DNA from: a virus
Lineage: Duplodnaviria > Caudoviricetes
Virus record (IMG/VR): IMGVR_UViG_3300044981_000214
Length of the DNA: 64,000 nucleotides
Direction: 5' to 3' (one strand)
In this document: positions 1-64,000 of the stretch, piece by piece
Position numbering within the stretch: position 1 is the stretch's first letter
Layout of the letters: every line of letters begins with the position of its first letter
Notes under the pieces: model-generated
Databases searched by the model: none
Seen by the model: the letters and a program-made list of their open reading frames with translations, nothing else
Told to the model about the DNA's origin: nothing
Made by a program: the position numbers and the translations under genes

Positions 1-10
1 ATATAGATGT

Positions 11-355
11 GTGGCGCAGTTCCGTATGCCTAGCGAGCAAGTACTCGATCAATCGCCTGTCGTAGTTGTAATGTTTACCCTAAAAGGGTGTCATTTTTGT
101 ATAGATTTCAAACCGCGATTCCAGAAATTAGCTGCTCCATACGCCGATCTAGTACCGATCGTTATGGCTGATGCCAACGACCCTAAATTTGAGTCTCTGG
201 CCAATCGACTCAACGTTCAAGGCGTTCCTGCTACGTTTGTACTACGCAAGCCAGCAGGTATGATTCGCGTCGACGGTGCCGTCCCAGATAGCCAAGTAAT
301 TTGGCTATTGAATATTGCCGCCCGAGAGATGCGATACCCGAACTCAGCCTTTTAA
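11..355 (+). CDS. thioredoxin-fold protein
   Basis: CxxC (GCHFC) after a hydrophobic beta strand, cis-Pro motif GVPAT, 114 aa. Confidence 0.8.
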   Translation: MAQFRMPSEQVLDQSPVVVVMFTLKGCHFCIDFKPRFQKLAAPYADLVPIVMADANDPKFESLANRLNVQGVPATFVLRKPAGMIRVDGAVPDSQVIWLLNIAAREMRYPNSAF

Positions 356-360
356 GCCGT

Positions 361-597
361 TCAGCAGAATGCCACTGACGCTGCCGCGACTACTATCAGT
401 GTCGCTAATACAATTACGTCCATCATCATATCGAATCGCGTACGCTTGTAGACTTGTACACGACCGGGCCGTTTTACCGTCAATCCTTGACGCGCTTCAT
501 CAGTCAACGTATATTCAATAATCGTGGAGCCGTTCGGCGTCTCTTTAATCACACGCTTACTGACAATAGTTGATTTCATGCCTAGTTTGTACGCCAA
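361..597 (-). CDS. small protein with C-terminal transmembrane segment
   Basis: 78 aa ending in a hydrophobic stretch (VIVLATLIVVAAASVAFC); same strand as neighbours. Confidence 0.5.
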   Translation of the reverse strand: MAYKLGMKSTIVSKRVIKETPNGSTIIEYTLTDEARQGLTVKRPGRVQVYKRTRFDMMMDVIVLATLIVVAAASVAFC

Positions 598-1376
598 TAG
601 ACATAGTGATGTCTAGGTGTTTCGTGGGAGTCCCCGTCGTAGCTATTGGTAAAATGTGCCCACCCATCGCTTGAAATAGCTTCGTTTACGGCCTGTTCGA
701 TATCAATCCCAGCAATTTCAATAGCCTTCTCCGTTGGATTTTCATAGCCCAAATCGTTCAACCACTGCATTGGGTCTTGCGAACGTTCTTCAGCTGTCTT
801 TTCTTTAATTTCTTCAATATACTTGTCGGCGACCGCCGACGGCATGGCCCCAGTTTCTTCGTCGGGTTCAGGGATGTCTATATCCCATCGCTTGGCGTCT
901 TCCCAAAAACGTTCCGGATCATCCTTAGCAATTTCGTTCCAATATTCATCTTCCATCTCAGCGTCTTTGACCCACTCCCGTAATTTAGCTATGTTGATAT
1001 GTCGCGCAATGAAGTCTTGATTGAAAATCTCAGGCTCATTGTTCAAGGTTTCTCGAACTTGATCACGCGCCATTTCTTCAGCGGTCTCTTTTTTTTCGAA
1101 CGCACGATATTCTTTGCGTCCTAGCTTTATTTCATAGCCGTCGTCGGAGTCTGATTCTTCGATATCCAAGTCTGTCGGATCAACGTCCAATGCTCTAGCC
1201 ATATCAAACAAAATCAGGTACTGAATCAGGTGCTGTTCTTCAGCAAGATCCTCGGCGGTCGACAATGCTTGAGCCGCTTCAGAATCATCAGGATCATATT
1301 GACTCAGCAAATCCTCGATATGTTCCTCAGCTTTAGCCTTGGACATAGCAGCGCCTAAAGACTTGCGTCGCATCAT
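582..1376 (-). CDS. acidic hypothetical phage protein with N-terminal RRKSLG tag
   Basis: 264 aa, D/E-rich; basic N-terminus MMRRKSLG-AA; C-terminal DGWAHFTNSYDG motif. Confidence 0.6.
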   Translation of the reverse strand: MMRRKSLGAAMSKAKAEEHIEDLLSQYDPDDSEAAQALSTAEDLAEEQHLIQYLILFDMARALDVDPTDLDIEESDSDDGYEIKLGRKEYRAFEKKETAEEMARDQVRETLNNEPEIFNQDFIARHINIAKLREWVKDAEMEDEYWNEIAKDDPERFWEDAKRWDIDIPEPDEETGAMPSAVADKYIEEIKEKTAEERSQDPMQWLNDLGYENPTEKAIEIAGIDIEQAVNEAISSDGWAHFTNSYDGDSHETPRHHYVYWRTN

Positions 1377-1382
1377 GACGTT

Positions 1383-1901
1383 CTATCGCCAATAAGCTAA
1401 TACTCGACCGAACGAACCATCACCAGACGAGTCACCTGACGAGTCACCTGACGAGTCACCTGATCCATCGTCATAGTTATCATCTGGTGCAATTGGCGTA
1501 GTCACAACAGCTACCGGAGCGGCTGCCGTGTTATATGCAGTAGCTGCACTACCTGGCGTGGTTACAACCGTCATACCTGGCGCTGCAGCCTGTACAGCTA
1601 TACCGTCGGCCTGCCCATAGTTGTTAGCACAGTGAGCAAGCTTAACAAGCCCTGCGAGCGCCGTAATACCGCCTAGAAACAGTGCAGGCGTCCATGCACG
1701 TTCGGTCTTGGCTAGCTTGAATGCGACCCCAAATGTCAGCGTTGTAAGCGCACCGCCGATAATTGCAGCAGGTACACCGACAGCAGCTAATCTATGGCCC
1801 CAATGGCCACGACGGTGGCTATATCCGTTAGAAGATGGCCAATTTTCGGAATCGTAATTACCATCGGATCCATCTCCAAGAATACGTGCTGCTGCCAACA
1901 T
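1383..1901 (-). CDS. putative virion membrane protein (2 TM, SSGD repeats)
   Basis: two hydrophobic helices, Ala/Thr-rich region, ILG at N-terminus and GSFG-R at C-terminus. Confidence 0.6.
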   Translation of the reverse strand: MLAAARILGDGSDGNYDSENWPSSNGYSHRRGHWGHRLAAVGVPAAIIGGALTTLTFGVAFKLAKTERAWTPALFLGGITALAGLVKLAHCANNYGQADGIAVQAAAPGMTVVTTPGSAATAYNTAAAPVAVVTTPIAPDDNYDDGSGDSSGDSSGDSSGDGSFGRVLAYWR

Positions 1902-2227
1902 TATCGAACTCCTTTGCCGATTGACCTGAGCGCTATAGGACTATCAGGTTGCGTTGCGTCGCTTCGAGAAGTTTTCCCGTGAACGCCGTTTTTGACACCG
2001 TTCTTAGCTAACCCATTTGACGTGTTCACTAGTGTCTGTATGACATCAGACGGTTGACCATAACGGCGTTGATGGTGTGCTTGAATAGCCAGCGCTTGTT
2101 CAGTGAGCATGTGATCAAACTCGGCAGTTTGATGATGGTTCTTGCGCCACCACCAACGTTGCCAAATCGAGGCAACGACGATGATCATACAGAACAACCC
2201 CATCGAGATTATGAATGATGTATGCAT
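1901..2227 (-). CDS. hypothetical protein with N-terminal TM helix
   Basis: likely ATG at 2227 abutting the upstream stop; TM followed by WQRWWWRK. Confidence 0.5.
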   Translation of the reverse strand: MHTSFIISMGLFCMIIVVASIWQRWWWRKNHHQTAEFDHMLTEQALAIQAHHQRRYGQPSDVIQTLVNTSNGLAKNGVKNGVHGKTSRSDATQPDSPIALRSIGKGVR

Positions 2228-2228
2228 C

Positions 2229-2435
2229 TTATGCATCTTCCTTGTTGGAAGTTTTGTCAGGAAGAGCCGATTCAGGCGCTTCAAGAATACGCAAGATCAC
2301 GGCATTAAACGTAACGAGTTTATGCATCATCTTGCGCATCTCCATCAATTCCCTTGAGAACATCCACATCAGCCATACACCAAATCCCGTCGGGAACCCC
2401 CACCGCTCGATTAAATTTTGAATAATTTCCCACAC
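2229..2435 (-). CDS. YvrJ-like small membrane protein (holin-like candidate)
   Basis: IQNLIERWGFPTGFGVWLMW followed by a helical or coiled segment, resembling the YvrJ pattern (GFP-x-VxxYLL). Confidence 0.45.
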   Translation of the reverse strand: MWEIIQNLIERWGFPTGFGVWLMWMFSRELMEMRKMMHKLVTFNAVILRILEAPESALPDKTSNKEDA

Positions 2436-2471
2436 TTAACCGACCTTAGGTTGAGGGTTTAACCGAATTAT

Positions 2472-2618
2472 CTACTTGCGAAGCTGTTTGCGCATGCAGG
2501 TAATATATTTGCCGCTTCTTCGGTGCTTGCAAATTTTAGCTGCAGCCTTGAACCGTGCCCTAGCACGTTTCTGAGCTGGACTTGCAGCACGACGGGACTT
2601 ACGACGACGTTTGGCCAT
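2472..2618 (-). CDS. small basic protamine-like protein
   Basis: ATG at 2618 with AGGAG RBS; MAKRRRKSRRAASPAQKRARARFKAAAKICKHRRSGKYITCMRKQLRK. Confidence 0.7.
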   Translation of the reverse strand: MAKRRRKSRRAASPAQKRARARFKAAAKICKHRRSGKYITCMRKQLRK

Positions 2619-2653
2619 TTTGGCTTTGCTCCTGATTTTGAAGGTTGAGAAAA

Positions 2654-2797
2654 TTAACGCCGACGACGCGAACGCCCACCAAGCGCAGCACTCATGCACG
2701 AAGCACGAGCCCGCTTACTGCGACCCTTACACATTTTGGCCGCGCGGCCGAATTTGGTCTGCCACGCGCGTTGAGCTGCACTACGATGCTTTACCAT
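2654..2797 (-). CDS. small basic protein, paralog of 2472-2618 (absent from ORF track)
   Basis: translated by hand: MVKHRSAAQRAWQTKFGRAAKMCKGRSKRARASCMSAALGGRSRRRR (47 aa); AAGGGA RBS; shares SxAQ..F..AAKxCK..CM..L with its neighbour. Confidence 0.75.
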   Translation of the reverse strand: MVKHRSAAQRAWQTKFGRAAKMCKGRSKRARASCMSAALGGRSRRRR

Positions 2798-2941
2798 TTG
2801 ATTTTCCCTTCGTTATTTCTTGACTGCTGAACCGGATGGACGTTGAACTGGACGTGGCTGAGGCTGAGATGGCCTCCGCACACAGCAATTTTTGTTAAAT
2901 GCAGGCGTTGTCATAGCAAATATGATAACACGGATAGCAAG

Positions 2942-2957
2942 GATCGCTACAGCGATC
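2942..2957. promoter_or_regulatory. palindromic motif GATCGC-N4-GCGATC, copy 1
   Basis: GATCGCTACAGCGATC, intergenic, upstream of TATGCT (2969-2974) and ORF 3019. Confidence 0.7.
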
Positions 2958-3018
2958 ACAAGGTTAAGTATGCTATTCTAGATACGCCTCCTTCCCCTAT
3001 CCCGAGGTCTCAACCCCG

Positions 3019-4008
3019 ATGGCTAATATCAATCCCCTCACACTTACTAGTGCCGTCCAGGTTGGTGCAGGCATATATGAATTGATTCTGACCAATTGGG
3101 GTAATCTTGGTACTGCTGCTGAGCCAAACAATGGGTCGATTATTTACCCCTCATTACCGGGCAACCAGGTAACTCTAGCTATTACTCAAAACCTGAGTGC
3201 GTACAGTTTCCCGCCCCCTCAAGGCATGTATGCATTAGCTATCGCTCCACGATCCGATATAGATCGTTGCATAATCAACTACATTAGCCAACCCCAAGCA
3301 GCACCGAGTTTAACTGTCCCGCCACCATTACCCGGTAGTACATTTGCCACGGGTTTTGTTCAGAATGGCGGCATCCTAGAAACGGAACAGGTGTTAAGTA
3401 TCAATAGTCCTCTAATTGGACAGCAAGTAGGCCCATTAGTGATTCGGGCACATCCGTCGACCTTTTTCGGTGATACGTATGTTCAGACAACTACTGGTTC
3501 GTCATTAGCATTCGGAACTAATTCTGGCGTGTTCCTAGGCGGTTTTCCATTTCCGCCTGCAGCCAAGAACATATTTCAGATACCGCAGTTACGATTGCTA
3601 ATGTATACAAGTAGCAAGGCGCCCCTACCACCAACTATTCGTGCCCCTGCAATTTGGGGCTTCTCTGAAGACGTTTCTGGTAATACGACTGAGAAACTGA
3701 TCCGTATTCTGCCTATAAGCGGTAGGACGCAAATTGTGGTTAGTGTTCAGAGCGTCAGTGGTACGTCATTCACGGTAAGACTGACAGGCATGGTCTATCT
3801 TGGAAATAATCCTGCTGCAGGGAACATAGAAATCCCTCTCTTCCCGACTACGACAATAGCTGGATCTGCATCACAGAACATGACTATTTGTTCAAGCGAT
3901 ATCCCTAGTGGCATAACATTCTTATTGATATACATGGAACCTGCACCAGCTGGCGGTGGAGGTAGCGGTATTGGCAATTTCATAATCTCCGCCCAAGATA
4001 TTGGCTAA
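3019..4008 (+). CDS. beta-rich putative structural protein
   Basis: 329 aa, low charge, beta-strand pattern, heads the spike gene cluster. Confidence 0.55.
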   Translation: MANINPLTLTSAVQVGAGIYELILTNWGNLGTAAEPNNGSIIYPSLPGNQVTLAITQNLSAYSFPPPQGMYALAIAPRSDIDRCIINYISQPQAAPSLTVPPPLPGSTFATGFVQNGGILETEQVLSINSPLIGQQVGPLVIRAHPSTFFGDTYVQTTTGSSLAFGTNSGVFLGGFPFPPAAKNIFQIPQLRLLMYTSSKAPLPPTIRAPAIWGFSEDVSGNTTEKLIRILPISGRTQIVVSVQSVSGTSFTVRLTGMVYLGNNPAAGNIEIPLFPTTTIAGSASQNMTICSSDIPSGITFLLIYMEPAPAGGGGSGIGNFIISAQDIG

Positions 4009-4020
4009 AGGTGTAATCCA

Positions 4021-5451
4021 ATGGCACTACCACCTAGCTGTAATCCTGCGATTCTGTCGATCTCGGCAGGGACAACTAATGCTACAGGGCCGCAAGTTGT
4101 TTTTAGTAACTCCAATGGTGTAAGTTTTGGCGTCAGCGGTAATACGGTCACTGCTAGCGTTATTGGAGGCGGAGGTGATACTGACTTAGCTGTTAGTGCT
4201 AACGGTAACAGCGTATCAGCCGGTACACTGGTATTTTCCAATAGCAACAACGTATCGTTCGGAATGGCAGGCAGTACGATCACTGCCTCAGCAACCGCTT
4301 CACAATCGACTGCGCCGAGCGCTCTTGCAGCAGGGACGCAGACAGCTACAAGCGGGACTGTGGTATTTGCAAATTCCAACGGGCTTACGTTTGGAATGAG
4401 CGGAAGCACCCAAATCACTGGGAGCTATTCTCAATCTACCTCTCCTGGTGGGTTAGCGGCGGGCACACAAACGGCGACGTCCGGGACAGTCGTATTTAGC
4501 AATTCCAACAATATCTCATTTGGCATGAGCAACAGCAGTGTTATTACTGCGAGCTTCTCCCAGACGGTTCAACCAGGCGTTACAGCGATCGGCGTCAGCA
4601 ACATAGGCAATACGGCAGGTAATACCGGCACGACACAAGGAACTTACGTATTTGCAGGTGCAGGTGGAGTAACGCTCAGCCAAAGTACAGCAGCCGGATC
4701 ACTAGCAACCTTATCAATCAGTATGGTAGGTCCTGCCGCTATCAGTGCGGCCGGCGCCTCTGCTTCAAGCGGTACAGTTGTATTCAGCAACAGCAACAAC
4801 ATTTCGTTCGGCATGAATGGCAACACTGTTACAGCAAGTGCGAGCGATTTCACGCACTCGTTCCTCTATCCAGCAGGTCAATGGCCCCTGCAACTTACAA
4901 CACAAAACGGCCAGAATTCATTGGTACTGCACGCTATAACTGCGGAACCAGTAGCATTTTCATTGTTCGCACAACGTGTGCTCTGGTCTGGTACATCTAA
5001 CTCAACAGCTACGATTAGCTATACTTTCCAAGTAGGCGTGTATACCAAGAGCATCTCATCAATGTCACTAGTAATGTCGACATCATTTAACGGGTCAATC
5101 AATCACTCGGGCAATATTAACAACAGTTTGTACGCCAGTGAACGTGTTGTGACTGTGGCATGGACAAGTACACTTAACCGCGGCGATTACTATATTGGGC
5201 TACTGTCCAGTACAACATTTTCGAGTCAGAACGTTAACGCGCTAGAAAATATTCTAGGCAGCCAGCCGTCTACTAACTTTGTAGGCGTGCTGGGCAACGT
5301 AACTTCGGCAAGTGTTCAGGAAGTATTGGGCCTAGGCCACTATAGCTTAACGACCGGCGCAATGCCTTCTTCTATAGCCTTTTCCGATATTATCGGCACA
5401 GGTGCTAATGATAGGCGTGCGCCGATATATTACTTTGGCCAGACAGTCTAA
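4021..5451 (+). CDS. spike/fibre protein (stalk repeats plus C-terminal head)
   Basis: 5 copies of AGTQTATSGTVVFSNSNxxxFGM..TAS plus one B-type repeat; ~200-aa head with NRGDYYIG. Confidence 0.75.
   Translation: MALPPSCNPAILSISAGTTNATGPQVVFSNSNGVSFGVSGNTVTASVIGGGGDTDLAVSANGNSVSAGTLVFSNSNNVSFGMAGSTITASATASQSTAPSALAAGTQTATSGTVVFANSNGLTFGMSGSTQITGSYSQSTSPGGLAAGTQTATSGTVVFSNSNNISFGMSNSSVITASFSQTVQPGVTAIGVSNIGNTAGNTGTTQGTYVFAGAGGVTLSQSTAAGSLATLSISMVGPAAISAAGASASSGTVVFSNSNNISFGMNGNTVTASASDFTHSFLYPAGQWPLQLTTQNGQNSLVLHAITAEPVAFSLFAQRVLWSGTSNSTATISYTFQVGVYTKSISSMSLVMSTSFNGSINHSGNINNSLYASERVVTVAWTSTLNRGDYYIGLLSSTTFSSQNVNALENILGSQPSTNFVGVLGNVTSASVQEVLGLGHYSLTTGAMPSSIAFSDIIGTGANDRRAPIYYFGQTV
4521..4725 (+). 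repeat. 205-bp segment shared with 16021-16225
   Basis: collinear at offset 11500; 41-nt perfect stretch (4654-4694 = 16154-16194); differences mostly at third codon positions. Confidence 0.85.
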
Positions 5452-5454
5452 GAT

Positions 5455-8394
5455 TTAGACTTGAATGTAGATTCGCGGTGCTGCTGATGATACGGATGAG
5501 TAGACGAATGGGTTGGGTAAAGCGCCGGTTTGGCTTCCCGTTGCATTTACACCTGCAGTAATCTCGGCTGCCGTCGGAGTCGATGTACCAAAATCAATAT
5601 TGGGCATGATACCTGCGGGGGTGATTGTTCGCAAGGTTGGCTGAGGTGCAGGATTGCCCTGCACGACACCTGCTATCCAGTATACGCCTGGTGTTAATGC
5701 TGTACTAAGTCCAGTAATCGTCAATACACCCGGTACTCCAGGATCTCCAGCGGCTACACTAAATGTACCCGCGTCTAGTAACAATGCGCCCGGGCGTCCC
5801 GTTCCGTCATCGGCATAAATGCCGGCGCGATAAAGCGCCCCTGCACCACCCCCCGTAGTGACCTCGCAAGCTATAGCCTGAACGGTTACAGCATTAGGTA
5901 CCCAAAAAGGTGTAGCCCTCAGTGCACCGTTATTAAGGGTGATGCTAGTAGAGACACTTCCAAAGTTAGGTGCAGCATACCATCTACCGTGCTGCCAATT
6001 GGACGAGTACGGGCCTTGACCAAGAACCTGTCCAATACCTGCAGTTGTTGTCAGAAGCTGCTGCCAGCCGCCTGATAGACCGGTTTGGTTGATAAAAGCA
6101 GTCCCAGCACCTCGGACAATAGCAACTGATCCGATTGGAGCGGCGACGGCTGGAGCTGACGCATAAGAGTATATTGCGATGTCGTTGCCGTTACCTCCAA
6201 TTTGTAAGGGCGCATGAGGGTACCCAAAGTTTGTCGATACGCCACCGCCAAACATTGGGATCGTGCTGTCTGAGCATACATTATCAACAGCAACAGGTAT
6301 AGTTACCGATGTCCGGCCATCAATCTCCCAAGATATGCACGCTGTCATCACTCCAGCGGTGACAGCATGGAAAGTATTCGCGCTTATGTCAGCATAGTTG
6401 CACAGTGTGCCACCTCCAACAGATGCCGTAGCAACACCTATATTGAAATCAGTACACTCATTTCCACGAATGATTGCAGTATCCATGTTCCGAGCTACTG
6501 ACAAATCCAAGAAAATACCGTACTGTGTTGTTGACGCTACGCCAACAAACTCCCATACAACAGTATTGTCAGTGATCGATGATCCAGTTCCTGTCGGTCC
6601 ACCTGAACCTGCACTAGTACCGGGAGCTACTTGATAGACATTACCTCCGTTGTGAACTTCAGTAGGTGTCGATGTGGTGCCTAGGGCATAGACTGTGTTT
6701 GGCGCCCATAACGAGCCGGTCGAGCCAGCGCCAACGTAGTTCCAAACCACAGTGTTGTCGACGATGCCAGAGCCAGTACCTGTCGGGCCTCCGGCACCTG
6801 CGCTAGTACCTGCAATTACTTGATAGACATTGCCACCGTTGGTAACGCGTGTAGCGTTGTTGTAGAACACAGATTCTGCATAAACTGTGTTAGCCTGCCA
6901 CGCTGTTGCTCCAATCGCGAATACGCGATTCCGTTCAGCACGGGCAGTTCCAGACGCTTGCATCACGATACCGTGTGCAGTAGTCGAATTAACGTATATA
7001 GAACAATCACTCACACATAGATTGTCACTTGCTTGTCCACTCTGATTCCCTGCTATTAGCACCGCCTGAGGAGATGTAGCTGTGTCAGCTAATATAACCT
7101 GACAGCGGGAGAACCATACATCTTGCACATTACCTGAAATTTCGATCGGCATCTGTTCGGTTATTGCACTATCAGAGCAATTGATTGAACAGCTATCTAC
7201 TACGATATTAGCGGCATTGTTTACCAAGACACCGCCATTCACGAACACGTCGCGCATCCATCCATTAACGACAAAGTCAATACCGCTTGCGTTATTAGAA
7301 CCTGCAAACTGTACGGCCCAATTCCCAGGAGTACTGTCTACATAACCATGGTCGATAATGATCTCGCCATCTAACTGACTACATTCGACGTGTAATCCGC
7401 CTGCATTGTTGGTGATGTAAAAGTCTCGAACGCTAGAACGATGATCAGTTCCAGCGTCGCCCCATGATATTCCCATCCATTTGTTGTCGTGGATATATAC
7501 GTTGTTGACTATGCAATCGGTACTGTTCTGGAAGAACACGATTCCCGACCCTGTACCGTTACGTAATTCAACATTGCGTACTGTCACACGTTGGCAGTTA
7601 TTCAAAAACACATCGTCGCGATGGTTATTATCAGGTATAGATTGATTTATTTTGTTGCCGTCGTAGGTCAGATTTTCTATGATAAAATCTGAGATCGCAG
7701 TACCCGCTTGATTGCTAAACCCTCGCACACTTGCACGCTGATTAGCCGCTGTTATAATAACGACACCTTCACGGCTCTGTCCAAGCCATGATACGCCCGT
7801 CATCATCTTGATCGTTTGGAAAGCCCCTAGATATTCAGATACCAGATAGGTTCCGTTCGGGAAGTAGACAGTTCCACCGCCCGCTGCGAAGGCTGCAGCA
7901 CCGGCATTGTTTACAGCAATAGTGTCATCAACAATACCCCCACCAGTTGCACCGTATGACCTTACGTTGAAGAACGGCATCTTGGTGACTGCTGCACCAA
8001 GAGGAATAAATTTGGAGGTTGCGGTTGAATACTTAACGCCGATTGTTGCGCCTGGCGGGATAGGCGTTAATTCACTATTGGCTAACGTAAACTGATTTGC
8101 AGCAGCAGAAAGGGTTTGATGTACTAAATTGATATTGAAACTCGTCGAGATATTAGTGATCCAGACAATCTGTCCATCAATAAATCCAGTCGAGTTCAAT
8201 CCAGACAAAGTAGCGTCAGCGGTTAGGTTCTGGTAAATAGTAGAAGTAGTAACCAATCCTGTTGGGTTGTAGTCATTGACAGCCCCGTTGATTGATGCGG
8301 GCGTAATCGAGGCTGCAGCAGAAAGCGCTGTACTTATTTGAAATACCGCTCCGCCGACGTTGTTTAGCTGTCCAATGGTTACTGGTTTTGTCAT
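5455..8394 (-). CDS. tailspike-like depolymerase (pectate-lyase-like right-handed beta-helix) with CBM-like repeats and spike head
   Basis: FNVRSYGATGGGIVDDT..GGGTVYFPNGTYLV entry motif; beta-helix repeats; two WxxNTVY..NGGNVYQV..GPTGTGS..DNTVVW modules; C-terminal LTPGVYWIA head. Confidence 0.8.
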   Translation of the reverse strand: MTKPVTIGQLNNVGGAVFQISTALSAAASITPASINGAVNDYNPTGLVTTSTIYQNLTADATLSGLNSTGFIDGQIVWITNISTSFNINLVHQTLSAAANQFTLANSELTPIPPGATIGVKYSTATSKFIPLGAAVTKMPFFNVRSYGATGGGIVDDTIAVNNAGAAAFAAGGGTVYFPNGTYLVSEYLGAFQTIKMMTGVSWLGQSREGVVIITAANQRASVRGFSNQAGTAISDFIIENLTYDGNKINQSIPDNNHRDDVFLNNCQRVTVRNVELRNGTGSGIVFFQNSTDCIVNNVYIHDNKWMGISWGDAGTDHRSSVRDFYITNNAGGLHVECSQLDGEIIIDHGYVDSTPGNWAVQFAGSNNASGIDFVVNGWMRDVFVNGGVLVNNAANIVVDSCSINCSDSAITEQMPIEISGNVQDVWFSRCQVILADTATSPQAVLIAGNQSGQASDNLCVSDCSIYVNSTTAHGIVMQASGTARAERNRVFAIGATAWQANTVYAESVFYNNATRVTNGGNVYQVIAGTSAGAGGPTGTGSGIVDNTVVWNYVGAGSTGSLWAPNTVYALGTTSTPTEVHNGGNVYQVAPGTSAGSGGPTGTGSSITDNTVVWEFVGVASTTQYGIFLDLSVARNMDTAIIRGNECTDFNIGVATASVGGGTLCNYADISANTFHAVTAGVMTACISWEIDGRTSVTIPVAVDNVCSDSTIPMFGGGVSTNFGYPHAPLQIGGNGNDIAIYSYASAPAVAAPIGSVAIVRGAGTAFINQTGLSGGWQQLLTTTAGIGQVLGQGPYSSNWQHGRWYAAPNFGSVSTSITLNNGALRATPFWVPNAVTVQAIACEVTTGGGAGALYRAGIYADDGTGRPGALLLDAGTFSVAAGDPGVPGVLTITGLSTALTPGVYWIAGVVQGNPAPQPTLRTITPAGIMPNIDFGTSTPTAAEITAGVNATGSQTGALPNPFVYSSVSSAAPRIYIQV

Positions 8395-8409
8395 AATCAA
8401 TATCCTATC

Positions 8410-9561
8410 TTATGATGCGAAAATAAAGAACCGTAGGACATCCCCTGTACTCAGCGTACCGCTGGGAACAACACGGAATGCAGTCAATGCGCGATTCGCC
8501 GTCCCCAACGGCATATCTAGAATCGGCATTAACGAGACTCCAGCTAACCCTGCAAACACGTCGTAATTGGTATTGGCAACGGCTGCCATAGTAACGCTGA
8601 AATCGGTCTCGCCTCCAGTTGCCGTATAGCCAACTACTTTTTGGATACTTGGTTGATAAAACGAGGCTGTAATTACACTGTTGTTGCTCATCCCAAACGT
8701 GACACTATTTGAGTTGCTCAATACTATTGTGCCCGCTGTACCTGTTTGAGTCCCTGCGGCGATACCTCCAAAGGCTGCACTGAATGTTATTGTAGAGGCA
8801 CTATAGCCAACCGAGACGTTGTTGCTATTAGACAGTACTACTGCGCCAGTTGACTGTGTTGCGGTGCCTACAATCATTGCGATACCAGATGCAGTACCGC
8901 CTACAGTCTGCACGGACGCTGTGATTGTAGAACCGACGATTCCAAACGTAACTCCGCCACCATTGGAAAAGAAAACAGCACCGTTAGAGACTTCAGCGTT
9001 GCTAGCGGAAATGGCTTTGATTCCATCAACGGTAGCTGTGACTACGCTGCTATTGTTCATTCCAAATGAGACACCGCTTGCATTCGAGAAAAGAATAGTT
9101 CCTGCAGTACCTGTCTGTGTACCTGCTGCGATACCTCCGAGCGCAGCACTAGCTGTGACAACGCTGTTATTGGACATCCCGAATGAGATGTTATTGCTAT
9201 TGCTAAAGACTACTGTGCCGGTCTGCGCTACTTGCGTCCCAGCACTTATAGCTACCTGCCCTGTACCAGAATTACCGGGTTGTAGAATATACGGTGTAAG
9301 GGTTCCTAAACTGCCCGGCGGTTCTGCGTCCTCAATCGTATGCCAATGTTCAACATAGACCTCTACCGAGGACCCGCCAGAAGCTAGACGAGTGACTGTA
9401 ACGTTGTTCTGATCTGCAATGACAAAGAAGCCTCCCACCTGAGGAAGGACAAGATGTGGCTTTACCGGTACACCGTGTACGTTTAGCAGGTGTGGCAGAC
9501 TTGCTGGAACCCCAACAGCTAGACCTGTGAACGTCAGAACGTTCTTGAGTACAGTCGCCAT
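8410..9561 (-). CDS. spike/fibre protein (LKN-FTGL-LPH adaptor plus 5 stalk repeats)
   Basis: N-terminal VLKNVLTFTGL..LPHLLNV..VEHWHTIE domain shared with 24544, 29834 and 31703; stalk repeats. Confidence 0.75.
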   Translation of the reverse strand: MATVLKNVLTFTGLAVGVPASLPHLLNVHGVPVKPHLVLPQVGGFFVIADQNNVTVTRLASGGSSVEVYVEHWHTIEDAEPPGSLGTLTPYILQPGNSGTGQVAISAGTQVAQTGTVVFSNSNNISFGMSNNSVVTASAALGGIAAGTQTGTAGTILFSNASGVSFGMNNSSVVTATVDGIKAISASNAEVSNGAVFFSNGGGVTFGIVGSTITASVQTVGGTASGIAMIVGTATQSTGAVVLSNSNNVSVGYSASTITFSAAFGGIAAGTQTGTAGTIVLSNSNSVTFGMSNNSVITASFYQPSIQKVVGYTATGGETDFSVTMAAVANTNYDVFAGLAGVSLMPILDMPLGTANRALTAFRVVPSGTLSTGDVLRFFIFAS

Positions 9562-9607
9562 CGGGGGTTATCTAACTCCCTTTGCCACCTCGTAAGTTTA
9601 ACATACA

Positions 9608-9641
9608 ATCCACTAGGATCGCTGTAGCGATCCTAATGGAT
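9608..9641. promoter_or_regulatory. palindromic motif copy 2 (extended inverted repeat)
   Basis: core GATCGCTGTAGCGATC at 9617-9632, arms extend to about 15 bp with one mismatch; upstream of TGtTAAACT on the minus strand. Confidence 0.7.
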
Positions 9642-9660
9642 GTTCCTAGTTCCAGACTAG

Positions 9661-10026
9661 TTACAACGGCTGCGGGAATTCCGCTAGAATCCACCAGTTT
9701 GATACACCGTCACAAACTACCAACATGGAGTTGTATTGGTGAGGCAGTGACTTTGATGCCGAACCATCAATTGTATCTGCTCCGGTTGCAGCAACCGTAA
9801 CGCCGCCCGCAAAGACGTTCTTGATGAAATACGCTCTACCAAGCGACTTAGACGCTTGTGGCAAGGTTACCGTGATCGCTGCAGTTGCCACAATGACTGC
9901 CTGAGGGCCTGTCACGCCTGCACTCCACGCAGTACCTGTTGATACGATTCCCCAATGCTGCCACATCTGGTTAAGCAGTGCGAATCGGCCGAATAACCCC
10001 ATGAAGTCTATTGGATTGCTATTCAT
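9661..10026 (-). CDS. small spike/fibre-module protein
   Basis: ITVTLP..GRAYFIKN..TIDG..YNS..DGVSNWWI pattern typical of phage fibre modules. Confidence 0.6.
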   Translation of the reverse strand: MNSNPIDFMGLFGRFALLNQMWQHWGIVSTGTAWSAGVTGPQAVIVATAAITVTLPQASKSLGRAYFIKNVFAGGVTVAATGADTIDGSASKSLPHQYNSMLVVCDGVSNWWILAEFPQPL

Positions 10027-10054
10027 ATAGATTCTCTTTTCGTTTAAAGGGTTA

Positions 10055-10357
10055 TTACGTTACGGGCCACGCTTCAGATATAGCTACGCTCATAAGCCCG
10101 CCTGCACCAGCAGCGATACCATATACCGCTTCTTGTGGCGCTAACACGAATACATGCTGCTCACCTGCAGCAATGCGATATGTATCAGTTCCTGGTTGAG
10201 GTGCAACAGAAGCTGTTTCACCAGCAATGAATATCAACGTGGTTCCAACGTTGTTTACCAACACCCGAATCGGTACAGTAGCCGCGCGTGCAAGCGTTGT
10301 TGGAGTATTGGATCCAACCGCAGCTACTGTATACGTATTGAAGATTGAACGGCGCAC
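10055..10357 (-). CDS. small beta-sandwich structural protein (vertex or decoration candidate)
   Basis: 100 aa all-beta; paralogous to the C-terminal domain of 12611-13516. Confidence 0.55.
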   Translation of the reverse strand: MRRSIFNTYTVAAVGSNTPTTLARAATVPIRVLVNNVGTTLIFIAGETASVAPQPGTDTYRIAAGEQHVFVLAPQEAVYGIAAGAGGLMSVAISEAWPVT

Positions 10358-10363
10358 TTTATA

Positions 10364-10900
10364 TTAACGTGTTTCACTTGGCGGTGCCACGACTAGAAGG
10401 AACCCTTGGAGATTGATTTCAACATTAACAAACTGAACAGTGACAACTTGAGGTTGTCCATTGCTATCAGTGACTATATCGAGTGGAAAGTCTAAGGTAT
10501 CAACGCTAATTTGAAAGCCTTCACTACGAACCAACGTATAGGGCTCCTCAAACTCCCACGTACCGGTTGCCTTATTTAGCAACGTACTTACTAGCGTAGT
10601 TGACTTAGTTAACTTCTCGTTCTTACTAAAGTCAAGGATATTAAGGTGTACACGTTCGTCCATCGTAGATGGCTGTGGTTCCAGGGTAACAGCAGAACTA
10701 TAACCTGACGGTGTTCCCTGCGCTGTCAAACGAATAATAATTCTGTGAACCTCAAAAGGCTTCTCTTGCGAGACCAAAAATGAACTATCAGCAAAGGTCA
10801 CGCCACTTTGCGACGGGCCCACGGCTAATTCTGCAGCTACATTGAATGGCACGCGAAACGTAACCGATTTTCCACTGAATTGTAATGGTAATCTACCCAT
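10364..10900 (-). CDS. putative single jelly-roll capsid protein (small MCP or penton)
   Basis: 178 aa alternating beta pattern (KPFEVHRIII, EPYTLVRSEGFQISV, VEINLQGFLL); size matches the small MCP of two-MCP tailless viruses; inferred. Confidence 0.5.
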   Translation of the reverse strand: MGRLPLQFSGKSVTFRVPFNVAAELAVGPSQSGVTFADSSFLVSQEKPFEVHRIIIRLTAQGTPSGYSSAVTLEPQPSTMDERVHLNILDFSKNEKLTKSTTLVSTLLNKATGTWEFEEPYTLVRSEGFQISVDTLDFPLDIVTDSNGQPQVVTVQFVNVEINLQGFLLVVAPPSETR

Positions 10901-11003
10901 GTTTATTGTCTCCGATAAAAGGATCAGTTACAGGTTCCGTTACACTATCTTATACTTAGATAGATACTTCAATCATCAACTGCACTCTGTTCTATTAAAA
11001 AAA

Positions 11004-11032
11004 TTGACCGGGTTACGGAATTGTACTAAGCT
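11004..11032 (+). promoter_or_regulatory. sigma70-like promoter
   Basis: TTGACC-N17-TAAGCT upstream of 11045. Confidence 0.5.
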
Positions 11033-11044
11033 GTTGAACTTCGA

Positions 11045-12565
11045 ATGCAGATTTCTACTCCTCTACCTCGTCCAACTAATGAAGGTTGCGCGTTCATAGG
11101 CGGATATTTCGATGCCGAAGGTTGCTTGTCGTTGCACGAAATTCCATTACGGACTTGCACTGAGTGTGGATGGGGCTTGGCTATTGGATTTGGTCAAACA
11201 AATCCAAGTGTACTTAAATATATGCACAGTTTTTACGGTGGGCGTCTAAGTCCGGTCAAAAAGGATCCGCCCCCTAATTGGCGACGACAAACTGTCTGGC
11301 AGTTAAGAAAATTTAGGGGTGTATGCTGTTTTTTACAGGACATTCTTCCTTATCTCGGCGAGAAACGTGCACAAGTAGAAGCAGTACTACAACGATTTAA
11401 TGCAAGGATGACTAGAGAAGCTGGAGACGCTTTACAAGCATTATTAACGGTAGAAAAAAAATTAGAGCTTCAATACTTACCTGTTGAATTAAGTACCATT
11501 TGCCAAGCCCCACCTAGTTTAACTGAACGCGCATATGCCGCAGGATTTTTCGACGGTGACGGTTCGATTGAAGTACGACGCAAGGCCTCTACATGGCACT
11601 TGACGGTGACCTTTAATCAGACACGTAAAGAAGGCATCCTAAAATTAGCCGCTAATTACTTAGGCTATAGCGGATTCAAAATAAAGGTTAAGCCTAGAAG
11701 GAACCAACTCTCGTGGCGAATTTCGGTTCGAGAAACCGTCCTAACTTTCTTACGGGATATTCAACCGTTCTCGATAGAAAAAAAGCCGCAGATCGATTTA
11801 ATCCTTACGGATTATTCACCATTAATGTCTGATTTTGAAGGCCTTGTCCTAAACATTAAGTTAGAGATGCTACGTCAAACAATTGAGTCTTTCCCCTGTA
11901 CTGTATCTCTGACAACGGCAATGGAAAGAGTCTTAGCCATTATTCAAGATGCAAATATAACTACAATTAACCAAATAGCCGCTAGATTCATAGATGGAAC
12001 CGAAGCGCTCCCAGTTTTGCTAAGTCAACTTATAGTTGACCAAAAAATATGGCGTAAAGGTAAGGGGAAAAAGATCTATTACGGCGTGGCAACCGCTACA
12101 ACAGATAACTGGATCAAGGTCAATCGTAAGGATCCCACCGCAACAATAACCATAGAGGGAGAGACTAAATCTATAAAGGAGTGGGCAATGGTAACCGGAC
12201 TAGATTACCAACGAGTTCATACACGGCTAAAAAAGGGGCTTACACCAAAGGAGGCTGTTTTCTCCCCGCTTCGTGGAACAGGGCTAGCCAATTTATATGA
12301 AGGCGCAGCTATATTCAAATATAGGCCTAGACGAGTTCACAATGGAGGTGTAACCGTTTCTGTACCTAGTGATATCGTACGGAGAATAAAGCAAGATAAT
12401 TGGGAGCTTGACCGAGTGTACATTCAAACTGAAGGCTACCCAAAAATAAGAGCAAGATTGGAAATTGATGCCAAATACTCTAGTGCGCGAATTTACATTG
12501 GGAAACGTATACAACACCTACCAGCTAATCGCAAATTGACATTTAACCTGACACAAGTAACCTAA
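11045..12565 (+). CDS. double-motif LAGLIDADG homing endonuclease with C-terminal DNA-binding extension
   Basis: FIGGYFDAEGC and YAAGFFDGDGS motifs; C-terminal TIEGETKSIKEWA..RLKKG..EA module. Confidence 0.85.
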   Translation: MQISTPLPRPTNEGCAFIGGYFDAEGCLSLHEIPLRTCTECGWGLAIGFGQTNPSVLKYMHSFYGGRLSPVKKDPPPNWRRQTVWQLRKFRGVCCFLQDILPYLGEKRAQVEAVLQRFNARMTREAGDALQALLTVEKKLELQYLPVELSTICQAPPSLTERAYAAGFFDGDGSIEVRRKASTWHLTVTFNQTRKEGILKLAANYLGYSGFKIKVKPRRNQLSWRISVRETVLTFLRDIQPFSIEKKPQIDLILTDYSPLMSDFEGLVLNIKLEMLRQTIESFPCTVSLTTAMERVLAIIQDANITTINQIAARFIDGTEALPVLLSQLIVDQKIWRKGKGKKIYYGVATATTDNWIKVNRKDPTATITIEGETKSIKEWAMVTGLDYQRVHTRLKKGLTPKEAVFSPLRGTGLANLYEGAAIFKYRPRRVHNGGVTVSVPSDIVRRIKQDNWELDRVYIQTEGYPKIRARLEIDAKYSSARIYIGKRIQHLPANRKLTFNLTQVT

Positions 12566-12610
12566 CTCGCATCAATAGCTAACAAGTGATACACTAAGGT
12601 AACGTAGCCC

Positions 12611-13516
12611 ATGGCCCCTCGCCTAACGCGTGAAGAGCACGAGGCGCTCCGACGTCTTCGTGAACGTGAATGGCGTCAGCTGTCATTAGCCAAGCGCCGT
12701 GAGCACGAAGAGCATAAGCTCATGAAACGGTTTGGTGCGACTGACACTGAAATCGAGCGTTTCTACGCGAACGATGATAACGAAGTCGACCAGGACGCAA
12801 ACGATGATGATGATGATGACGCAGATACGATCGAGCCTTCTAGGCGCTTAGTAATCGCACGCGAGACAGAAAGATCGACTAAGTCCCCTTGGGTAGCTAT
12901 TGCAATTGGCCTAGGTGTTTTCGCCGCTATCACAGCTGCTGGCGTTGTAGTCTATTTATTGCTGTCTCGTAGACGAAACTATGCCCTAGGCGACTCAAGT
13001 AGTCCTCAGCAGCCGATCATCATCACAGCGCCCAGCCAACAGCCTCAGGTCTACCTAGTAAACAATGGTCACGCCGAGGCTATCGGACCCGCCGATCCAA
13101 ACTCTGATCGTACAACTTCAGTGCTAGACCGACTTGAACGTGCAATTTCTAACTTTGGTAGTCCTGGCCGTCTACCTCGTGAGCCATACATGCAGACCGT
13201 TCGTCTGCCTAGTGTTCTCGATCCTAACGCACAGCAAATTCGCTGCGTCTCTGCTACCGACGTACCTTATGAAGCTGTGCTACGCGTTGTCGGTCCAGGC
13301 GGCACCTACGCAATCTTTACCACTGTACCTGGTGCACTAGACCGTCCAGACATAGCAAATGTAGCAGTACCGACCGGTGATGCTCTAATCGTTCCCAGCG
13401 GTCAATTTCATACCATACGTCTAAGTCCTAAACAGGCCGTGTTCGGCAAGGGCTCAGCCGCAAATGTACTAGTTTCAGTTACTGCATCTGAAGCCGTAGA
13501 ACGCGTGTATGGCTAA
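12611..13516 (+). CDS. membrane-anchored structural protein with C-terminal beta-sandwich
   Basis: TM helix then RRRNYALG-D; C-terminal LSPKQAVFG..VSVTASEA aligns with LAPQEAVYG..MSVAISEA of 10055-10357. Confidence 0.65.
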   Translation: MAPRLTREEHEALRRLREREWRQLSLAKRREHEEHKLMKRFGATDTEIERFYANDDNEVDQDANDDDDDDADTIEPSRRLVIARETERSTKSPWVAIAIGLGVFAAITAAGVVVYLLLSRRRNYALGDSSSPQQPIIITAPSQQPQVYLVNNGHAEAIGPADPNSDRTTSVLDRLERAISNFGSPGRLPREPYMQTVRLPSVLDPNAQQIRCVSATDVPYEAVLRVVGPGGTYAIFTTVPGALDRPDIANVAVPTGDALIVPSGQFHTIRLSPKQAVFGKGSAANVLVSVTASEAVERVYG

Positions 13517-13697
13517 AGAACCTGATACCGTCAAGATTGAAGCCTACGATCTCGATACCAATGAGATTGTCGAGATCGAAATTGACCGTGAAGCGCTAGA
13601 GATGATCGACCGCGCTGAACGTGAAATGAAGGAACGTCTTGAGGAGCAGAACCGACTAGACATGTTGGCAATGCTAAATTCACTCGACGATAACTGA
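13509..13697 (+). CDS. small acidic hypothetical protein
   Basis: 62 aa, overlaps the upstream stop. Confidence 0.5.
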   Translation: MAKEPDTVKIEAYDLDTNEIVEIEIDREALEMIDRAEREMKERLEEQNRLDMLAMLNSLDDN

Positions 13698-13701
13698 TTA
13701 A

Positions 13702-13717
13702 GATCGCTAGAGCGATC
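13702..13717. promoter_or_regulatory. palindromic motif copy 3
   Basis: GATCGCTAGAGCGATC upstream of TAGTAT (13734-13739) and leaderless ATG 13746. Confidence 0.7.
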
Positions 13718-13745
13718 TAACCTACAAACGCGGTAGTATATAGGT

Positions 13746-14141
13746 ATGGCTGCGGGCCCACCTATTCAGCTAACCGCGCAAGTTCGTACAGATTCTCCTG
13801 ATCCAGCTGATCCGGCTGAAGTCGTTGTTGTCAAAGCTCCACTACCGCCATTAACGCCTGAGCAATCGAACAACGGAACGCTTACCGCTATACCCTCAAC
13901 AATCACGTCAGTTACCTTATTGGCTGCCAACCCAAGTCGCCACGGTTTCTCGATCTTCAATTCATCAACGGCGATTCTTTACGTCAAGGCAAGCACTAAC
14001 GGAGCCACTGTATCATCAGGTTTCTATACAGTCAGTATAAACCCGCAAGTCTATTACGAAGATCCATACAATTACGTTGGCATAGTTACCGGCGTATGGG
14101 CGAGCGCGAATGGCACAGCGTACGTAACCGAATATGCCTAA
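13746..14141 (+). CDS. small beta-sandwich capsid decoration or spike-base protein
   Basis: TLLAANPSRHGFSIFNSSTAILYV..YVGIVTGVW pattern; precedes three spike genes. Confidence 0.6.
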   Translation: MAAGPPIQLTAQVRTDSPDPADPAEVVVVKAPLPPLTPEQSNNGTLTAIPSTITSVTLLAANPSRHGFSIFNSSTAILYVKASTNGATVSSGFYTVSINPQVYYEDPYNYVGIVTGVWASANGTAYVTEYA

Positions 14142-14144
14142 CTC

Positions 14145-15002
14145 ATGCCTCTATTCTATCCACCCATAGAGATTGCGGCAGGTACCCAAACAGCTAATCA
14201 GGGGACTGTTGTACTAGCTAATTCCAACGGCGTCACGTTTGGAATGTCGAACAGCAGCGTAGTTACTGCTTCTATCAACGCTGTTCAATCGATTTCAGCA
14301 GGAACGACCAACGCTACCGGCAATCAAATAGTTTTTGCAAACAGCAACAATGTCAACTTCGGAGTAAATGGCAACACGGTTACTGCAAGTGTCGTAGCTG
14401 CCGCTGACTCGCAATCTATAAACGCCTTTAGTCATCTAGCAGAGTTCAATACCAACTATACGATTAATGCCAATTTCTTATCGCTTGAACGTGTTTCCAT
14501 GCCGATGGGGATCTCCGGCAGTGCCGCGCTAGTTCTGCTTGATATCTCAGGAATCACTAATAGTTTTGGCGGCGTAACAGTAAATATGGCCGCCTACTCT
14601 ATAAGCAACGGACCAACGCTTGTAGCAATCAATCCTACGACTACTTCTGTAAACATCACCTGGACTAGCGGAACACAAACTACAGCAAGTTCAATATACG
14701 GTGGTGTCAGCGGCACACGTTATCGTTCGCTTGGGTGGCCTGTCAACATGACACCTGGCGATTACTTATTTGCATTCATCATAAATACTACTAATAGTGC
14801 TACAGTGCGTATGTTCGGTAGGCAAGGTGTAAATATAGTAGGTACATATGCTGGGTTTGATACTAACTATCTTCTCGACGGTTGTTCATCGACAACAGTC
14901 ACCGGATTCCCGTCTTCTGTATTTGGCAGTGATGCAAATTATGTTCGAACCGGATTATCAGCACTACAACAGCCCGGTTTTATCCTGATCGGAACGACAT
15001 AA
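14145..15002 (+). CDS. spike/fibre protein (2 stalk repeats plus head)
   Basis: stalk repeats; head with YGGVSGTRYR, MTPGDYLFAF and FGRQGVNIV, close paralog of the 15032 head. Confidence 0.75.
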   Translation: MPLFYPPIEIAAGTQTANQGTVVLANSNGVTFGMSNSSVVTASINAVQSISAGTTNATGNQIVFANSNNVNFGVNGNTVTASVVAAADSQSINAFSHLAEFNTNYTINANFLSLERVSMPMGISGSAALVLLDISGITNSFGGVTVNMAAYSISNGPTLVAINPTTTSVNITWTSGTQTTASSIYGGVSGTRYRSLGWPVNMTPGDYLFAFIINTTNSATVRMFGRQGVNIVGTYAGFDTNYLLDGCSSTTVTGFPSSVFGSDANYVRTGLSALQQPGFILIGTT

Positions 15003-15031
15003 AAATGGTACCCTGAAAGGCGATGTAATCT

Positions 15032-16954
15032 ATGCCCGCTCAATCTAACTTTCAAGACGTAGTAGTCCTAAATCAGGATTCACTATCTGTTAAAGGTGAG
15101 CAGATCATCCTCGGCACCGATGCCGGGTCGAAGGCAGTCGTATTCTCTAACAATGCATTCGCTCAAGCTCTAGGTGCGAACCCATCGGCCAATGAAACAA
15201 TCATGCTGCCCGACGCGGGCGGTACAGTTGGATTGATTACAGCGATCAGCGCTGGTGCTGCACTAGTCTCCCAAGGTCAAGTTGTCTTCTCAAACTCCAA
15301 TAGCATTTCGTTCGGGCTGAATGCATCGACGATCACGGCCAGTTTCTCACAGACGGTTCAACCTGGCGTCACAGCTCTAGGCGTTTCGACTGGCGGTAAT
15401 ACCCTCGGTAACACCGGTACGACACAAGGCACTGTTGTCTTTGCTGCACTCGGCAATATCACGTTAAGCCAAGTTACCGCAGCAAACTCGCTTGCTACAA
15501 TCACGATCAGCGGCTCTCAGTCAACGGCTCCGGGCGCTATCGCTGCAGGGACACAGACAGCAACATCTGGGACTGTTGTTTTTTCGAATAGCAACGGCCT
15601 GACTTTCGGCATGTCTGGCAGTCTGACTGTCACAGCCACAGCTGACTACGTTCGGTCAATCAGCGCCGGTACAACTAATGCTACTGGCAATCAAATTGTA
15701 TTTTCGAATAGTAACAATATTTCGTTTGGCGCCAACGGCGCAACGATAACGGCTACCGTCAACGTTGTTGGGGCAAACGCCGTATCCGGTATCGGCGTGT
15801 CCACTGGAGGCAACACAGCCGGCAACACTGGAACAACGTTTGGGACGTATGTACTCGCTGGTGCAGGCGGTGTGTCGCTATCACAGTCTACTGCGGCCGG
15901 ATCACTGGCTACTGTCTCGATCAGCATGACACAGTCCACAGCGCCTGGGGCCATTGCTGCAGGAACACAGACAGCTACAAGCGGTACTGTAGTTTTCAGT
16001 AACTCGAATAGCATCACGTTTGGCATGAGCAACAGCAGTGTCATCACTGCTAGCTTCTCCCAGACGGTTCAACCCGGCGTTACAGCGATCGGCGTCAGCA
16101 ACGTCGGTAACACGGCCGGTAATACAGGCACGACGCAGGGGACATATATCCTGGCAGGTGCAGGTGGAGTAACGCTCAGCCAAAGTACAGCAGCAGGCTC
16201 ATTAGCTACCGTCTCGATCAGCATGACGCAATCGACGGCGCCAGGTGCTATTGCTGCTGGCACGCAGACAGCAACGTCCGGTACGGTCGTTTTTAGTAAC
16301 TCTAACGGCGTAGTATTCGGCATGTCCAACTCTAGCGTAGTCACCGCTAGCGTGACGGCTGGCGGCAATAGCTACAGCATGACTGCATTCAGTCAATGGG
16401 CTGAATGGGGTACTAATTGGACGCTCAGCAACGCCACAATGTCGATGCAGAAAGTGTCTATCCCTGGGTATCTTTCTGCTACGGCTGCATTGGTAATGCT
16501 TAATCTATCAGGCAATACCAACTCTACTGGTGCACTTACAGTCAGCATGGGCGTGTACACAATGCTGCACAGTACAGCAAGCCTGGCTAGCTCTGGATCT
16601 CGTCAAATTTCATGGACTTCAGGGACCTCGACCTCGGTAAGCTCCGCCTATGGCGGTGTGAGCGGCACCCAGTACCGTACGATTGGCATTAACCTAAGCT
16701 TGACCCCTGGTGACTATCTATTCGCCTTCAATTTCTCGACCACTAACAACGGTACTTGGCAGGTATTTGGCCGTCAGGGCGTTAACATAGTTAACGTATT
16801 TGACGGTATAGAGACCGCTTATTTCCTTGATGGCACATCAGGTAGCAGTACAGGAGCTTTCCCAAGTTCAATCGTTGCTACTAACACGAACTACGGTAGA
16901 ACAGGCATCGCAGCACTACGACAGCCGGGTGTGATACTCCTAGGCACTAACTGA
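15032..16954 (+). CDS. long spike/fibre protein (5 A plus 3 B repeats plus head)
   Basis: QSNFQDVVVLN adaptor shared with 16969; tandem stalk repeats; LTPGDYLFAF head. Confidence 0.8.
   Translation: MPAQSNFQDVVVLNQDSLSVKGEQIILGTDAGSKAVVFSNNAFAQALGANPSANETIMLPDAGGTVGLITAISAGAALVSQGQVVFSNSNSISFGLNASTITASFSQTVQPGVTALGVSTGGNTLGNTGTTQGTVVFAALGNITLSQVTAANSLATITISGSQSTAPGAIAAGTQTATSGTVVFSNSNGLTFGMSGSLTVTATADYVRSISAGTTNATGNQIVFSNSNNISFGANGATITATVNVVGANAVSGIGVSTGGNTAGNTGTTFGTYVLAGAGGVSLSQSTAAGSLATVSISMTQSTAPGAIAAGTQTATSGTVVFSNSNSITFGMSNSSVITASFSQTVQPGVTAIGVSNVGNTAGNTGTTQGTYILAGAGGVTLSQSTAAGSLATVSISMTQSTAPGAIAAGTQTATSGTVVFSNSNGVVFGMSNSSVVTASVTAGGNSYSMTAFSQWAEWGTNWTLSNATMSMQKVSIPGYLSATAALVMLNLSGNTNSTGALTVSMGVYTMLHSTASLASSGSRQISWTSGTSTSVSSAYGGVSGTQYRTIGINLSLTPGDYLFAFNFSTTNNGTWQVFGRQGVNIVNVFDGIETAYFLDGTSGSSTGAFPSSIVATNTNYGRTGIAALRQPGVILLGTN
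16021..16225 (+). repeat. 205-bp segment shared with 4521-4725
   Basis: direct sequence comparison. Confidence 0.85.
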
Positions 16955-16968
16955 ACCGTTGACCTTAG

Positions 16969-18021
16969 ATGGCACAGTCAAACTTTCAAGACGTCGTAGT
17001 ACTCAACTCCAATACGCTGACACTAGGAGTTGAGGCGCTGATTATTGGCACCGATGCAGGTTCCAAATCGATCATATTAGCGCAAGACCCTGCACAAGCT
17101 TCAGCGTTGTACTTGATCGCTTCAAATCCTACTGCACAGATCTCGCACATTCACCCGAACGCAAACGGGACCGTAGGACTGATAACAGCCATATCTGCAG
17201 GTACTACGCTACAGAGCAACGGCCAGATCGTACTATCTAATTCGAACCTAGTTTCGTTCGGTGTCAACGCCTCAACAATAACAGCATCAGCCGGTTACGT
17301 TGCGTCAGTCAGCGCAGGGACAACGAACGCTACAGGTAATCAGATTGTATTCAGTAATGCAAATGGGATCAGCTTTGGCGCTAACGGCGCGACGATAACA
17401 GCCAAAGAGCCGTCGTTCAGTCTGTACCGTCCAAGCGATAATGTTGAAGTCGGTTTCCCGATAGTCGGTAATTCGACTGCAGGCTCTAATGTAACAATTC
17501 GTCGTATATCCGTACCGAATCAGATTAGTGCTACCGAACTGGACATGCTAGCACATTTGACTCTTGCCGGTTCTACAGCCGGCAGTTTCACTCTTTCGGC
17601 TTGCATGTATACATTCGCAGGATCTACCGCATCGTCTGTTAGTTCGGGTTCTGTGGGATACACCTGGAACAGTGGAACAAATACTGGAGCGTCATCAATT
17701 TATGGCGGTAATAGCGGGACCCGTTGGCGCACGATGTCTATCAATACCTGGAACATAACGCCAGGTGAATACTTGATGGCTATAGCGGGATCGATCAACG
17801 GCCCTGCAGGTACAACCGGAACACTATCACTCTACGGTATATCGACTGTATCTGTTGTGGCAGCTTGGGGCGGTGGTAACTTTAGTCAGTACTGGGCTGA
17901 CGGTATTTTTTCTGGTGGCACCGCAGCATTTCCTGCATCGATTCATTTGTCAGCATTGCTTCAGACAGGGTCGACAGCATTAGCTTTGCCACACTTCAGA
18001 CTAATCGGTTCAGGACCGTAG
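16969..18021 (+). CDS. spike/fibre protein (QSNFQD adaptor, 2 repeats, head)
   Basis: same N-terminal adaptor as 15032; head with ITPGEYLMA. Confidence 0.75.
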   Translation: MAQSNFQDVVVLNSNTLTLGVEALIIGTDAGSKSIILAQDPAQASALYLIASNPTAQISHIHPNANGTVGLITAISAGTTLQSNGQIVLSNSNLVSFGVNASTITASAGYVASVSAGTTNATGNQIVFSNANGISFGANGATITAKEPSFSLYRPSDNVEVGFPIVGNSTAGSNVTIRRISVPNQISATELDMLAHLTLAGSTAGSFTLSACMYTFAGSTASSVSSGSVGYTWNSGTNTGASSIYGGNSGTRWRTMSINTWNITPGEYLMAIAGSINGPAGTTGTLSLYGISTVSVVAAWGGGNFSQYWADGIFSGGTAAFPASIHLSALLQTGSTALALPHFRLIGSGP

Positions 18022-18026
18022 AACAG

Positions 18027-18326
18027 TTATACGTCCAGCCCCGCTACTTGGTTTTTCAGGTCAAGCATCTTCCTTTTAACGTCCTCTGTACGCTCATCAA
18101 TGGCACGCTTAACACCATCCGGCAGTTCATGCCAATACACAGGTGAGACTGCATTGGGCCCGCTAAACACGATGGCATGACCACAGGTCATTAGAAGCCA
18201 GACTCGACCGTCCTTGTCCAAGAAAGCTGCTCGAATAACATCACCAATCAGATGCTTGAAAATTTCAGGATGATTAGGCGAACCCTTGTGATCGGCTAAC
18301 GACATTAGACATAGAGCGTACGGCAT
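18027..18326 (-). CDS. hypothetical protein
   Basis: likely ATG at 18326, divergent from the RHH gene. Confidence 0.5.
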   Translation of the reverse strand: MPYALCLMSLADHKGSPNHPEIFKHLIGDVIRAAFLDKDGRVWLLMTCGHAIVFSGPNAVSPVYWHELPDGVKRAIDERTEDVKRKMLDLKNQVAGLDV

Positions 18327-18363
18327 TCTTTCTCGACGGTCAATGTCGATTGTAGATATGTAC

Positions 18364-18392
18364 TTGACTGCTGTACTGTCATACGCCATACT
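18364..18392 (+). promoter_or_regulatory. sigma70-like promoter
   Basis: TTGACT-N17-CATACT upstream of ATG 18403. Confidence 0.55.
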
Positions 18393-18402
18393 GCGGTTCG
18401 CA

Positions 18403-18582
18403 ATGACAAAGACAACCGCAGTCGAGCTGTTAATGGTGACGATTCGGTTGAGGAGAACAGATGTCGTAGAGGCCAAACGAATAGCCCGCGAACAAGGCGT
18501 GCCCTATTCGTACATAATTCGACAGTGGCTAGCCGACAAGGGCGAGCAGTCTCGACGGGATCGGCTAAAGGCAAAGATCTAA
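18403..18582 (+). CDS. ribbon-helix-helix (CopG/BrnA-like) DNA-binding protein
   Basis: VTIRLRRTDVVEAKRIAREQGVPYSYIIRQWL. Confidence 0.7.
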   Translation: MTKTTAVELLMVTIRLRRTDVVEAKRIAREQGVPYSYIIRQWLADKGEQSRRDRLKAKI

Positions 18583-18596
18583 AGGGTTATTAACCG

Positions 18597-19433
18597 ATGA
18601 CGAAGAAAGACAAGCCTCTAGCACAGGCACCTCAGTTTGCGACACACGCACCGCCAGTTCTAATCGTCAACAAAGGCAATCAGGCACCCGAGCAAAAGAA
18701 ACTAGGAATCGATGACATCAAACAACAACTAGGGCTCGGATTCGATCGAATTGAGCACATCCCTGGAAGTACCTATCGCGATTCTTCGACGGTAATCATC
18801 GTTCCCGAACGCACGCCGTTTTTTCATCAACGTGTAGTTCAGGCATGGCAGAACTTGATCGCACCGATGAACTCCAAACGGTGTTTCATCTTTGTCACTA
18901 ATGAAGAAGTAGGTAAAGCCTACACGAATATGATTCAGCATATTCTTGCTGATAAAGAACTATCGACGTGGAAGTACATACTTACCCTTGAAAGCGATAA
19001 TATACCGCCACCAGATGCACACATTCGTTTATTAGAGACCATAGAAGCAGGTAACTATGATGCTGTGTCAGGGATTTACTTCACCCGCGGTGAAATCAAT
19101 ATGCCTCAAGCATACGGTGATCCTGATGAGTACCGGCGAACGGGCGTACTGAGTTTCAAACCCCGAGATATTCGTGCTGCCTTACAGAAAGGGCAGATAA
19201 TGGACGTAAATGGCATTGCCATGGGATGCGCTCTGTGGCGCATTGATATGTTTCGTCAGATTGAGCCTCCTTGGTTCGTTACTGTTAACGATGTAGTTCC
19301 TGGGAAGGGTATTCAATGCTTCACACAAGACCTTGGATTTTGTTCTCGGGCTGTAGCTGCAGGTAAACGTTTCGCCGTCGACATGCGTTGCCGCGTTGGA
19401 CATATGGACCTCGTTTCGGGCGTAATATACTAA
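18597..19433 (+). CDS. GT-A fold glycosyltransferase (GT2-like)
   Basis: YILTLESDNIPP (DxD-like), DAVSGIYF, GMGCALW..VF-type motif, QDLGFC..GHMD. Confidence 0.75.
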   Translation: MTKKDKPLAQAPQFATHAPPVLIVNKGNQAPEQKKLGIDDIKQQLGLGFDRIEHIPGSTYRDSSTVIIVPERTPFFHQRVVQAWQNLIAPMNSKRCFIFVTNEEVGKAYTNMIQHILADKELSTWKYILTLESDNIPPPDAHIRLLETIEAGNYDAVSGIYFTRGEINMPQAYGDPDEYRRTGVLSFKPRDIRAALQKGQIMDVNGIAMGCALWRIDMFRQIEPPWFVTVNDVVPGKGIQCFTQDLGFCSRAVAAGKRFAVDMRCRVGHMDLVSGVIY

Positions 19434-19435
19434 AT

Positions 19436-19984
19436 ATGCACTGGTCTAAAGGCCCGAATCGAGATCAAATTACTAAAGGTATACGTGCCAAAGCGTTGGC
19501 TAGACAGCAAAGCGGACAACGAAATCCTAACTGGAAAGGTGGCAGGCTTATACTTCAAGACTATGTTTATATCTATAAACCAGGTCATCCAATGGCAGCC
19601 ACTTTTGGCAGTTATATAGCTGAACATCGTTTCGTAGCAAGTCAAGTGCTTGGGAGGTTGCTGGAAGATAAGGAAATAGTCCACCACAAGAACGGGGTAA
19701 AACACGATAACAGACCTGAAAATCTAGAAGTTACAACACAATCTGAACACGCTAAGACGCATATTAGAGAAGACGGGAATCCATTTAGTGGACGTAAGCA
19801 CACTAGAGCAACCAAACACAAAATAAGTTTGGCGAACACAGGACGAAAATGGACAATGGCGCAACGTGAGTGTTTGTTGAGGTTACGAAAAAAGCCTAAA
19901 ACAGACAAAGCTTTGGCAGCAGTACAAAGGAACTTAGCTAAAGCGCGTAGGGTATATAAACGGATGAGGAAGAGTCAAAAATGA
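19436..19984 (+). CDS. HNH endonuclease with NUMOD3-like motif
   Basis: EHRFV..IVHHKNGVKHDNRPENLE..EH; FSGRKHTRATKHKIS. Confidence 0.85.
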   Translation: MHWSKGPNRDQITKGIRAKALARQQSGQRNPNWKGGRLILQDYVYIYKPGHPMAATFGSYIAEHRFVASQVLGRLLEDKEIVHHKNGVKHDNRPENLEVTTQSEHAKTHIREDGNPFSGRKHTRATKHKISLANTGRKWTMAQRECLLRLRKKPKTDKALAAVQRNLAKARRVYKRMRKSQK

Positions 19985-20637
19985 CAAAGAAAAAGACGAT
20001 CGCACCCAAACAAATAAGCGCCAAGACGCGTAAGGCCGTTGTCGAAGCTGTGACAACACCTCTACCCATGGCAGCCCCCGACGTAACACGCAAGCTAGAC
20101 CTTGCATGTGGCCAAAGTCCACGTGAAGGCTTCGAGGGTGTCGATATCTGGCCCAAAGCCCAGCACGTTGTCGACCTGATGAAGTATCCGTGGCCATTCG
20201 AGGACAATTCTGTTTTCGAGCTGCATTGCAGTCACTACGTAGAACATATTCCAATGGAGTATGTCGATAAGAACGGCAATCCAACACGACCCGGCGACGG
20301 TGTCGACGCCCTATTCAAGTTCTTCGATGAGTGCCATCGAATCCTCGTTCCTGGTGGATTCTTGACGGTGATTGTACCGGCTGCACGAAACAACAGAGCG
20401 TTTCAAGATCCTACGCACCGTAGATTTATCGTCGCTGAGACGTTTCTGTACTTGGCTAAGGCCTGGCGTGAGATGAACAAGCTCGACCACTACGGCGTTA
20501 AATGTGATTACGAGATCAGTGTAAATCCCACTATCCCGATTGAACTCAGCACACGCGCTGAAGAGGTTCAATCAACACACATGAATAATTACTGGAATAC
20601 TGTCATAGATTTCCACGCCAAATTGAAGGCGATCTGA
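19981..20637 (+). CDS. class I SAM-dependent methyltransferase (type 11-like)
   Basis: LDLACG, WPFEDNSV, SHYVEH, RILVPGG, DPTH. Confidence 0.85.
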   Translation: MTKKKTIAPKQISAKTRKAVVEAVTTPLPMAAPDVTRKLDLACGQSPREGFEGVDIWPKAQHVVDLMKYPWPFEDNSVFELHCSHYVEHIPMEYVDKNGNPTRPGDGVDALFKFFDECHRILVPGGFLTVIVPAARNNRAFQDPTHRRFIVAETFLYLAKAWREMNKLDHYGVKCDYEISVNPTIPIELSTRAEEVQSTHMNNYWNTVIDFHAKLKAI

Positions 20638-20649
20638 TATACTTCAGTG

Positions 20650-21075
20650 ATGTCGTTAGGCGCCGACTACGCAGATCTATCTGATAAGGAGCTAACCGAT
20701 CTCATCAACGATACGTGCGATTCCGCTCACAACGCCCTTGATATTGCCCTTGCTGCAATACAAGAACTGAATACCAAATGGCGTGAAGTCTTTCAACAGA
20801 TCGTTAAAGCCGCCTACTTGATCAAAGAAATTGGCGATGAAGCGGGCTACTTTGCCGATGACGTCGTATCGAAAAACTGGGGTAAGTACCAGGATAAGAT
20901 ATACCAATCTATAGAGCCCGTAATGAACTTCACAGACAAATTTCATGACGATCTGGGGGAACTATTAACAAAAGTTTCTAGGGGATCTGATCCAGTTCCC
21001 AAACTACAGCTCTTTGAGAAAGCGCTCCAGAAGAAGTTCAACGCGCTCCAACGTCAGTATGCAAAACGCCGCTGA
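20650..21075 (+). CDS. helical hypothetical protein with MSLG N-terminus
   Basis: leaderless TGaTATACT-N6-ATG start; helical bundle composition. Confidence 0.55.
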   Translation: MSLGADYADLSDKELTDLINDTCDSAHNALDIALAAIQELNTKWREVFQQIVKAAYLIKEIGDEAGYFADDVVSKNWGKYQDKIYQSIEPVMNFTDKFHDDLGELLTKVSRGSDPVPKLQLFEKALQKKFNALQRQYAKRR

Positions 21076-21105
21076 ACTATTGACAAAGTAAGGTATATTT
21101 AGGGT

Positions 21106-22962
21106 ATGTTCTTCGGGACTAACCCTTCACCTGACCAAGTCGAAGCCCTCGTTCTACGTACATACGATGACGTTGTAACAGCTCCTCCGGGCATCTACAT
21201 AGTCGTATCCGGTAGCGCCGCTTTCTTCCCTGCTATCGCTCTAGCGACTGCCAACGACGCGCGTATAGTCGGTGAGTCCTACGATGACGAGGGCAATAAA
21301 GTCGTCACCCTGCACGTCGTAACAGCACCTAGCAAGCGTGCCATGGACAACTTCGGTGCAGCTGACGACCAACGGCGAACGATCACCATCGGACGTGAAT
21401 TTTTCTTAACGGCTCTCAAGGACTACCACGACTGGCCTATCAAGTGGTGGCGTGAGGCTATTCAAAATAGCGTAGACGCTGGTGCTAGGCACATCATTAT
21501 CGAGGAGCGAGAAAACGAGGATTCAACGCATACCGTAGTCGTGGATGACGATGGTGGCGGTATGACCGAAGATGTTTTGATTAACAAGTTTCTCGTTCTT
21601 GGCGCAACTACGAAAGTAGCTGAATCGGGGGCTGCTGGCGGGTTTGGTAAGGCTAAAGAACTACTACTTCTCCCGTGGATCTCATGGCGAGTGCATACGC
21701 GCGATACAGTAGTTGACGGGGCTGGTATCGACTATACGGTCTCAAAGGCTGAATACAAGCCTGGCACACGGCTGGAAGTCATCATGCCCGCTGACAAGTA
21801 TACCAAAGCTTATCAGGCAATCGCTTTCATCGAGAAATGTGATCTTCCTGACGTCCATTTTCTTGTCAACGGCAACCGTCAGAAGGCTAATCTAAGAGGC
21901 AAAGATATAGTCGATTCTGTGACCGGTAAGATCGACGTGTACTTCACTCCTGGTAAGGGCAAACAGCCGTATCTGTTTGTCCGAACCAAGGGCCTATTCA
22001 TGTTCGAGCAATACGTCGGTGAGATACCTGGATATATCGTCGCTGAACTCACTGCGCCATCTATAGACATACTCACAGCCAATAGAGACGGCTTTCGAGA
22101 CTATTCTGTCAAGAATGCTCTTGACCGCTTAGGTATGCGCATTGCCAAAGACAACATGAGCGCTCTGCGGTCTAAGGCCGGCTTAATTAGGCAAAAGTTC
22201 GAGGGCTCAGGCAAGTTCCGGGCAAAGAAACTTGCAGCTGGCTTGCTAGAGCAAATCGGTCCCACACAGGATTTCAAGAAATTATCTGAGGCAGATAGCC
22301 AACAACTGGTAGAAGTCATTGACGGCTACCGCGAACGCGATACTGAGGCCGGACGCGCTACACAGCTACCATCGTCGGTAACTACCGAAGTTCTACTCGA
22401 CCAGAAATTTACAGGCCCAAGCCACATTGAAGCAGCGCTAAAGCAGCTTGTATGGGAGCCTGATTTCTTTATCATCAATGAAATCGAAGGTTTTCGAGTG
22501 CCCAAGAAATTCTTTCCTGCCACGATGACACCGCGTGTCCTGAAGCTAGCCAAGACGTGGGTTGAGCTTGTGCGTTACGTATTTATGCAATTGGGCTCCG
22601 AACAGCATTTTGGTGTAGGCTGGATATTCAGCGAGACTACTGCCGCAGCCTGTGTGACTGAAGCTAATAGCAACGGTGACACAGAGCACTGGATAATGCT
22701 TAACCCGTTTACAAACATGCGAGACGGGGGCATCTGGCACCCGACTACGGACGCTGATCTAAAGTGGCTCTACGCAGCGGCTGTACACGAGTCAACGCAT
22801 GCTGTAGACGGATTGTCGTACCACGATGAAAGCTTCGCTGCAGCACTAACTATGAATATAGCCAGAACTGCTGACGGTTATCGAAAGATTCGCGCAATCG
22901 TTGGCGGCATCAAGATGCGAGGGAGTGCTGAAGCGGACGTTGATGATAACGACGAAGATTAG
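21106..22962 (+). CDS. GHKL (Hsp90/MORC-like) ATPase fused to HExxH metallopeptidase-like domain
   Basis: REAIQNSVDA, DDDGGGM, GGFGKAK, GTRLEV; C-terminal VHESTH..YHDESF. Confidence 0.8.
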   Translation: MFFGTNPSPDQVEALVLRTYDDVVTAPPGIYIVVSGSAAFFPAIALATANDARIVGESYDDEGNKVVTLHVVTAPSKRAMDNFGAADDQRRTITIGREFFLTALKDYHDWPIKWWREAIQNSVDAGARHIIIEERENEDSTHTVVVDDDGGGMTEDVLINKFLVLGATTKVAESGAAGGFGKAKELLLLPWISWRVHTRDTVVDGAGIDYTVSKAEYKPGTRLEVIMPADKYTKAYQAIAFIEKCDLPDVHFLVNGNRQKANLRGKDIVDSVTGKIDVYFTPGKGKQPYLFVRTKGLFMFEQYVGEIPGYIVAELTAPSIDILTANRDGFRDYSVKNALDRLGMRIAKDNMSALRSKAGLIRQKFEGSGKFRAKKLAAGLLEQIGPTQDFKKLSEADSQQLVEVIDGYRERDTEAGRATQLPSSVTTEVLLDQKFTGPSHIEAALKQLVWEPDFFIINEIEGFRVPKKFFPATMTPRVLKLAKTWVELVRYVFMQLGSEQHFGVGWIFSETTAAACVTEANSNGDTEHWIMLNPFTNMRDGGIWHPTTDADLKWLYAAAVHESTHAVDGLSYHDESFAAALTMNIARTADGYRKIRAIVGGIKMRGSAEADVDDNDED

Positions 22963-23231
22963 ATTTCAAGTACTTCCAGGGCGCATTCACGAATCGTTAT
23001 CGATACGTCTGTGGTAGCTAATAGCTGAAGCGTATTTCGTGCAGATTCTCGCTTCAAATGTCGCGACAGCCCGTAAATCGCGCCCTCACGAACTATTGAA
23101 CTAGTGTGAGATGCAAGACTAACTAATAATTCACATGCTTCGTCGGTGTCTGTATAACCTAGACCTTCTGCTCCAAATGTCAGGTCACAAGGTTCTGTCA
23201 TTTGACGGACCTCGACGACCGTTTTCCTCAT
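22959..23231 (-). CDS. HEAT-repeat-like small protein
   Basis: SSIVREGAIYGL..DVSITIRECALEVL. Confidence 0.6.
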   Translation of the reverse strand: MRKTVVEVRQMTEPCDLTFGAEGLGYTDTDEACELLVSLASHTSSIVREGAIYGLSRHLKRESARNTLQLLATTDVSITIRECALEVLEI

Positions 23232-24530
23232 TTAGTGATCCGTACAATCGATATCGTAGACAGCTCCAGCGGACACGGCCGTAAGGGTAATCGATACGTT
23301 CGTGCTGAGCGAGTAACCCGGATTTGTCCCGTTTCGTGGTGACACTGTGCATGTCGGTGTAGTTGATGTTAGAGCAGTAGCGAACGTAATTGTACATGCA
23401 GTCGAAGATGCTCCGACTGTAACTGTGAATTTAGCTTCTCCAGCAGTAATCGATGAACCGCCGCCTGAGGTACAGTTACCGCCTAATCCTGCAGCCGGCG
23501 CAGTGTCAGCTATGCGTGCTGCACCGGTTGAAAGCACTGTTCGGCCACCACTAAATGTCGATCCGCCCTCAAGAAAGGCGCCGCCTGATGTCTGATTCAA
23601 CACGACATCGCCTGCAAGTGTCAGAAGCGCTTGATTGACCTGTCCACCGGAGGCATTGAACTGACCGCATATATCTGTAAGGTTGTTAGCTCCAGCCGAA
23701 CGGCTAGAAGTATTAGTGCACGCGATTCCAATAGACGTTAATGGGCCGGCGGTCGTATCGAAGGTCGAAGAATTGTTTACGTTGGCATCGGTCTCATTAG
23801 CGGTGAAACCAGCAGTAGATAGCAATAGCTGTGTACCACCTGAGATAGTAGCTCCACTCGACTGTACACTGAGTCCAGATGAAATCGTTAGGTTGTGAAT
23901 CGTGCTCGCGGTCGTGCTCGTGCCCATCCACTTTGTGAGAGTGTTATCATATATATAGTTAGCACATTCTGGTTCGGGCCCAGCATGATGAGATAGCTTA
24001 ATCAACCCACCTTGGTTTTCAAATTGATTAGCCGCCGTACCACCACTAGCCGTTGCAGCATCTGGGATAGTTAAATCAAACGTTGCGCTCATATTGCACA
24101 GCGTCACTGTAGATCCCGCATTCAAGGCTACTAGACTGTTAAGTGTAGTCGCCCCAGAAAGAGATACTTCGATTACAGTTGTGGTTGCATTTGTCCAGTT
24201 GACTGGACTCCAATCGTTTACTGTACCTGTAATGGCAGCCGGTGTCAGAACACCTAGATTTAGGTTACCTAACTCACTTTGTCCAGCAGTAGCTGTAATA
24301 GTACTTGTAGCACTAAGTGGACCGTTAACGTTAAGTGTATCGCCAGTGGGCATACTCTCGACGCGCCCACTGACAATTACAGCAGGTGAGTGCGTTGCTA
24401 ACGTACTATTTTCAGTAGTACTATATTCAGACGTACATGACTTGGTCGTTAGCCAGCACATCCCAACTAAGCAAATCGCTGCTACTATCAATGCAGATGA
24501 TATTCCAGAAATATAGGTCTGTGGACGCAT
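23232..24530 (-). CDS. TM-anchored Thr/Ser/Gly-rich spike-like protein
   Basis: N-terminal hydrophobic helix; TPAAITGTVNDWSP..AANQF domain shared with the N-terminus of 5455-8394. Confidence 0.65.
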   Translation of the reverse strand: MRPQTYISGISSALIVAAICLVGMCWLTTKSCTSEYSTTENSTLATHSPAVIVSGRVESMPTGDTLNVNGPLSATSTITATAGQSELGNLNLGVLTPAAITGTVNDWSPVNWTNATTTVIEVSLSGATTLNSLVALNAGSTVTLCNMSATFDLTIPDAATASGGTAANQFENQGGLIKLSHHAGPEPECANYIYDNTLTKWMGTSTTASTIHNLTISSGLSVQSSGATISGGTQLLLSTAGFTANETDANVNNSSTFDTTAGPLTSIGIACTNTSSRSAGANNLTDICGQFNASGGQVNQALLTLAGDVVLNQTSGGAFLEGGSTFSGGRTVLSTGAARIADTAPAAGLGGNCTSGGGSSITAGEAKFTVTVGASSTACTITFATALTSTTPTCTVSPRNGTNPGYSLSTNVSITLTAVSAGAVYDIDCTDH

Positions 24531-24543
24531 GTTATCCTGTCCT

Positions 24544-25248
24544 TTATGCGCCTATAGCCTGCGCGATGTCAATCAATAGTGTCGTTGGGTTCTTAGCCTG
24601 GCCAACATAAGTATCAAATTGACCTGGTGTTGTAGGCGCTGTAGCTGTTAAATTTCCAGCAGTCGTCGGATCAAGCCAATACTGGGCCCCGGGTGTTAGT
24701 CCGCCAACTTCGCCTGTCACGACAGCATCCCACTGCGCTGTCGTAGCTACCAAAGGCCCTGCAGTTAGGATAGATCCTGAAGCACCAGAAGCAATCGAAG
24801 GTTGGGCTACAAGCCCAAAAACCTGGGCCGTGCTCGCAGCGTTCGCCCGAGCTAAATTTACATTATCAGCTACAGCTGTTTGGTATACAGCTTGACAAAT
24901 AGTAATTGAACTTCCATTAGCATTAGTACTTTGTAAAATCGCAGGATTTACGCTTCCTGCACTGCTACTAAGAATGAAAGGGAGCAACCCAGTCAATGCA
25001 CCAGGCGGCGTAACAGCATCGATCGTGTGCCAAAATTCTACGTATACATCGACATTACCGGGCCCAGTTCCTCTTGTAACGGTCACATTAGTTGGAGAGA
25101 CCGCGATAGTAAATCCACCATTGTTTGGCAGTGTAATATTCGGTGTAACCGGAGCGCCCTTCACGTTCAATAGATGTGGAAGGGCTACTGGTACTCCCAC
25201 TAGGAGGCCTGTGAACCTGACAATGTTCTTCAGGATTGACGTAGGCAT
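24544..25248 (-). CDS. structural protein (LKN-FTGL-LPH adaptor plus GLTPGxxY module)
   Basis: shared adaptor; C-terminal GLTPGAQYWL..GNLT..P..VGQA module common in phage fibres. Confidence 0.7.
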   Translation of the reverse strand: MPTSILKNIVRFTGLLVGVPVALPHLLNVKGAPVTPNITLPNNGGFTIAVSPTNVTVTRGTGPGNVDVYVEFWHTIDAVTPPGALTGLLPFILSSSAGSVNPAILQSTNANGSSITICQAVYQTAVADNVNLARANAASTAQVFGLVAQPSIASGASGSILTAGPLVATTAQWDAVVTGEVGGLTPGAQYWLDPTTAGNLTATAPTTPGQFDTYVGQAKNPTTLLIDIAQAIGA

Positions 25249-25292
25249 CTCGACTAATTGTACAACAAAATCGAGGTCAAATGCAGTATTAG

Positions 25293-25511
25293 CTAGGGCT
25301 TGGACGCGCTCTTATCCACAGGCTGAATAGCAGATCGCCCCGTTATTTGTGTTGCTGTATGCATCACTGCATTGCCACTAACCAAGGTTCCAAATATTAT
25401 GGCTACTGTTGACGCCCATTCAGTCCCTGAAATCTTACCTAGATATGTAAGAACACAAGCAAGAATCAGAATCAGTACCCCCAGGGCATTGTGATTATCC
25501 AGTAATCTCAT
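25293..25511 (-). CDS. small two-TM protein (holin-like)
   Basis: 72 aa, two TM helices around GKISGTEW. Confidence 0.55.
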   Translation of the reverse strand: MRLLDNHNALGVLILILACVLTYLGKISGTEWASTVAIIFGTLVSGNAVMHTATQITGRSAIQPVDKSASKP

Positions 25512-25540
25512 GTCGCTAACTATAGCAGTTTAGATTCGCT

Positions 25541-25819
25541 TCAGCGATTCAATAGTTTAACTAGATCAGAGAGCCACCGCTTCTTAAGCGTGATTACTTG
25601 CGCTTCAGTGGCTAGATTAGCATCGTAGGGTTTAAGCAGTCTTTCTATCTCTTGATAGTCTTGCCTGGTCTTAGCAGCACGTAATTGGCTGGCAGTAAGT
25701 TCCAAAAGGGTAGACACCCGATCAATTTCCCGCCCTAAAAAATCGGCGTCCGTCTCGACCTCAGTCTCTCTGACTTCCACTAATATTGCTAAATGTTTTT
25801 CTGGCTCCGACACGGGCAC
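25541..25819 (-). CDS. hypothetical protein
   Basis: 92-aa helical ORF. Confidence 0.4.
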   Translation of the reverse strand: MPVSEPEKHLAILVEVRETEVETDADFLGREIDRVSTLLELTASQLRAAKTRQDYQEIERLLKPYDANLATEAQVITLKKRWLSDLVKLLNR

Positions 25820-25866
25820 GATGTTCCCTTGTCATAGGCGACATGTCAAGCGCTATACTCGACGGT

Positions 25867-26215
25867 ATGCCGCGTATGCCCCGTAGACGTACCCCGTAGA
25901 CGTAAGCCTATACAGACACAGACCAAGACCCAACCCGTATCGTACGTGATAATCTGTGCTGTCTGTGACAGGTCTTTTAGTACCTTTGACCCAACGGTAA
26001 GAACCACGCCCGAACACCCTTGTTCTGGCAGCGGGCAGCTAGCCGATCCTCAAATCGTATCAGCAACGTTCGGCCAAGACCAAAATCTACTGGCCAAACT
26101 GCAGCAATTACATACTGCTATGATTGCCGAACAAACAAAACAAGCCAACGCTTACTCAGCGTTGGCTAATTATCGACAGCAAGCGGCTAATATCGAAGCC
26201 GTGCTTAAAGGCTAG
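25867..26215 (+). pseudogene. zinc-finger/coiled-coil gene frameshifted by a 13-bp tandem duplication
   Basis: TATACT-N7-ATG at 25867; CCCCGTAGACGTA twice (25879-25904); removing one copy fuses the ATG in frame with ORF 25946-26215. Confidence 0.6.
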
Positions 26216-28560
26216 ATTTCGATCTGGATCTCGCGCATCTCAAGCTTGCCTTCGATCTTCAGCCCGTCAATGTCAACAACCAGCGTCGTCTCGTCCAGAG
26301 AAGAAAATTCGCTGAACCAGTTTTGTCCGACGATTACTCCGAACTTTTGCACTGCCAACTGATGAATGAGCCCGCGTACAGCAGCCTTGGCTGCCTCGAC
26401 TTTACCCTCTAGCCACTTCTCATGGACGTTGGCGGGATTCTTCGCTAGGAAAGCTTCGACCTCGACGATCACTGCACCCATCATGGCATCGCAACCTGTA
26501 AGGGCTTTGCCTTTGGCTAGTTTGTCCTTTACATCGTTTACGGTCTTCAACGTACTCAAGCCCTTTAGCTTCACGGCTAGCTCCTTCCCCGTGTATCGGT
26601 CTGCCACTGGCGCGGCTACCTGATTCTTCGGTGAGAAACCGCCGTCGGTGATACCTTGTTCGGACAACCATTCCGCAGCATCGGCACCGTATTGGCCCGT
26701 TAACTTCTGCCCGCCTTCACGAGGGAACTTCGTGTTCGAATAGAAGTTGTACACTTTCTGTGCTGCACGCGCCTTTGTCAGTGCATATGCCAGCTCGATG
26801 GTCTCTTTGGCTGACACACTCTTGACCATTCTACGATTCAAGATCGGCAATGCCTTGACGTCGATAACGACGGCCTTACTGCTACCCTCGTCGCTGATCA
26901 ACTTCATCGGCACGGTCTTACTTGTCAGATCCTCAAACATTTTTGACGAAATAACAGCAGGAAGCTTATCAACGTTCACTAAGCCATCCCGAACAATACT
27001 GTAGTTGCGCCAGATATTGGTAGGGAATATAGTCGGCACGCCCTTAGGCAGCTCCTTGGATCGTGGGCTAAGATCAACAGTTCCCGTCTTCTTGATCAGG
27101 ACACTGATATTTGGACGGTCCTCGTTATAGGTTAGATTAGACACTGAATAGCCGTTCGGCGTAGGATCTGGAACAAATTTAAGCGCGATCTTACGCGCTT
27201 CAATAATCGCTGTAATCTCAGCCTGGTAGGCCTTCAACTTCTTGACGGACTTCTCGCCCGCCATCTTGGCTTGAATTTCATCGACTTTATACTGCTCAGC
27301 ATCAGATAAAGTGTCTTCGTTGCCGTCGACACGCCCTCGACTGATACGAGAATATTTGAACTCGGGATGGTCCATGAGCAAATGCGTTGCCTGATCATTC
27401 GAAATCAGCTTGAGCAAATCAAGCACAGTGAATGCGTCATCGGCAGGAACAAGCTCAGGATTCCGTCCACTGACAAACCGTTTCTTAGTATCGAATGCAG
27501 CAGTCTTGGCAGCATCCATGAACTCGCTATACCGTTGCTTGCCAAAGCAGGTCGAGAAGGCAGTAATGAAGCGGACATCGCCTAACGCCTTCAGAATAGG
27601 CAATACGATATCAGGCTTCATGCGGACAGCGAACAAAGAGAGTGCAGCGTAGGCCTGGGGAACTCCAAAATAAGCCCCAGAATCGGCCACGCCGTTAGCA
27701 TAGTTACCTGCCTGCTGGCTCAACATCAAGCCTTCAGCGCCATTTGGCTCCTTGGACAAGTAGTAGATAGTTTCAGTCCCCTCAGGAACGCTTGCTGTGC
27801 CATCAGTAGCATCAAATGTCGTCAGTTCATTATCGGCAAGCGTCCAAGCAAAGCCGTCTATTGGTGCATCTACGGCGACGTCTACACGTTTACACCCTAA
27901 CGGTCTCTTCGATAACGCGGCCTCGAACACAGGCTCGTACTTGTCAAACGCTTCAGCAAAGATCAATGTCCCGCCTGCCTTCTCCGCCATAGAAGCCAAT
28001 AACCTGCGGTCAGCATAGTAGCCATACTCAACAAACGTTGCTGAAGCCAAACTCGGTGCTAGATCGTTGACCGCCTCGATGATTTCATCACGGTTGCTCT
28101 GATTATCATGCCCATCGGACATGAAATACAGCGCGAAAGGATTCTTGTTCGACTTCCCGATCCTGGTAATTAGTTTTTGAACTTCCTCGATCGGCTCCTT
28201 GAATCCCGTCATTCCAACCGGACGCAGCCAACGATCGATGGCAGTATTTACCTTGTTCAGGTCCTTCAGTGTGGCAACGTGCTCGCCCTCGAAGATAACT
28301 CCGAATTCGTTCTTGCCGCTGAACCAGATCATCGAGAGCGTGTCGCCCTCTTTCAATAGCGTCGGAAGCTTGAGCTTCAACTGGCTCTTGATTTTGGGCA
28401 GGTCGTTAGACATCGATCCGGAAACGTCTAGAATTACACAGAAATTTGTCGATGCTGGCCGCGCAGTGATCGCGGATTTCTTTTCGATGTCCTGCTTTAT
28501 CAGGTAGAGGTTTTGGTCGATCTTGAAGTATACCGCTTGTGGTTGCGTCGGTTTCGTCAT
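26212..28560 (-). CDS. vWA (MIDAS) domain protein
   Basis: ILDVSGSM, GMTGF and YFMSDGHDN MIDAS elements; 782 aa. Confidence 0.8.
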   Translation of the reverse strand: MTKPTQPQAVYFKIDQNLYLIKQDIEKKSAITARPASTNFCVILDVSGSMSNDLPKIKSQLKLKLPTLLKEGDTLSMIWFSGKNEFGVIFEGEHVATLKDLNKVNTAIDRWLRPVGMTGFKEPIEEVQKLITRIGKSNKNPFALYFMSDGHDNQSNRDEIIEAVNDLAPSLASATFVEYGYYADRRLLASMAEKAGGTLIFAEAFDKYEPVFEAALSKRPLGCKRVDVAVDAPIDGFAWTLADNELTTFDATDGTASVPEGTETIYYLSKEPNGAEGLMLSQQAGNYANGVADSGAYFGVPQAYAALSLFAVRMKPDIVLPILKALGDVRFITAFSTCFGKQRYSEFMDAAKTAAFDTKKRFVSGRNPELVPADDAFTVLDLLKLISNDQATHLLMDHPEFKYSRISRGRVDGNEDTLSDAEQYKVDEIQAKMAGEKSVKKLKAYQAEITAIIEARKIALKFVPDPTPNGYSVSNLTYNEDRPNISVLIKKTGTVDLSPRSKELPKGVPTIFPTNIWRNYSIVRDGLVNVDKLPAVISSKMFEDLTSKTVPMKLISDEGSSKAVVIDVKALPILNRRMVKSVSAKETIELAYALTKARAAQKVYNFYSNTKFPREGGQKLTGQYGADAAEWLSEQGITDGGFSPKNQVAAPVADRYTGKELAVKLKGLSTLKTVNDVKDKLAKGKALTGCDAMMGAVIVEVEAFLAKNPANVHEKWLEGKVEAAKAAVRGLIHQLAVQKFGVIVGQNWFSEFSSLDETTLVVDIDGLKIEGKLEMREIQIEI

Positions 28561-28628
28561 TGGCCCGCCGTTATCTCACGAACCTATGACAGTTGCCACA
28601 GTAACCTGACTTAGTATATAAATTTCCT

Positions 28629-28877
28629 ATGGCTAGGGATCACATTCTCCACACTTGGTTTACCTGCCCTTGCTGTGGTGAGGAGCCAACAGAAATTCAA
28701 GAGGCATGCGCTCGTGCAGGCTGTCAGGCGTGTACGGAGTGGCTGACCCGATTAACTGGAGCAATACAGGAGGCTATAAAACAAGGCGAGTCGCGAACAC
28801 TACTTCTTAACCGTAAGGATGTTGCAGAATGGTTTGATAGCCTTCCACAATCATCAGAACTAGAACCAAAAAATTAA
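28629..28877 (+). CDS. small Cys-rich (zinc-binding) protein
   Basis: CPCC..C..CQAC. Confidence 0.5.
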   Translation: MARDHILHTWFTCPCCGEEPTEIQEACARAGCQACTEWLTRLTGAIQEAIKQGESRTLLLNRKDVAEWFDSLPQSSELEPKN

Positions 28878-29116
28878 CGTCGACGTCTACGCTTGCTACG
28901 TCCACGGCTACCCATCCCACCCTCAACCGTGTAGCACTCGGACCTGGTACATTCCATAACCGGACGTTGTAGCCCTGGTAAGCCGCGACTAATCGTACAG
29001 ACAGCATTTGGATGCTTAGCGGAACATTTCTGAACCGACTTTAACGCATCTGGAAATTTAGTATGGTAGGCCCGAGGAAACCCTGCAGGGCCGGTTACTA
29101 CAAATCGATCAGCCAT
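28874..29116 (-). CDS. small basic protein with GMG-poly-Arg tail
   Basis: ends EGGMGSRGRSKRRRRR; leaderless TGtTAAAAT-N6-ATG. Confidence 0.65.
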   Translation of the reverse strand: MADRFVVTGPAGFPRAYHTKFPDALKSVQKCSAKHPNAVCTISRGLPGLQRPVMECTRSECYTVEGGMGSRGRSKRRRRR

Positions 29117-29150
29117 CCGTTAATTTTAACATAGATCGCTACACAGATCG

Positions 29151-29528
29151 CTACCGACCTGCGCCGCATATACAGCCGGTACCTGGAGTACTATTACATT
29201 TTGCAGTATGTAATGGGCGGCTAGCCCACTCGGCCTCAAATTCTGCTCTTTCTTTGGCCTGTTGTGCTTGCCGTTCACGGCCAGCAACGACCTCAGCCTT
29301 CAGGCTAGCTATACGTGATCTATGTTTGTTGGCTATGGTCGTAGCGGCTTTGGCTATAGCATCTGAAAGAGTAACTACACAACTCTCACAGGTTTCACGG
29401 ATTACAGGTTTACCTGTTTTCTCGTCGGTCAACCAACCGTTACTAAATTTGCTGGACACCTTGAAGGATCCGCCATTCTCCCACGCGCCTTCTAGGCGTT
29501 CACCGCATACCCCGCAATATACCGCCAT
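29151..29528 (-). CDS. zinc-finger/coiled-coil hypothetical protein
   Basis: CxxC..CxxC plus coiled coil. Confidence 0.5.
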   Translation of the reverse strand: MAVYCGVCGERLEGAWENGGSFKVSSKFSNGWLTDEKTGKPVIRETCESCVVTLSDAIAKAATTIANKHRSRIASLKAEVVAGRERQAQQAKERAEFEAEWASRPLHTAKCNSTPGTGCICGAGR

Positions 29529-29533
29529 TCGTG

Positions 29534-29827
29534 CTATACCTTAGCCGAAGGGTTGATAACCGCACCCATACCAACCAGAACTTCGTAGGTCTTACGATAG
29601 GCATCAAAGGCGTCAGCTAGCGCAGTAGCGAGATCCTCGGCCTCTGCTGAGGCAGATGCTAGGCCAACAATTCGACACGTGACGTTGTTCGCACCCATGA
29701 TTACTAGAATGGTCGGATTGCCCAGTAGAGCCTTCACTCCGACAATTTCGTTGAGGGTAGAATTTTTTGTGATCGGCATGACGTAAAAGCTATTTGGGCA
29801 TAGCCTGCCATACTTGTCAAGAGTCAA
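29534..29827 (-). CDS. hypothetical protein
   Basis: fills the gap between same-strand genes; start uncertain. Confidence 0.35.
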   Translation of the reverse strand: MTLDKYGRLCPNSFYVMPITKNSTLNEIVGVKALLGNPTILVIMGANNVTCRIVGLASASAEAEDLATALADAFDAYRKTYEVLVGMGAVINPSAKV

Positions 29828-29833
29828 TTAGAA

Positions 29834-30985
29834 TCAGATCGTACTGTACAGGTACCACCCCGGCATCAACGACCCGCCACCTGGCCGAACATAGTTCGCG
29901 TCTGAAGCTGCAATCGATGCAGGCATAGCTGTAGAGAAGGTTGCATTCAAGATGCCATCTTGCCATTGGCTAGTAAATCCATCGGCATTAGCAGCGGGCG
30001 CAACTAGCCAAGGTTGGCCGATCGCTACGAAAGTCCCACTGTTGTTAGAATTTTGTGTCCTCATGTGAAAGCCAAACAGGTAGTCGCCGGGTGTCAGATT
30101 TGCGGTTATCGGCATTGTGCGCAACTGCGCACCGCTAAGCGAACTGAATACTGTTCCAGTATTCCATGTGAACAACCGCGAACCCGAACTAGCAAGACTG
30201 GCCGTAGAGGCATTGAACGTATAAATGCCCATGCTCAAGGTCAAGGCATTCGACGATATACTGGTATTATCAGTCATCGAGATATAGAACACAGCCTGTG
30301 ACGCCGAAATTGAAATGGGCACAGACATTTTCTGTACCGTCAATGCAGCGTTGCTCATTGACCATGAACCACGAAAGTTCACACCTTCACTCAGGACGGC
30401 TATTTGTACCGGAGCCACAGCAGCTACTGATGCAGTAACTACACTGGAGTTACTCATTCCGAATGTGACACCATTAGAATTGCTAAATACAATTGTACCT
30501 GTAGTCCCTGTCTGAGTTCCTGCAGCAATTCCACTGGGTGACGTTGACTGCGAATAACTTGCAGTCACAACGCTATTATTCGACATCCCGAACGTAAGGC
30601 CATTAGAGTTACTGAATACAACTGTGCCACTCGTGGCTGTTTGAGTGCCTGCAGCAACCCCTCCTAACGCATTAGTCAGATCGCTTGCGCCTCCCTGGAG
30701 AAGAAACTGTGTAAATCCCGTAGCGTTATGATTGAACGGGGGAGGTAATGCAGCCTCGATCGTATGCCAGAACTCTACGTAGACATTTACCGAACTAGCC
30801 CCCGTTGAATTCCTGGTTACAGTGACAAAATTAACATCTGCCGTAATTGTAAATCCGCCTGTATCAGCCAATACGATCTTGGGTTGAGTAGGCTTTCCAT
30901 TTACGTTGATAAGATGAGGTAATGATTGGGGAAATCCGATCAACAGTCCAGTGAAAGCAAGCGTATTCTTTAGGATAGTCCCCAT
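29834..30985 (-). CDS. spike/fibre protein (LKN adaptor, 2 stalk repeats, head)
   Basis: true start ATG 30985 (MGTILKN); LTPGDYLFGF head paralogous to 15032. Confidence 0.75.
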   Translation of the reverse strand: MGTILKNTLAFTGLLIGFPQSLPHLINVNGKPTQPKIVLADTGGFTITADVNFVTVTRNSTGASSVNVYVEFWHTIEAALPPPFNHNATGFTQFLLQGGASDLTNALGGVAAGTQTATSGTVVFSNSNGLTFGMSNNSVVTASYSQSTSPSGIAAGTQTGTTGTIVFSNSNGVTFGMSNSSVVTASVAAVAPVQIAVLSEGVNFRGSWSMSNAALTVQKMSVPISISASQAVFYISMTDNTSISSNALTLSMGIYTFNASTASLASSGSRLFTWNTGTVFSSLSGAQLRTMPITANLTPGDYLFGFHMRTQNSNNSGTFVAIGQPWLVAPAANADGFTSQWQDGILNATFSTAMPASIAASDANYVRPGGGSLMPGWYLYSTI

Positions 30986-31006
30986 AACTATCTCATAGAG
31001 TACCAC

Positions 31007-31028
31007 GTTGATCGCTACAGCGATCAAC
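31007..31028. promoter_or_regulatory. palindromic motif copy 4
   Basis: GTTGATCGCTACAGCGATCAAC directly upstream of TGgTACTCT on the minus strand. Confidence 0.7.
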
Positions 31029-31074
31029 CGATCGACCGATCGTCTACCTAAACTTAGTGACCGTGCCTATCCGG

Positions 31075-31473
31075 TTAACGCCCAAGGGAGTTAACACAGC
31101 TTTCCTCACCAGGAGGCTGATGACGGATCTTAGCTAGATCTACCAGCTGTCTTTTCGACAACGCACTCAGCCCGAGATTAAGTATGTTCTGAGCCGAGTT
31201 CACGTCTCGGTCGTGGTTTGCACCACATTCAGAACATACCCATTCCCTTATTCCAAGACCTGCGATACCTTTCGGACTCGAAGGTGATTTAGCACCACAC
31301 TCCGAACAGGTTTGGGTCGTGAAACGTTCATCCACTTCTTTACAGATCCCACCGTGCCTGCTGGCTTTGATTTCGAACTTAGCGAGGTACCCCCACGCTT
31401 GAACAAGCTGTTTAAAGGCTTTGTGACGCGGTTCACTATCATCCAGAAATAGGATAATCGGCAGCATTTCCAC
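31075..31473 (-). mobile_element. tnpB: truncated IS200/IS605-family TnpB (C-terminal Zn ribbon and RuvC-III) fused to a receiver-like N-terminus
   Basis: EVDERFTTQTCSECG..REWVCSECGANHDRDVNSAQNIL; RuvC-I/II missing; N-terminal ILFLDD is not TnpB-like. Confidence 0.75.
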
Positions 31474-31503
31474 TTGCTACTTTAGACGCGTCTTACGTCT
31501 TGT

Positions 31504-31683
31504 TTATTTCCGTTTTTTACGCCGTCTACGTGCTTGTAGCGGCACACCTGGTGGTGGAACCACAACAGGAACCCAGCCAGCACTAGCTGCGCGTTCCGCT
31601 TCAGCACGGGTCGAGAAACAACCGTCGAACTTACGTTTGCCAACCTGACCTTTGGCTAAGGTCCATATGCATCGCTTGATCAT
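31504..31683 (-). CDS. small basic protein with poly-Arg/Lys tail
   Basis: TGcTATAAT upstream of ATG 31683; ends PLQARRRRKKRK. Confidence 0.6.
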   Translation of the reverse strand: MIKRCIWTLAKGQVGKRKFDGCFSTRAEAERAASAGWVPVVVPPPGVPLQARRRRKKRK

Positions 31684-31702
31684 AATCAAGGTATTATAGC
31701 AC

Positions 31703-32905
31703 TTACACGGGTGACAGAAATACGTTTGCGTCCCCAATAGCCCCAGGCGATCCTGCAGCACCTGCGCCTATACCTGCACCACCTGAACCCCCAGTTACGA
31801 GAAACAGTCCGCTACCGCTACGCACAGATGCGAGGCTGAGGATAGTACCTCCTCCTCCGCCACCGCCGCCACCACCATCTCCACCAGTACCCGATGCTGC
31901 AGCGCCATTACCGCCTAGTGCCTCTACTGTGCCATTGTTAATAAATATGGCAGCGTGCCAGATAAGGACACCGCCTCCGCTACCTCCACCTCCACCATTT
32001 ACCCCTGCATTGTTAGACCCCCCACCACCGCCTCCTGCACCGCCGCCAATCGTAAATACTTGAGGCTGTCCACTAGGAATCTGCAGACCGAATAAGAAGC
32101 CCGTTAAGATTGGAATTAGATAACTAGCACCACCGTTATTCACAGTCGTAGGGTATGTGCCGCCATTACCTCCCAAATGCGATCCGTCAGCTTGCCCTCC
32201 TGCACCACCTGTTGCCGAGGCATCTTGAAGCGTTGCTGATGAAGAAACATTGGTTCCATTCGCCCCTGCCCCCACACCAGTATGTCCATTACCGCCAGCA
32301 ACACCGAAGCCATAAGTACCTGTTGCCGTTGCTAGCCCTCCGGTCGCACCGATAGCATTGTTACTGCTGCATAATAACAAGCCATTGTTGGTAAAAAGGC
32401 CATTGACGAAACCTCTAAACCCTGCAGCATTGACAGTTATCCCGCCCGATATAGAACTACCCCCAGCAAGAAAAATGTCTTTATTCAGGGTATATGTACT
32501 CCCTAATAAAGTAGCAAATGGAAAGGTGTTAACACCATTGAACACAGCAACACCATTATGTCCATCACCGTATGCAATCGATGAGACTACGCCTGATAAA
32601 GGGAAACTTTGCGCCCCAACAAAAGGCTGCGTAGCCAACTTCTTATTCTGTACGCCCCCGAATGCGCGTTCGAAAGAGTGCCAACTCTCGCATAGTACAG
32701 CTACAGTGAGCGAGGTACTGGTGGTGTTTGTAGCGGTTACGTTAAATGCGTCAGCCGACAATGTGGCCGAATTACCAATACTAGTAATCAACGAATCCGG
32801 CACCAATGGCCGCCCAAACTGATCCTGAAGCCCGTGTGGGAGTGATGCAGTACTACCAGTTGCGATACCTACGAAGTTAACAATGTTCTTTAGCTGCGCA
32901 GGCAT
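31703..32905 (-). CDS. glycine-rich spike/fibre protein with LKN adaptor
   Basis: QLKNIVNF..LPHGL..CESWHSFE adaptor; GGGGGG-rich C-terminal half. Confidence 0.7.
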   Translation of the reverse strand: MPAQLKNIVNFVGIATGSTASLPHGLQDQFGRPLVPDSLITSIGNSATLSADAFNVTATNTTSTSLTVAVLCESWHSFERAFGGVQNKKLATQPFVGAQSFPLSGVVSSIAYGDGHNGVAVFNGVNTFPFATLLGSTYTLNKDIFLAGGSSISGGITVNAAGFRGFVNGLFTNNGLLLCSSNNAIGATGGLATATGTYGFGVAGGNGHTGVGAGANGTNVSSSATLQDASATGGAGGQADGSHLGGNGGTYPTTVNNGGASYLIPILTGFLFGLQIPSGQPQVFTIGGGAGGGGGGSNNAGVNGGGGGSGGGVLIWHAAIFINNGTVEALGGNGAAASGTGGDGGGGGGGGGGTILSLASVRSGSGLFLVTGGSGGAGIGAGAAGSPGAIGDANVFLSPV

Positions 32906-32954
32906 AGCTAAAGAGTACCATAGGTATCACCTTATACGTGGTAAACTGTCTAAT

Positions 32955-33185
32955 ATGCTTGCTATAACGATGCTCAGCGGTAGTTTTGGCCACGGTGGAG
33001 GACACGGCGGTGGCGGTCATCATGGTGGTGGCGGGCACGGTCACGGCTATTATCCTGGATGGATCGATGAAGGTCCAGAAATATTAGTCGTTCCTGGCGG
33101 ATCTCAATTGTGTCAATACGTAGTGACACTACCAAACGGGCAACAGCAGATAGTTAGCCGACCGTGTCCTCCTGATGTATACTAA
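32955..33185 (+). CDS. small Gly/His-rich protein
   Basis: TGgTAAACT-N7-ATG; MLAITMLSGSFG-HGGGH. Confidence 0.55.
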   Translation: MLAITMLSGSFGHGGGHGGGGHHGGGGHGHGYYPGWIDEGPEILVVPGGSQLCQYVVTLPNGQQQIVSRPCPPDVY

Positions 33186-33345
33186 ACTGCAAAGGGACAT
33201 ATGATTAACTTTCAAACCACAGAAACCTTCATGATCACAGGCAACGTATTCATTGGAAATAGTAGCTCACACGAGGGACCTTGGTATAGTAGCGCATGGC
33301 ACCGATTCTGGCACGATGTAGCTCGATTCGCGCTACGCCAGATAG

Positions 33346-33927
33346 CTAATCGCCGAAATTGAGCACGTAATTAGTTTCGTCATACAGTCCGACGTTCACG
33401 AAATCAAAACCGTATAGCTCGCAGACTTTCTGCTCGCCGAACTGATTGTCGAGATACAAGAAAGTACATGTCTGAGCGACTATCTCAACGAACAAAGCTA
33501 ATCGCGCCACTGGTGGTGCAAGCTTGACGTGTCGATTGTAGGCGCCCATTTCACCGCGTAGGGTAAACTGATGCCCGCCGGCCAAGTGAATCATGTAATC
33601 GTGTACAGCACGAAATCGGTGATTCTCTTTGGGCGTCCAGACCTGGTGATCGCTGGCACCTGTCCAGACTAGCATTTTGTGGTTCGTCTCGATGTCATGC
33701 TTCATCGTCTCAAAATCTGGGTATGGATCTTTAGACGTAAATATAACATTGACCTTACGCGACATCTGACGAAATAGCCGGTCGGTGCTGGCTTGAAGCG
33801 CCAACCAAGACGGTGTCGCGTCTTCCTCAAACAGCGGCCGGGCCAAATAAGCTTGGGCGACTACAGGAACAAATTTCTTGTAGTCAGTTAGAGCAAGGCG
33901 GCCGAAGGCATCATCAGAAAAGGCCAT
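33346..33927 (-). CDS. conserved phage protein (FRAVHD motif)
   Basis: NHRFRAVHDYMIH..F..RGE..AY..H motif seen in phage proteins; flanked by DAFG and NFGD. Confidence 0.6.
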   Translation of the reverse strand: MAFSDDAFGRLALTDYKKFVPVVAQAYLARPLFEEDATPSWLALQASTDRLFRQMSRKVNVIFTSKDPYPDFETMKHDIETNHKMLVWTGASDHQVWTPKENHRFRAVHDYMIHLAGGHQFTLRGEMGAYNRHVKLAPPVARLALFVEIVAQTCTFLYLDNQFGEQKVCELYGFDFVNVGLYDETNYVLNFGD

Positions 33928-33933
33928 ACACGT

Positions 33934-34776
33934 TTAGTGTACAACAACTGTAGCTATAAGGATATTGTCGGGACGATTGTTGTCGTCAAAAGCATCGTAA
34001 ACCATATACGTTCTATTAAGTCTGACACGCTGAATTGCAGCAAGATCCGCGTTCATGAGCGTCGCAATATCTTCTGGTGAAACACCTCGTCCGTTCAATT
34101 GTCGTATCAACCGCGCCTGTTCATTTGTAAATTGACTGCAAGCAATACGCTCAGCCCTAGCGTATCTAGCACGCCCACGTTCCTGCATCTCCAGAATATT
34201 TTGTTGCTGCGTTCCTAGATGTAAATGATTTGCAGGATCTTCAGTGTTGACGCACAAGCGATTATCACAACCGTGAAGCACCTGCATACCTTCAGGGATT
34301 GGTCCTACAAATAGGCGATACGCCCAACGGTGAGCTGCATCACTGGCTATCCCCCACGGATTTTCGAATCGCGTCGGAAACCACCAGCTACCATAGCCGG
34401 TTGAACTGGTCCCGGCAGTCCAATTGAAACACCCTTTCGGCCATGGATTACAGTCTGGCGCTAATTTGGTTACGTGCCATAGGAAGAAATCCTGCGGTGT
34501 CTCTGGCGCGAATAAATGTGAAGGCTTAACACACAGACTATTATTGCATGTATGCCAAAGTGTCTTAACCCTATGGCCAGTCTTCAAGTACCAAGCGAAC
34601 AAAGGCGCGTTTACACCCTTATTCCCAAATACAAGTAGCTCTGGATCATCGACACGTAGGTTGAAGCGTCCTATGCCTTTATAGACGCTCCACGGAAATA
34701 TTTCACAACCCTTGTCGATTACGATCTTGCTAAAAAACCGTTCTGCCGCTGTTAGGCCATCCGTTGCTCTTGCCAT
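33934..34776 (-). CDS. HNH endonuclease (two HNH-like repeats)
   Basis: HTCNNSLCVKPSHL and AHRWAY..VLHGCDNRLCVN..HL.LGT..N. Confidence 0.85.
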   Translation of the reverse strand: MARATDGLTAAERFFSKIVIDKGCEIFPWSVYKGIGRFNLRVDDPELLVFGNKGVNAPLFAWYLKTGHRVKTLWHTCNNSLCVKPSHLFAPETPQDFFLWHVTKLAPDCNPWPKGCFNWTAGTSSTGYGSWWFPTRFENPWGIASDAAHRWAYRLFVGPIPEGMQVLHGCDNRLCVNTEDPANHLHLGTQQQNILEMQERGRARYARAERIACSQFTNEQARLIRQLNGRGVSPEDIATLMNADLAAIQRVRLNRTYMVYDAFDDNNRPDNILIATVVVH

Positions 34777-34785
34777 TAGAGAAGG

Positions 34786-35409
34786 TCAATCTTCCGGTTC
34801 CCACGCTTTGGAAAATTCGTGGTCCTTGAACATTTCAGCGAGTCCGGTGACCTGTTTGAGCCGCAGCACCTCGTCTGGCTCCATACCCAACTCTTTACCG
34901 ATTCTTTCATTGCTCCAGTTGGACCGCGTTAGTTCTTGGACTATATCGCTCATCGCTTCAACGTGATGTTTCCCTCGTGCCCGATTATGCCGTACGGTTG
35001 CAGCCATACGGTCCGTTCGCTTGTCACGATTTTGATTGATCACTACAACAGGCAGATAACCGTGGACGCGATCTGATATGTCCGTTACCTCTCGTCCTAC
35101 ACGGTTTCTGTGGAATCCATCCACAACTTCGAATTCATCTTCATGCTCCCAAGCCACAATCGGCTGTGTGTAACCGTCTTCACGAATGGAGTGCTCCAAG
35201 AGCGTCATTTCGGGCGGTGCTACAGCGTTTGGATTGTAGTCATTAGCTACTACTGTATCCTGTTTCATCCACAGAACGCAATCCACAGGCTCATTCCTAA
35301 ATGGGCTTATTCCATGGACAGCTATCCGAATTTGGTTTATCGCTTCAATACGTTCTTCTAGTGACAGCGTCTCTAGCTTTGCTAACATAGCTTTAATCAA
35401 TTCGTCCAT
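34786..35409 (-). CDS. ibrB: IbrB/YbdM-like ParB-domain protein
   Basis: ANDYNPNAVAPPEM, DGYTQPIV, VVDGFHR, ATVRHNRARGKH, ELGMEPDEVLRLKQ. Confidence 0.9.
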   Translation of the reverse strand: MDELIKAMLAKLETLSLEERIEAINQIRIAVHGISPFRNEPVDCVLWMKQDTVVANDYNPNAVAPPEMTLLEHSIREDGYTQPIVAWEHEDEFEVVDGFHRNRVGREVTDISDRVHGYLPVVVINQNRDKRTDRMAATVRHNRARGKHHVEAMSDIVQELTRSNWSNERIGKELGMEPDEVLRLKQVTGLAEMFKDHEFSKAWEPED

Positions 35410-35410
35410 A

Positions 35411-36601
35411 TCACCACTCCATCTTCCAAGCCGCTCGACGCTTAGCCATAAGCTGCTTGTATCTTTCGTATGCGCTTGTCTTCATAGGAGCAAACGATAG
35501 AGATCGACACCAGTAGTCGTTCTTCAACAGCACACGGCACAGTCTGCGCCAAGACGGCATATCAGTAGATCCAGTATCTCCTGGCAGTTCGTCCGCGATT
35601 ACTTGCCCATGATTCTCATACCATTTTCTCCATACGCTAAACTTGTTCCTATAGTGTTCAGCTGTAGTACGTGGAATAGTACTCAACAGGAACTTGGTAA
35701 AGGACTCCCACGTGTGTCCTGGAGGTTTAGTAATTGCCCGGTTACCTAGAATGTTCCCCTTCTCTTTACAGTACAAAGAGGCGCTATTAGCGCCTGCTAC
35801 ACGGGCTGCTACAGCACCCCAAGTGGCAGGCTCAAGGATCTGATAGAGCCAGAGTCCGCGCCGTTGTTCGTCTCCGTACGGCTCGCAAACACGCATTTGT
35901 GAGACCTTTAGCCCTGCCTTGAACATCAAGTCGTATATCGTGTTATAGGGCTTTCCTTTGGCAAGGTACCCCCAAATATCATTTACTTGCCAGTCGTATA
36001 TTGGATACGCAGCGTAGCTACCTTTTCCATAATACGTTGTCCATCGCAAGTCATCTAGCATTGCTTTTTCTTGGGTTATCGCACGCCAACGGTTAAGGCT
36101 CTCTGACGTACGTAATCCGAGCAGTCCTATTGCAGGCGTATCTCTCGCGTACCAATTACCAAATTCGACTACAAACTCTTCGAATGTCATGTTGTGGTGG
36201 TAGAACGGGAGCTTTTCTTTATTTGCCTGTTCTGGTAGAGATCTGACCCAAGCAAGCTGCTTATCAGGATCCCAACAGGTCCATTCGGGCGCAATCATGC
36301 TACACGCATTAGTAGTACGCAGTGGTAACGCTACCCAATACGGGATTATATTTTCAGCGTACCGTTTAAACATGTCGGATACGAACGTTATTGTTCTGTT
36401 GAATTGCGCTTCCCAGTCAATAAACAACACCCCAAATTTACGTTGTCGTAGTTTAGCTTCTTCTGCTACTAGATGAAGAAGTACGGCGCTGTCCTTGCCT
36501 CCACTGAATCCAACATAGATAGCCTCAAATCTATCAAAAATAAGACTGATCCGCTCCTTAGCTGCTTCATAAACGTTGTGACTTAGATATCTACGATTCA
36601 T
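35411..36601 (-). CDS. ibrA: IbrA/YbdN-like PAPS-reductase family protein (DUF3440)
   Basis: FSGGKDS, FIDWEAQ, GLRTSESLNRW, YPIYDW, MRVCEPYGDEQR, SWRRLC..LKNDYWC. Confidence 0.9.
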   Translation of the reverse strand: MNRRYLSHNVYEAAKERISLIFDRFEAIYVGFSGGKDSAVLLHLVAEEAKLRQRKFGVLFIDWEAQFNRTITFVSDMFKRYAENIIPYWVALPLRTTNACSMIAPEWTCWDPDKQLAWVRSLPEQANKEKLPFYHHNMTFEEFVVEFGNWYARDTPAIGLLGLRTSESLNRWRAITQEKAMLDDLRWTTYYGKGSYAAYPIYDWQVNDIWGYLAKGKPYNTIYDLMFKAGLKVSQMRVCEPYGDEQRRGLWLYQILEPATWGAVAARVAGANSASLYCKEKGNILGNRAITKPPGHTWESFTKFLLSTIPRTTAEHYRNKFSVWRKWYENHGQVIADELPGDTGSTDMPSWRRLCRVLLKNDYWCRSLSFAPMKTSAYERYKQLMAKRRAAWKMEW

Positions 36602-37761
36602 TTATGCTCTGTCCACTTCCGACGTGTATCCTTAGGTGCACGGCCCATGTTCCCGATTGGAGTTCCGAGAGCTTCATCTAATGACCATCCGTTATGCATT
36701 CGACTCTTCACACGACTGTAGTCAATTCCAGCAAGTTCAGCCCATTCATTTAGGGTCTTTGTCTCCCCTTCTAACGTGAAAAATTTAGTATTTCGCCGAT
36801 TCGTATTCTGCTCCTGATAGGTAGCCCACCTAAAATTGCCCGGTTCATAGTGCCCATCATTGTTAGGGAATCGATCGAAAGTCAGATCGCGGGATGCTGG
36901 CATTCCAACATCAGCGATAAAACGATCGAAATCCATCCAGGCTGTGTGCACCTTGATGCCTCTACCACCATAATCAGCATAGCGGTCATGGCTAGGATCA
37001 GTGCAACGGCTGACCATTTGATACCACCGTTTATAGACTAGCTCACGGGTAACAGGTGCCGAACTGCGAGGCAAAACAGCTTGTTCGGCCGTCCAATTAT
37101 ACTTGGTTATTCGTTGGTAGATTCGCTGTTGAGGCACCCCAGTCCGTTCGGATATCTCACCTATGGTTAGATTTTCGTCGTGAAAAGCATATCTGACCGT
37201 ATCACGAAGATTTCTACCTTGTTCCTTTGAAGTCGCCCAACGAACATTTCCAGGTTCGTAATTTCCTGCAGGATTAGGGAATCGATCTAAAGAGTGCAAC
37301 TTAGACGGTCTAAGTCCTATATCCTCGATAAAAGCCTCAAAGCTATTTCGCCAACGATCACATACTATGACGCCCTTAGCGCCATACCATTTGTAGCGTG
37401 CATCTTTGACCCTATAGCAACGATTCAGCATAGCCTGCCAGGCTTTGTATTCTGGGGTAGTGGTACCGTTCTTTGCGTGACCGTGTTTAGCGTTTAATTC
37501 ATTCTTCGCACACACCATCTCGGAATGTATACAACCGCACGATGTGGTTGCACCACTGCGTAGGCTAGAAGGCATGACAAGGACATATCCTCCTTCTGGG
37601 CAACTACATTGGCAGACTAATTTAGCTTGACCGTATTCATTCCGGTTCAAAGCTACCCCCTTGACAGTAAGCCGAACGAATTCACAGCCAATTAGCTTTC
37701 GTAAACTCAGGCTGGGGTCAGGGTCCAAGTCAGGTTGTGATGAAAATTTGGTTGCGCGCAA
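36598..37761 (-). CDS. HNH-type homing endonuclease with duplicated domain
   Basis: two copies of W..M..RC..YG.RGI.V..W..F..D.G..DRFPN..GxYEPGNxRWAT. Confidence 0.8.
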   Translation of the reverse strand: MRATKFSSQPDLDPDPSLSLRKLIGCEFVRLTVKGVALNRNEYGQAKLVCQCSCPEGGYVLVMPSSLRSGATTSCGCIHSEMVCAKNELNAKHGHAKNGTTTPEYKAWQAMLNRCYRVKDARYKWYGAKGVIVCDRWRNSFEAFIEDIGLRPSKLHSLDRFPNPAGNYEPGNVRWATSKEQGRNLRDTVRYAFHDENLTIGEISERTGVPQQRIYQRITKYNWTAEQAVLPRSSAPVTRELVYKRWYQMVSRCTDPSHDRYADYGGRGIKVHTAWMDFDRFIADVGMPASRDLTFDRFPNNDGHYEPGNFRWATYQEQNTNRRNTKFFTLEGETKTLNEWAELAGIDYSRVKSRMHNGWSLDEALGTPIGNMGRAPKDTRRKWTEHK

Positions 37762-37833
37762 TACCCGTATTCATACTTGATAGCGTTCAGCAAAGCAAGT
37801 ATTAAAATCAGGTCGTATTTATGCAATCCAGGC

Positions 37834-37863
37834 AATAAAACGGCCACGTGTACTACGTGGCCG
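37834..37863 (-). terminator. intrinsic terminator after the MCP gene
   Basis: minus strand CGGCCACGT-AGTAC-ACGTGGCCG followed by TTTTATT. Confidence 0.8.
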
Positions 37864-37887
37864 CTTGGTCCAAGTATATGAAATTAC

Positions 37888-38643
37888 TTAGACAACCGTG
37901 CGCTTAATCAATCCGTACTTATACAACTTGACGTCAGCGAAGTTGAGTGCCGTCGAACCATCCGATGCAGCCTGGATGATCTTAACGGCGGCTTCAGGCT
38001 GGAAAGTGCCGGTATACCCGAGATTTTCGCGCTCATGCACTGGCAGCACGAGGGCTACGCGGTCACGAGGCGACGGCAGACCGAGCTGTGCGTATTCGAA
38101 CGATGTGTTCGTCGAACCGACATAGTAGCCGTGCCCCTGGGGGAAGTCCTGAAGGACGCCCTGGGTGTAGAACTTGGCATTGTATTCATACTGGAAGAAT
38201 ACAACACGGTCCATCTGGAACAGGGTGGCCAACAGCGGCGGGTCAGACAGTGCCCACGGAGTCACCTGACCGTTGGTGACGAGAGGCGCAGTCAAACCGG
38301 TCGCGAACGAGTCGACCAAGGTTGGGGCTGTGTTCGAGGTGTCAGGACCACGCATGATGCGAACGATCTGGATACCCCAGCCGTAAACTAGCATTTCCCA
38401 GTCCTTGGGGAGACCGGAGTCGCCGTTACGCGGGATGTTCGTATCAACGCGAGTCTGTACACGAGTACCGCCAGGAATCGACTGGCTACGACCCGAGCTG
38501 TACGCCTGGAGAGGCGTGGTCTGGCCGTTGGTGAACTGGACGCAACCGTAAAGCTTGTCGTCGATCCAGTCTGCCAGGGCGATCGTGGAACCGTCCGGCA
38601 GGGTGAGGGTTGTGGTTGATGGTGCTACGCCTACTGCTCCCAT
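37888..38643 (-). CDS. putative major capsid protein, vertical single jelly-roll type
   Basis: 251 aa beta-rich; DTNIPRNGDSGLPKDWEMLVYG resembles the TN..G.LP...F.V motif of single jelly-roll MCPs; strong GC3 bias, purine-rich RBS, own terminator. Confidence 0.65.
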   Translation of the reverse strand: MGAVGVAPSTTTLTLPDGSTIALADWIDDKLYGCVQFTNGQTTPLQAYSSGRSQSIPGGTRVQTRVDTNIPRNGDSGLPKDWEMLVYGWGIQIVRIMRGPDTSNTAPTLVDSFATGLTAPLVTNGQVTPWALSDPPLLATLFQMDRVVFFQYEYNAKFYTQGVLQDFPQGHGYYVGSTNTSFEYAQLGLPSPRDRVALVLPVHERENLGYTGTFQPEAAVKIIQAASDGSTALNFADVKLYKYGLIKRTVV

Positions 38644-38750
38644 TGTCTTTTTCCTTTTCCTTGACTTGTTTTGAGTCTCAGCCGCTCAACGCGACCTAGT
38701 TTGATTACTGCAGCGATTAGAATTAATCACTGCAGATATTCATTTAACGA

Positions 38751-48299: not shown

Positions 48300-48563
48300 A
48301 TGAAGCGTGCTGCAGGTCCCAGATTCATATGCTGGCGAGTAGACCTCGGTAGCCATCGTCCGGCATATGTTACGAGTGTAGCAGAAACCAAAGGACGGGC
48401 AGGGTGGCGCTACACAGCAAATAAGTCAGGGGCTCGTACGCTGTCACCTGAAATGGTCAAGGATTTCGAAGCAACGGTCAGTCGTGAACGTGGCATATCC
48501 TTTTGTCGCTCTGTTGATTCCGGGTTAGGGCATAAACGAACTAGATCGCGTACACGAAAGTGA
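48300..48563 (+). CDS. small basic protein with GLG-Arg tail
   Basis: ends DSGLGHKRTRSRTRK. Confidence 0.6.
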   Translation: MKRAAGPRFICWRVDLGSHRPAYVTSVAETKGRAGWRYTANKSGARTLSPEMVKDFEATVSRERGISFCRSVDSGLGHKRTRSRTRK

Positions 48564-48568
48564 CTAGT

Positions 48569-48584
48569 GATCGCCCTAGCGATC
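48569..48584. promoter_or_regulatory. palindromic motif copy 7
   Basis: GATCGCCCTAGCGATC, 3 nt before TGaTATGCT. Confidence 0.7.
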
Positions 48585-48603
48585 CTATGATATGCTAATA
48601 ACC

Positions 48604-48915
48604 ATGCGTAGACGCAGTCGATTAGGTAGCCCCGAGTACATACATACACTGCGGGCCAAGACTGCACAGCGATCGATGAAAGAGGGCCTGAGTCTAGCTG
48701 AAAAGAGACTTGCGGCCCGGCAATGCACAAGTGCCTATATGAATTTAGTGCAGGCGTGGCAGGGGTACGGCCAGGTAATGGCTGAAAACAAGGGCGGTGG
48801 TAGCGAATGGATTCCGCATTCGGATTTTATGGACACTAGCGGCAAGTTTGTTGATATGTGCATCAGGGACCTCGAACACGGACTAGGTAGGCGCACTAGA
48901 CGCAGTCGTCGGTGA
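48604..48915 (+). CDS. small basic protein with LG-Arg tags at both ends
   Basis: MRRRSRLG-SP ... EHGLG-RRTRRSRR; leaderless ATG 48604. Confidence 0.65.
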   Translation: MRRRSRLGSPEYIHTLRAKTAQRSMKEGLSLAEKRLAARQCTSAYMNLVQAWQGYGQVMAENKGGGSEWIPHSDFMDTSGKFVDMCIRDLEHGLGRRTRRSRR

Positions 48916-48940
48916 TAATTGAAAAAGGATCAAAGAGATC

Positions 48941-49207
48941 ATGGCCCAAAACAAGTTATTCTGCGCCCGTAGTATTCCAGGCGCCCCATTCGTTCGCACC
49001 TCGATCAAGCATAAAAAGCTATCAGAGTTCGAGCAGACTAAGGTCGGTAAGGTTATCTTGCTGGTTCATCAAGGTTATCCTCACATGATCTTGACTGCGC
49101 CTAAGCGCAAGGGTGAATTTGAAGCAAAGTGTCCATTCGGGACCAAAAAAATACATATCGACTCACCACATGAGTTGAGCGGACTTCGTCGGCGACACAG
49201 GCGGTAA
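48941..49207 (+). CDS. small basic protein with LSG-Arg tail
   Basis: ends HELSGLRRRHRR. Confidence 0.6.
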   Translation: MAQNKLFCARSIPGAPFVRTSIKHKKLSEFEQTKVGKVILLVHQGYPHMILTAPKRKGEFEAKCPFGTKKIHIDSPHELSGLRRRHRR

Positions 49208-49211
49208 GCAC

Positions 49212-49454
49212 GTGACGACCCGTAAGATTAATGGCCTTTTCTGCGAAAAGGCCCTAGCGTCCCAGCATATTTTCTCACCTGCTAGCTTTCGTTGGACGCG
49301 TTCAGGCAAAGCTTGGATCCTGCTTGGATGCCAACGCAACGCATACGATAGCCGCACTAGGCATTGCAAAGTAGGCCTCCGCGGCTTCAAGCTCCTAACA
49401 CCTGTTCACGGTAAGCGGTGTCCACCAGGTGCAAAGCGAATCGATAAACGCTAG
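49212..49454 (+). CDS. small basic Cys-rich protein
   Basis: LFC..F..SFR...GK..IL.GC pattern, distantly similar to 48941. Confidence 0.6.
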   Translation: MTTRKINGLFCEKALASQHIFSPASFRWTRSGKAWILLGCQRNAYDSRTRHCKVGLRGFKLLTPVHGKRCPPGAKRIDKR

Positions 49455-49466
49455 AATCAGTCAACT

Positions 49467-49892
49467 ATGGACTGTCATGCGATCACGCCGAACTTGTACT
49501 TCGGGAGCAAGCCTGAAGTCGGTGAATACAACAACGTCGACGTAATTGTACTCTGCGCCAGAGAGTACCAGCCCATAGGGCCATTGTTTCAAGGTGTCCG
49601 TGTTATTCACGCACCGTTGGACGATGACGATTCGCGTCCATTACAGCCATCCGAGATAGAAATCATCGTCGAGGCTTGTAGAAAGATCGCCTACTACTTG
49701 AGCCAAGACCAAGTTGTCTTGGTCACATGTCTCGCCGGCTGCAATAGATCAGGTTTAATTACGGCTATATCAGCGATGATTGGCTATGGCTGGGATGCTG
49801 AAACGACTATTCAGCGTTTGCGTGCGGCTCGTTCATGCGCTTTGTTCAATCGCGTGTTTGAAGCCTTTGTCCGCGGCATACAATTAGGGTAA
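49467..49892 (+). CDS. dual-specificity protein phosphatase
   Basis: CX5R loop VLVTCLAGCNRSG; acid loop PLDDDD; ITPNLYFGS. Confidence 0.85.
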   Translation: MDCHAITPNLYFGSKPEVGEYNNVDVIVLCAREYQPIGPLFQGVRVIHAPLDDDDSRPLQPSEIEIIVEACRKIAYYLSQDQVVLVTCLAGCNRSGLITAISAMIGYGWDAETTIQRLRAARSCALFNRVFEAFVRGIQLG

Positions 49893-49904
49893 ACTACGAT
49901 AACA

Positions 49905-50120
49905 ATGACCTCAGAACAGTTTGCCTATTGGATGCAGGGATTTGCCGAAATGGTTAACGAGCGGCCTACTGAAAAGCAATGGACGATGATTAAGGACCAT
50001 CTGACGCTTGTATTTGATAAGCAAACACCAGATCGTAAAGAAGAGGTTGAGTCAAAGATTCGTAAACAAGACATACAATTGATTAGAAATTCCTGGAGCA
50101 GCGGTATTCGGATTTGCTAA
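49905..50120 (+). CDS. conserved small phage protein
   Basis: MTSEQFAYWMQGFAE..QW..IKDHL.LVF pattern. Confidence 0.6.
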   Translation: MTSEQFAYWMQGFAEMVNERPTEKQWTMIKDHLTLVFDKQTPDRKEEVESKIRKQDIQLIRNSWSSGIRIC

Positions 50121-50124
50121 ATAT

Positions 50125-50598
50125 CTATTGTGACCAAGGACTGGCAATATTACAGTCTGTAGTCCACCCTGGATTTACCCATACCGAGCACGGTGCTGCT
50201 GCTGACTCTGTAGGGCATGCGGCAAGGTCAGGCTTTCGCTTGTCTGGGTAGAGACTTTCACAGACCTGCCAACCTTCCCATGAACCGTAGCAGAGCACCG
50301 ACGCTTCAAATGAAATACACGCAGGCAAGTCAGGAAACGAGAACGAGAATCCCGCTGAATCACAGCGTTGCGCAAACTGACACCAGGCAGTCATAAGCTG
50401 TTCATTTGCTCCTTCCCACGTCAAGGCACTTCCCCCATCTACACCAGCATCGAGTGAATTGGGTACAACTTCCGTCTGATCATTACTACAGCCAACTAAC
50501 GCTGAACCGGCTAGAACCAACAAAATCGTAATTATACAGCTAGCAATAATGATTGCGATCCCTATGGCCGCACGTTCTGGTTCGGATAACTGCTTCAT
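50125..50598 (-). CDS. Cys-rich lipoprotein
   Basis: signal peptide and LVGC lipobox; DAGVDGG linker; paired cysteines. Confidence 0.65.
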   Translation of the reverse strand: MKQLSEPERAAIGIAIIIASCIITILLVLAGSALVGCSNDQTEVVPNSLDAGVDGGSALTWEGANEQLMTAWCQFAQRCDSAGFSFSFPDLPACISFEASVLCYGSWEGWQVCESLYPDKRKPDLAACPTESAAAPCSVWVNPGWTTDCNIASPWSQ

Positions 50599-50629
50599 GT
50601 TGTCCCTAGATATACTCTATCTCAGAAAT

Positions 50630-50917
50630 TCAGCCTAAAGTAATCGGCACCCATCGCCCCAATCGAACGTAACCGCATAGCCCACACCGGAGGCATTTAA
50701 CCGTAGGTGCTAGGGTTAATGGCGCTGTATGGACGATTTCATAGACATCCACAGCTACAGTATCTATCTTCTGAACCGCCAAGAAATATTGACAATACAT
50801 ACCAGAGGTTGGATCAGGATGCGTATGAATATAGCCGATCAACTTCCCGACTCGGTCTTGTATTGGCTGCAGGGTATGCCCGCCGCCAATATTTAAAGTC
50901 GCAGGCTTCACATGCAC
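50630..50917 (-). CDS. small zinc-binding protein (DUF6527-like)
   Basis: PLTLAPTVKCLRCGLCGYVRLGRWVP. Confidence 0.55.
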   Translation of the reverse strand: MHVKPATLNIGGGHTLQPIQDRVGKLIGYIHTHPDPTSGMYCQYFLAVQKIDTVAVDVYEIVHTAPLTLAPTVKCLRCGLCGYVRLGRWVPITLG

Positions 50918-50918
50918 T

Positions 50919-51326
50919 TCATAAACCGCTACGTAGCATTTTTATTTTAGTCTCAGCTACTAGCCTTAATAAGGCTTTAACACGTGGAACGGTGAAAGCA
51001 CCTTCGACCAAATAACAATGCGGCGATTCATGCTCTCCTACCACCACAGCAATGGGTAATTCATCAAAGGGATACTTACCCGTTTGAGCTGCTGGAAGTT
51101 GTTTAAGCCAACTATTAAGGGTGTCTTGGGACTCAAACGGCGACAGTGCTATCGGAATCAGCCCTTCATCGAAGGAATCCCACGAATCTTCTAGCGTAGT
51201 AAAAGGCTCACCTGTCTCTTTGACCGCCGTACGAAACGCGTCAAACGTTCCTGCGTGTAGTTCAGCAAGACCCCAGACAATCACGTATAGGTCAACATCG
51301 CTAATTGTCTGTTGCGGCCGTTCCAT
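50919..51326 (-). CDS. hypothetical protein
   Basis: 135 aa, tightly packed with neighbours. Confidence 0.5.
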   Translation of the reverse strand: MERPQQTISDVDLYVIVWGLAELHAGTFDAFRTAVKETGEPFTTLEDSWDSFDEGLIPIALSPFESQDTLNSWLKQLPAAQTGKYPFDELPIAVVVGEHESPHCYLVEGAFTVPRVKALLRLVAETKIKMLRSGL

Positions 51327-51328
51327 TG

Positions 51329-51721
51329 CTATACTTTAGTCAAATCACACACCCCGGTGTAATCTACGCAGTCAAATACCGCAAACGGTGCACCAGTCGA
51401 GCCGTGGTTCTCGCCGAGAACTACACGAAATACTGGACGTGATGAAGAATCTTGAGCCTTCCATCGCGCCATGCTTGGAACTTTACGTGACTCACTCCGA
51501 AATTGATCTTCCGCCGTCCAATCTTTCTCTAACCCGCGCCAAATATCGACACTGTCATTGTCGATCGCGACAGCCTCAGTAAATGCTACTTGTGCGTTAC
51601 ATGCCTCAGTGCCCTTGGTGATCGAAATAAGAGTCCCGGCTCGAATACCAACGGTATTGTATAGCTTACCGATTACCTGATCACCGACTTTGGCTTCGGT
51701 TCCATCTTTATAATGTGGCAT
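51329..51721 (-). CDS. hypothetical phage protein
   Basis: MPHYKDGTEAKVGDQV..G.L.SIT.G.EACN pattern. Confidence 0.55.
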   Translation of the reverse strand: MPHYKDGTEAKVGDQVIGKLYNTVGIRAGTLISITKGTEACNAQVAFTEAVAIDNDSVDIWRGLEKDWTAEDQFRSESRKVPSMARWKAQDSSSRPVFRVVLGENHGSTGAPFAVFDCVDYTGVCDLTKV

Positions 51722-54090
51722 TACTCGCCTCCTTGTCCTTCGCCTTCTATTTCTGGATCACTATCATCTAATTCAACGTCTTCATGGAGGATTCTTACAC
51801 ACTCGTCTTTGAAGGCCTGTTCACCGTCGGGGAACAGTACATCGATCAAGTCTGCAAACCTTGAATCGTCAAATAACGTGAACGCAGGAATTACCAAGTT
51901 ATTGGAAATTACCGCTTCCACGCCCTTAAGGATAGCATCAACAGCCTCCGACGGTGTCAGACCGTTCTTAACACCGATACGTAACGTCTTGACGCTCTCC
52001 CATGCTGCGCCGAACATCTTTAGATTTGCAATCTCATTCGCGTTTTGTGCAGGAGTCGGCTCAGAAGGAACACCCTCAATACGAACTGGTGTAGGACCCT
52101 CAGCGACTACGACTTCTGGGGCTGGTGTACGTCCAGCTGGTTTCTTGCGCTGCGGTACAGCCGTGGGAATCACTTCGGCTTGCGGTTGCGGGCCGTTAAA
52201 GCCGTTACCTTGGCTCACAGGCGGTGGCGGTGACCACGTCTGCTGAGACTGAGCCCGAATAGCTTCTGCTTGAACATGAGCTTCGGCAGCTGCACGCTGT
52301 GCAACGGCCTGTGCCTCTGCCTGCTTGACTTTCGATTCAGAAATAACCTGGTCACGCTTCATAGCAATGAAGCGTTCAGCCGTGTCTTTGACGCCGCTCA
52401 TTCCTTCTTGTAGAAGCCTAACGGTAGGGCTATCACCACCACCGCCGCTCATCTGCATTACCTGTTCAGCTGCGCCGCGGTACATCTGAACGATGCCGTC
52501 GACACTAGAAACTAGGTTACGCATGAACGTATCCTGACCAGAACTAGACTCCTTCATCATTTGCGCAAGCTGCAATGGATTTAGCATGAAATTGCTCAGA
52601 CGATTAGTCTGATCCTGGTTCATGCGTGCCATCTCCTTCATTTGCTCGCCGCTCTGTCGTGATGTTTCCCGTAGGACCTCAATCATTGGATCAGGGCCTT
52701 TATTGTTATTGGCTTCTGCCATTTGCTGCATACGGCGCTCAAGGACGTCAGCCTGTTCCTTGATCTGACGCTGTAGCATTTCATCTCGCCGTTCACGCTC
52801 ATAGCGCTCACGCTCTGCATTACGTTCATTGCGTTCAAGTTCTAGGCGCCGTTCGGTCTCAGCTCGTTCACGCTCACGCTCCTGACGATCGTGTTCACGC
52901 TGTTTGTCAGCTTCGTAACGTAGCCGATCCTGTTCAGCCCGCAATTGTCGAACTTCATCTGACTCACCGCGATTATTATTTTGTGACATAGCTGCAAGCT
53001 GGTCACGCAATGCAGCTACCTGCTGGTCACTAGCAGCACGCATCTGTGCCATGTGTGCTTCCATAAGCTGCTGTTGCATCTTCAATTGTTCAGCCTGAGC
53101 CGATTCACGCAAGCGCTGTGTCTCCTCACGAAGCCTACGGACCTCGTCGTCCTCGGGCTTGTGCCGTGCTTCAGCCATACGCCGCATTTCTTCTTGCATA
53201 GCCCGCAGCTGTTCAGCCTGCTGCTGCTGCATTTGTTGAATCTGCTGCTGCTGCTGCGCTTGCATACGCTCTAGTTGCGCTTTGTACTCGTTGTCTTTTT
53301 GAAGCAATTCAGCAGCACGAAGCTTGGCTTCTAGTTCCTTTGTCTTCTGCTCTTCAGCCTCACGTTCCTTGCGCTGCCTTGACGTGCTGTAATCGTCGTC
53401 GTTGCCGCGTACACGGTCACGTAGCTCGTCACGGGTGCGAGTATAAGATTGCTGGTAGCCGTACTGGGGCGGTGGATAAAAACTAGGCGCTGGACCACTA
53501 AAGCCCCATGGCGACGGGCCCTGTGGAGCCTGCTGCCAAGGCATAGTTGGCTGTGCGACCGGCTGTAATATCTGCGGTTGATTCTGCTGCTGTTGATAAG
53601 AAGGCAGTGTAATACCGCTTTGTGGTGGCGTACCGTAACCCAAAGCATTGCCGCTTGGAGGCCAACTGGTGTTGTTTACCGCCTGAGTTAAAGGCTGGAC
53701 GTTGGCAGGCACCAATTGGGGGCCCGTATTATTCGTTGGAGTGTTTCCCATTACAGCTGCCTCAGAAGCGTTAGGAGGAACGCGCTCGGGATAAACCCGA
53801 GGGTCAAAAAGGAATTCCCAGGTCATTTCACTGGGCGGGTTCTTGCTGTCTAATAGGGTCGCACGATAGTGACCGCCACCAGACCATTTGTTTACTAGCC
53901 ACTGCTCAAAACTCAATATCTCATCGCGGGTCCAGCCCGCACCAGGGGCTCCACCGTCTTTGCTGGGCAGCTCAATAGGCTGTTGAACACTGCCTTTGAG
54001 CTTTACAACGCGAAGCAGCAGCGGCTCCGCCATGGATTGCAATTTTGCGGGATCGAACGCCTGATGTCTGTCTTTGTTAGATGTTGCCAT
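51721..54090 (-). CDS. large Gln/Pro-rich coiled-coil protein
   Basis: 789 aa: N-terminal globular domain, P/Q-rich linker, long E/R/Q coiled coil, C-terminal helical domain. Confidence 0.7.
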   Translation of the reverse strand: MATSNKDRHQAFDPAKLQSMAEPLLLRVVKLKGSVQQPIELPSKDGGAPGAGWTRDEILSFEQWLVNKWSGGGHYRATLLDSKNPPSEMTWEFLFDPRVYPERVPPNASEAAVMGNTPTNNTGPQLVPANVQPLTQAVNNTSWPPSGNALGYGTPPQSGITLPSYQQQQNQPQILQPVAQPTMPWQQAPQGPSPWGFSGPAPSFYPPPQYGYQQSYTRTRDELRDRVRGNDDDYSTSRQRKEREAEEQKTKELEAKLRAAELLQKDNEYKAQLERMQAQQQQQIQQMQQQQAEQLRAMQEEMRRMAEARHKPEDDEVRRLREETQRLRESAQAEQLKMQQQLMEAHMAQMRAASDQQVAALRDQLAAMSQNNNRGESDEVRQLRAEQDRLRYEADKQREHDRQERERERAETERRLELERNERNAERERYERERRDEMLQRQIKEQADVLERRMQQMAEANNNKGPDPMIEVLRETSRQSGEQMKEMARMNQDQTNRLSNFMLNPLQLAQMMKESSSGQDTFMRNLVSSVDGIVQMYRGAAEQVMQMSGGGGDSPTVRLLQEGMSGVKDTAERFIAMKRDQVISESKVKQAEAQAVAQRAAAEAHVQAEAIRAQSQQTWSPPPPVSQGNGFNGPQPQAEVIPTAVPQRKKPAGRTPAPEVVVAEGPTPVRIEGVPSEPTPAQNANEIANLKMFGAAWESVKTLRIGVKNGLTPSEAVDAILKGVEAVISNNLVIPAFTLFDDSRFADLIDVLFPDGEQAFKDECVRILHEDVELDDSDPEIEGEGQGGE

Positions 54091-54135
54091 ATTTTTTGAT
54101 CCACCTCAATTAGGGTACTTGTAGAGGATCCAAGC

Positions 54136-54153
54136 TGATCGCAACAGCGATCA
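54136..54153. promoter_or_regulatory. palindromic motif copy 8
   Basis: TGATCGCAACAGCGATCA, intergenic, upstream of 54090. Confidence 0.7.
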
Positions 54154-54260
54154 TTTGGGCACTGTAATCTGAGATAGCCAATAAGTCAATCAATGAAAGT
54201 ATTGCGCACTGCGAAATTTAAGGTCTTAAAATCGTATATGCGATTGCGCACGAAGGGCAA

Positions 54261-54737
54261 TTGCTGTATAGATCCATATTCAAGATGAGCGCAATCAAGA
54301 AATTTCACGCACCAGAACGTAAATTCGAACGCGGGTTTGGCTGTTATTCTTGTAAGTCTTGGAATAACGGAGAGTTATCGCGCAAACACTGGGAAAGTTG
54401 TCGACAACGAGATTTGGCGCATATTGCCGCTACACCTGGAGTGTCCCGATTAGGTGAACTAGAAAATGCGATCCCAGATCAACGTGACGCGCGTATAGAC
54501 CAGCTTAAGTTTATGGATGAGAATGTGAGTCGTGGCGCTGTAGGCATCTGTATGAAGGGGGCCAGGCCTGCGTCATTGGGGGGTCCCGAAGGGGACTTCG
54601 TCGCATATTCCTTTGCCTGTGACCGCTGGGTAGGCCGAGACGGTTCATCGCTCGCATCTGCACCAGGCGAGAAGAAACTTCTCAATGAAGAAATGCAGCA
54701 AGAGGCGGAGGAGCGTATTAGAAAGGGGAGTAAATAA
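54261..54737 (+). CDS. Cys-containing hypothetical protein
   Basis: CxxCxxW..GxC..CDRW; start may be 54285. Confidence 0.55.
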   Translation: MLYRSIFKMSAIKKFHAPERKFERGFGCYSCKSWNNGELSRKHWESCRQRDLAHIAATPGVSRLGELENAIPDQRDARIDQLKFMDENVSRGAVGICMKGARPASLGGPEGDFVAYSFACDRWVGRDGSSLASAPGEKKLLNEEMQQEAEERIRKGSK

Positions 54738-54738
54738 T

Positions 54739-55140
54739 ATGCAGGTATTTGCGCTATACATGTTGATGTGTGCAGCTGCGTCATTTTTGCTTGTCCGAGC
54801 GACTATCACAGAGTGGCTGTGGTCAAGATACCCATATTGGTTGGACAGCTATTTGTCCTGTACTGCCTGTAGCGGATTTGCGTTAGGACTCATCGCTGCC
54901 GTAGTTGGCGGCTGGTGTTTCGATTTCGACTTCCTAGGCTTTGCTGGAAGGACCTGGATGGCGGTTTTAGCCTCAGGTATGTCTGCCATGGTAGTAGTCC
55001 CAATCATTGCCTGGGCGCAAACCAATGCGTTAATACAGCTAGGGGGAGGGTTGGAGACAGTCGACCCGTCTACAGAGTTTCAGGATGCGCTAGCAGCAGC
55101 TAATGCCATTGCTGACCGCCGAGCCCACCCAGAGGCCTAA
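54739..55140 (+). CDS. DUF1360-like membrane protein
   Basis: TM, I.EWL, LSCTACSGF, further TMs; GGGGAG RBS before ATG 54739. Confidence 0.6.
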   Translation: MQVFALYMLMCAAASFLLVRATITEWLWSRYPYWLDSYLSCTACSGFALGLIAAVVGGWCFDFDFLGFAGRTWMAVLASGMSAMVVVPIIAWAQTNALIQLGGGLETVDPSTEFQDALAAANAIADRRAHPEA

Positions 55141-55142
55141 AA

Positions 55143-55610
55143 ATGTGGCGCCATGGGCATACATCCGCAAACGGCAAAACAAATTTGTCCCCGACCTATA
55201 TAAGCTGGCGAAGAATGATCCAACGTTGTCAGTTACCTCCAGAAGATCCGCGATATCCTTATTATAGAGGGATTACAGTATGTAAACGTTGGCAGGATTT
55301 TAGAAATTTTCTAGCCGATATGGGTGAACGCCCTTCCAAGCTGTACACTATTGATCGTTATCCAGACAAAAACGGAAAATATAAACCTGGCAACGCTCGT
55401 TGGGCGACCAAACAAGAACAAGCAGTCAATAGAAGAAACACACATTGGATTACGTTTAATGGTCAGACACATACTATCTGCGAATGGGCAAAACTATTAA
55501 ATGTTGCCTATAGCACAATTAGACGGCGGCTTGATAAAGGGCACAGTATCGAATCAATATTGATGCGATTCGATGCAAGGATGACGAGAAATGCCAAAAA
55601 AAAGAAATGA
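55143..55610 (+). CDS. HNH-type homing endonuclease
   Basis: SWRRMIQRC..RGITVCKRW..FLADMGERP..IDRYPD..GKYKPGNARWAT. Confidence 0.8.
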   Translation: MWRHGHTSANGKTNLSPTYISWRRMIQRCQLPPEDPRYPYYRGITVCKRWQDFRNFLADMGERPSKLYTIDRYPDKNGKYKPGNARWATKQEQAVNRRNTHWITFNGQTHTICEWAKLLNVAYSTIRRRLDKGHSIESILMRFDARMTRNAKKKK

Positions 55611-56094
55611 AAACGCCCCGTTTTGGCTTCAAATTCATGAAGCAGAACGACACATAATCACCTTTGCACTTGAGCAATGTCAAACCATATTGAGAGCATC
55701 AAGCATATTAGGGGTCAGCCCAAATTTCTTGAGCGATCGTATCAACAAGTTAGGCATTATTGCACCAACATCAAGGTCCAATTCAATTGCGCTAGAACGA
55801 AGAAAAGAAAAGGCTGACAAGAAAGCGTCGAAAGAGGCTACCAAGGCAATAGTTACTCCAACACCCAAGACTCCTATATCCACGGTTGAAGAGATCATGG
55901 ACGAAGATGAACTAGAAGACGACGGCGCATTCGAAGACGATGATGATGACGACGACGATGATGATGATGCTAGCGATGACGATGACGATGACGAAGGTGA
56001 CGACGACGATGACGACGAGCCTGATGACGAGGTAAATGGCGATACTGAGGAAGACGACGGTGAAAACGATGAAACCTCCTCTAAAGTCGACTAA
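55591..56094 (+). CDS. Fis-like HTH protein with long acidic tail
   Basis: AERHIITFALEQ..RASSILGVS..LSDRINKLGI, then a basic patch and about 60 mostly D/E residues. Confidence 0.7.
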   Translation: MPKKRNENAPFWLQIHEAERHIITFALEQCQTILRASSILGVSPNFLSDRINKLGIIAPTSRSNSIALERRKEKADKKASKEATKAIVTPTPKTPISTVEEIMDEDELEDDGAFEDDDDDDDDDDDASDDDDDDEGDDDDDDEPDDEVNGDTEEDDGENDETSSKVD

Positions 56095-56470
56095 AGCGCA
56101 TCGTCATGCACGTCGCAAGTATCCTCGTAAGCCGATGATTGGCGTAGTGTCACCTGGTGAATTTACGGTGGTCACCGTAGACCCACCAATGAAGTCTAAT
56201 GAACGTCCGGTGCTATTCACGCCAGATTCAAGTGATTTGGTGATGTCTAATATTGAGCCTTCTGCAGTAAGAATAGAGAATTTGAATAACCGTCGAATTG
56301 TAGGGTTCGCATTGGTAATTGTCCCTGGTATCATAGCGAATGCAATGGCGTTGCCTTGGGGAAAGATTGTATTGGACTTGGGCCATGCATTGGGCAAGGA
56401 CGGCGGGGTAGTCGACCAAGTCAAACGGCTATTTGGTCGTGGATCAGCTAGACTTCAAGGAAAGAAATAA
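56036..56470 (+). CDS. hypothetical protein
   Basis: ORF in an operon; true start probably downstream of 56094. Confidence 0.4.
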   Translation: MAILRKTTVKTMKPPLKSTKAHRHARRKYPRKPMIGVVSPGEFTVVTVDPPMKSNERPVLFTPDSSDLVMSNIEPSAVRIENLNNRRIVGFALVIVPGIIANAMALPWGKIVLDLGHALGKDGGVVDQVKRLFGRGSARLQGKK

Positions 56471-56471
56471 A

Positions 56472-56774
56472 ATGGCACGGATCAGCAGATGTGATTGCTG
56501 TGATGCTGAGATTCCGAGTGACATCGGACATCAAGTATTCGTCAATCTTAAAAACTTGCAGACTACAGCGGATTACAGCCAAATACGCAGTAGTCTGGAC
56601 TTGAGCCCACCCGGGGGTGAGTTTCCTAGTCTAATAGGAACGCTACTCAAAACGGACTCGTTGCCGGCAATGAAGGCGCTTGATGTTTGCGATGACTGTT
56701 TGGCACCATTGATAGAGAAAAACCGTCTGATCGAAGAGGCACGTAGATTCACAACTAAGAACAGAGGAGAATAA
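56472..56774 (+). CDS. zinc-finger hypothetical protein
   Basis: CDCC..DVCDDC. Confidence 0.55.
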   Translation: MARISRCDCCDAEIPSDIGHQVFVNLKNLQTTADYSQIRSSLDLSPPGGEFPSLIGTLLKTDSLPAMKALDVCDDCLAPLIEKNRLIEEARRFTTKNRGE

Positions 56775-56779
56775 CGTTT

Positions 56780-57658
56780 ATGGCAACTCTAATTCTCGAT
56801 TGGGCTGATGAAGATAATAACACCGGGATAAATCTTGATGCTGCTTATCAAGCCGGCGTTCGTATGTGTATTCTCCGGTCTATCTATGGACGTCCGTACG
56901 GTGGCAGCACAGGGTGCTACATAGACAAGACATGGGCGGACTACAAAGATGCAGTCATAGCCGCCAAAATGAAGCGCTCAACTTACCTATTCCTTTGTTA
57001 CCCCAATAAAGGAATGGTGACCCCAGAGCCAGAAGTACAGGCTCAGGCGCTCATCGATTACGTAGGTAATGAACTCGGCAGTAACCCACTAACTGATTTC
57101 GTGCCGTTCTATGACGTCGAAGAGACCTCGAACATGCTCAACGAACAAGAGATGTACGACTGGACTGTTCGATGTGCTCAGGCACTCTATAATTTCTACA
57201 AGGTCTGGCCAGGGCAGTACAGTTCTAACCAAGTCTGGTCGGATAACATGGGAAGTCATGCTGCAGGTGTGCTGATCGATACCCCACAGTGGACTGCTAA
57301 GCCGTGGTACCAGGCACCACGTCAGCCAATCAACTTGGCTGCATCACCGGACGTACCGTTAGTGATCCAAGAATTTGGGGCTTGGTGGGGTTTCCAACGT
57401 CAAGGCGATGCACTAGGTTGCCCCGGATTTAATAGTACTGTGGATGTTACAGTCCCGAACGTTTTATCTATCGGTGCTAATAGCGGTAGTGTTAAATGGA
57501 TTCAAAAGCGCATAGGTGTTTCGCCTGACGGCGATTTCGGTCCAATGACAGAAGCAGCCGTCAAAGACTTTCAGACGAAAAACGGCCTTACGCCGGACGG
57601 GATTGTCGGTTTAGATACTTATACGCCCCTTAGTTGGGTTAAACTCCAGACGCCGTGA
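56780..57658 (+). CDS. endolysin: GH25-like muramidase with C-terminal peptidoglycan-binding domain
   Basis: LILDW..YLF..PEVQA..YDVEE..W.FQ; C-terminal VKWIQ..DGDFGPMTEAAVKDFQ..GLTPDGIVG. Confidence 0.85.
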   Translation: MATLILDWADEDNNTGINLDAAYQAGVRMCILRSIYGRPYGGSTGCYIDKTWADYKDAVIAAKMKRSTYLFLCYPNKGMVTPEPEVQAQALIDYVGNELGSNPLTDFVPFYDVEETSNMLNEQEMYDWTVRCAQALYNFYKVWPGQYSSNQVWSDNMGSHAAGVLIDTPQWTAKPWYQAPRQPINLAASPDVPLVIQEFGAWWGFQRQGDALGCPGFNSTVDVTVPNVLSIGANSGSVKWIQKRIGVSPDGDFGPMTEAAVKDFQTKNGLTPDGIVGLDTYTPLSWVKLQTP

Positions 57659-57918
57659 AGACAATCATAATCCCTGCAGTACTACTTGCATTCCTGGTTT
57701 GGACGTTGGCGTTTATCGGTATCGCCTGTAGTAACATGCACCGAGTAGAAACGCCGAGTAACGTGAGTATAATTCAGGCGTATCCTAGATGCGACATTCC
57801 GCCACCACCGCATCTTGCAGAGATGGTGGCTGCTAATGAGTTCACTGCCCGTTGGTACCTTAACCAGTTACAGGAATGGGACAGGCGCGTCGCTGTCTGT
57901 CTGAATAAAGACAAGTAA
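57655..57918 (+). CDS. lipoprotein after the endolysin (spanin-like candidate)
   Basis: signal peptide with IAC-S; Pro-rich stretch; paired Cys. Confidence 0.5.
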   Translation: MKTIIIPAVLLAFLVWTLAFIGIACSNMHRVETPSNVSIIQAYPRCDIPPPPHLAEMVAANEFTARWYLNQLQEWDRRVAVCLNKDK

Positions 57919-57920
57919 GT

Positions 57921-58451
57921 TTATTGCCATATCGCGGGTTCGCGCGTGTACGGCACAAAATTCTTGCCCCGTGCTATCGGATGTGTCGGGAAGCCGTCCT
58001 TTGTCAGACCTAGATGGAATAGCTTCAACCCGTGACGAGCAAGCATCGTCCTGACGTTGGCAGCACGATTTGCTAGCTGGCCGTTTAGACCCCAGGCGGC
58101 TACAGCTCGCCAAGATGAGGCTACTGCAGCTCGGATAGCAGCGTCGTTAGCGGGATCATCACCTCGATTACAGGCTGACTTAAGATCAGCCGGATACGGT
58201 GATCGAAATGCAAACAAGTTCACAACATCGAGAATGTCAGCTCTCCATAACTTAGCAAACTTGATGCATCGTGAGACGGTAGGGTCGTTGGCGAAAGCGT
58301 CGGCAGTGCTAGGATTCAGCATCAGAAAACATACAATTACAGGATCTATTTTCGATCCTACATCAGGTGTTAACCAACGTCTTAGGGTGTATCTAAGCTG
58401 CCGATCGTCAGAGAAATCTGCATAGCCTACAAGGCTAGTATCACGGATCAT
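57921..58451 (-). CDS. DUF1643 family protein
   Basis: RYTLRRW, MLNPSTAD..DPT, VNLFAFRS, AAWG, TKDG.P.HP. Confidence 0.85.
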   Translation of the reverse strand: MIRDTSLVGYADFSDDRQLRYTLRRWLTPDVGSKIDPVIVCFLMLNPSTADAFANDPTVSRCIKFAKLWRADILDVVNLFAFRSPYPADLKSACNRGDDPANDAAIRAAVASSWRAVAAWGLNGQLANRAANVRTMLARHGLKLFHLGLTKDGFPTHPIARGKNFVPYTREPAIWQ

Positions 58452-58639
58452 TTTAAGAAATCGTGTAGCGGGCAGTCTTTATTATGCCAATCGTATGGCT
58501 TTGGGCCGTACGGTGGTAATGAATCGCAAAACGGGCATTCATCCCAAGAACCGCTTTCACGCAACATCTTATCAGCACGAGTCTTCCAACGGCTGAGCAG
58601 TTTTACCTGTTCTTCATACAAGGTCTTATCGACACTCAT
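58448..58639 (-). CDS. small zinc-binding protein
   Basis: CPFC..H..DC. Confidence 0.45.
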   Translation of the reverse strand: MSVDKTLYEEQVKLLSRWKTRADKMLRESGSWDECPFCDSLPPYGPKPYDWHNKDCPLHDFLK

Positions 58640-58649
58640 TTGAGCCTAT

Positions 58650-58874
58650 TCAGTTTTTCCACCACCGCCAAAGGCGAGGACTAAGTCTGAATACTAGCTG
58701 ATTTAATTTTGTGATCCAAGTGTTACACCAATGCCCTGCACGGCATTGACTGCACGTTGGTTGCGGCTTAATGTGCGCCGAACAATAGGAGTACCATTCC
58801 TGGCGAAACGGGCCCCATCTACGTTTAGGTATCATTTCGTAGCGTAGATTAGACATGAAATACTGATTAGACAT
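58650..58874 (-). CDS. small Cys/His protein
   Basis: CSAH..CSQC.AG.W. Confidence 0.45.
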   Translation of the reverse strand: MSNQYFMSNLRYEMIPKRRWGPFRQEWYSYCSAHIKPQPTCSQCRAGHWCNTWITKLNQLVFRLSPRLWRWWKN

Positions 58875-59076
58875 CAGATCCTACAGGCACCCGTCGATCT
58901 ATCTCTCTTATGATATCGGTGATTGCATTAACAACTATTGGCCGTCGTTGCTCAGTCGTCAGTCCACCTGGAGCTAGCTCTTCAGCCTCAAATAGCGTCA
59001 TGCTCATAGCCTGCCCGTCAATCAGTAACATGATCAACTGGCTTGTAGGAATCTCTCGTGCGTTGAAGGGTTTCAA
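58867..59076 (-). CDS. hypothetical protein
   Basis: ORF in a packed minus-strand run. Confidence 0.35.
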   Translation of the reverse strand: MKPFNAREIPTSQLIMLLIDGQAMSMTLFEAEELAPGGLTTEQRRPIVVNAITDIIREIDRRVPVGSDV

Positions 59077-59089
59077 GGCGTCACATTAC

Positions 59090-59293
59090 TCAACAACGGA
59101 TGTTGAGAGAAAGAACAACTATAGCGAAAGCTACTGGTACTAGATTGCATGACACGAGGACCCTTTCATCGGGACTGCCTTCAATTAGACCAATTATGTC
59201 TATAATAGCCGAAAGGCCTAGCACTGTGATTGCAACAATTATTAGGGCTAGCATGTAATCAGTCTGACTCCCTAAGGTCGACGCTTGGATCAA
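59090..59293 (-). CDS. small two-TM protein
   Basis: two hydrophobic segments; start probably internal. Confidence 0.35.
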   Translation of the reverse strand: MIQASTLGSQTDYMLALIIVAITVLGLSAIIDIIGLIEGSPDERVLVSCNLVPVAFAIVVLSLNIRC

Positions 59294-59450
59294 AGATATA
59301 CTCTGCGCGAATAAGTTCCTCGAAGGCTTCTTTATCTGACAGCATCCGATTATTTTCGTCTACGACGCCAAATTCGGAAAATGTACGGCCTGCTTCAAAG
59401 GCTCGCTTAAGCTTATCCCGTAGAGATTTTTTGGTAGTTACAAGTCCCAT
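59259..59450 (-). CDS. hypothetical protein
   Basis: AAGGAG RBS upstream. Confidence 0.45.
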   Translation of the reverse strand: MGLVTTKKSLRDKLKRAFEAGRTFSEFGVVDENNRMLSDKEAFEELIRAEYIFDPSVDLRESD

Positions 59451-59474
59451 TGCACATTTTCTCCTTACAATAGT

Positions 59475-60425
59475 TTACGACGTTGCCCAACCCGGTGCGG
59501 GTAGTAGTACTTTCTTCTTCAACTCTTCCCCCAGACGGCGAGCAAAGATCGTCTTGATACGGCCGTACGCAGGCGCGATATCGCGCTTAGTGACCTTCCT
59601 GCTGTGCAGCCACTCGATGTAATGGTCATCGGCGGATAGGCTCATCAGACACCGCGTAAACTGCGCAGAGGTTAGCCGAGGTGACTTGGGCGAATAGACG
59701 CTGAGCACCAGATTCCTGAACACCCACATGCACAGTGTCATGTTCAAGGCGTGCCAGAGGCCTGTATAGGCGGCATCTCTGCCCCAAGCAGTATGAGCAC
59801 ACTCCAGAAACTTGATCAGGTTCTCAGACTCTTCTACGGTCAACTGCTTGCCTAGCTGAGGTGCACTTCCGCTGCCTTGCTTGGGCACAGGCGTCATAGA
59901 CCCATACCAGCACCGCAGCGCAACAGACATGGACATAATCGGGTTGGCAGGGCCACGACGAATCTGAGAGTACCCCACAAAAGGACAAGCCGCACGAACC
60001 CTGGCTAGTGGTCCGTAGGAACTCTCGATTCCTCGCAATATGTCATCCGGCTTGATCGGCACTAGACGGCTATTTAGATCGACGAATTCCTCGGCCATCT
60101 CTGCCATATCCTGGAAATGCAGGATACGAAGATCACAATAGCCCTTTGGCAGCTCCGTGTGAAGGAAGGCAGCACAACGATGCTGGCCATCGACAAGGAA
60201 AATGTCATTCCCAAGATACCCGAGTGTAATCACACCAGGAATCACACCATTCTCTCGCATCTCTTCACTGATCTGCAAGACCTTTGCAGTGATCTTAAGC
60301 TCACGCTGAAATTCAGGAATCTGCCAAGACTGAACTTCAGTTGGCGTGACCTCAACTGTGTTGAGCGTTGTCTCTGTATTCTTCTGCGCCGAAGAAGTCG
60401 GCTTAACGATCTTGAGATGGGTCAT
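59475..60425 (-). CDS. ParB/Srx-like DGQHR-domain protein
   Basis: FQR, LVDGQHR and F.DLN motifs. Confidence 0.75.
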   Translation of the reverse strand: MTHLKIVKPTSSAQKNTETTLNTVEVTPTEVQSWQIPEFQRELKITAKVLQISEEMRENGVIPGVITLGYLGNDIFLVDGQHRCAAFLHTELPKGYCDLRILHFQDMAEMAEEFVDLNSRLVPIKPDDILRGIESSYGPLARVRAACPFVGYSQIRRGPANPIMSMSVALRCWYGSMTPVPKQGSGSAPQLGKQLTVEESENLIKFLECAHTAWGRDAAYTGLWHALNMTLCMWVFRNLVLSVYSPKSPRLTSAQFTRCLMSLSADDHYIEWLHSRKVTKRDIAPAYGRIKTIFARRLGEELKKKVLLPAPGWATS

Positions 60426-60477
60426 TTAATTTCTCGGATAAATAAAGCAATGGCCGTAACTTGTCAAGAGTAACTTT

Positions 60478-60771
60478 CTAATCGCTGAAAAGCGTACAAG
60501 CATCGGAACAGGACCAAGTTGAACAGCGTGACTCCTCGGTTTGCACGCAAGAGCGTTCCCAGGAATTCTCTTCATCTACAGCCGATGCTGGAGTGAGTTC
60601 TAGAACGTCATCATGCATGACCGATGAACCGTCACAAGTCCAGGTACCTACACAACGGTACAAAGTTCTAGGGTCACTTACGCTACAAGACGTCAAAGTA
60701 AGCGGCAGGACCACGAAAATAAATTTCAACACGATCAATTTCCCGGCTTGTTTGGCCTGTTTGCATACCAA
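60478..60771 (-). CDS. Cys-rich lipoprotein
   Basis: LTSC lipobox; several cysteines. Confidence 0.5.
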   Translation of the reverse strand: MVCKQAKQAGKLIVLKFIFVVLPLTLTSCSVSDPRTLYRCVGTWTCDGSSVMHDDVLELTPASAVDEENSWERSCVQTEESRCSTWSCSDACTLFSD

Positions 60772-60869
60772 GCGGCAAATGCACCCACTAGAAATGTACC
60801 GACGAACAGATTAAATAGGACGATGTATGTTTCCATTCAACCGAACAGTGAACGGCCAACAGTAATCTG

Positions 60870-61550
60870 TCAAGAATTTTCCTTGATAAGTTTTTTTATG
60901 GCTTCGATCACAACTGGATTTTCGTAGCTCTTGTGCGTAGTGCCCCACCAATGATAGGCCCACGGCTTGTCGTCCCCGATATATTCAGTCCCATCATGAT
61001 GGGTAGGAAAGAACCAATGACCAGGAAACGTCTTGAGTTGGATCCCGCTGGCCTTCACAACCTCACTAAGACAACACGGACCGGTTAGGACCCAAGTAGC
61101 TCCGTAAAGTTCTTGGCGATCTTCATTCTTTATTGCTTCAACATCCAGGTTAGCCAGTTCATCAAGTACGGCTTTAAACAACGGATGCTGAGGCTCACTC
61201 CCCATGAATCCACAGGCTAGCAACCCGTTGTTATTTTCACTACAAGCCCAGGCACCTGCTTGTACTTCAAAGAAACGATCATCCAGAGCACGGATACAGA
61301 TACTATCTGCATCGAAAGCTAACCCACCAAATTGATAAAGCAATTCGTAGCGCAGAATGTCTGCCTGAGCATGGTAGACACCGTTAAAGGCATCAAATAA
61401 TTCTTGATTCCTGAGCGTCAGGTTTGGTAGATCGGCTTCAGTCCAAAGTTTATGCTCAAGACCTGGATTTTTATATTTCCAAGTATTTATGGCTTCAATT
61501 GGACACCGACGGGGCCCTAACCAAACCTGTTGTAGCGCCTTTGGGATCAT
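60870..61550 (-). CDS. DXD glycosyltransferase (GT32/OCH1-like)
   Basis: MIPK..Q.W.G, ADILRYELLYQFGG..DAD, TGP, H.W. Confidence 0.85.
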   Translation of the reverse strand: MIPKALQQVWLGPRRCPIEAINTWKYKNPGLEHKLWTEADLPNLTLRNQELFDAFNGVYHAQADILRYELLYQFGGLAFDADSICIRALDDRFFEVQAGAWACSENNNGLLACGFMGSEPQHPLFKAVLDELANLDVEAIKNEDRQELYGATWVLTGPCCLSEVVKASGIQLKTFPGHWFFPTHHDGTEYIGDDKPWAYHWWGTTHKSYENPVVIEAIKKLIKENS

Positions 61551-61732
61551 TGGATCACCTTGGATGAAAATTGCGTTTGCTTGCGTTTATGTTGTTCTCC
61601 ATCTTCACGTTCTTGTTCCAGAAATCTTCGTACTGCTTGCTCACGCTTGCGTAACCGGTTGGCGATTGTTAACACAGACACGAAATACATCAAGACGAAC
61701 AAGCAGACGATCAGCTCCCACGACGCGACCAT
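61547..61732 (-). CDS. small TM protein
   Basis: N-terminal TM followed by a charged tail. Confidence 0.4.
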   Translation of the reverse strand: MVASWELIVCLFVLMYFVSVLTIANRLRKREQAVRRFLEQEREDGEQHKRKQTQFSSKVIQ

Positions 61733-61952
61733 GCTCTTGATCGTATCACGTTCTTGACTTGGTAGTTGAAGCAGGCTAAAACCGAGCCGTATTTCAAATG
61801 GACGATACCCTGATTCTTGGAATTATTGGGCTAGGCATAAGCTCATTCCTGTTAGGCGCTTGGATTGGTATTAGATTAGCTATGCGCGTAGTCGTAAGTC
61901 GACTTCCAGAGCCACTAGTCAAACAAATCGTATACATACTGGAGAAGAAAAA

Positions 61953-62411
61953 GTGAAAGTGTACAAAGTCGTTAGTCATCAAGACGTAGAACGGTCAACC
62001 ACTTTGGAGGGGTGGGAACTGATGCTAGATCACACGCAAGTGGAGACCCAAGCAGAGCCTGTCAATTGCAAGACCCCAATGACTATTAATCAAGGGACCA
62101 GCTACAGCTCAGTACAGTCCTATTGCTCACAGAGCGTGGGACAATTTTCACGTCCGTTGTACTTATTGTCGAAGGATGAGGAAGTTGTAAAGCGTGAGAG
62201 TAGCTTAACCGCGCAACTAGTTGACGTGAATATCAAAATGAATGAGTTGAAGAAGGCCTACGATGAACTGACTAAGTTGGCTGATCGGGCTGAAAATAGT
62301 GAGCGCGCAAGCATTGCACGTTGCCGAAAGATGGAGGCTGATATAGCTAAGTTACGCACTGCTATCGGTGACCTGAAGTTCAATGAGATTGTAGGAAGCG
62401 AGACAAAGTGA
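61953..62411 (+). CDS. coiled-coil hypothetical protein
   Basis: GGAG RBS; C-terminal coiled coil. Confidence 0.5.
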   Translation: MKVYKVVSHQDVERSTTLEGWELMLDHTQVETQAEPVNCKTPMTINQGTSYSSVQSYCSQSVGQFSRPLYLLSKDEEVVKRESSLTAQLVDVNIKMNELKKAYDELTKLADRAENSERASIARCRKMEADIAKLRTAIGDLKFNEIVGSETK

Positions 62412-62665
62412 AGTTTGAACAAGGCCGTTACGGCATCAGAGTAATTCCAGAGAACGACGGAGATATTGCCTATCTGGAGGACACGTTAGGTTTGAGGGAG
62501 GCTGGTGACTACGTACCTCTAGTTAGGGTTAACGTTATTTCAATGCACGCAATAGCATGCTGTGAAACGGCGCGTCCGGGAGGTCTTCACAAGCCGATTA
62601 ACGATCCTTCCAGACTTACAGCCGTAGTTAATTTTAATTTGACTGCGCCGTGGCCCAAGTTGTAA
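62408..62665 (+). CDS. hypothetical phage protein
   Basis: IPEN..D.AY.EDTLGL..GD pattern; GTGA overlap with upstream gene. Confidence 0.5.
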   Translation: MKFEQGRYGIRVIPENDGDIAYLEDTLGLREAGDYVPLVRVNVISMHAIACCETARPGGLHKPINDPSRLTAVVNFNLTAPWPKL

Positions 62666-62894
62666 CAAAACTGCTAACCGATGCAGGGCTAGACGTCTGT
62701 CTACATTGCCTGCGACGTCGAAAGCCTAAATCGGTTACTGGCGTAGAAAACCTATTCAAGGTTAAGAAAGCACACGCAGCATTACTATCAGCCCAATACC
62801 AATATCGGATGGGTACACATATCCTGTGCAGATCTTTTTAAAGGACCCTGGCCTAGCCCTACAATTTTCTGCACAATTCGTTATTGAATTGGAC

Positions 62895-63443
62895 TTATCG
62901 CGATGAGTCAATCGTGTCTTGAATCGGCATAGGACCTCCAGCAGGCGCGTTATCGGCTGCCACCTCTGCTAACTTGGCCATATGGTTTGCGTGCGCCTCA
63001 GCTGCAGCAGGCGTCTTGGGACCGAAGTCCGCACCTGTTGCCGGCACGACCACTTTCTTAGCATCACGCTCTTTTCGCCACTCTTCGTATGAGCGAGCTG
63101 AATCTGCAAATAGTCGCATATCCGGGGCGACTTCCTTGGTGTGCATGTTGACCCCTGGCAGGGTCTCGATCGCGTTTGCGATCTTGTACAGGGCTGCATA
63201 TGGCCATCCAGCCACGGTCGATGGGTCTAAGTTGGCTACCGCGTACTGAACGATAGCTACAGCTTCAGCGAACGCAGCTTGATACGCAGCTATGGTCCCA
63301 GCGGGATCGGATAGCTTAGCTGCTGCTACGGCTTTCTGCGTTTCAGTTAGCTCACGATTAAGGTCGCGAATACGATCTCGAAGGTTGTCGTACTGGGAGA
63401 TCGGTATGGAAACGGTTGGTTCTTGAGTGTTATCAGGGGCCAT
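62895..63443 (-). CDS. hypothetical protein with N-terminal coiled coil
   Basis: 182-aa ORF. Confidence 0.55.
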   Translation of the reverse strand: MAPDNTQEPTVSIPISQYDNLRDRIRDLNRELTETQKAVAAAKLSDPAGTIAAYQAAFAEAVAIVQYAVANLDPSTVAGWPYAALYKIANAIETLPGVNMHTKEVAPDMRLFADSARSYEEWRKERDAKKVVVPATGADFGPKTPAAAEAHANHMAKLAEVAADNAPAGGPMPIQDTIDSSR

Positions 63444-63571
63444 TTGTGTGACTTACCATAGCAACTGAACGGGTTTCAGTAAAGTAAGTTCTGTTCTTTT
63501 AAGAAATCAAATAGTTAGCTATTTCCTAAGGCTTGACAGGCGGGTACCAACGTGGTTTAGTCGCTTTCACG

Positions 63572-63850
63572 ATGTTTCGCTGTCAATTTTGCGATAAGTC
63601 ATCTCAGCTACATGAGCAGCCGGTTCGTGTTCCAGTTGAGTTCCGCCACCGGTCTTACATGCGATATGAGCGCCTAGACGGTACGTTTGATTATGGCGGT
63701 GACGGCCATGAAATCGTCCGTGAGGTTCTCGTCCACAAGGCTTGTGAGCCATTAGTGGCGGTCACTCCATTGCCGCCTATTGTTCACACGGTGCGTCAGG
63801 ACGACTTCGAAGATGAAGACGAGACTGCTGAGTACGACTACAAGTACTAA
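63572..63850 (+). CDS. small zinc-ribbon protein
   Basis: MFRCQFC..GHEIVRE..H..C; TTGACA-N17-TTTAGT promoter at 63533-63561. Confidence 0.55.
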   Translation: MFRCQFCDKSSQLHEQPVRVPVEFRHRSYMRYERLDGTFDYGGDGHEIVREVLVHKACEPLVAVTPLPPIVHTVRQDDFEDEDETAEYDYKY

Positions 63851-64000
63851 AGAGAATGACGTATTTCGTTAAATTAACGACCAACAACGGATACCGTTGC
63901 AGCTGTTGTCACAAGAGTTGGACAAAACTTACACAAGTAGACGACCGCGTTGAAGCCTTAGCTGCGGTACCACGTAAGTATGTCCACGACGATCAAATAT

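Follow-up and report, generated by a model that had tools for sequence, protein, structure and literature searches.

We find that many small proteins of a large uncultured soil bacterial virus carry Arg-rich end-pieces on otherwise dissimilar bodies, a pattern shared by relatives of this virus. The genomes of the lineage are roughly 200 kb in size, and the stretch analysed here, called the window, comprises 64,000 nucleotides. Comparison of the genomes supports the view that the Arg tracts form a shared, portable terminal module maintained by selection on unrelated small proteins; the end-pieces look like portable labels because selection keeps them. The tag is a terminal run, dominated by Arg, that lies beyond the folded body and is approximately 5-12 residues long with a net charge of +3 to +8, located at the N- or the C-terminus and consisting mostly of Arg with Ser/Thr interspersed. 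Basic C-termini, defined as at least five K/R within the last eight residues, are present in 8 of the 103 window proteins, whereas shuffles average 0.45 and reach at most 3, and the Arg share is 84% in the tags versus 56% in the proteome (p = 5e-6).

A preliminary description of the window, made from the letters alone, had listed eight C-terminal tails and three N-terminal strings (MRRKSLG, MRYRRSLG and MRRRSRLG), all of which read exactly as given, and had made its interpretation depend on conservation of the tails among related viruses. The tails are kept in L020/L037, L038, G001, G002, L011 and L013, the homologs being 37-70% identical, and the tail sequence drifts across relatives with its basic character retained; this refuting condition thus does not apply. 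The interpretation as a whole is partly supported.

Tagged genes and their conservation

Codon-usage scores are uninformative for ORFs of this size, and the reality of the genes was judged by conservation instead. Orthologs, codon-position patterns or paralogy support seven of the eight tailed ORFs, 41179-41373 being the doubtful one. Judged in this way, 28874-29116 (minus strand) is a real gene, encoding an 80-aa four-Cys protein ending GGMG/SRGRSKRRRRR (slashes separate body and tag), with six remote homologs and a G002 ortholog, and with 24 of approximately 30 substitutions relative to L038 at codon position 3. The body of the L038 ortholog is 95% identical and its tail has been rewritten with in-frame indels yet kept basic (GGMG/RRRKRSRKRR, GGMG being unchanged), and homologs of this family carry additional N-terminal tags of the KRRRKKSSFG type. 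The codon pattern (13 of 16 substitutions relative to L038 at codon position 3, extending through the tail) and homologs likewise identify 31504-31683 (minus strand, start ATG at 31683) as a real gene, the product of which is a 59-aa basic protein ending PLQA/RRRRKKRK without the junction Gly in the window; its L011 and L013 homologs end TVAG/RRRKRRSR and TVAG/RRRR.

The four genes between 48300 and 49454 lie on the plus strand. The 87-aa basic protein encoded by 48300-48563 ends SGLG/HKRTRSRTRK and its L020 ortholog (55%) ends PLLG followed by RKRIKSRKVRSL, LG being invariant. The 103-aa neutral protein of 48604-48915 (66% ortholog P0002) is tagged at both ends (MRRRSRLG/SPEY... and ...HGLG/RRTRRSRR), the N-terminal tag with [L/F]G-S[P/T] being retained in G001 and G002 at a body identity of approximately 27%. 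An 88-aa basic protein encoded by 48941-49207 ends ELSG/LRRRHRR, its L020 ortholog (70%) ending LEGFG/RRRSRRR. With L020 orthologs at 55-70%, these three are judged to be real genes. The last gene of the cluster, 49212-49454, encodes an 80-aa basic protein (orthologs G002 47%, L015 42%) with the weakly basic end KRIDKR and without a hydrophobic-Gly tag. A conserved dual-specificity phosphatase adjoins the tagged cluster.

Near the start of the window, on the minus strand, the ATG-started ORF 2654-2797 encodes a basic miniprotein of 47 aa that has two Cys and ends in the tag ...AALG/GRSRRRR. It shows 41-43% identity to its 48-aa paralog at 2472-2618 (minus strand) and to L037 9678-9824, paralogy being its sole support as a gene; zero substitutions separate it from L040, the strains being identical there. 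The paralog carries the tag at the N-terminus (MAKRRRKSRR...), its L037 ortholog (63%) beginning MAKRRRSRRGLG followed by ASPAQ, and the position of the tag at opposite ends of the two paralogs represents a relocation. The gene 582-1376 (minus strand) encodes a very acidic 264-aa protein (net charge -43) beginning MMRRKSLG; its L037 ortholog (43%) begins MARKKTTKTDR, which is basic still and lacks SLG.

Towards the membrane-protein genes, the doubtful ORF 41179-41373 (plus strand, likely start, if real, ATG 41215) ends VSG/RRRRRR and is found in one close strain, L003, in which the N-terminal frame is altered by a 1-base indel within a run of A at 41252. The window and L003 each retain an ATG-started ORF of approximately 50 aa with identical last 39 residues, and no ortholog was found in L020, G001 or G002. 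The 110-aa glycine-zipper membrane protein encoded by 41956-42288 (minus strand; Pfam Gly-zipper matches) begins MRYRRSLGRFSDAG followed by D, its L020 ortholog (43%) beginning MRNHWSRRRRSSLG followed by D. The translation of 46446-47327 (plus strand), a real gene, is a protein of 293 aa, rich in Ser/Thr/Pro, in which MRKKPTAAFG/RRRSY follows a C-terminal TM helix. Its tail, at 47327, extends a membrane anchor, and its length lies outside the 47-103 aa given previously for the tailed proteins. The L020 ortholog ends with TM and SRRKKAGR, without the FG-RRRSY extension, and the paralogs at 43980-47863 all end with TM and K/R. Only 46446-47327 and these neighbours have the architecture of a tail anchor with a positive-inside flank; in the tiny proteins, the tail is not preceded by a TM helix.

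The tagged bodies range in net charge from -43 to +14 and, at the level of BLAST, are unrelated to each other as had been described, with the exception of the paralogs 2654 and 2472. Searches of Pfam and PHROGs with the tiny proteins returned no family for any of them, and ESM Atlas searches gave nothing usable. In the N-terminally tagged proteins the residues following the Gly are polar (SPEYIHTLRAK, AAMSKAKAEE) and a hydrophobic stretch after the basic N-region is absent, which does not fit signal peptides of the twin-arginine or type IV prepilin kind.

A hydrophobic-Gly junction next to the tag

The junction takes the form [Gly/Ala/Ser]-[Leu/Phe/Met/Val]-Gly with any residue next. Of 36 tails, 13 have a hydrophobic-Gly pair at a distance of 0-1 residue on their N-terminal side, versus 4.5% in the null (p = 3e-9), i.e. 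4/8 in the window, 5/7 in L020 and L037 together and 4/21 in G001 (null 4-5%), and L037 holds five further hydrophobic-Gly tails. Internal basic runs are preceded by the pair in 7 of 132 cases (Fisher p = 7e-6 versus tails). Of 33 N-terminal tags, 10 have the pair behind their basic run (8.8% expected), and one has the reverse order Gly-hydrophobic. The order hydrophobic-then-Gly is identical at both termini, as a recognition or cleavage site would be expected to show; the equal polarity would fit directional recognition, e.g. by a protease. Exceptions are LQA in 31504 of the window, LSA in P0005, the 582 ortholog without SLG, and 2472, which lacks GLG in the window and has it in its ortholog. 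The position four residues ahead of the presumed cut shows no conservation of a hydrophobic residue.

A candidate processing enzyme and a shared operator

The candidate tag-processing protease is a TM-anchored Cys-His-Asp enzyme encoded by 43071-43886 (minus strand), the gene being syntenic in every relative fetched. Its sole family match is Pfam Transglut_core (E = 6e-7, 30.1 bits, cutoff 23), a broad superfamily that includes non-proteases. C197, H230 and D249 are invariant across 14 homologs, and the linker after the TM helix contains a hydrophobic-Gly pair. Searching PDB sequences with a profile yielded no meaningful match; the quality of the model from the 14-sequence alignment (pLDDT 40.6) did not permit a fold search, and predicting a complex between the catalytic part and the 80-aa tagged protein (median score 0.00) gives no verdict either way. 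Among the other large window proteins, in the part of the genome scanned, family searches found no protease family.

The palindrome GATCGC-N4-GCGATC occurs nine times in the window versus 0.16 expected. One copy (48569-48584) lies 20 nt upstream of the start of 48604 and a second (2942-2957) at the head of the minus-strand operon starting with 2654-2797, and further copies precede the candidate protease and anchor operons as well as other large conserved genes without known function. An upstream operator common to two tagged operons and the protease/anchor operons suggests co-regulation.

Discussion

We tentatively favour, at slightly less than even confidence, a model according to which the tag tethers small proteins to a polyanion and the junction is processed by the membrane-anchored Cys-His-Asp enzyme. 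The polyanion would be viral DNA as first choice and the acidic face of a viral membrane as second. Tethering could happen during particle assembly because the operator is shared with the anchored-protein and candidate-protease operons. The hydrophobic-Gly junction would then serve as the processing site, separating the body from the tag; to cleavage of the tag, taken by itself, we assign a probability of roughly one third. Binding target, timing and virion location of the tagged proteins are what we infer from the genomes.

The tails might alternatively be permanent, belonging to histone- or protamine-like DNA binders or to RNA-binding regulators from which the Arg run is never removed, the Gly pair acting as a flexible hinge or helix cap. 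The Arg-rich motifs of capsid proteins and the C-terminal domain of hepatitis B core would be the parallel. Six of the nine tagged bodies are strongly basic by themselves (pI 9-12) and may bind polyanions without the tag, the tail perhaps merely extending a nucleic-acid-binding surface. Arg is favoured over Lys, Ser/Thr within the runs and the adjoining phosphatase recall phospho-regulated basic tails, and the Gly is missing in some family members. A hinge, however, predicts neither the identical residue order at both termini nor a Gly preceded preferentially by L/F/M/V, nor that internal basic runs should lack the pair ahead of them, and the tag is also found on neutral and very acidic bodies; we regard permanent tails as rather unlikely. 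More improbable still is that the polybasic run and a nearby hydrophobic residue fix soluble proteins to the acidic side of a host or viral membrane, beside the many tail-anchored proteins and the anchored enzyme. The window does encode proteins with TM and K/R ends (43980-47863), glycine-zipper proteins and a TM-anchored enzyme, and the 46446 tail directly prolongs a TM anchor; yet lipid binding does not need so strong a bias of Arg over Lys, aromatic or acyl features, usual for polybasic membrane anchors, are missing from the tags, and a putative internal viral membrane has to be presumed.

That the tails are artefacts of spurious ORFs, of CGN-rich DNA or of terminator hairpins translating as Arg has very little probability, conservation having already largely refuted it. 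Small-ORF codon-usage scores near zero, the doubtful ORF 41179 and the Arg-rich spurious ORFs that arise in high-GC relatives, where gene calls were made in this analysis and may include some of them, would fit such an origin. Against it stand orthologs at 27-70% identity, substitutions biased to the third codon position and the rewriting of the 28874 tail in L038 into another basic sequence. An origin from terminator hairpins was rejected, as in four of six cases the RNA encoding the tail folds no better than shuffled sequence.

Adenovirus core and capsid precursors pVII, pX/mu and pVI are processed by adenain, and the C-terminal 11-mer pVIc of pVI (GVQSLKRRRCF), released at IVGL/G, slides on DNA (PMC4246237, PMC4740752). 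Both systems have a short basic terminal peptide next to a Gly-containing site, with a viral cysteine protease there and a candidate one here; the basic proteins are candidate DNA-associated proteins and the G-[L/F/M]-G junctions resemble the IVG-L-G site. In contrast to the clan CE adenain, the candidate enzyme has a TM-anchored transglutaminase core, and Pfam gives no Peptidase C5 match for 43071-43886. The junction, [G/A/S]-[L/F/M/V]-G without a hydrophobic P4 rule, does not fit the adenain sites (M/I/L)-x-G-G/x or (M/I/L)-x-G-x/G, and the host is a bacterium. An adenain-type maturation system is thereby rejected by protease family, within the part of the genome scanned, and by site type, and the analogy to pVII/mu drawn in the preliminary description is functional at most, cleavage and DNA dependence being putative here.

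Double-glycine leaders are cut by the peptidase C39 domains of PCAT/AMS transporters; they are N-terminal only, 15-30 residues long, not polybasic, and end GG, GA or GS. A Gly-ended N-terminal leader removed by a membrane-sited papain-like Cys-His-Asp peptidase is similar, whereas the tags here are approximately 5-12 residues, Arg-rich, N- or C-terminal, and have a hydrophobic residue ahead of the Gly, and Pfam places the enzyme in Transglut_core and not in Peptidase_C39. Judged by the form of the tags, the system does not appear to belong to this class. Phage T4 internal proteins carry capsid-targeting sequences removed by the prohead protease gp21. These are likewise short, portable terminal address peptides on unrelated small proteins, removed after particle delivery in T4, but they are N-terminal only and not polybasic, and gp21, a serine protease of the herpesvirus type, cuts them after Leu/Ile-x-Glu; neither such a protease nor the Leu/Ile-x-Glu motif was seen here. 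Arg-rich terminal arms are present in the C-terminal domain of hepatitis B core and in many small ssRNA/ssDNA virus coats. They resemble the tags as disordered terminal Arg-rich segments with Ser, which neutralise packaged nucleic acid in those viruses, but are part of the capsid protein and lack a conserved hydrophobic-Gly boundary, unlike the tag spread over unrelated miniproteins. The terminal Arg runs have the composition of Arg-rich nucleic-acid-binding motifs, the binding itself being predicted.

In its broadest form, which we consider unlikely, the proposal is that bacterial viruses of approximately 200 kb use clip-off Arg tags for loading dozens of unrelated small proteins onto the genome or an inner membrane, a membrane-anchored papain-like enzyme then releasing them by cutting after [small]-[L/F/M/V]-Gly, as an independently arisen counterpart of adenovirus core maturation. 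If the tags are labels clipped after delivery, they would provide a sequence-readable rule for which proteins load with the genome in these poorly understood large soil viruses, a maturation chemistry new for bacterial viruses, and, as tag plus junction, a ready-made cargo-loading module. We know of no such chemistry in bacterial viruses, and our full-text literature searches on phage poly-Arg tags or such a protease returned nothing relevant and no published description. Even without cutting, an Arg tag common to many unrelated miniproteins suggests that proteins help to neutralise the charge of a 200-kb genome, a help that tailed phages are not known to need.

Regarding the type of virus, models of Terminase_6N, Phage_capsid (HK97) and FtsK_SpoIIIE had no match in the relatives G001 and G002, the first two being hallmarks of tailed phages. 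An initial query of viral contigs with the VWA protein had given no relative. The conserved 329-aa protein encoded by 3019-4008 yielded a good fold prediction (pLDDT 81), for which fold-search matches are confined to the C-terminal domain and comprise generic beta-sandwiches (Z 9-11) with no clear leader, i.e. GOLD, Ena, CBM and some capsid jelly rolls.

Arg-rich tags as a conserved and portable feature

Arg-rich tags, short end-pieces joined at either terminus to the body of a small protein via a hydrophobic-Gly junction (marked by a slash below), are a genuine sequence feature, conserved and backed by solid statistics. Eight of 103 window proteins carry at least five Lys/Arg within their last eight residues, whereas shuffled sequences average 0.45 such proteins and never exceed 3, and Arg accounts for 84% of Arg plus Lys in the tags compared to 56% in the proteome (p = 5e-6). 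In the window, an intermediate relative (L020 and L037, two stretches of a single 232-kb ENA contig with 54% GC and 40-85% protein identity) and the high-GC IMG/VR relative G001 (196 kb), a pair of L/F/M/I/V followed by Gly is located 0-1 residue before 13 of 36 basic tails of the non-TM type (null 4.5%, p = 3e-9), as opposed to 7 of 132 internal basic runs (Fisher p = 7e-6 versus tails). The residue ahead of the hydrophobic one is mostly Gly, Ala or Ser, and L037 adds the tails SFG/GRRRRR, MFG/SRRRARRRRR, ALG/RRRRRYPRFY, HLG/RSTTRKF and AFG/RRFGRRFRRR. Among 33 N-terminal basic starts, 10 have the pair within the next five residues (expected 8.8%, p = 4e-4), the reversed order Gly-hydrophobic being seen once. 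The junction polarity, hydrophobic residue and then Gly, is thus identical at both ends, as expected of a directional recognition site and not of a plain hinge. RNA hairpins were considered as the origin of the tails and rejected, as four of six tail-coding regions fold no better than shuffled sequences.

The tag is a module not belonging to any single fold, as tagged bodies lack mutual BLAST matches, range in net charge from -43 to +14, switch the tagged end between paralogs and, in the family of 28874-29116 (-), show homologs with additional N-terminal tags of the KRRRKKSSFG type. The end switch is seen in 2654-2797 (-), a gene supported by paralogy with 41-43% identity to 2472-2618 (-) and to the L037 ortholog of the latter: the N-terminal MAKRRRSRRGLG of one copy matches the C-terminal GGRSRRRR of the other, the tag having been relocated.

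Conservation of individual tagged genes

Translation of the window recovered all C-terminal tail strings quoted in the preliminary description as well as its three N-terminal strings MRRKSLG, MRYRRSLG and MRRRSRLG. Its claim of tiny proteins does not hold for 46446-47327 (+), where the tail is present on a 293-aa protein following a TM helix; this extension is not found in the L020 ortholog.

The 28874-29116 product has six remote homologs and an ortholog in the high-GC IMG/VR relative G002 (95 kb). Compared to the close strain L038 its body is 95% identical, the tail reading GGMG/SRGRSKRRRRR in the window and GGMG/RRRKRSRKRR in L038, with indels leaving the frame intact and third codon positions taking most substitutions. 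Likewise, 31504-31683 (-) is a genuine gene encoding 59 aa from a start at 31683, with 13 of 16 substitutions at codon position 3, some of them within the tail; its homologs in L011/L013, two of the metagenome loci located via the protease-like gene, end in TVAG/RRRKRRSR. Orthologs in L020 end in PLLG/RKRIKSRKVRSL for 48300-48563 (+; 55% identical), HGLG/RRNRRR for 48604-48915 (+; 66%) and EGFG/RRRSRRR for 48941-49207 (+; 70%). The comparisons of 28874-29116 and 31504-31683 show selection on tail composition and junction, not on the exact tail sequence. The N-terminal tag of 48604-48915 is conserved in four genomes and that of 41956-42288 (-) in L020, while the ortholog of 582-1376 (-) retains a basic N-terminus and has lost SLG.

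For the putative ORF 41179-41373 (+), an A5 run at 41248-41252 corresponds to A4 in the close strain L003, the indel swapping the N-terminal frame. In both strains there is still an ORF of ~50 aa beginning with ATG, with identical last 39 residues, the two ATGs lying 4 nt apart; no ortholog was found among the other relatives compared.

Two arrangements of tagged miniproteins were observed in relatives. Four lie in a row at 22853-23901 of G001, and in the remote homolog P0003 the four-Cys module of 28874-29116 is fused to a module like that encoded by G001 23353-23595, indicating domain shuffling among tagged miniproteins.

A candidate processing enzyme and a candidate operator

The gene 43071-43886 (-) encodes a TM-anchored candidate protease with a Transglut_core match exceeding the Pfam cutoff and with Cys197, His230 and Asp249 unchanged across 14 homologs, the catalytic part spanning residues ~78-271; Pfam and a profile search of PDB sequences gave no assignment to C39 or a solved family. 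Synteny of this gene holds in every relative compared, a tagged miniprotein gene follows it directly in L011/L013, and its product carries a hydrophobic-Gly pair in the linker that follows the TM helix.

Nine perfect copies of the palindrome GATCGC-N4-GCGATC are present in the window compared to 0.16 expected (2942, 9617, 13702, 31010, 40871, 43925, 48569, 54137 and 63168), every copy in a promoter-like gap. The copies at 2942 and 48569 head the two tagged operons, a third separates the protease operon from the tail-anchor operon, and the others precede further conserved large genes without assigned function; the placement makes the palindrome a candidate operator of a single regulon.

Several observations concern neighbouring genes. 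The ATG codons of 48604 and 47369 are preceded at a distance of only ~12 nt by a TATGAT-like -10 element (48581-48606 and 47340-47371, respectively), and there is no Shine-Dalgarno sequence, suggesting leaderless or near-leaderless mRNAs. A dual-specificity phosphatase (DSPc) gene at 49467-49892 immediately follows the tagged cluster, a position conserved in L020, L001 and L002, and Ser/Thr interspersed in the tags make phospho-regulation conceivable. Five proteins encoded in a run at 43980-47863 start with ML(Q/I/M) and have a C-terminal TM helix plus K/R, the family ending in W-x-F-W...TM...RRKR-x-A in high-GC relatives. Two Ser/Thr/Pro/Ala-rich proteins (38751-39701, which also has glycine-zipper segments, and 39932-40888), conserved in every relative, contain many FG/LG pairs (QFG, FFG, EFG, GGFG, PGFG, SGFG and others), a composition recalling FG-repeat proteins.

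Proposed function of the tags and alternative explanations

The preliminary description had read the tags as possible cleavable DNA-binding packaging tags resembling adenovirus pVII/mu. In adenovirus, pVIc (GVQSLKRRRCF) is freed from pVI at IVGL/G and takes the protease along DNA (PMC4246237; PMC4740752). This maturation process is the nearest working analogy, but the tags do not belong to the adenovirus system: the virus infects bacteria, no adenain was found in the part of the genome scanned, and the junctions follow another consensus. One aspect of the tags recurs in each of three further systems, C39 double-glycine leaders, T4 capsid-targeting sequences and capsid arginine arms, which otherwise differ. 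The tags represent a new version of known terminal-tag and maturation themes; a literature search turned up no account of such tags in viruses of bacteria.

We propose that the tags most likely tether small proteins to a polyanion, with DNA as first choice and acidic membrane as second; tethering would take place in assembly provided that the regulon marked by the shared operator belongs to the assembly stage, and the anchored enzyme 43071-43886 may then cut at the junction. This complete model is an attractive proposal to which we give slightly less than even chances, and cleavage at the junction, taken alone, is a tentative suggestion that we consider less likely than not. The main rival, a tail permanently binding nucleic acid, fits the basic bodies of tagged proteins and the family members without the junction Gly; we consider it somewhat unlikely. 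That the tags serve as membrane tethers is improbable, and an artefactual origin of the pattern highly improbable.

Genomic context and strain differences

Comparisons also covered the close strains L003, L038/L039 and L040 (89-99% nucleotide identity). The 64-kb window, with a GC content of 49%, comes from a ~229 kb contig of an uncultured bacterial virus and encodes HNH and LAGLIDADG endonucleases, a PAPS-reductase/DUF3440 plus ParB-like pair, a VWA protein also found in ViI-like phages, a spike with pectate-lyase fold and a GH25 lysozyme with peptidoglycan-binding domain. Terminase_6N, HK97 Phage_capsid and FtsK models gave no match in G001 and G002. The conserved 329-aa protein of 3019-4008 has 47 homologs on large contigs; its fold is confidently predicted as beta-sandwich domains (pLDDT 81), the model matching generic jelly-roll-like structures only.

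A 661-bp segment (41004-41664) carrying an HTH_17 excisionase-like gene (41374-41646) is inverted compared to L003 and L038, and its gene also points the other way in L020, L001 and L002; the segment either has truly inverted or was misassembled. Its flanks lack long inverted repeats, the sole repeat being an internal 11-nt palindrome pair. A 215-bp segment (28654-28868) containing most of the Cys-rich ORF 28629-28877 (+) is missing in L038, so this ORF is strain-specific or not a gene. The syntenic region in G001 (L002) lacks the block 29000-37800, which comprises the PAPS-reductase/DUF3440 plus ParB-like (IbrA/IbrB-like) pair as well as the HNH endonucleases and looks like an inserted mobile cassette.

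Follow-up and report, generated by a model that had tools for sequence, protein, structure and literature searches.

A dispersed, promoter-associated palindrome as a candidate operator class in a clade of uncultured soil viruses

The palindrome GATCGC-N4-GCGATC recurs with fixed geometry in a 64-kb stretch of viral DNA (the window, meaning the whole stretch analyzed) and in its relatives, lies preferentially at promoters, and is conserved before orthologous genes, a combination that points to a dispersed operator class. On balance, we favor the reading that it is the operator of a two-fold symmetric (dimeric) regulator, most likely virus-encoded, serving about 40 transcription units per ~200-kb genome. 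One sequence-specific dimer would then co-ordinate roughly 40 transcription units within a single clade of uncultured soil viruses.

A pattern search of the window returned nine perfect copies, eight of them intergenic and one intragenic (63168). The eight cores listed by the first-pass annotation were all recovered at their coordinates and with their spacers (TACA, TGTA, TAGA, TACA, TGTA, AGCA, CCTA, and AACA), but a ninth, at 63168-63183 with spacer GTTT, had been missed. The hexamer counts of the window itself (27 GATCGC and 29 GCGATC) predict about 0.012 copies; 100 dinucleotide-preserving shuffles of the window yielded no match to the pattern, and reversed-pattern controls likewise gave none. 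When spacings of k = 0-20 were scanned, all nine copies in the window fell at k = 4 and every other spacing gave zero, and in the related genome G001 the N4 spacing gave 36 copies versus at most 4 at any other. The claim that the sites are intergenic was borne out, as eight of nine fall outside called genes in a window that is only 15% non-coding (binomial P = 2e-6). The palindrome is thus confirmed as a real feature, and a stronger one than had been stated. Several copies begin 1-5 nt past a stop codon. The sites in the window, including two degenerate copies, are as follows.

2942-2957, unstranded: perfect palindrome, spacer TACA, between two divergent promoters; on the minus strand TGTTATCAT (2930-2922), then 7 nt and ATG 2914 of a leaderless small basic peptide; on the plus strand TGCTATTCT (2971-2979) and ATG 3019; counterparts before orthologues at G001 89856, G003 119156, and G017 1308.
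9617-9632, minus: perfect palindrome with TGTTAAACT (9603-9595) 13 nt downstream; SD-led gene from ATG 9561 (383 aa), the operon running on into a beta-helix protein (5455-8400); palindromes in the orthologue/paralogue family of this gene at G001 29429 and 30187 and G003 135132, 58170, and 59106.
13702-13717, plus: perfect palindrome 5 nt past the preceding gene's stop codon; TAGTAT (13734-13739), then 6 nt and a leaderless ATG 13746; no perfect counterpart in relatives.
25533-25550, minus: degenerate GATTCGC-TTCA-GCGATTC, 5 nt upstream of TGCTATAGT, then 7 nt and ATG 25511.
29134-29149, minus: two-mismatch copy GATCGCTACACAGATC, directly adjoining TATGTT (29133-29128), which lies 11 nt before ATG 29116.
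31010-31025, minus: perfect palindrome 4 nt upstream of TGGTACTCT (31005-30997); ATG 30985 of a 397-aa paralogue of the 9561 gene.
40871-40886, minus: perfect palindrome with TACTCT (40862-40857) 8 nt downstream and ATG 40855; heads the operon 39932-40855, 38751-39701, and 37888-38643, the last encoding the most conserved protein of the viral group; perfect before the orthologue at G003 138122, one base deleted in the G001 and G017 copies.
43925-43940, unstranded: perfect palindrome in a divergent region; on the minus strand TGATACGCT (43869-43861), then 7 nt and ATG 43853; plus-strand gene from ATG 43980; counterparts at G001 66972/67035, G003 140496/140560, and G017 22301/22373.
48569-48584, plus: perfect palindrome with TGATATGCT (48588-48596) 3 nt downstream, then 7 nt and ATG 48604, a leaderless start that lies 12 nt into the listed ORF 48592-48915.
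54137-54152, unstranded: perfect palindrome between a 789-aa gene (ATG 54090, minus) and the plus-strand operon 54261-57658, which holds a Fis-like gene and a GH25 lysozyme; counterparts at G001 36936, G003 150093, and G017 30141.
63168-63183, unstranded: ninth perfect copy, inside ORF 62895-63443 (minus); not conserved at the orthologous position in G001.

Three degenerate copies had also been proposed. The one at 29134 holds, the one at about 25534 is a related near-palindrome that lacks GATC, and the one at 38703, with three mismatches and no promoter context, is unsupported. The TAnnnT box said to lie 2-16 bp downstream is uninformative in its plain form because it is too frequent in a window of 49% GC, but the full TGnTAnnnT occurs within 16 nt of four of the nine sites, against 3.6% expected per site.

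Related records extend this picture. Together with G001 and G003 (196-221 kb) and G017 (a 91-kb fragment), which carry 36, 44, and 20 perfect copies, the window brings the total to 109, and density in these viruses is 141-225 per Mb (a copy every ~5-7 kb) compared with 3-7.5 per Mb in three GC-rich bacterial genomes. Intergenic copies predominate in each relative (25/36 in G001, 29/44 in G003, and 15/20 in G017), while non-coding fractions across the set are 7-15%. Median protein identity between the window and its relatives is only about 45-55%, and the arms are identical at 49% GC (window) and 61-62% GC (relatives), viruses that probably infect different hosts. Orthologues of the G003 palindrome genes also have a perfect palindrome in about 75% of cases (21/28 in G001, 14/19 in G017, and 6/8 in the window). 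The exception is G014, a 59%-complete fragment nested inside the clade: it has palindromes at 0/17 of these orthologues, where decayed remnants are present, and it retains the orthologous -10/leaderless promoters. The proposal of a dispersed site that is intergenic, linked to promoters, and typical of those read by a dimeric regulator is therefore upheld by a sequence conserved across diverged relatives and tied to -10 boxes and inferred starts.

To describe promoter architecture, transcription starts were in all cases inferred from -10/start-codon geometry. A TAnnnT box followed after 5-8 nt by an ATG- or GTG-initiated ORF lay within 60 nt downstream of 53 of the 109 sites, versus 3.8% of random positions, and 40 of these boxes were TGn-extended. 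Reciprocally, 20 of the 80 TGnTAnnnT occurrences in G001 fall no more than 20 nt downstream of a palindrome. The modal palindrome center is -24.5, with 31/53 centers at -21.5 to -28.5 and the remaining 22 at -31.5 to -67.5. In the commonest layout, the palindrome abuts the TGn of the extended -10 (TGnTAnnnT), covers about -32 to -17, and precedes a predicted leaderless mRNA. In a second class, it sits about 11 nt past the -10 box of a TTGACA-N18-TAGCTT promoter and before an SD-led gene, and single palindromes can also sit between two divergent promoters. The distance from palindrome to -10 box varies from 0 to 55 nt, and at one orthologous promoter the gap is 3, 21, 33, and 55 nt in different genomes. 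Promoters with and without a palindrome have -10 and -35 elements of similar quality; the best match to TTGACA covers 2-3 of 6 bases at palindrome promoters and at control promoters alike. Spacer orientation is unbiased relative to the promoter (TCGC 7 vs GCGA 5). The suggestion that the sites mark a late, mostly structural regulon is not established, as few downstream genes can be named, although some are of lysis or virion type; those that can be named are a beta-helix fiber-like protein, a GH25 lysozyme operon, SLT, and NUDIX.

The first-pass annotation had put forward three binders encoded in the window, and none of them was singled out by our comparison:

41374-41646, minus: HTH_17 protein (MerR/excisionase-like; HTH17a), a core gene of the viral group.
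55591-56094, plus: Fis-type HTH protein, below the Pfam cut-off, with a long Asp/Glu tail, in an operon preceded by a conserved palindrome.

HTH17a is also found in palindrome-less relatives and the Fis-like protein in the palindrome-less G014 and in distant relatives, so neither tracks the motif, while the third, the RHH protein at 18403, has no detectable homologue in G001. Better tracking was observed for a protein encoded outside the window: HTH17b, a 68-aa MerR/Xis-like HTH protein (G003 4241-4447; matching Pfam HTH_17 with 34 bits), occurs in G001, G003, G017, G018, and G019, is deleted at the syntenic locus of G014, and absent from 10/12 distant, palindrome-poor relatives; it has no match within the 64-kb window. 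Its predicted model (pLDDT 84) has as nearest folds DNA-bound BldC, Pukovnik Xis, RacA, and SoxR/NmlR. We infer, with less assurance than for the repressive mode proposed below, that HTH17b, as a MerR/Xis/BldC-like winged-helix protein, is the candidate binder. Because G014 is incomplete, the case for regulator loss comes down to one syntenic deletion, and several other small genes are missing from G014 besides HTH17b. The HTH17b gene adjoins replication-type genes and a GATC-rich, origin-like region, so the protein may instead be a replication or excision factor.

We propose that the bound regulator acts chiefly as a repressor that keeps RNA polymerase off the promoter or prevents its escape. 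This mode is suggested because the core promoters look self-sufficient, site positions are unfixed, and a natural lineage lives without the sites; G014, having kept promoters and lost both palindromes and HTH17b, leads us to favor a regulator that is probably dispensable, repressing, and virus-encoded. A possible but clearly less probable arrangement is positive regulation of late genes: the bound protein would recruit host RNA polymerase, or remodel it, at promoters lacking a -35 element, in a Lpa- or MerR-like manner, with copies downstream of TTGACA-type promoters shutting off earlier promoters as part of a dual switch. The palindrome does replace the -35/spacer region, and a position near -24 upstream of a -35-less promoter suits an activator equally well; the candidate binders have a MerR-like fold, and lysis- or virion-type products (GH25, SLT, beta-helix) are encoded by several of the downstream genes. 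Studied phages also control their late genes positively, as in P1, where each of 11 late promoters has a 9-bp inverted repeat bound by Lpa (PMC10695390). Against activation, the unfixed distance to the -10 box, the survival of G014 promoters without sites, and core elements no weaker than at palindrome-free promoters all weigh, as do the TGn-extended -10 boxes; in known bacteria, such boxes function without a -35 element. It is unlikely that a host transcription factor or nucleoid protein binds the sites and is exploited by the viruses, G014 having lost its sites after a host change. Such a factor would fit with the viral binder being only a candidate and with G014 retaining HTH17a and the Fis-like candidate yet having zero sites, but the same 12 arm bases occur in viruses of such different GC content and probably different hosts, the three bacterial genomes, in which related viral DNA is present, have the palindrome only at background density and with coding-type spacers, and a virus-encoded HTH gene co-varies with the sites.

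Two further readings would dispense with a dedicated regulator or with DNA binding. The paired GATCs could be a methylation-read element without a regulator of its own (with SeqA-like sequestration of hemimethylated pairs), or replication, partition, or packaging sites. We judge this decidedly unlikely. In its favor, the two GATCs of the GATC-N8-GATC core share one helical face, the viruses have Dam-type methylase genes, and a double site occurs near an origin-like, GATC-rich region, but bases outside GATC are conserved, coupling to -10 boxes is tight, G014 lost the sites and keeps Dam, and the relatives have no ParB_N domain. The fuller consensus is [C/T]GATCGC-N4-GCGATC[G], with conservation beyond GATC at the GC of arm positions 5-6, the C/T flank, and the K..M inner bases. 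Least probable of all is a role in RNA, where a 6-7-bp hairpin would bring about termination, processing, or stabilization of transcripts between packed genes. It is foldable (mean free energy about -10 kcal/mol), the copies just past stop codons would suit such a role, and second-class copies would sit at the 5' end of the mRNA; main-class sites, however, lie upstream of the inferred transcription start, and it is the arm sequence rather than pairing that is conserved. The arm ATC is invariant among single-mismatch copies, and mismatch variants are non-compensatory, with one exception (G003 61581) among 31 two-mismatch intergenic copies. No other arm sequences form a family, T-runs occur at only 5/109 sites, and an Rfam search with the palindrome matched no family. 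Because the arms do not co-vary, T-runs are rare, and Rfam has no match, the sequence evidence points to a protein-binding DNA site rather than an intrinsic terminator or structured RNA.

For the dimer-bound operator, binding may still depend on methylation state, as had been suggested, because each half-site contains GATC and the clade has a Dam-type methylase. A D12 (Dam-type) methyltransferase is indeed encoded by all four close relatives, and the ATC of the arms is invariant; however, methylation is not specific to the palindrome because G014 and distant relatives also have Dam or a GATC excess. It is doubtful, though conceivable, that the operator is a methylation-read switch in which the viral Dam-type enzyme and replication together set the methylation of ~40 promoters, the regulon flipping when an incoming fully methylated genome replicates. 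If true, a large virus would possess an epigenetic timer coupled to replication, and binding sensitive to GATC methylation would make these viruses a clean instance of epigenetic timing across a whole viral genome.

The palindrome most likely adds a further case to a familiar type of phage gene control. In L5, a Cluster A mycobacteriophage, one small phage protein reads more than 20 copies of one short site in promoters and very short intergenic gaps (PMC9283540), and the palindrome is alike in its many genome-wide copies and in this placement. The viral layout of TAnnnT, 5-8 nt, and start codon also matches the TA-like signal of leaderless genes, a gene type frequent in Actinobacteria, to which L5's host belongs (PMC3160421); the likeness is drawn to genes of that phylum. 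An L5-type stoperator is nonetheless rejected: L5 sites are 13-bp, asymmetric, monomer-bound, and orientation-dependent, whereas the viral site is a perfect palindrome without orientation bias, mostly upstream of the inferred start and not within transcripts, in viruses with no known lysogeny module. The P1 Lpa promoters similarly pair dispersed -10 boxes with a conserved inverted repeat as the regulator's site (PMC10695390), but P1 has 11 sites, a 9-bp repeat, and an obligatory activator, compared with 20-44 sites per record in the relatives, 6-7-bp arms, and variable distance. The modal center of -24.5 would suit a Lpa-type promoter, but the 22/53 centers farther upstream would not. Unlike P1, these viruses also have palindromes of the second class, which follow their promoters, and a lineage, G014, that keeps its promoters without the sites, indirect evidence against an obligatory activator. 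The palindrome further resembles merO, a 7-4-7 dyad positioned in the promoter spacer, and HTH17b is predicted to share the MerR/Xis fold (nearest to BldC, Pukovnik Xis, and the RacA-DNA complex). A MerR-type operator between -35 and -10 is nevertheless rejected, as the promoters lack both a -35 box and the over-long 19-20-bp spacer, and neither a coiled-coil nor an effector domain is present; moreover, the targets of BldC and Xis are direct repeats and the viral site is palindromic. The KorB/ParB OB sites of IncP plasmids are likewise dispersed palindromes at variable distances from many promoters, but ParB_N was found in none of four relatives (G001, G003, G014, and G017) in a search that detected its positive controls, and this identity was rejected. 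Finally, cyanobacterial HIP1 (GCGATCGC) shares the GCGATC word and a Dam-type site. The octamer is absent from the window and occurs 80 times in G001, and the palindrome differs in being bipartite, with fixed spacing, and mostly in intergenic or promoter DNA, so HIP1 was also rejected.

In this clade of uncultured ~200-kb soil viruses, almost all genes are unannotated. The palindrome defines a predicted co-regulated gene set, G014 serves as a natural 'knock-out' within the clade, and the short list of regulator candidates is testable in vitro without virus culture. Combined with the extended -10/leaderless signature, the palindrome gives a map of transcription units from sequence only, and the signature corrects start codons, for example at 48604, 43853, and 2914.

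The 64-kb window carries nine copies of the palindrome GATCGC-N4-GCGATC: the eight reported in the first-pass annotation were all present, and one further copy was found at 63168. Dinucleotide-preserving shuffles of the window gave no copies (n = 100 shuffles), and about 0.012 copies are expected from its own hexamer counts (27 and 29). When the spacer was scanned from 0 to 20 nt, 9/9 copies fell at N4 and none at any other spacing. Eight of the nine lie outside called genes in a window that is about 15% non-coding (P = 2e-6). Three degenerate copies had also been proposed, of which the one at 29134 is genuine, the one at 25533 holds up only as a related form, and the one at 38703 was unconvincing. 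Scanning IMG/VR for the exact word GATCGCTACAGCGATC returned singletons only, and the 'phages' collection held no DNA match to the window.

Palindrome sites in the window, with the gap to the -10 box or the operon behind the site
2942 and 9617, gap 11-13 nt; the 9617 operon encodes a pectate-lyase-like beta-helix protein
13702, gap 16 nt to a plain TAGTAT box
31010 and 48569, gap 3-4 nt
40871, gap 8 nt to a plain TACTCT box
43925, gap 55 nt
54137, heads an operon encoding a GH25 lysozyme with a peptidoglycan-binding domain
63168, ninth copy, inside ORF 62895-63443; counterpart absent in one relative
25533, related form of the palindrome, imperfect and lacking GATC, at a leaderless promoter
29134, degenerate copy with two mismatches, abutting a -10-like box

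Protein-based searches of IMG/VR identified the window's relatives, the nearest being the viral records G001 (221 kb), G003 (196 kb), G017 (a 91-kb fragment) and G014 (a 95-kb fragment), followed at a greater distance by a set of 77-138-kb viruses. Median protein identity was about 45% between the window and the others, 55% between G001 and G003, 71% between G003 and G017, and 64% between G003 and G014, which makes the window the outgroup and nests G014 within the clade. Identical palindrome arms were found 36 times in G001, 44 times in G003 and 20 times in G017, as well as in two G001-like fragments; reversed-pattern controls gave 0 copies. G001 has 61% GC and abundant GATCGC-type words, but less than one palindrome is expected from its hexamer counts; N4 alone is enriched there (36 copies vs at most 4 at other spacings). 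These viruses carry 141-225 copies per Mb, against 3-7.5 per Mb, with coding-type spacers, in three GC-rich bacterial genomes with related viral DNA. Intergenic copies account for 25/36 in G001, 29/44 in G003 and 15/20 in G017, where non-coding DNA makes up 7-10%, and these counts are underestimates because the codon-model gene caller over-extends some starts. Of the orthologues of G003 genes preceded by the palindrome, 21/28 in G001, 14/19 in G017 and 6/8 in the window have a perfect copy themselves; among the intergenic sites of the window, six of eight are matched by a counterpart before orthologues in relatives. The spacers track genome composition, TACA-like in the window and KCGM-like in the GC-rich relatives, while the arms are invariant, indicating that the sequence rather than a fold is conserved.

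As a hairpin the palindrome is modest (about -10 kcal/mol), a T-run follows only 5/109 copies, and no Rfam family matched it. Single-mismatch intergenic copies leave the ATC of both arms untouched, with changes clustered at arm positions 5-6; with a single exception, the two changes in two-mismatch copies do not compensate each other. An asymmetric variant, GATCGC-N4-GCGACT, in which one of the two GATC sites is lost, occurs 13 times in intergenic DNA of G001 (e.g. 70746 and 105512), G003 and G017 (e.g. 18672 and 18772); no other arm sequences formed a palindrome family. In the main layout, moreover, the palindrome lies upstream of the inferred transcript. Together, these observations indicate that it is read as double-stranded DNA by a two-fold symmetric protein.

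That layout is built around an extended -10 box. TGnTAnnnT occurs only 80 times in G001, both strands counted, and 20 of these boxes follow a palindrome by no more than 20 nt, usually at the junction GCGATC-G-TGGTAnnnT, with a start codon 5-9 nt after the box in 15 of the 20. A TAnnnT about 10-12 nt upstream of the start codon is the accepted mark of leaderless genes, which are common in Actinobacteria and Deinococcus-Thermus (PMC3160421). Across four genomes, TAnnnT followed after 5-8 nt by ATG or GTG, with an ORF of at least 40 codons required, was found within 60 nt of 53/109 palindromes vs 3.8% of random positions, and 40 of these 53 boxes carry the TGn extension. Counting from the start codon as +1, with transcript starts inferred, the palindrome centre has its mode at -24.5; 31/53 lie within -21.5 to -28.5 and the remainder from -31.5 to -67.5. 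Spacing between palindrome and box is looser in the window than in its relatives, ranging from 3 to 55 nt. Some single palindromes have a leaderless start 15-17 nt away on each strand (e.g. G017 52756), and spacer orientation relative to the promoter is unbiased; the site is therefore functionally symmetric. A second layout serves genes led by a Shine-Dalgarno (SD) sequence: a near-consensus TTGACA-N18-TAGCTT is followed after about 11 nt by the palindrome and then by the SD and ATG (G001 64137 and 66972; G003 140560 and 143238; G017 22373 and 23155), in some cases with an additional palindrome immediately 5' of the -35 box. GAAATA-N15/16-CGTW promoters numbered 0 in the window and 0 in four relatives.

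TGnTAnnnT boxes imply leaderless starts at 48604 and 43853 that differ from the longest-ORF starts, and reveal a small basic peptide gene (window 2700-2914, minus strand) with a leaderless start at 2914. Four other records (G007, G012, G013 and G016) have 11-24 extended -10 boxes with leaderless starts per ~85 kb and an excess of GATC. These features belong to the whole viral group, beyond the palindrome clade.

Although G014 is a closer relative of G003 than G001 is, its 95 kb contain 1 palindrome, and its orthologues of G003 palindrome genes have none (0/17). Those promoters retain TGnTAnnnT and the leaderless start, and the palindrome position holds a half-site or decayed remains of the palindrome, or else sequence unrelated to it. 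No substitute motif was found. In palindrome-bearing genomes the extended -10 leaderless promoters lack a palindrome in about half of cases, and promoters with and without one showed no difference in -10 hexamers or in resemblance to a -35 box. The promoter of window 43853 and its orthologues in relatives show gaps of 3, 21, 33 and 55 nt, and in the second layout a protein on the palindrome would stand in the way of initiation or escape. A positive late-gene regulator that binds the palindrome would fit too: late genes of well-studied phages are under positive control, and in P1 the activator Lpa binds an inverted repeat found at late promoters (PMC10695390). The palindrome's position of about -24, ahead of promoters that lack a -35 box, agrees with that model as well. 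The loss in G014, the equal core promoters, the variable gap and the second layout nevertheless favour an add-on, dispensable and mainly negative regulator, and we regard repression as roughly twice as likely as activation.

In its behaviour the palindrome resembles dispersed operators read by phage regulators, such as the stoperators of mycobacteriophage L5 (PMC9283540), P1 Lpa sites and MerR-like dyads. Stoperators, however, are asymmetric, and MerR operators have a -35 box and a long spacer, defining features that the palindrome here does not share. Nor does it have the features that define ParB sites, terminators or HIP1; a ParB/KorB site was ruled out by ParB_N in 0/4 relatives, and HIP1 by 0 occurrences in the window. 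This kind of element is already known and brings no new principle; the finding is solid and helps to annotate an unexplored viral clade. Other repeats were set aside. In G014, CCGATC-N7-GATCGG (18 copies) was considered as a 'replacement' for the palindrome but forms a CRISPR-like array at the end of the contig; CGCATC-N9-GATGCG in G007 is likewise CRISPR-like, and CGAAC-N8-GTTCG in sequences L067/L068 is a coding repeat. The arrays in G014 (L074, ~93.5-95.0 kb) and G007 (L109, ~25.9-27.3 kb) have at least 18 and at least 19 repeats, respectively, each of ~36 nt, with spacers of 24-38 nt.

A D12 (Dam-type) methyltransferase is encoded in 4/4 close relatives, the GC-rich members have a 2.3-3.9-fold excess of GATC, and within the palindrome the GATC core varies least. 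Binding that depends on GATC methylation is plausible on these sequence features, but the link is not specific, since Dam and GATC excess also occur in genomes without the palindrome.

None of the three binders proposed in the first-pass annotation was singled out. HTH17a (window 41374-41646) is a genuine HTH_17 protein that adjoins a palindrome-bearing intergenic region in all relatives and has an altered wing in G014, but it is a core gene present also in genomes without the dispersed palindrome. The Fis-type gene (55591) lies in an operon behind a conserved palindrome, is intact in G014 and present in distant relatives, and the RHH protein at 18403 has no detectable G001 homologue. PDB sequence searches with the HTH and Fis-like proteins gave no match. 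The Fis-type protein (55591-56094) carries a ~90-aa tail of near-pure Asp/Glu, conserved in all close relatives. HTH17b, a 68-aa HTH_17 protein encoded outside the window (G003 4241-4447), is present in G001, G003, G017, G018 and G019, precisely missing at the syntenic locus of the incomplete record G014, and absent from 10/12 distant relatives; it thus appears to match the phyletic pattern of the palindrome better than the other candidates. It belongs to a tight family of 54 metagenomic proteins, and the structures closest to its model (pLDDT 84) are those of BldC, mycobacteriophage Pukovnik Xis, a RacA-DNA complex and MerR-type domains. Its neighbours (a P-loop ATPase, a SNF2 helicase and a GATC-rich DnaA-box-like region) suggest that it may serve replication, and we give about one chance in three to its being the palindrome binder. 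That intergenic region (420-520 nt; G003 4448-4869, L080; G001 202423-202948, L052), a candidate replication origin, contains DnaA-box-like TGTGGATA words and separates HTH17b and the ATPase from the helicase.

Few genes downstream of the sites could be named; beyond the lyase-like protein and lysozyme in the window, those in G003 include SLT, NUDIX and DUFs. The 40871 operon includes the group's most conserved protein (251 aa), whose AlphaFold model is all-beta with low confidence (pLDDT 50); the Atlas gave no more than weak leads of PRD1-P2/P3 type, and a capsid role for this operon is tentative. A 'late/structural' regulon is plausible. A relative of the 251-aa protein (68% identity) is encoded in the 4.74-Mb chromosome of a Gemmatimonadota MAG (L113; CP070815.1, 3,705,222-3,725,923), at a locus that has no palindrome cluster and may be a provirus and a clue to the host.

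Four window proteins share a conserved N-terminal domain of ~95 aa (8410-9561, 24544-25248, 29834-30985 and 31703-32905), and two of their genes have a perfect palindrome upstream (9617 and 31010). The degenerate site at 25533 heads a small gene (25293-25511) just upstream of 24544-25248, and palindromes are also found at paralogues of this family in G001 and G003. Elsewhere in the window, at 35411-37761, a PAPS-reductase-like protein adjoins a PHROG HNH/restriction-endonuclease match with a sigma-70 region-4 HTH, and a LAGLIDADG endonuclease is encoded at 11045-12565.
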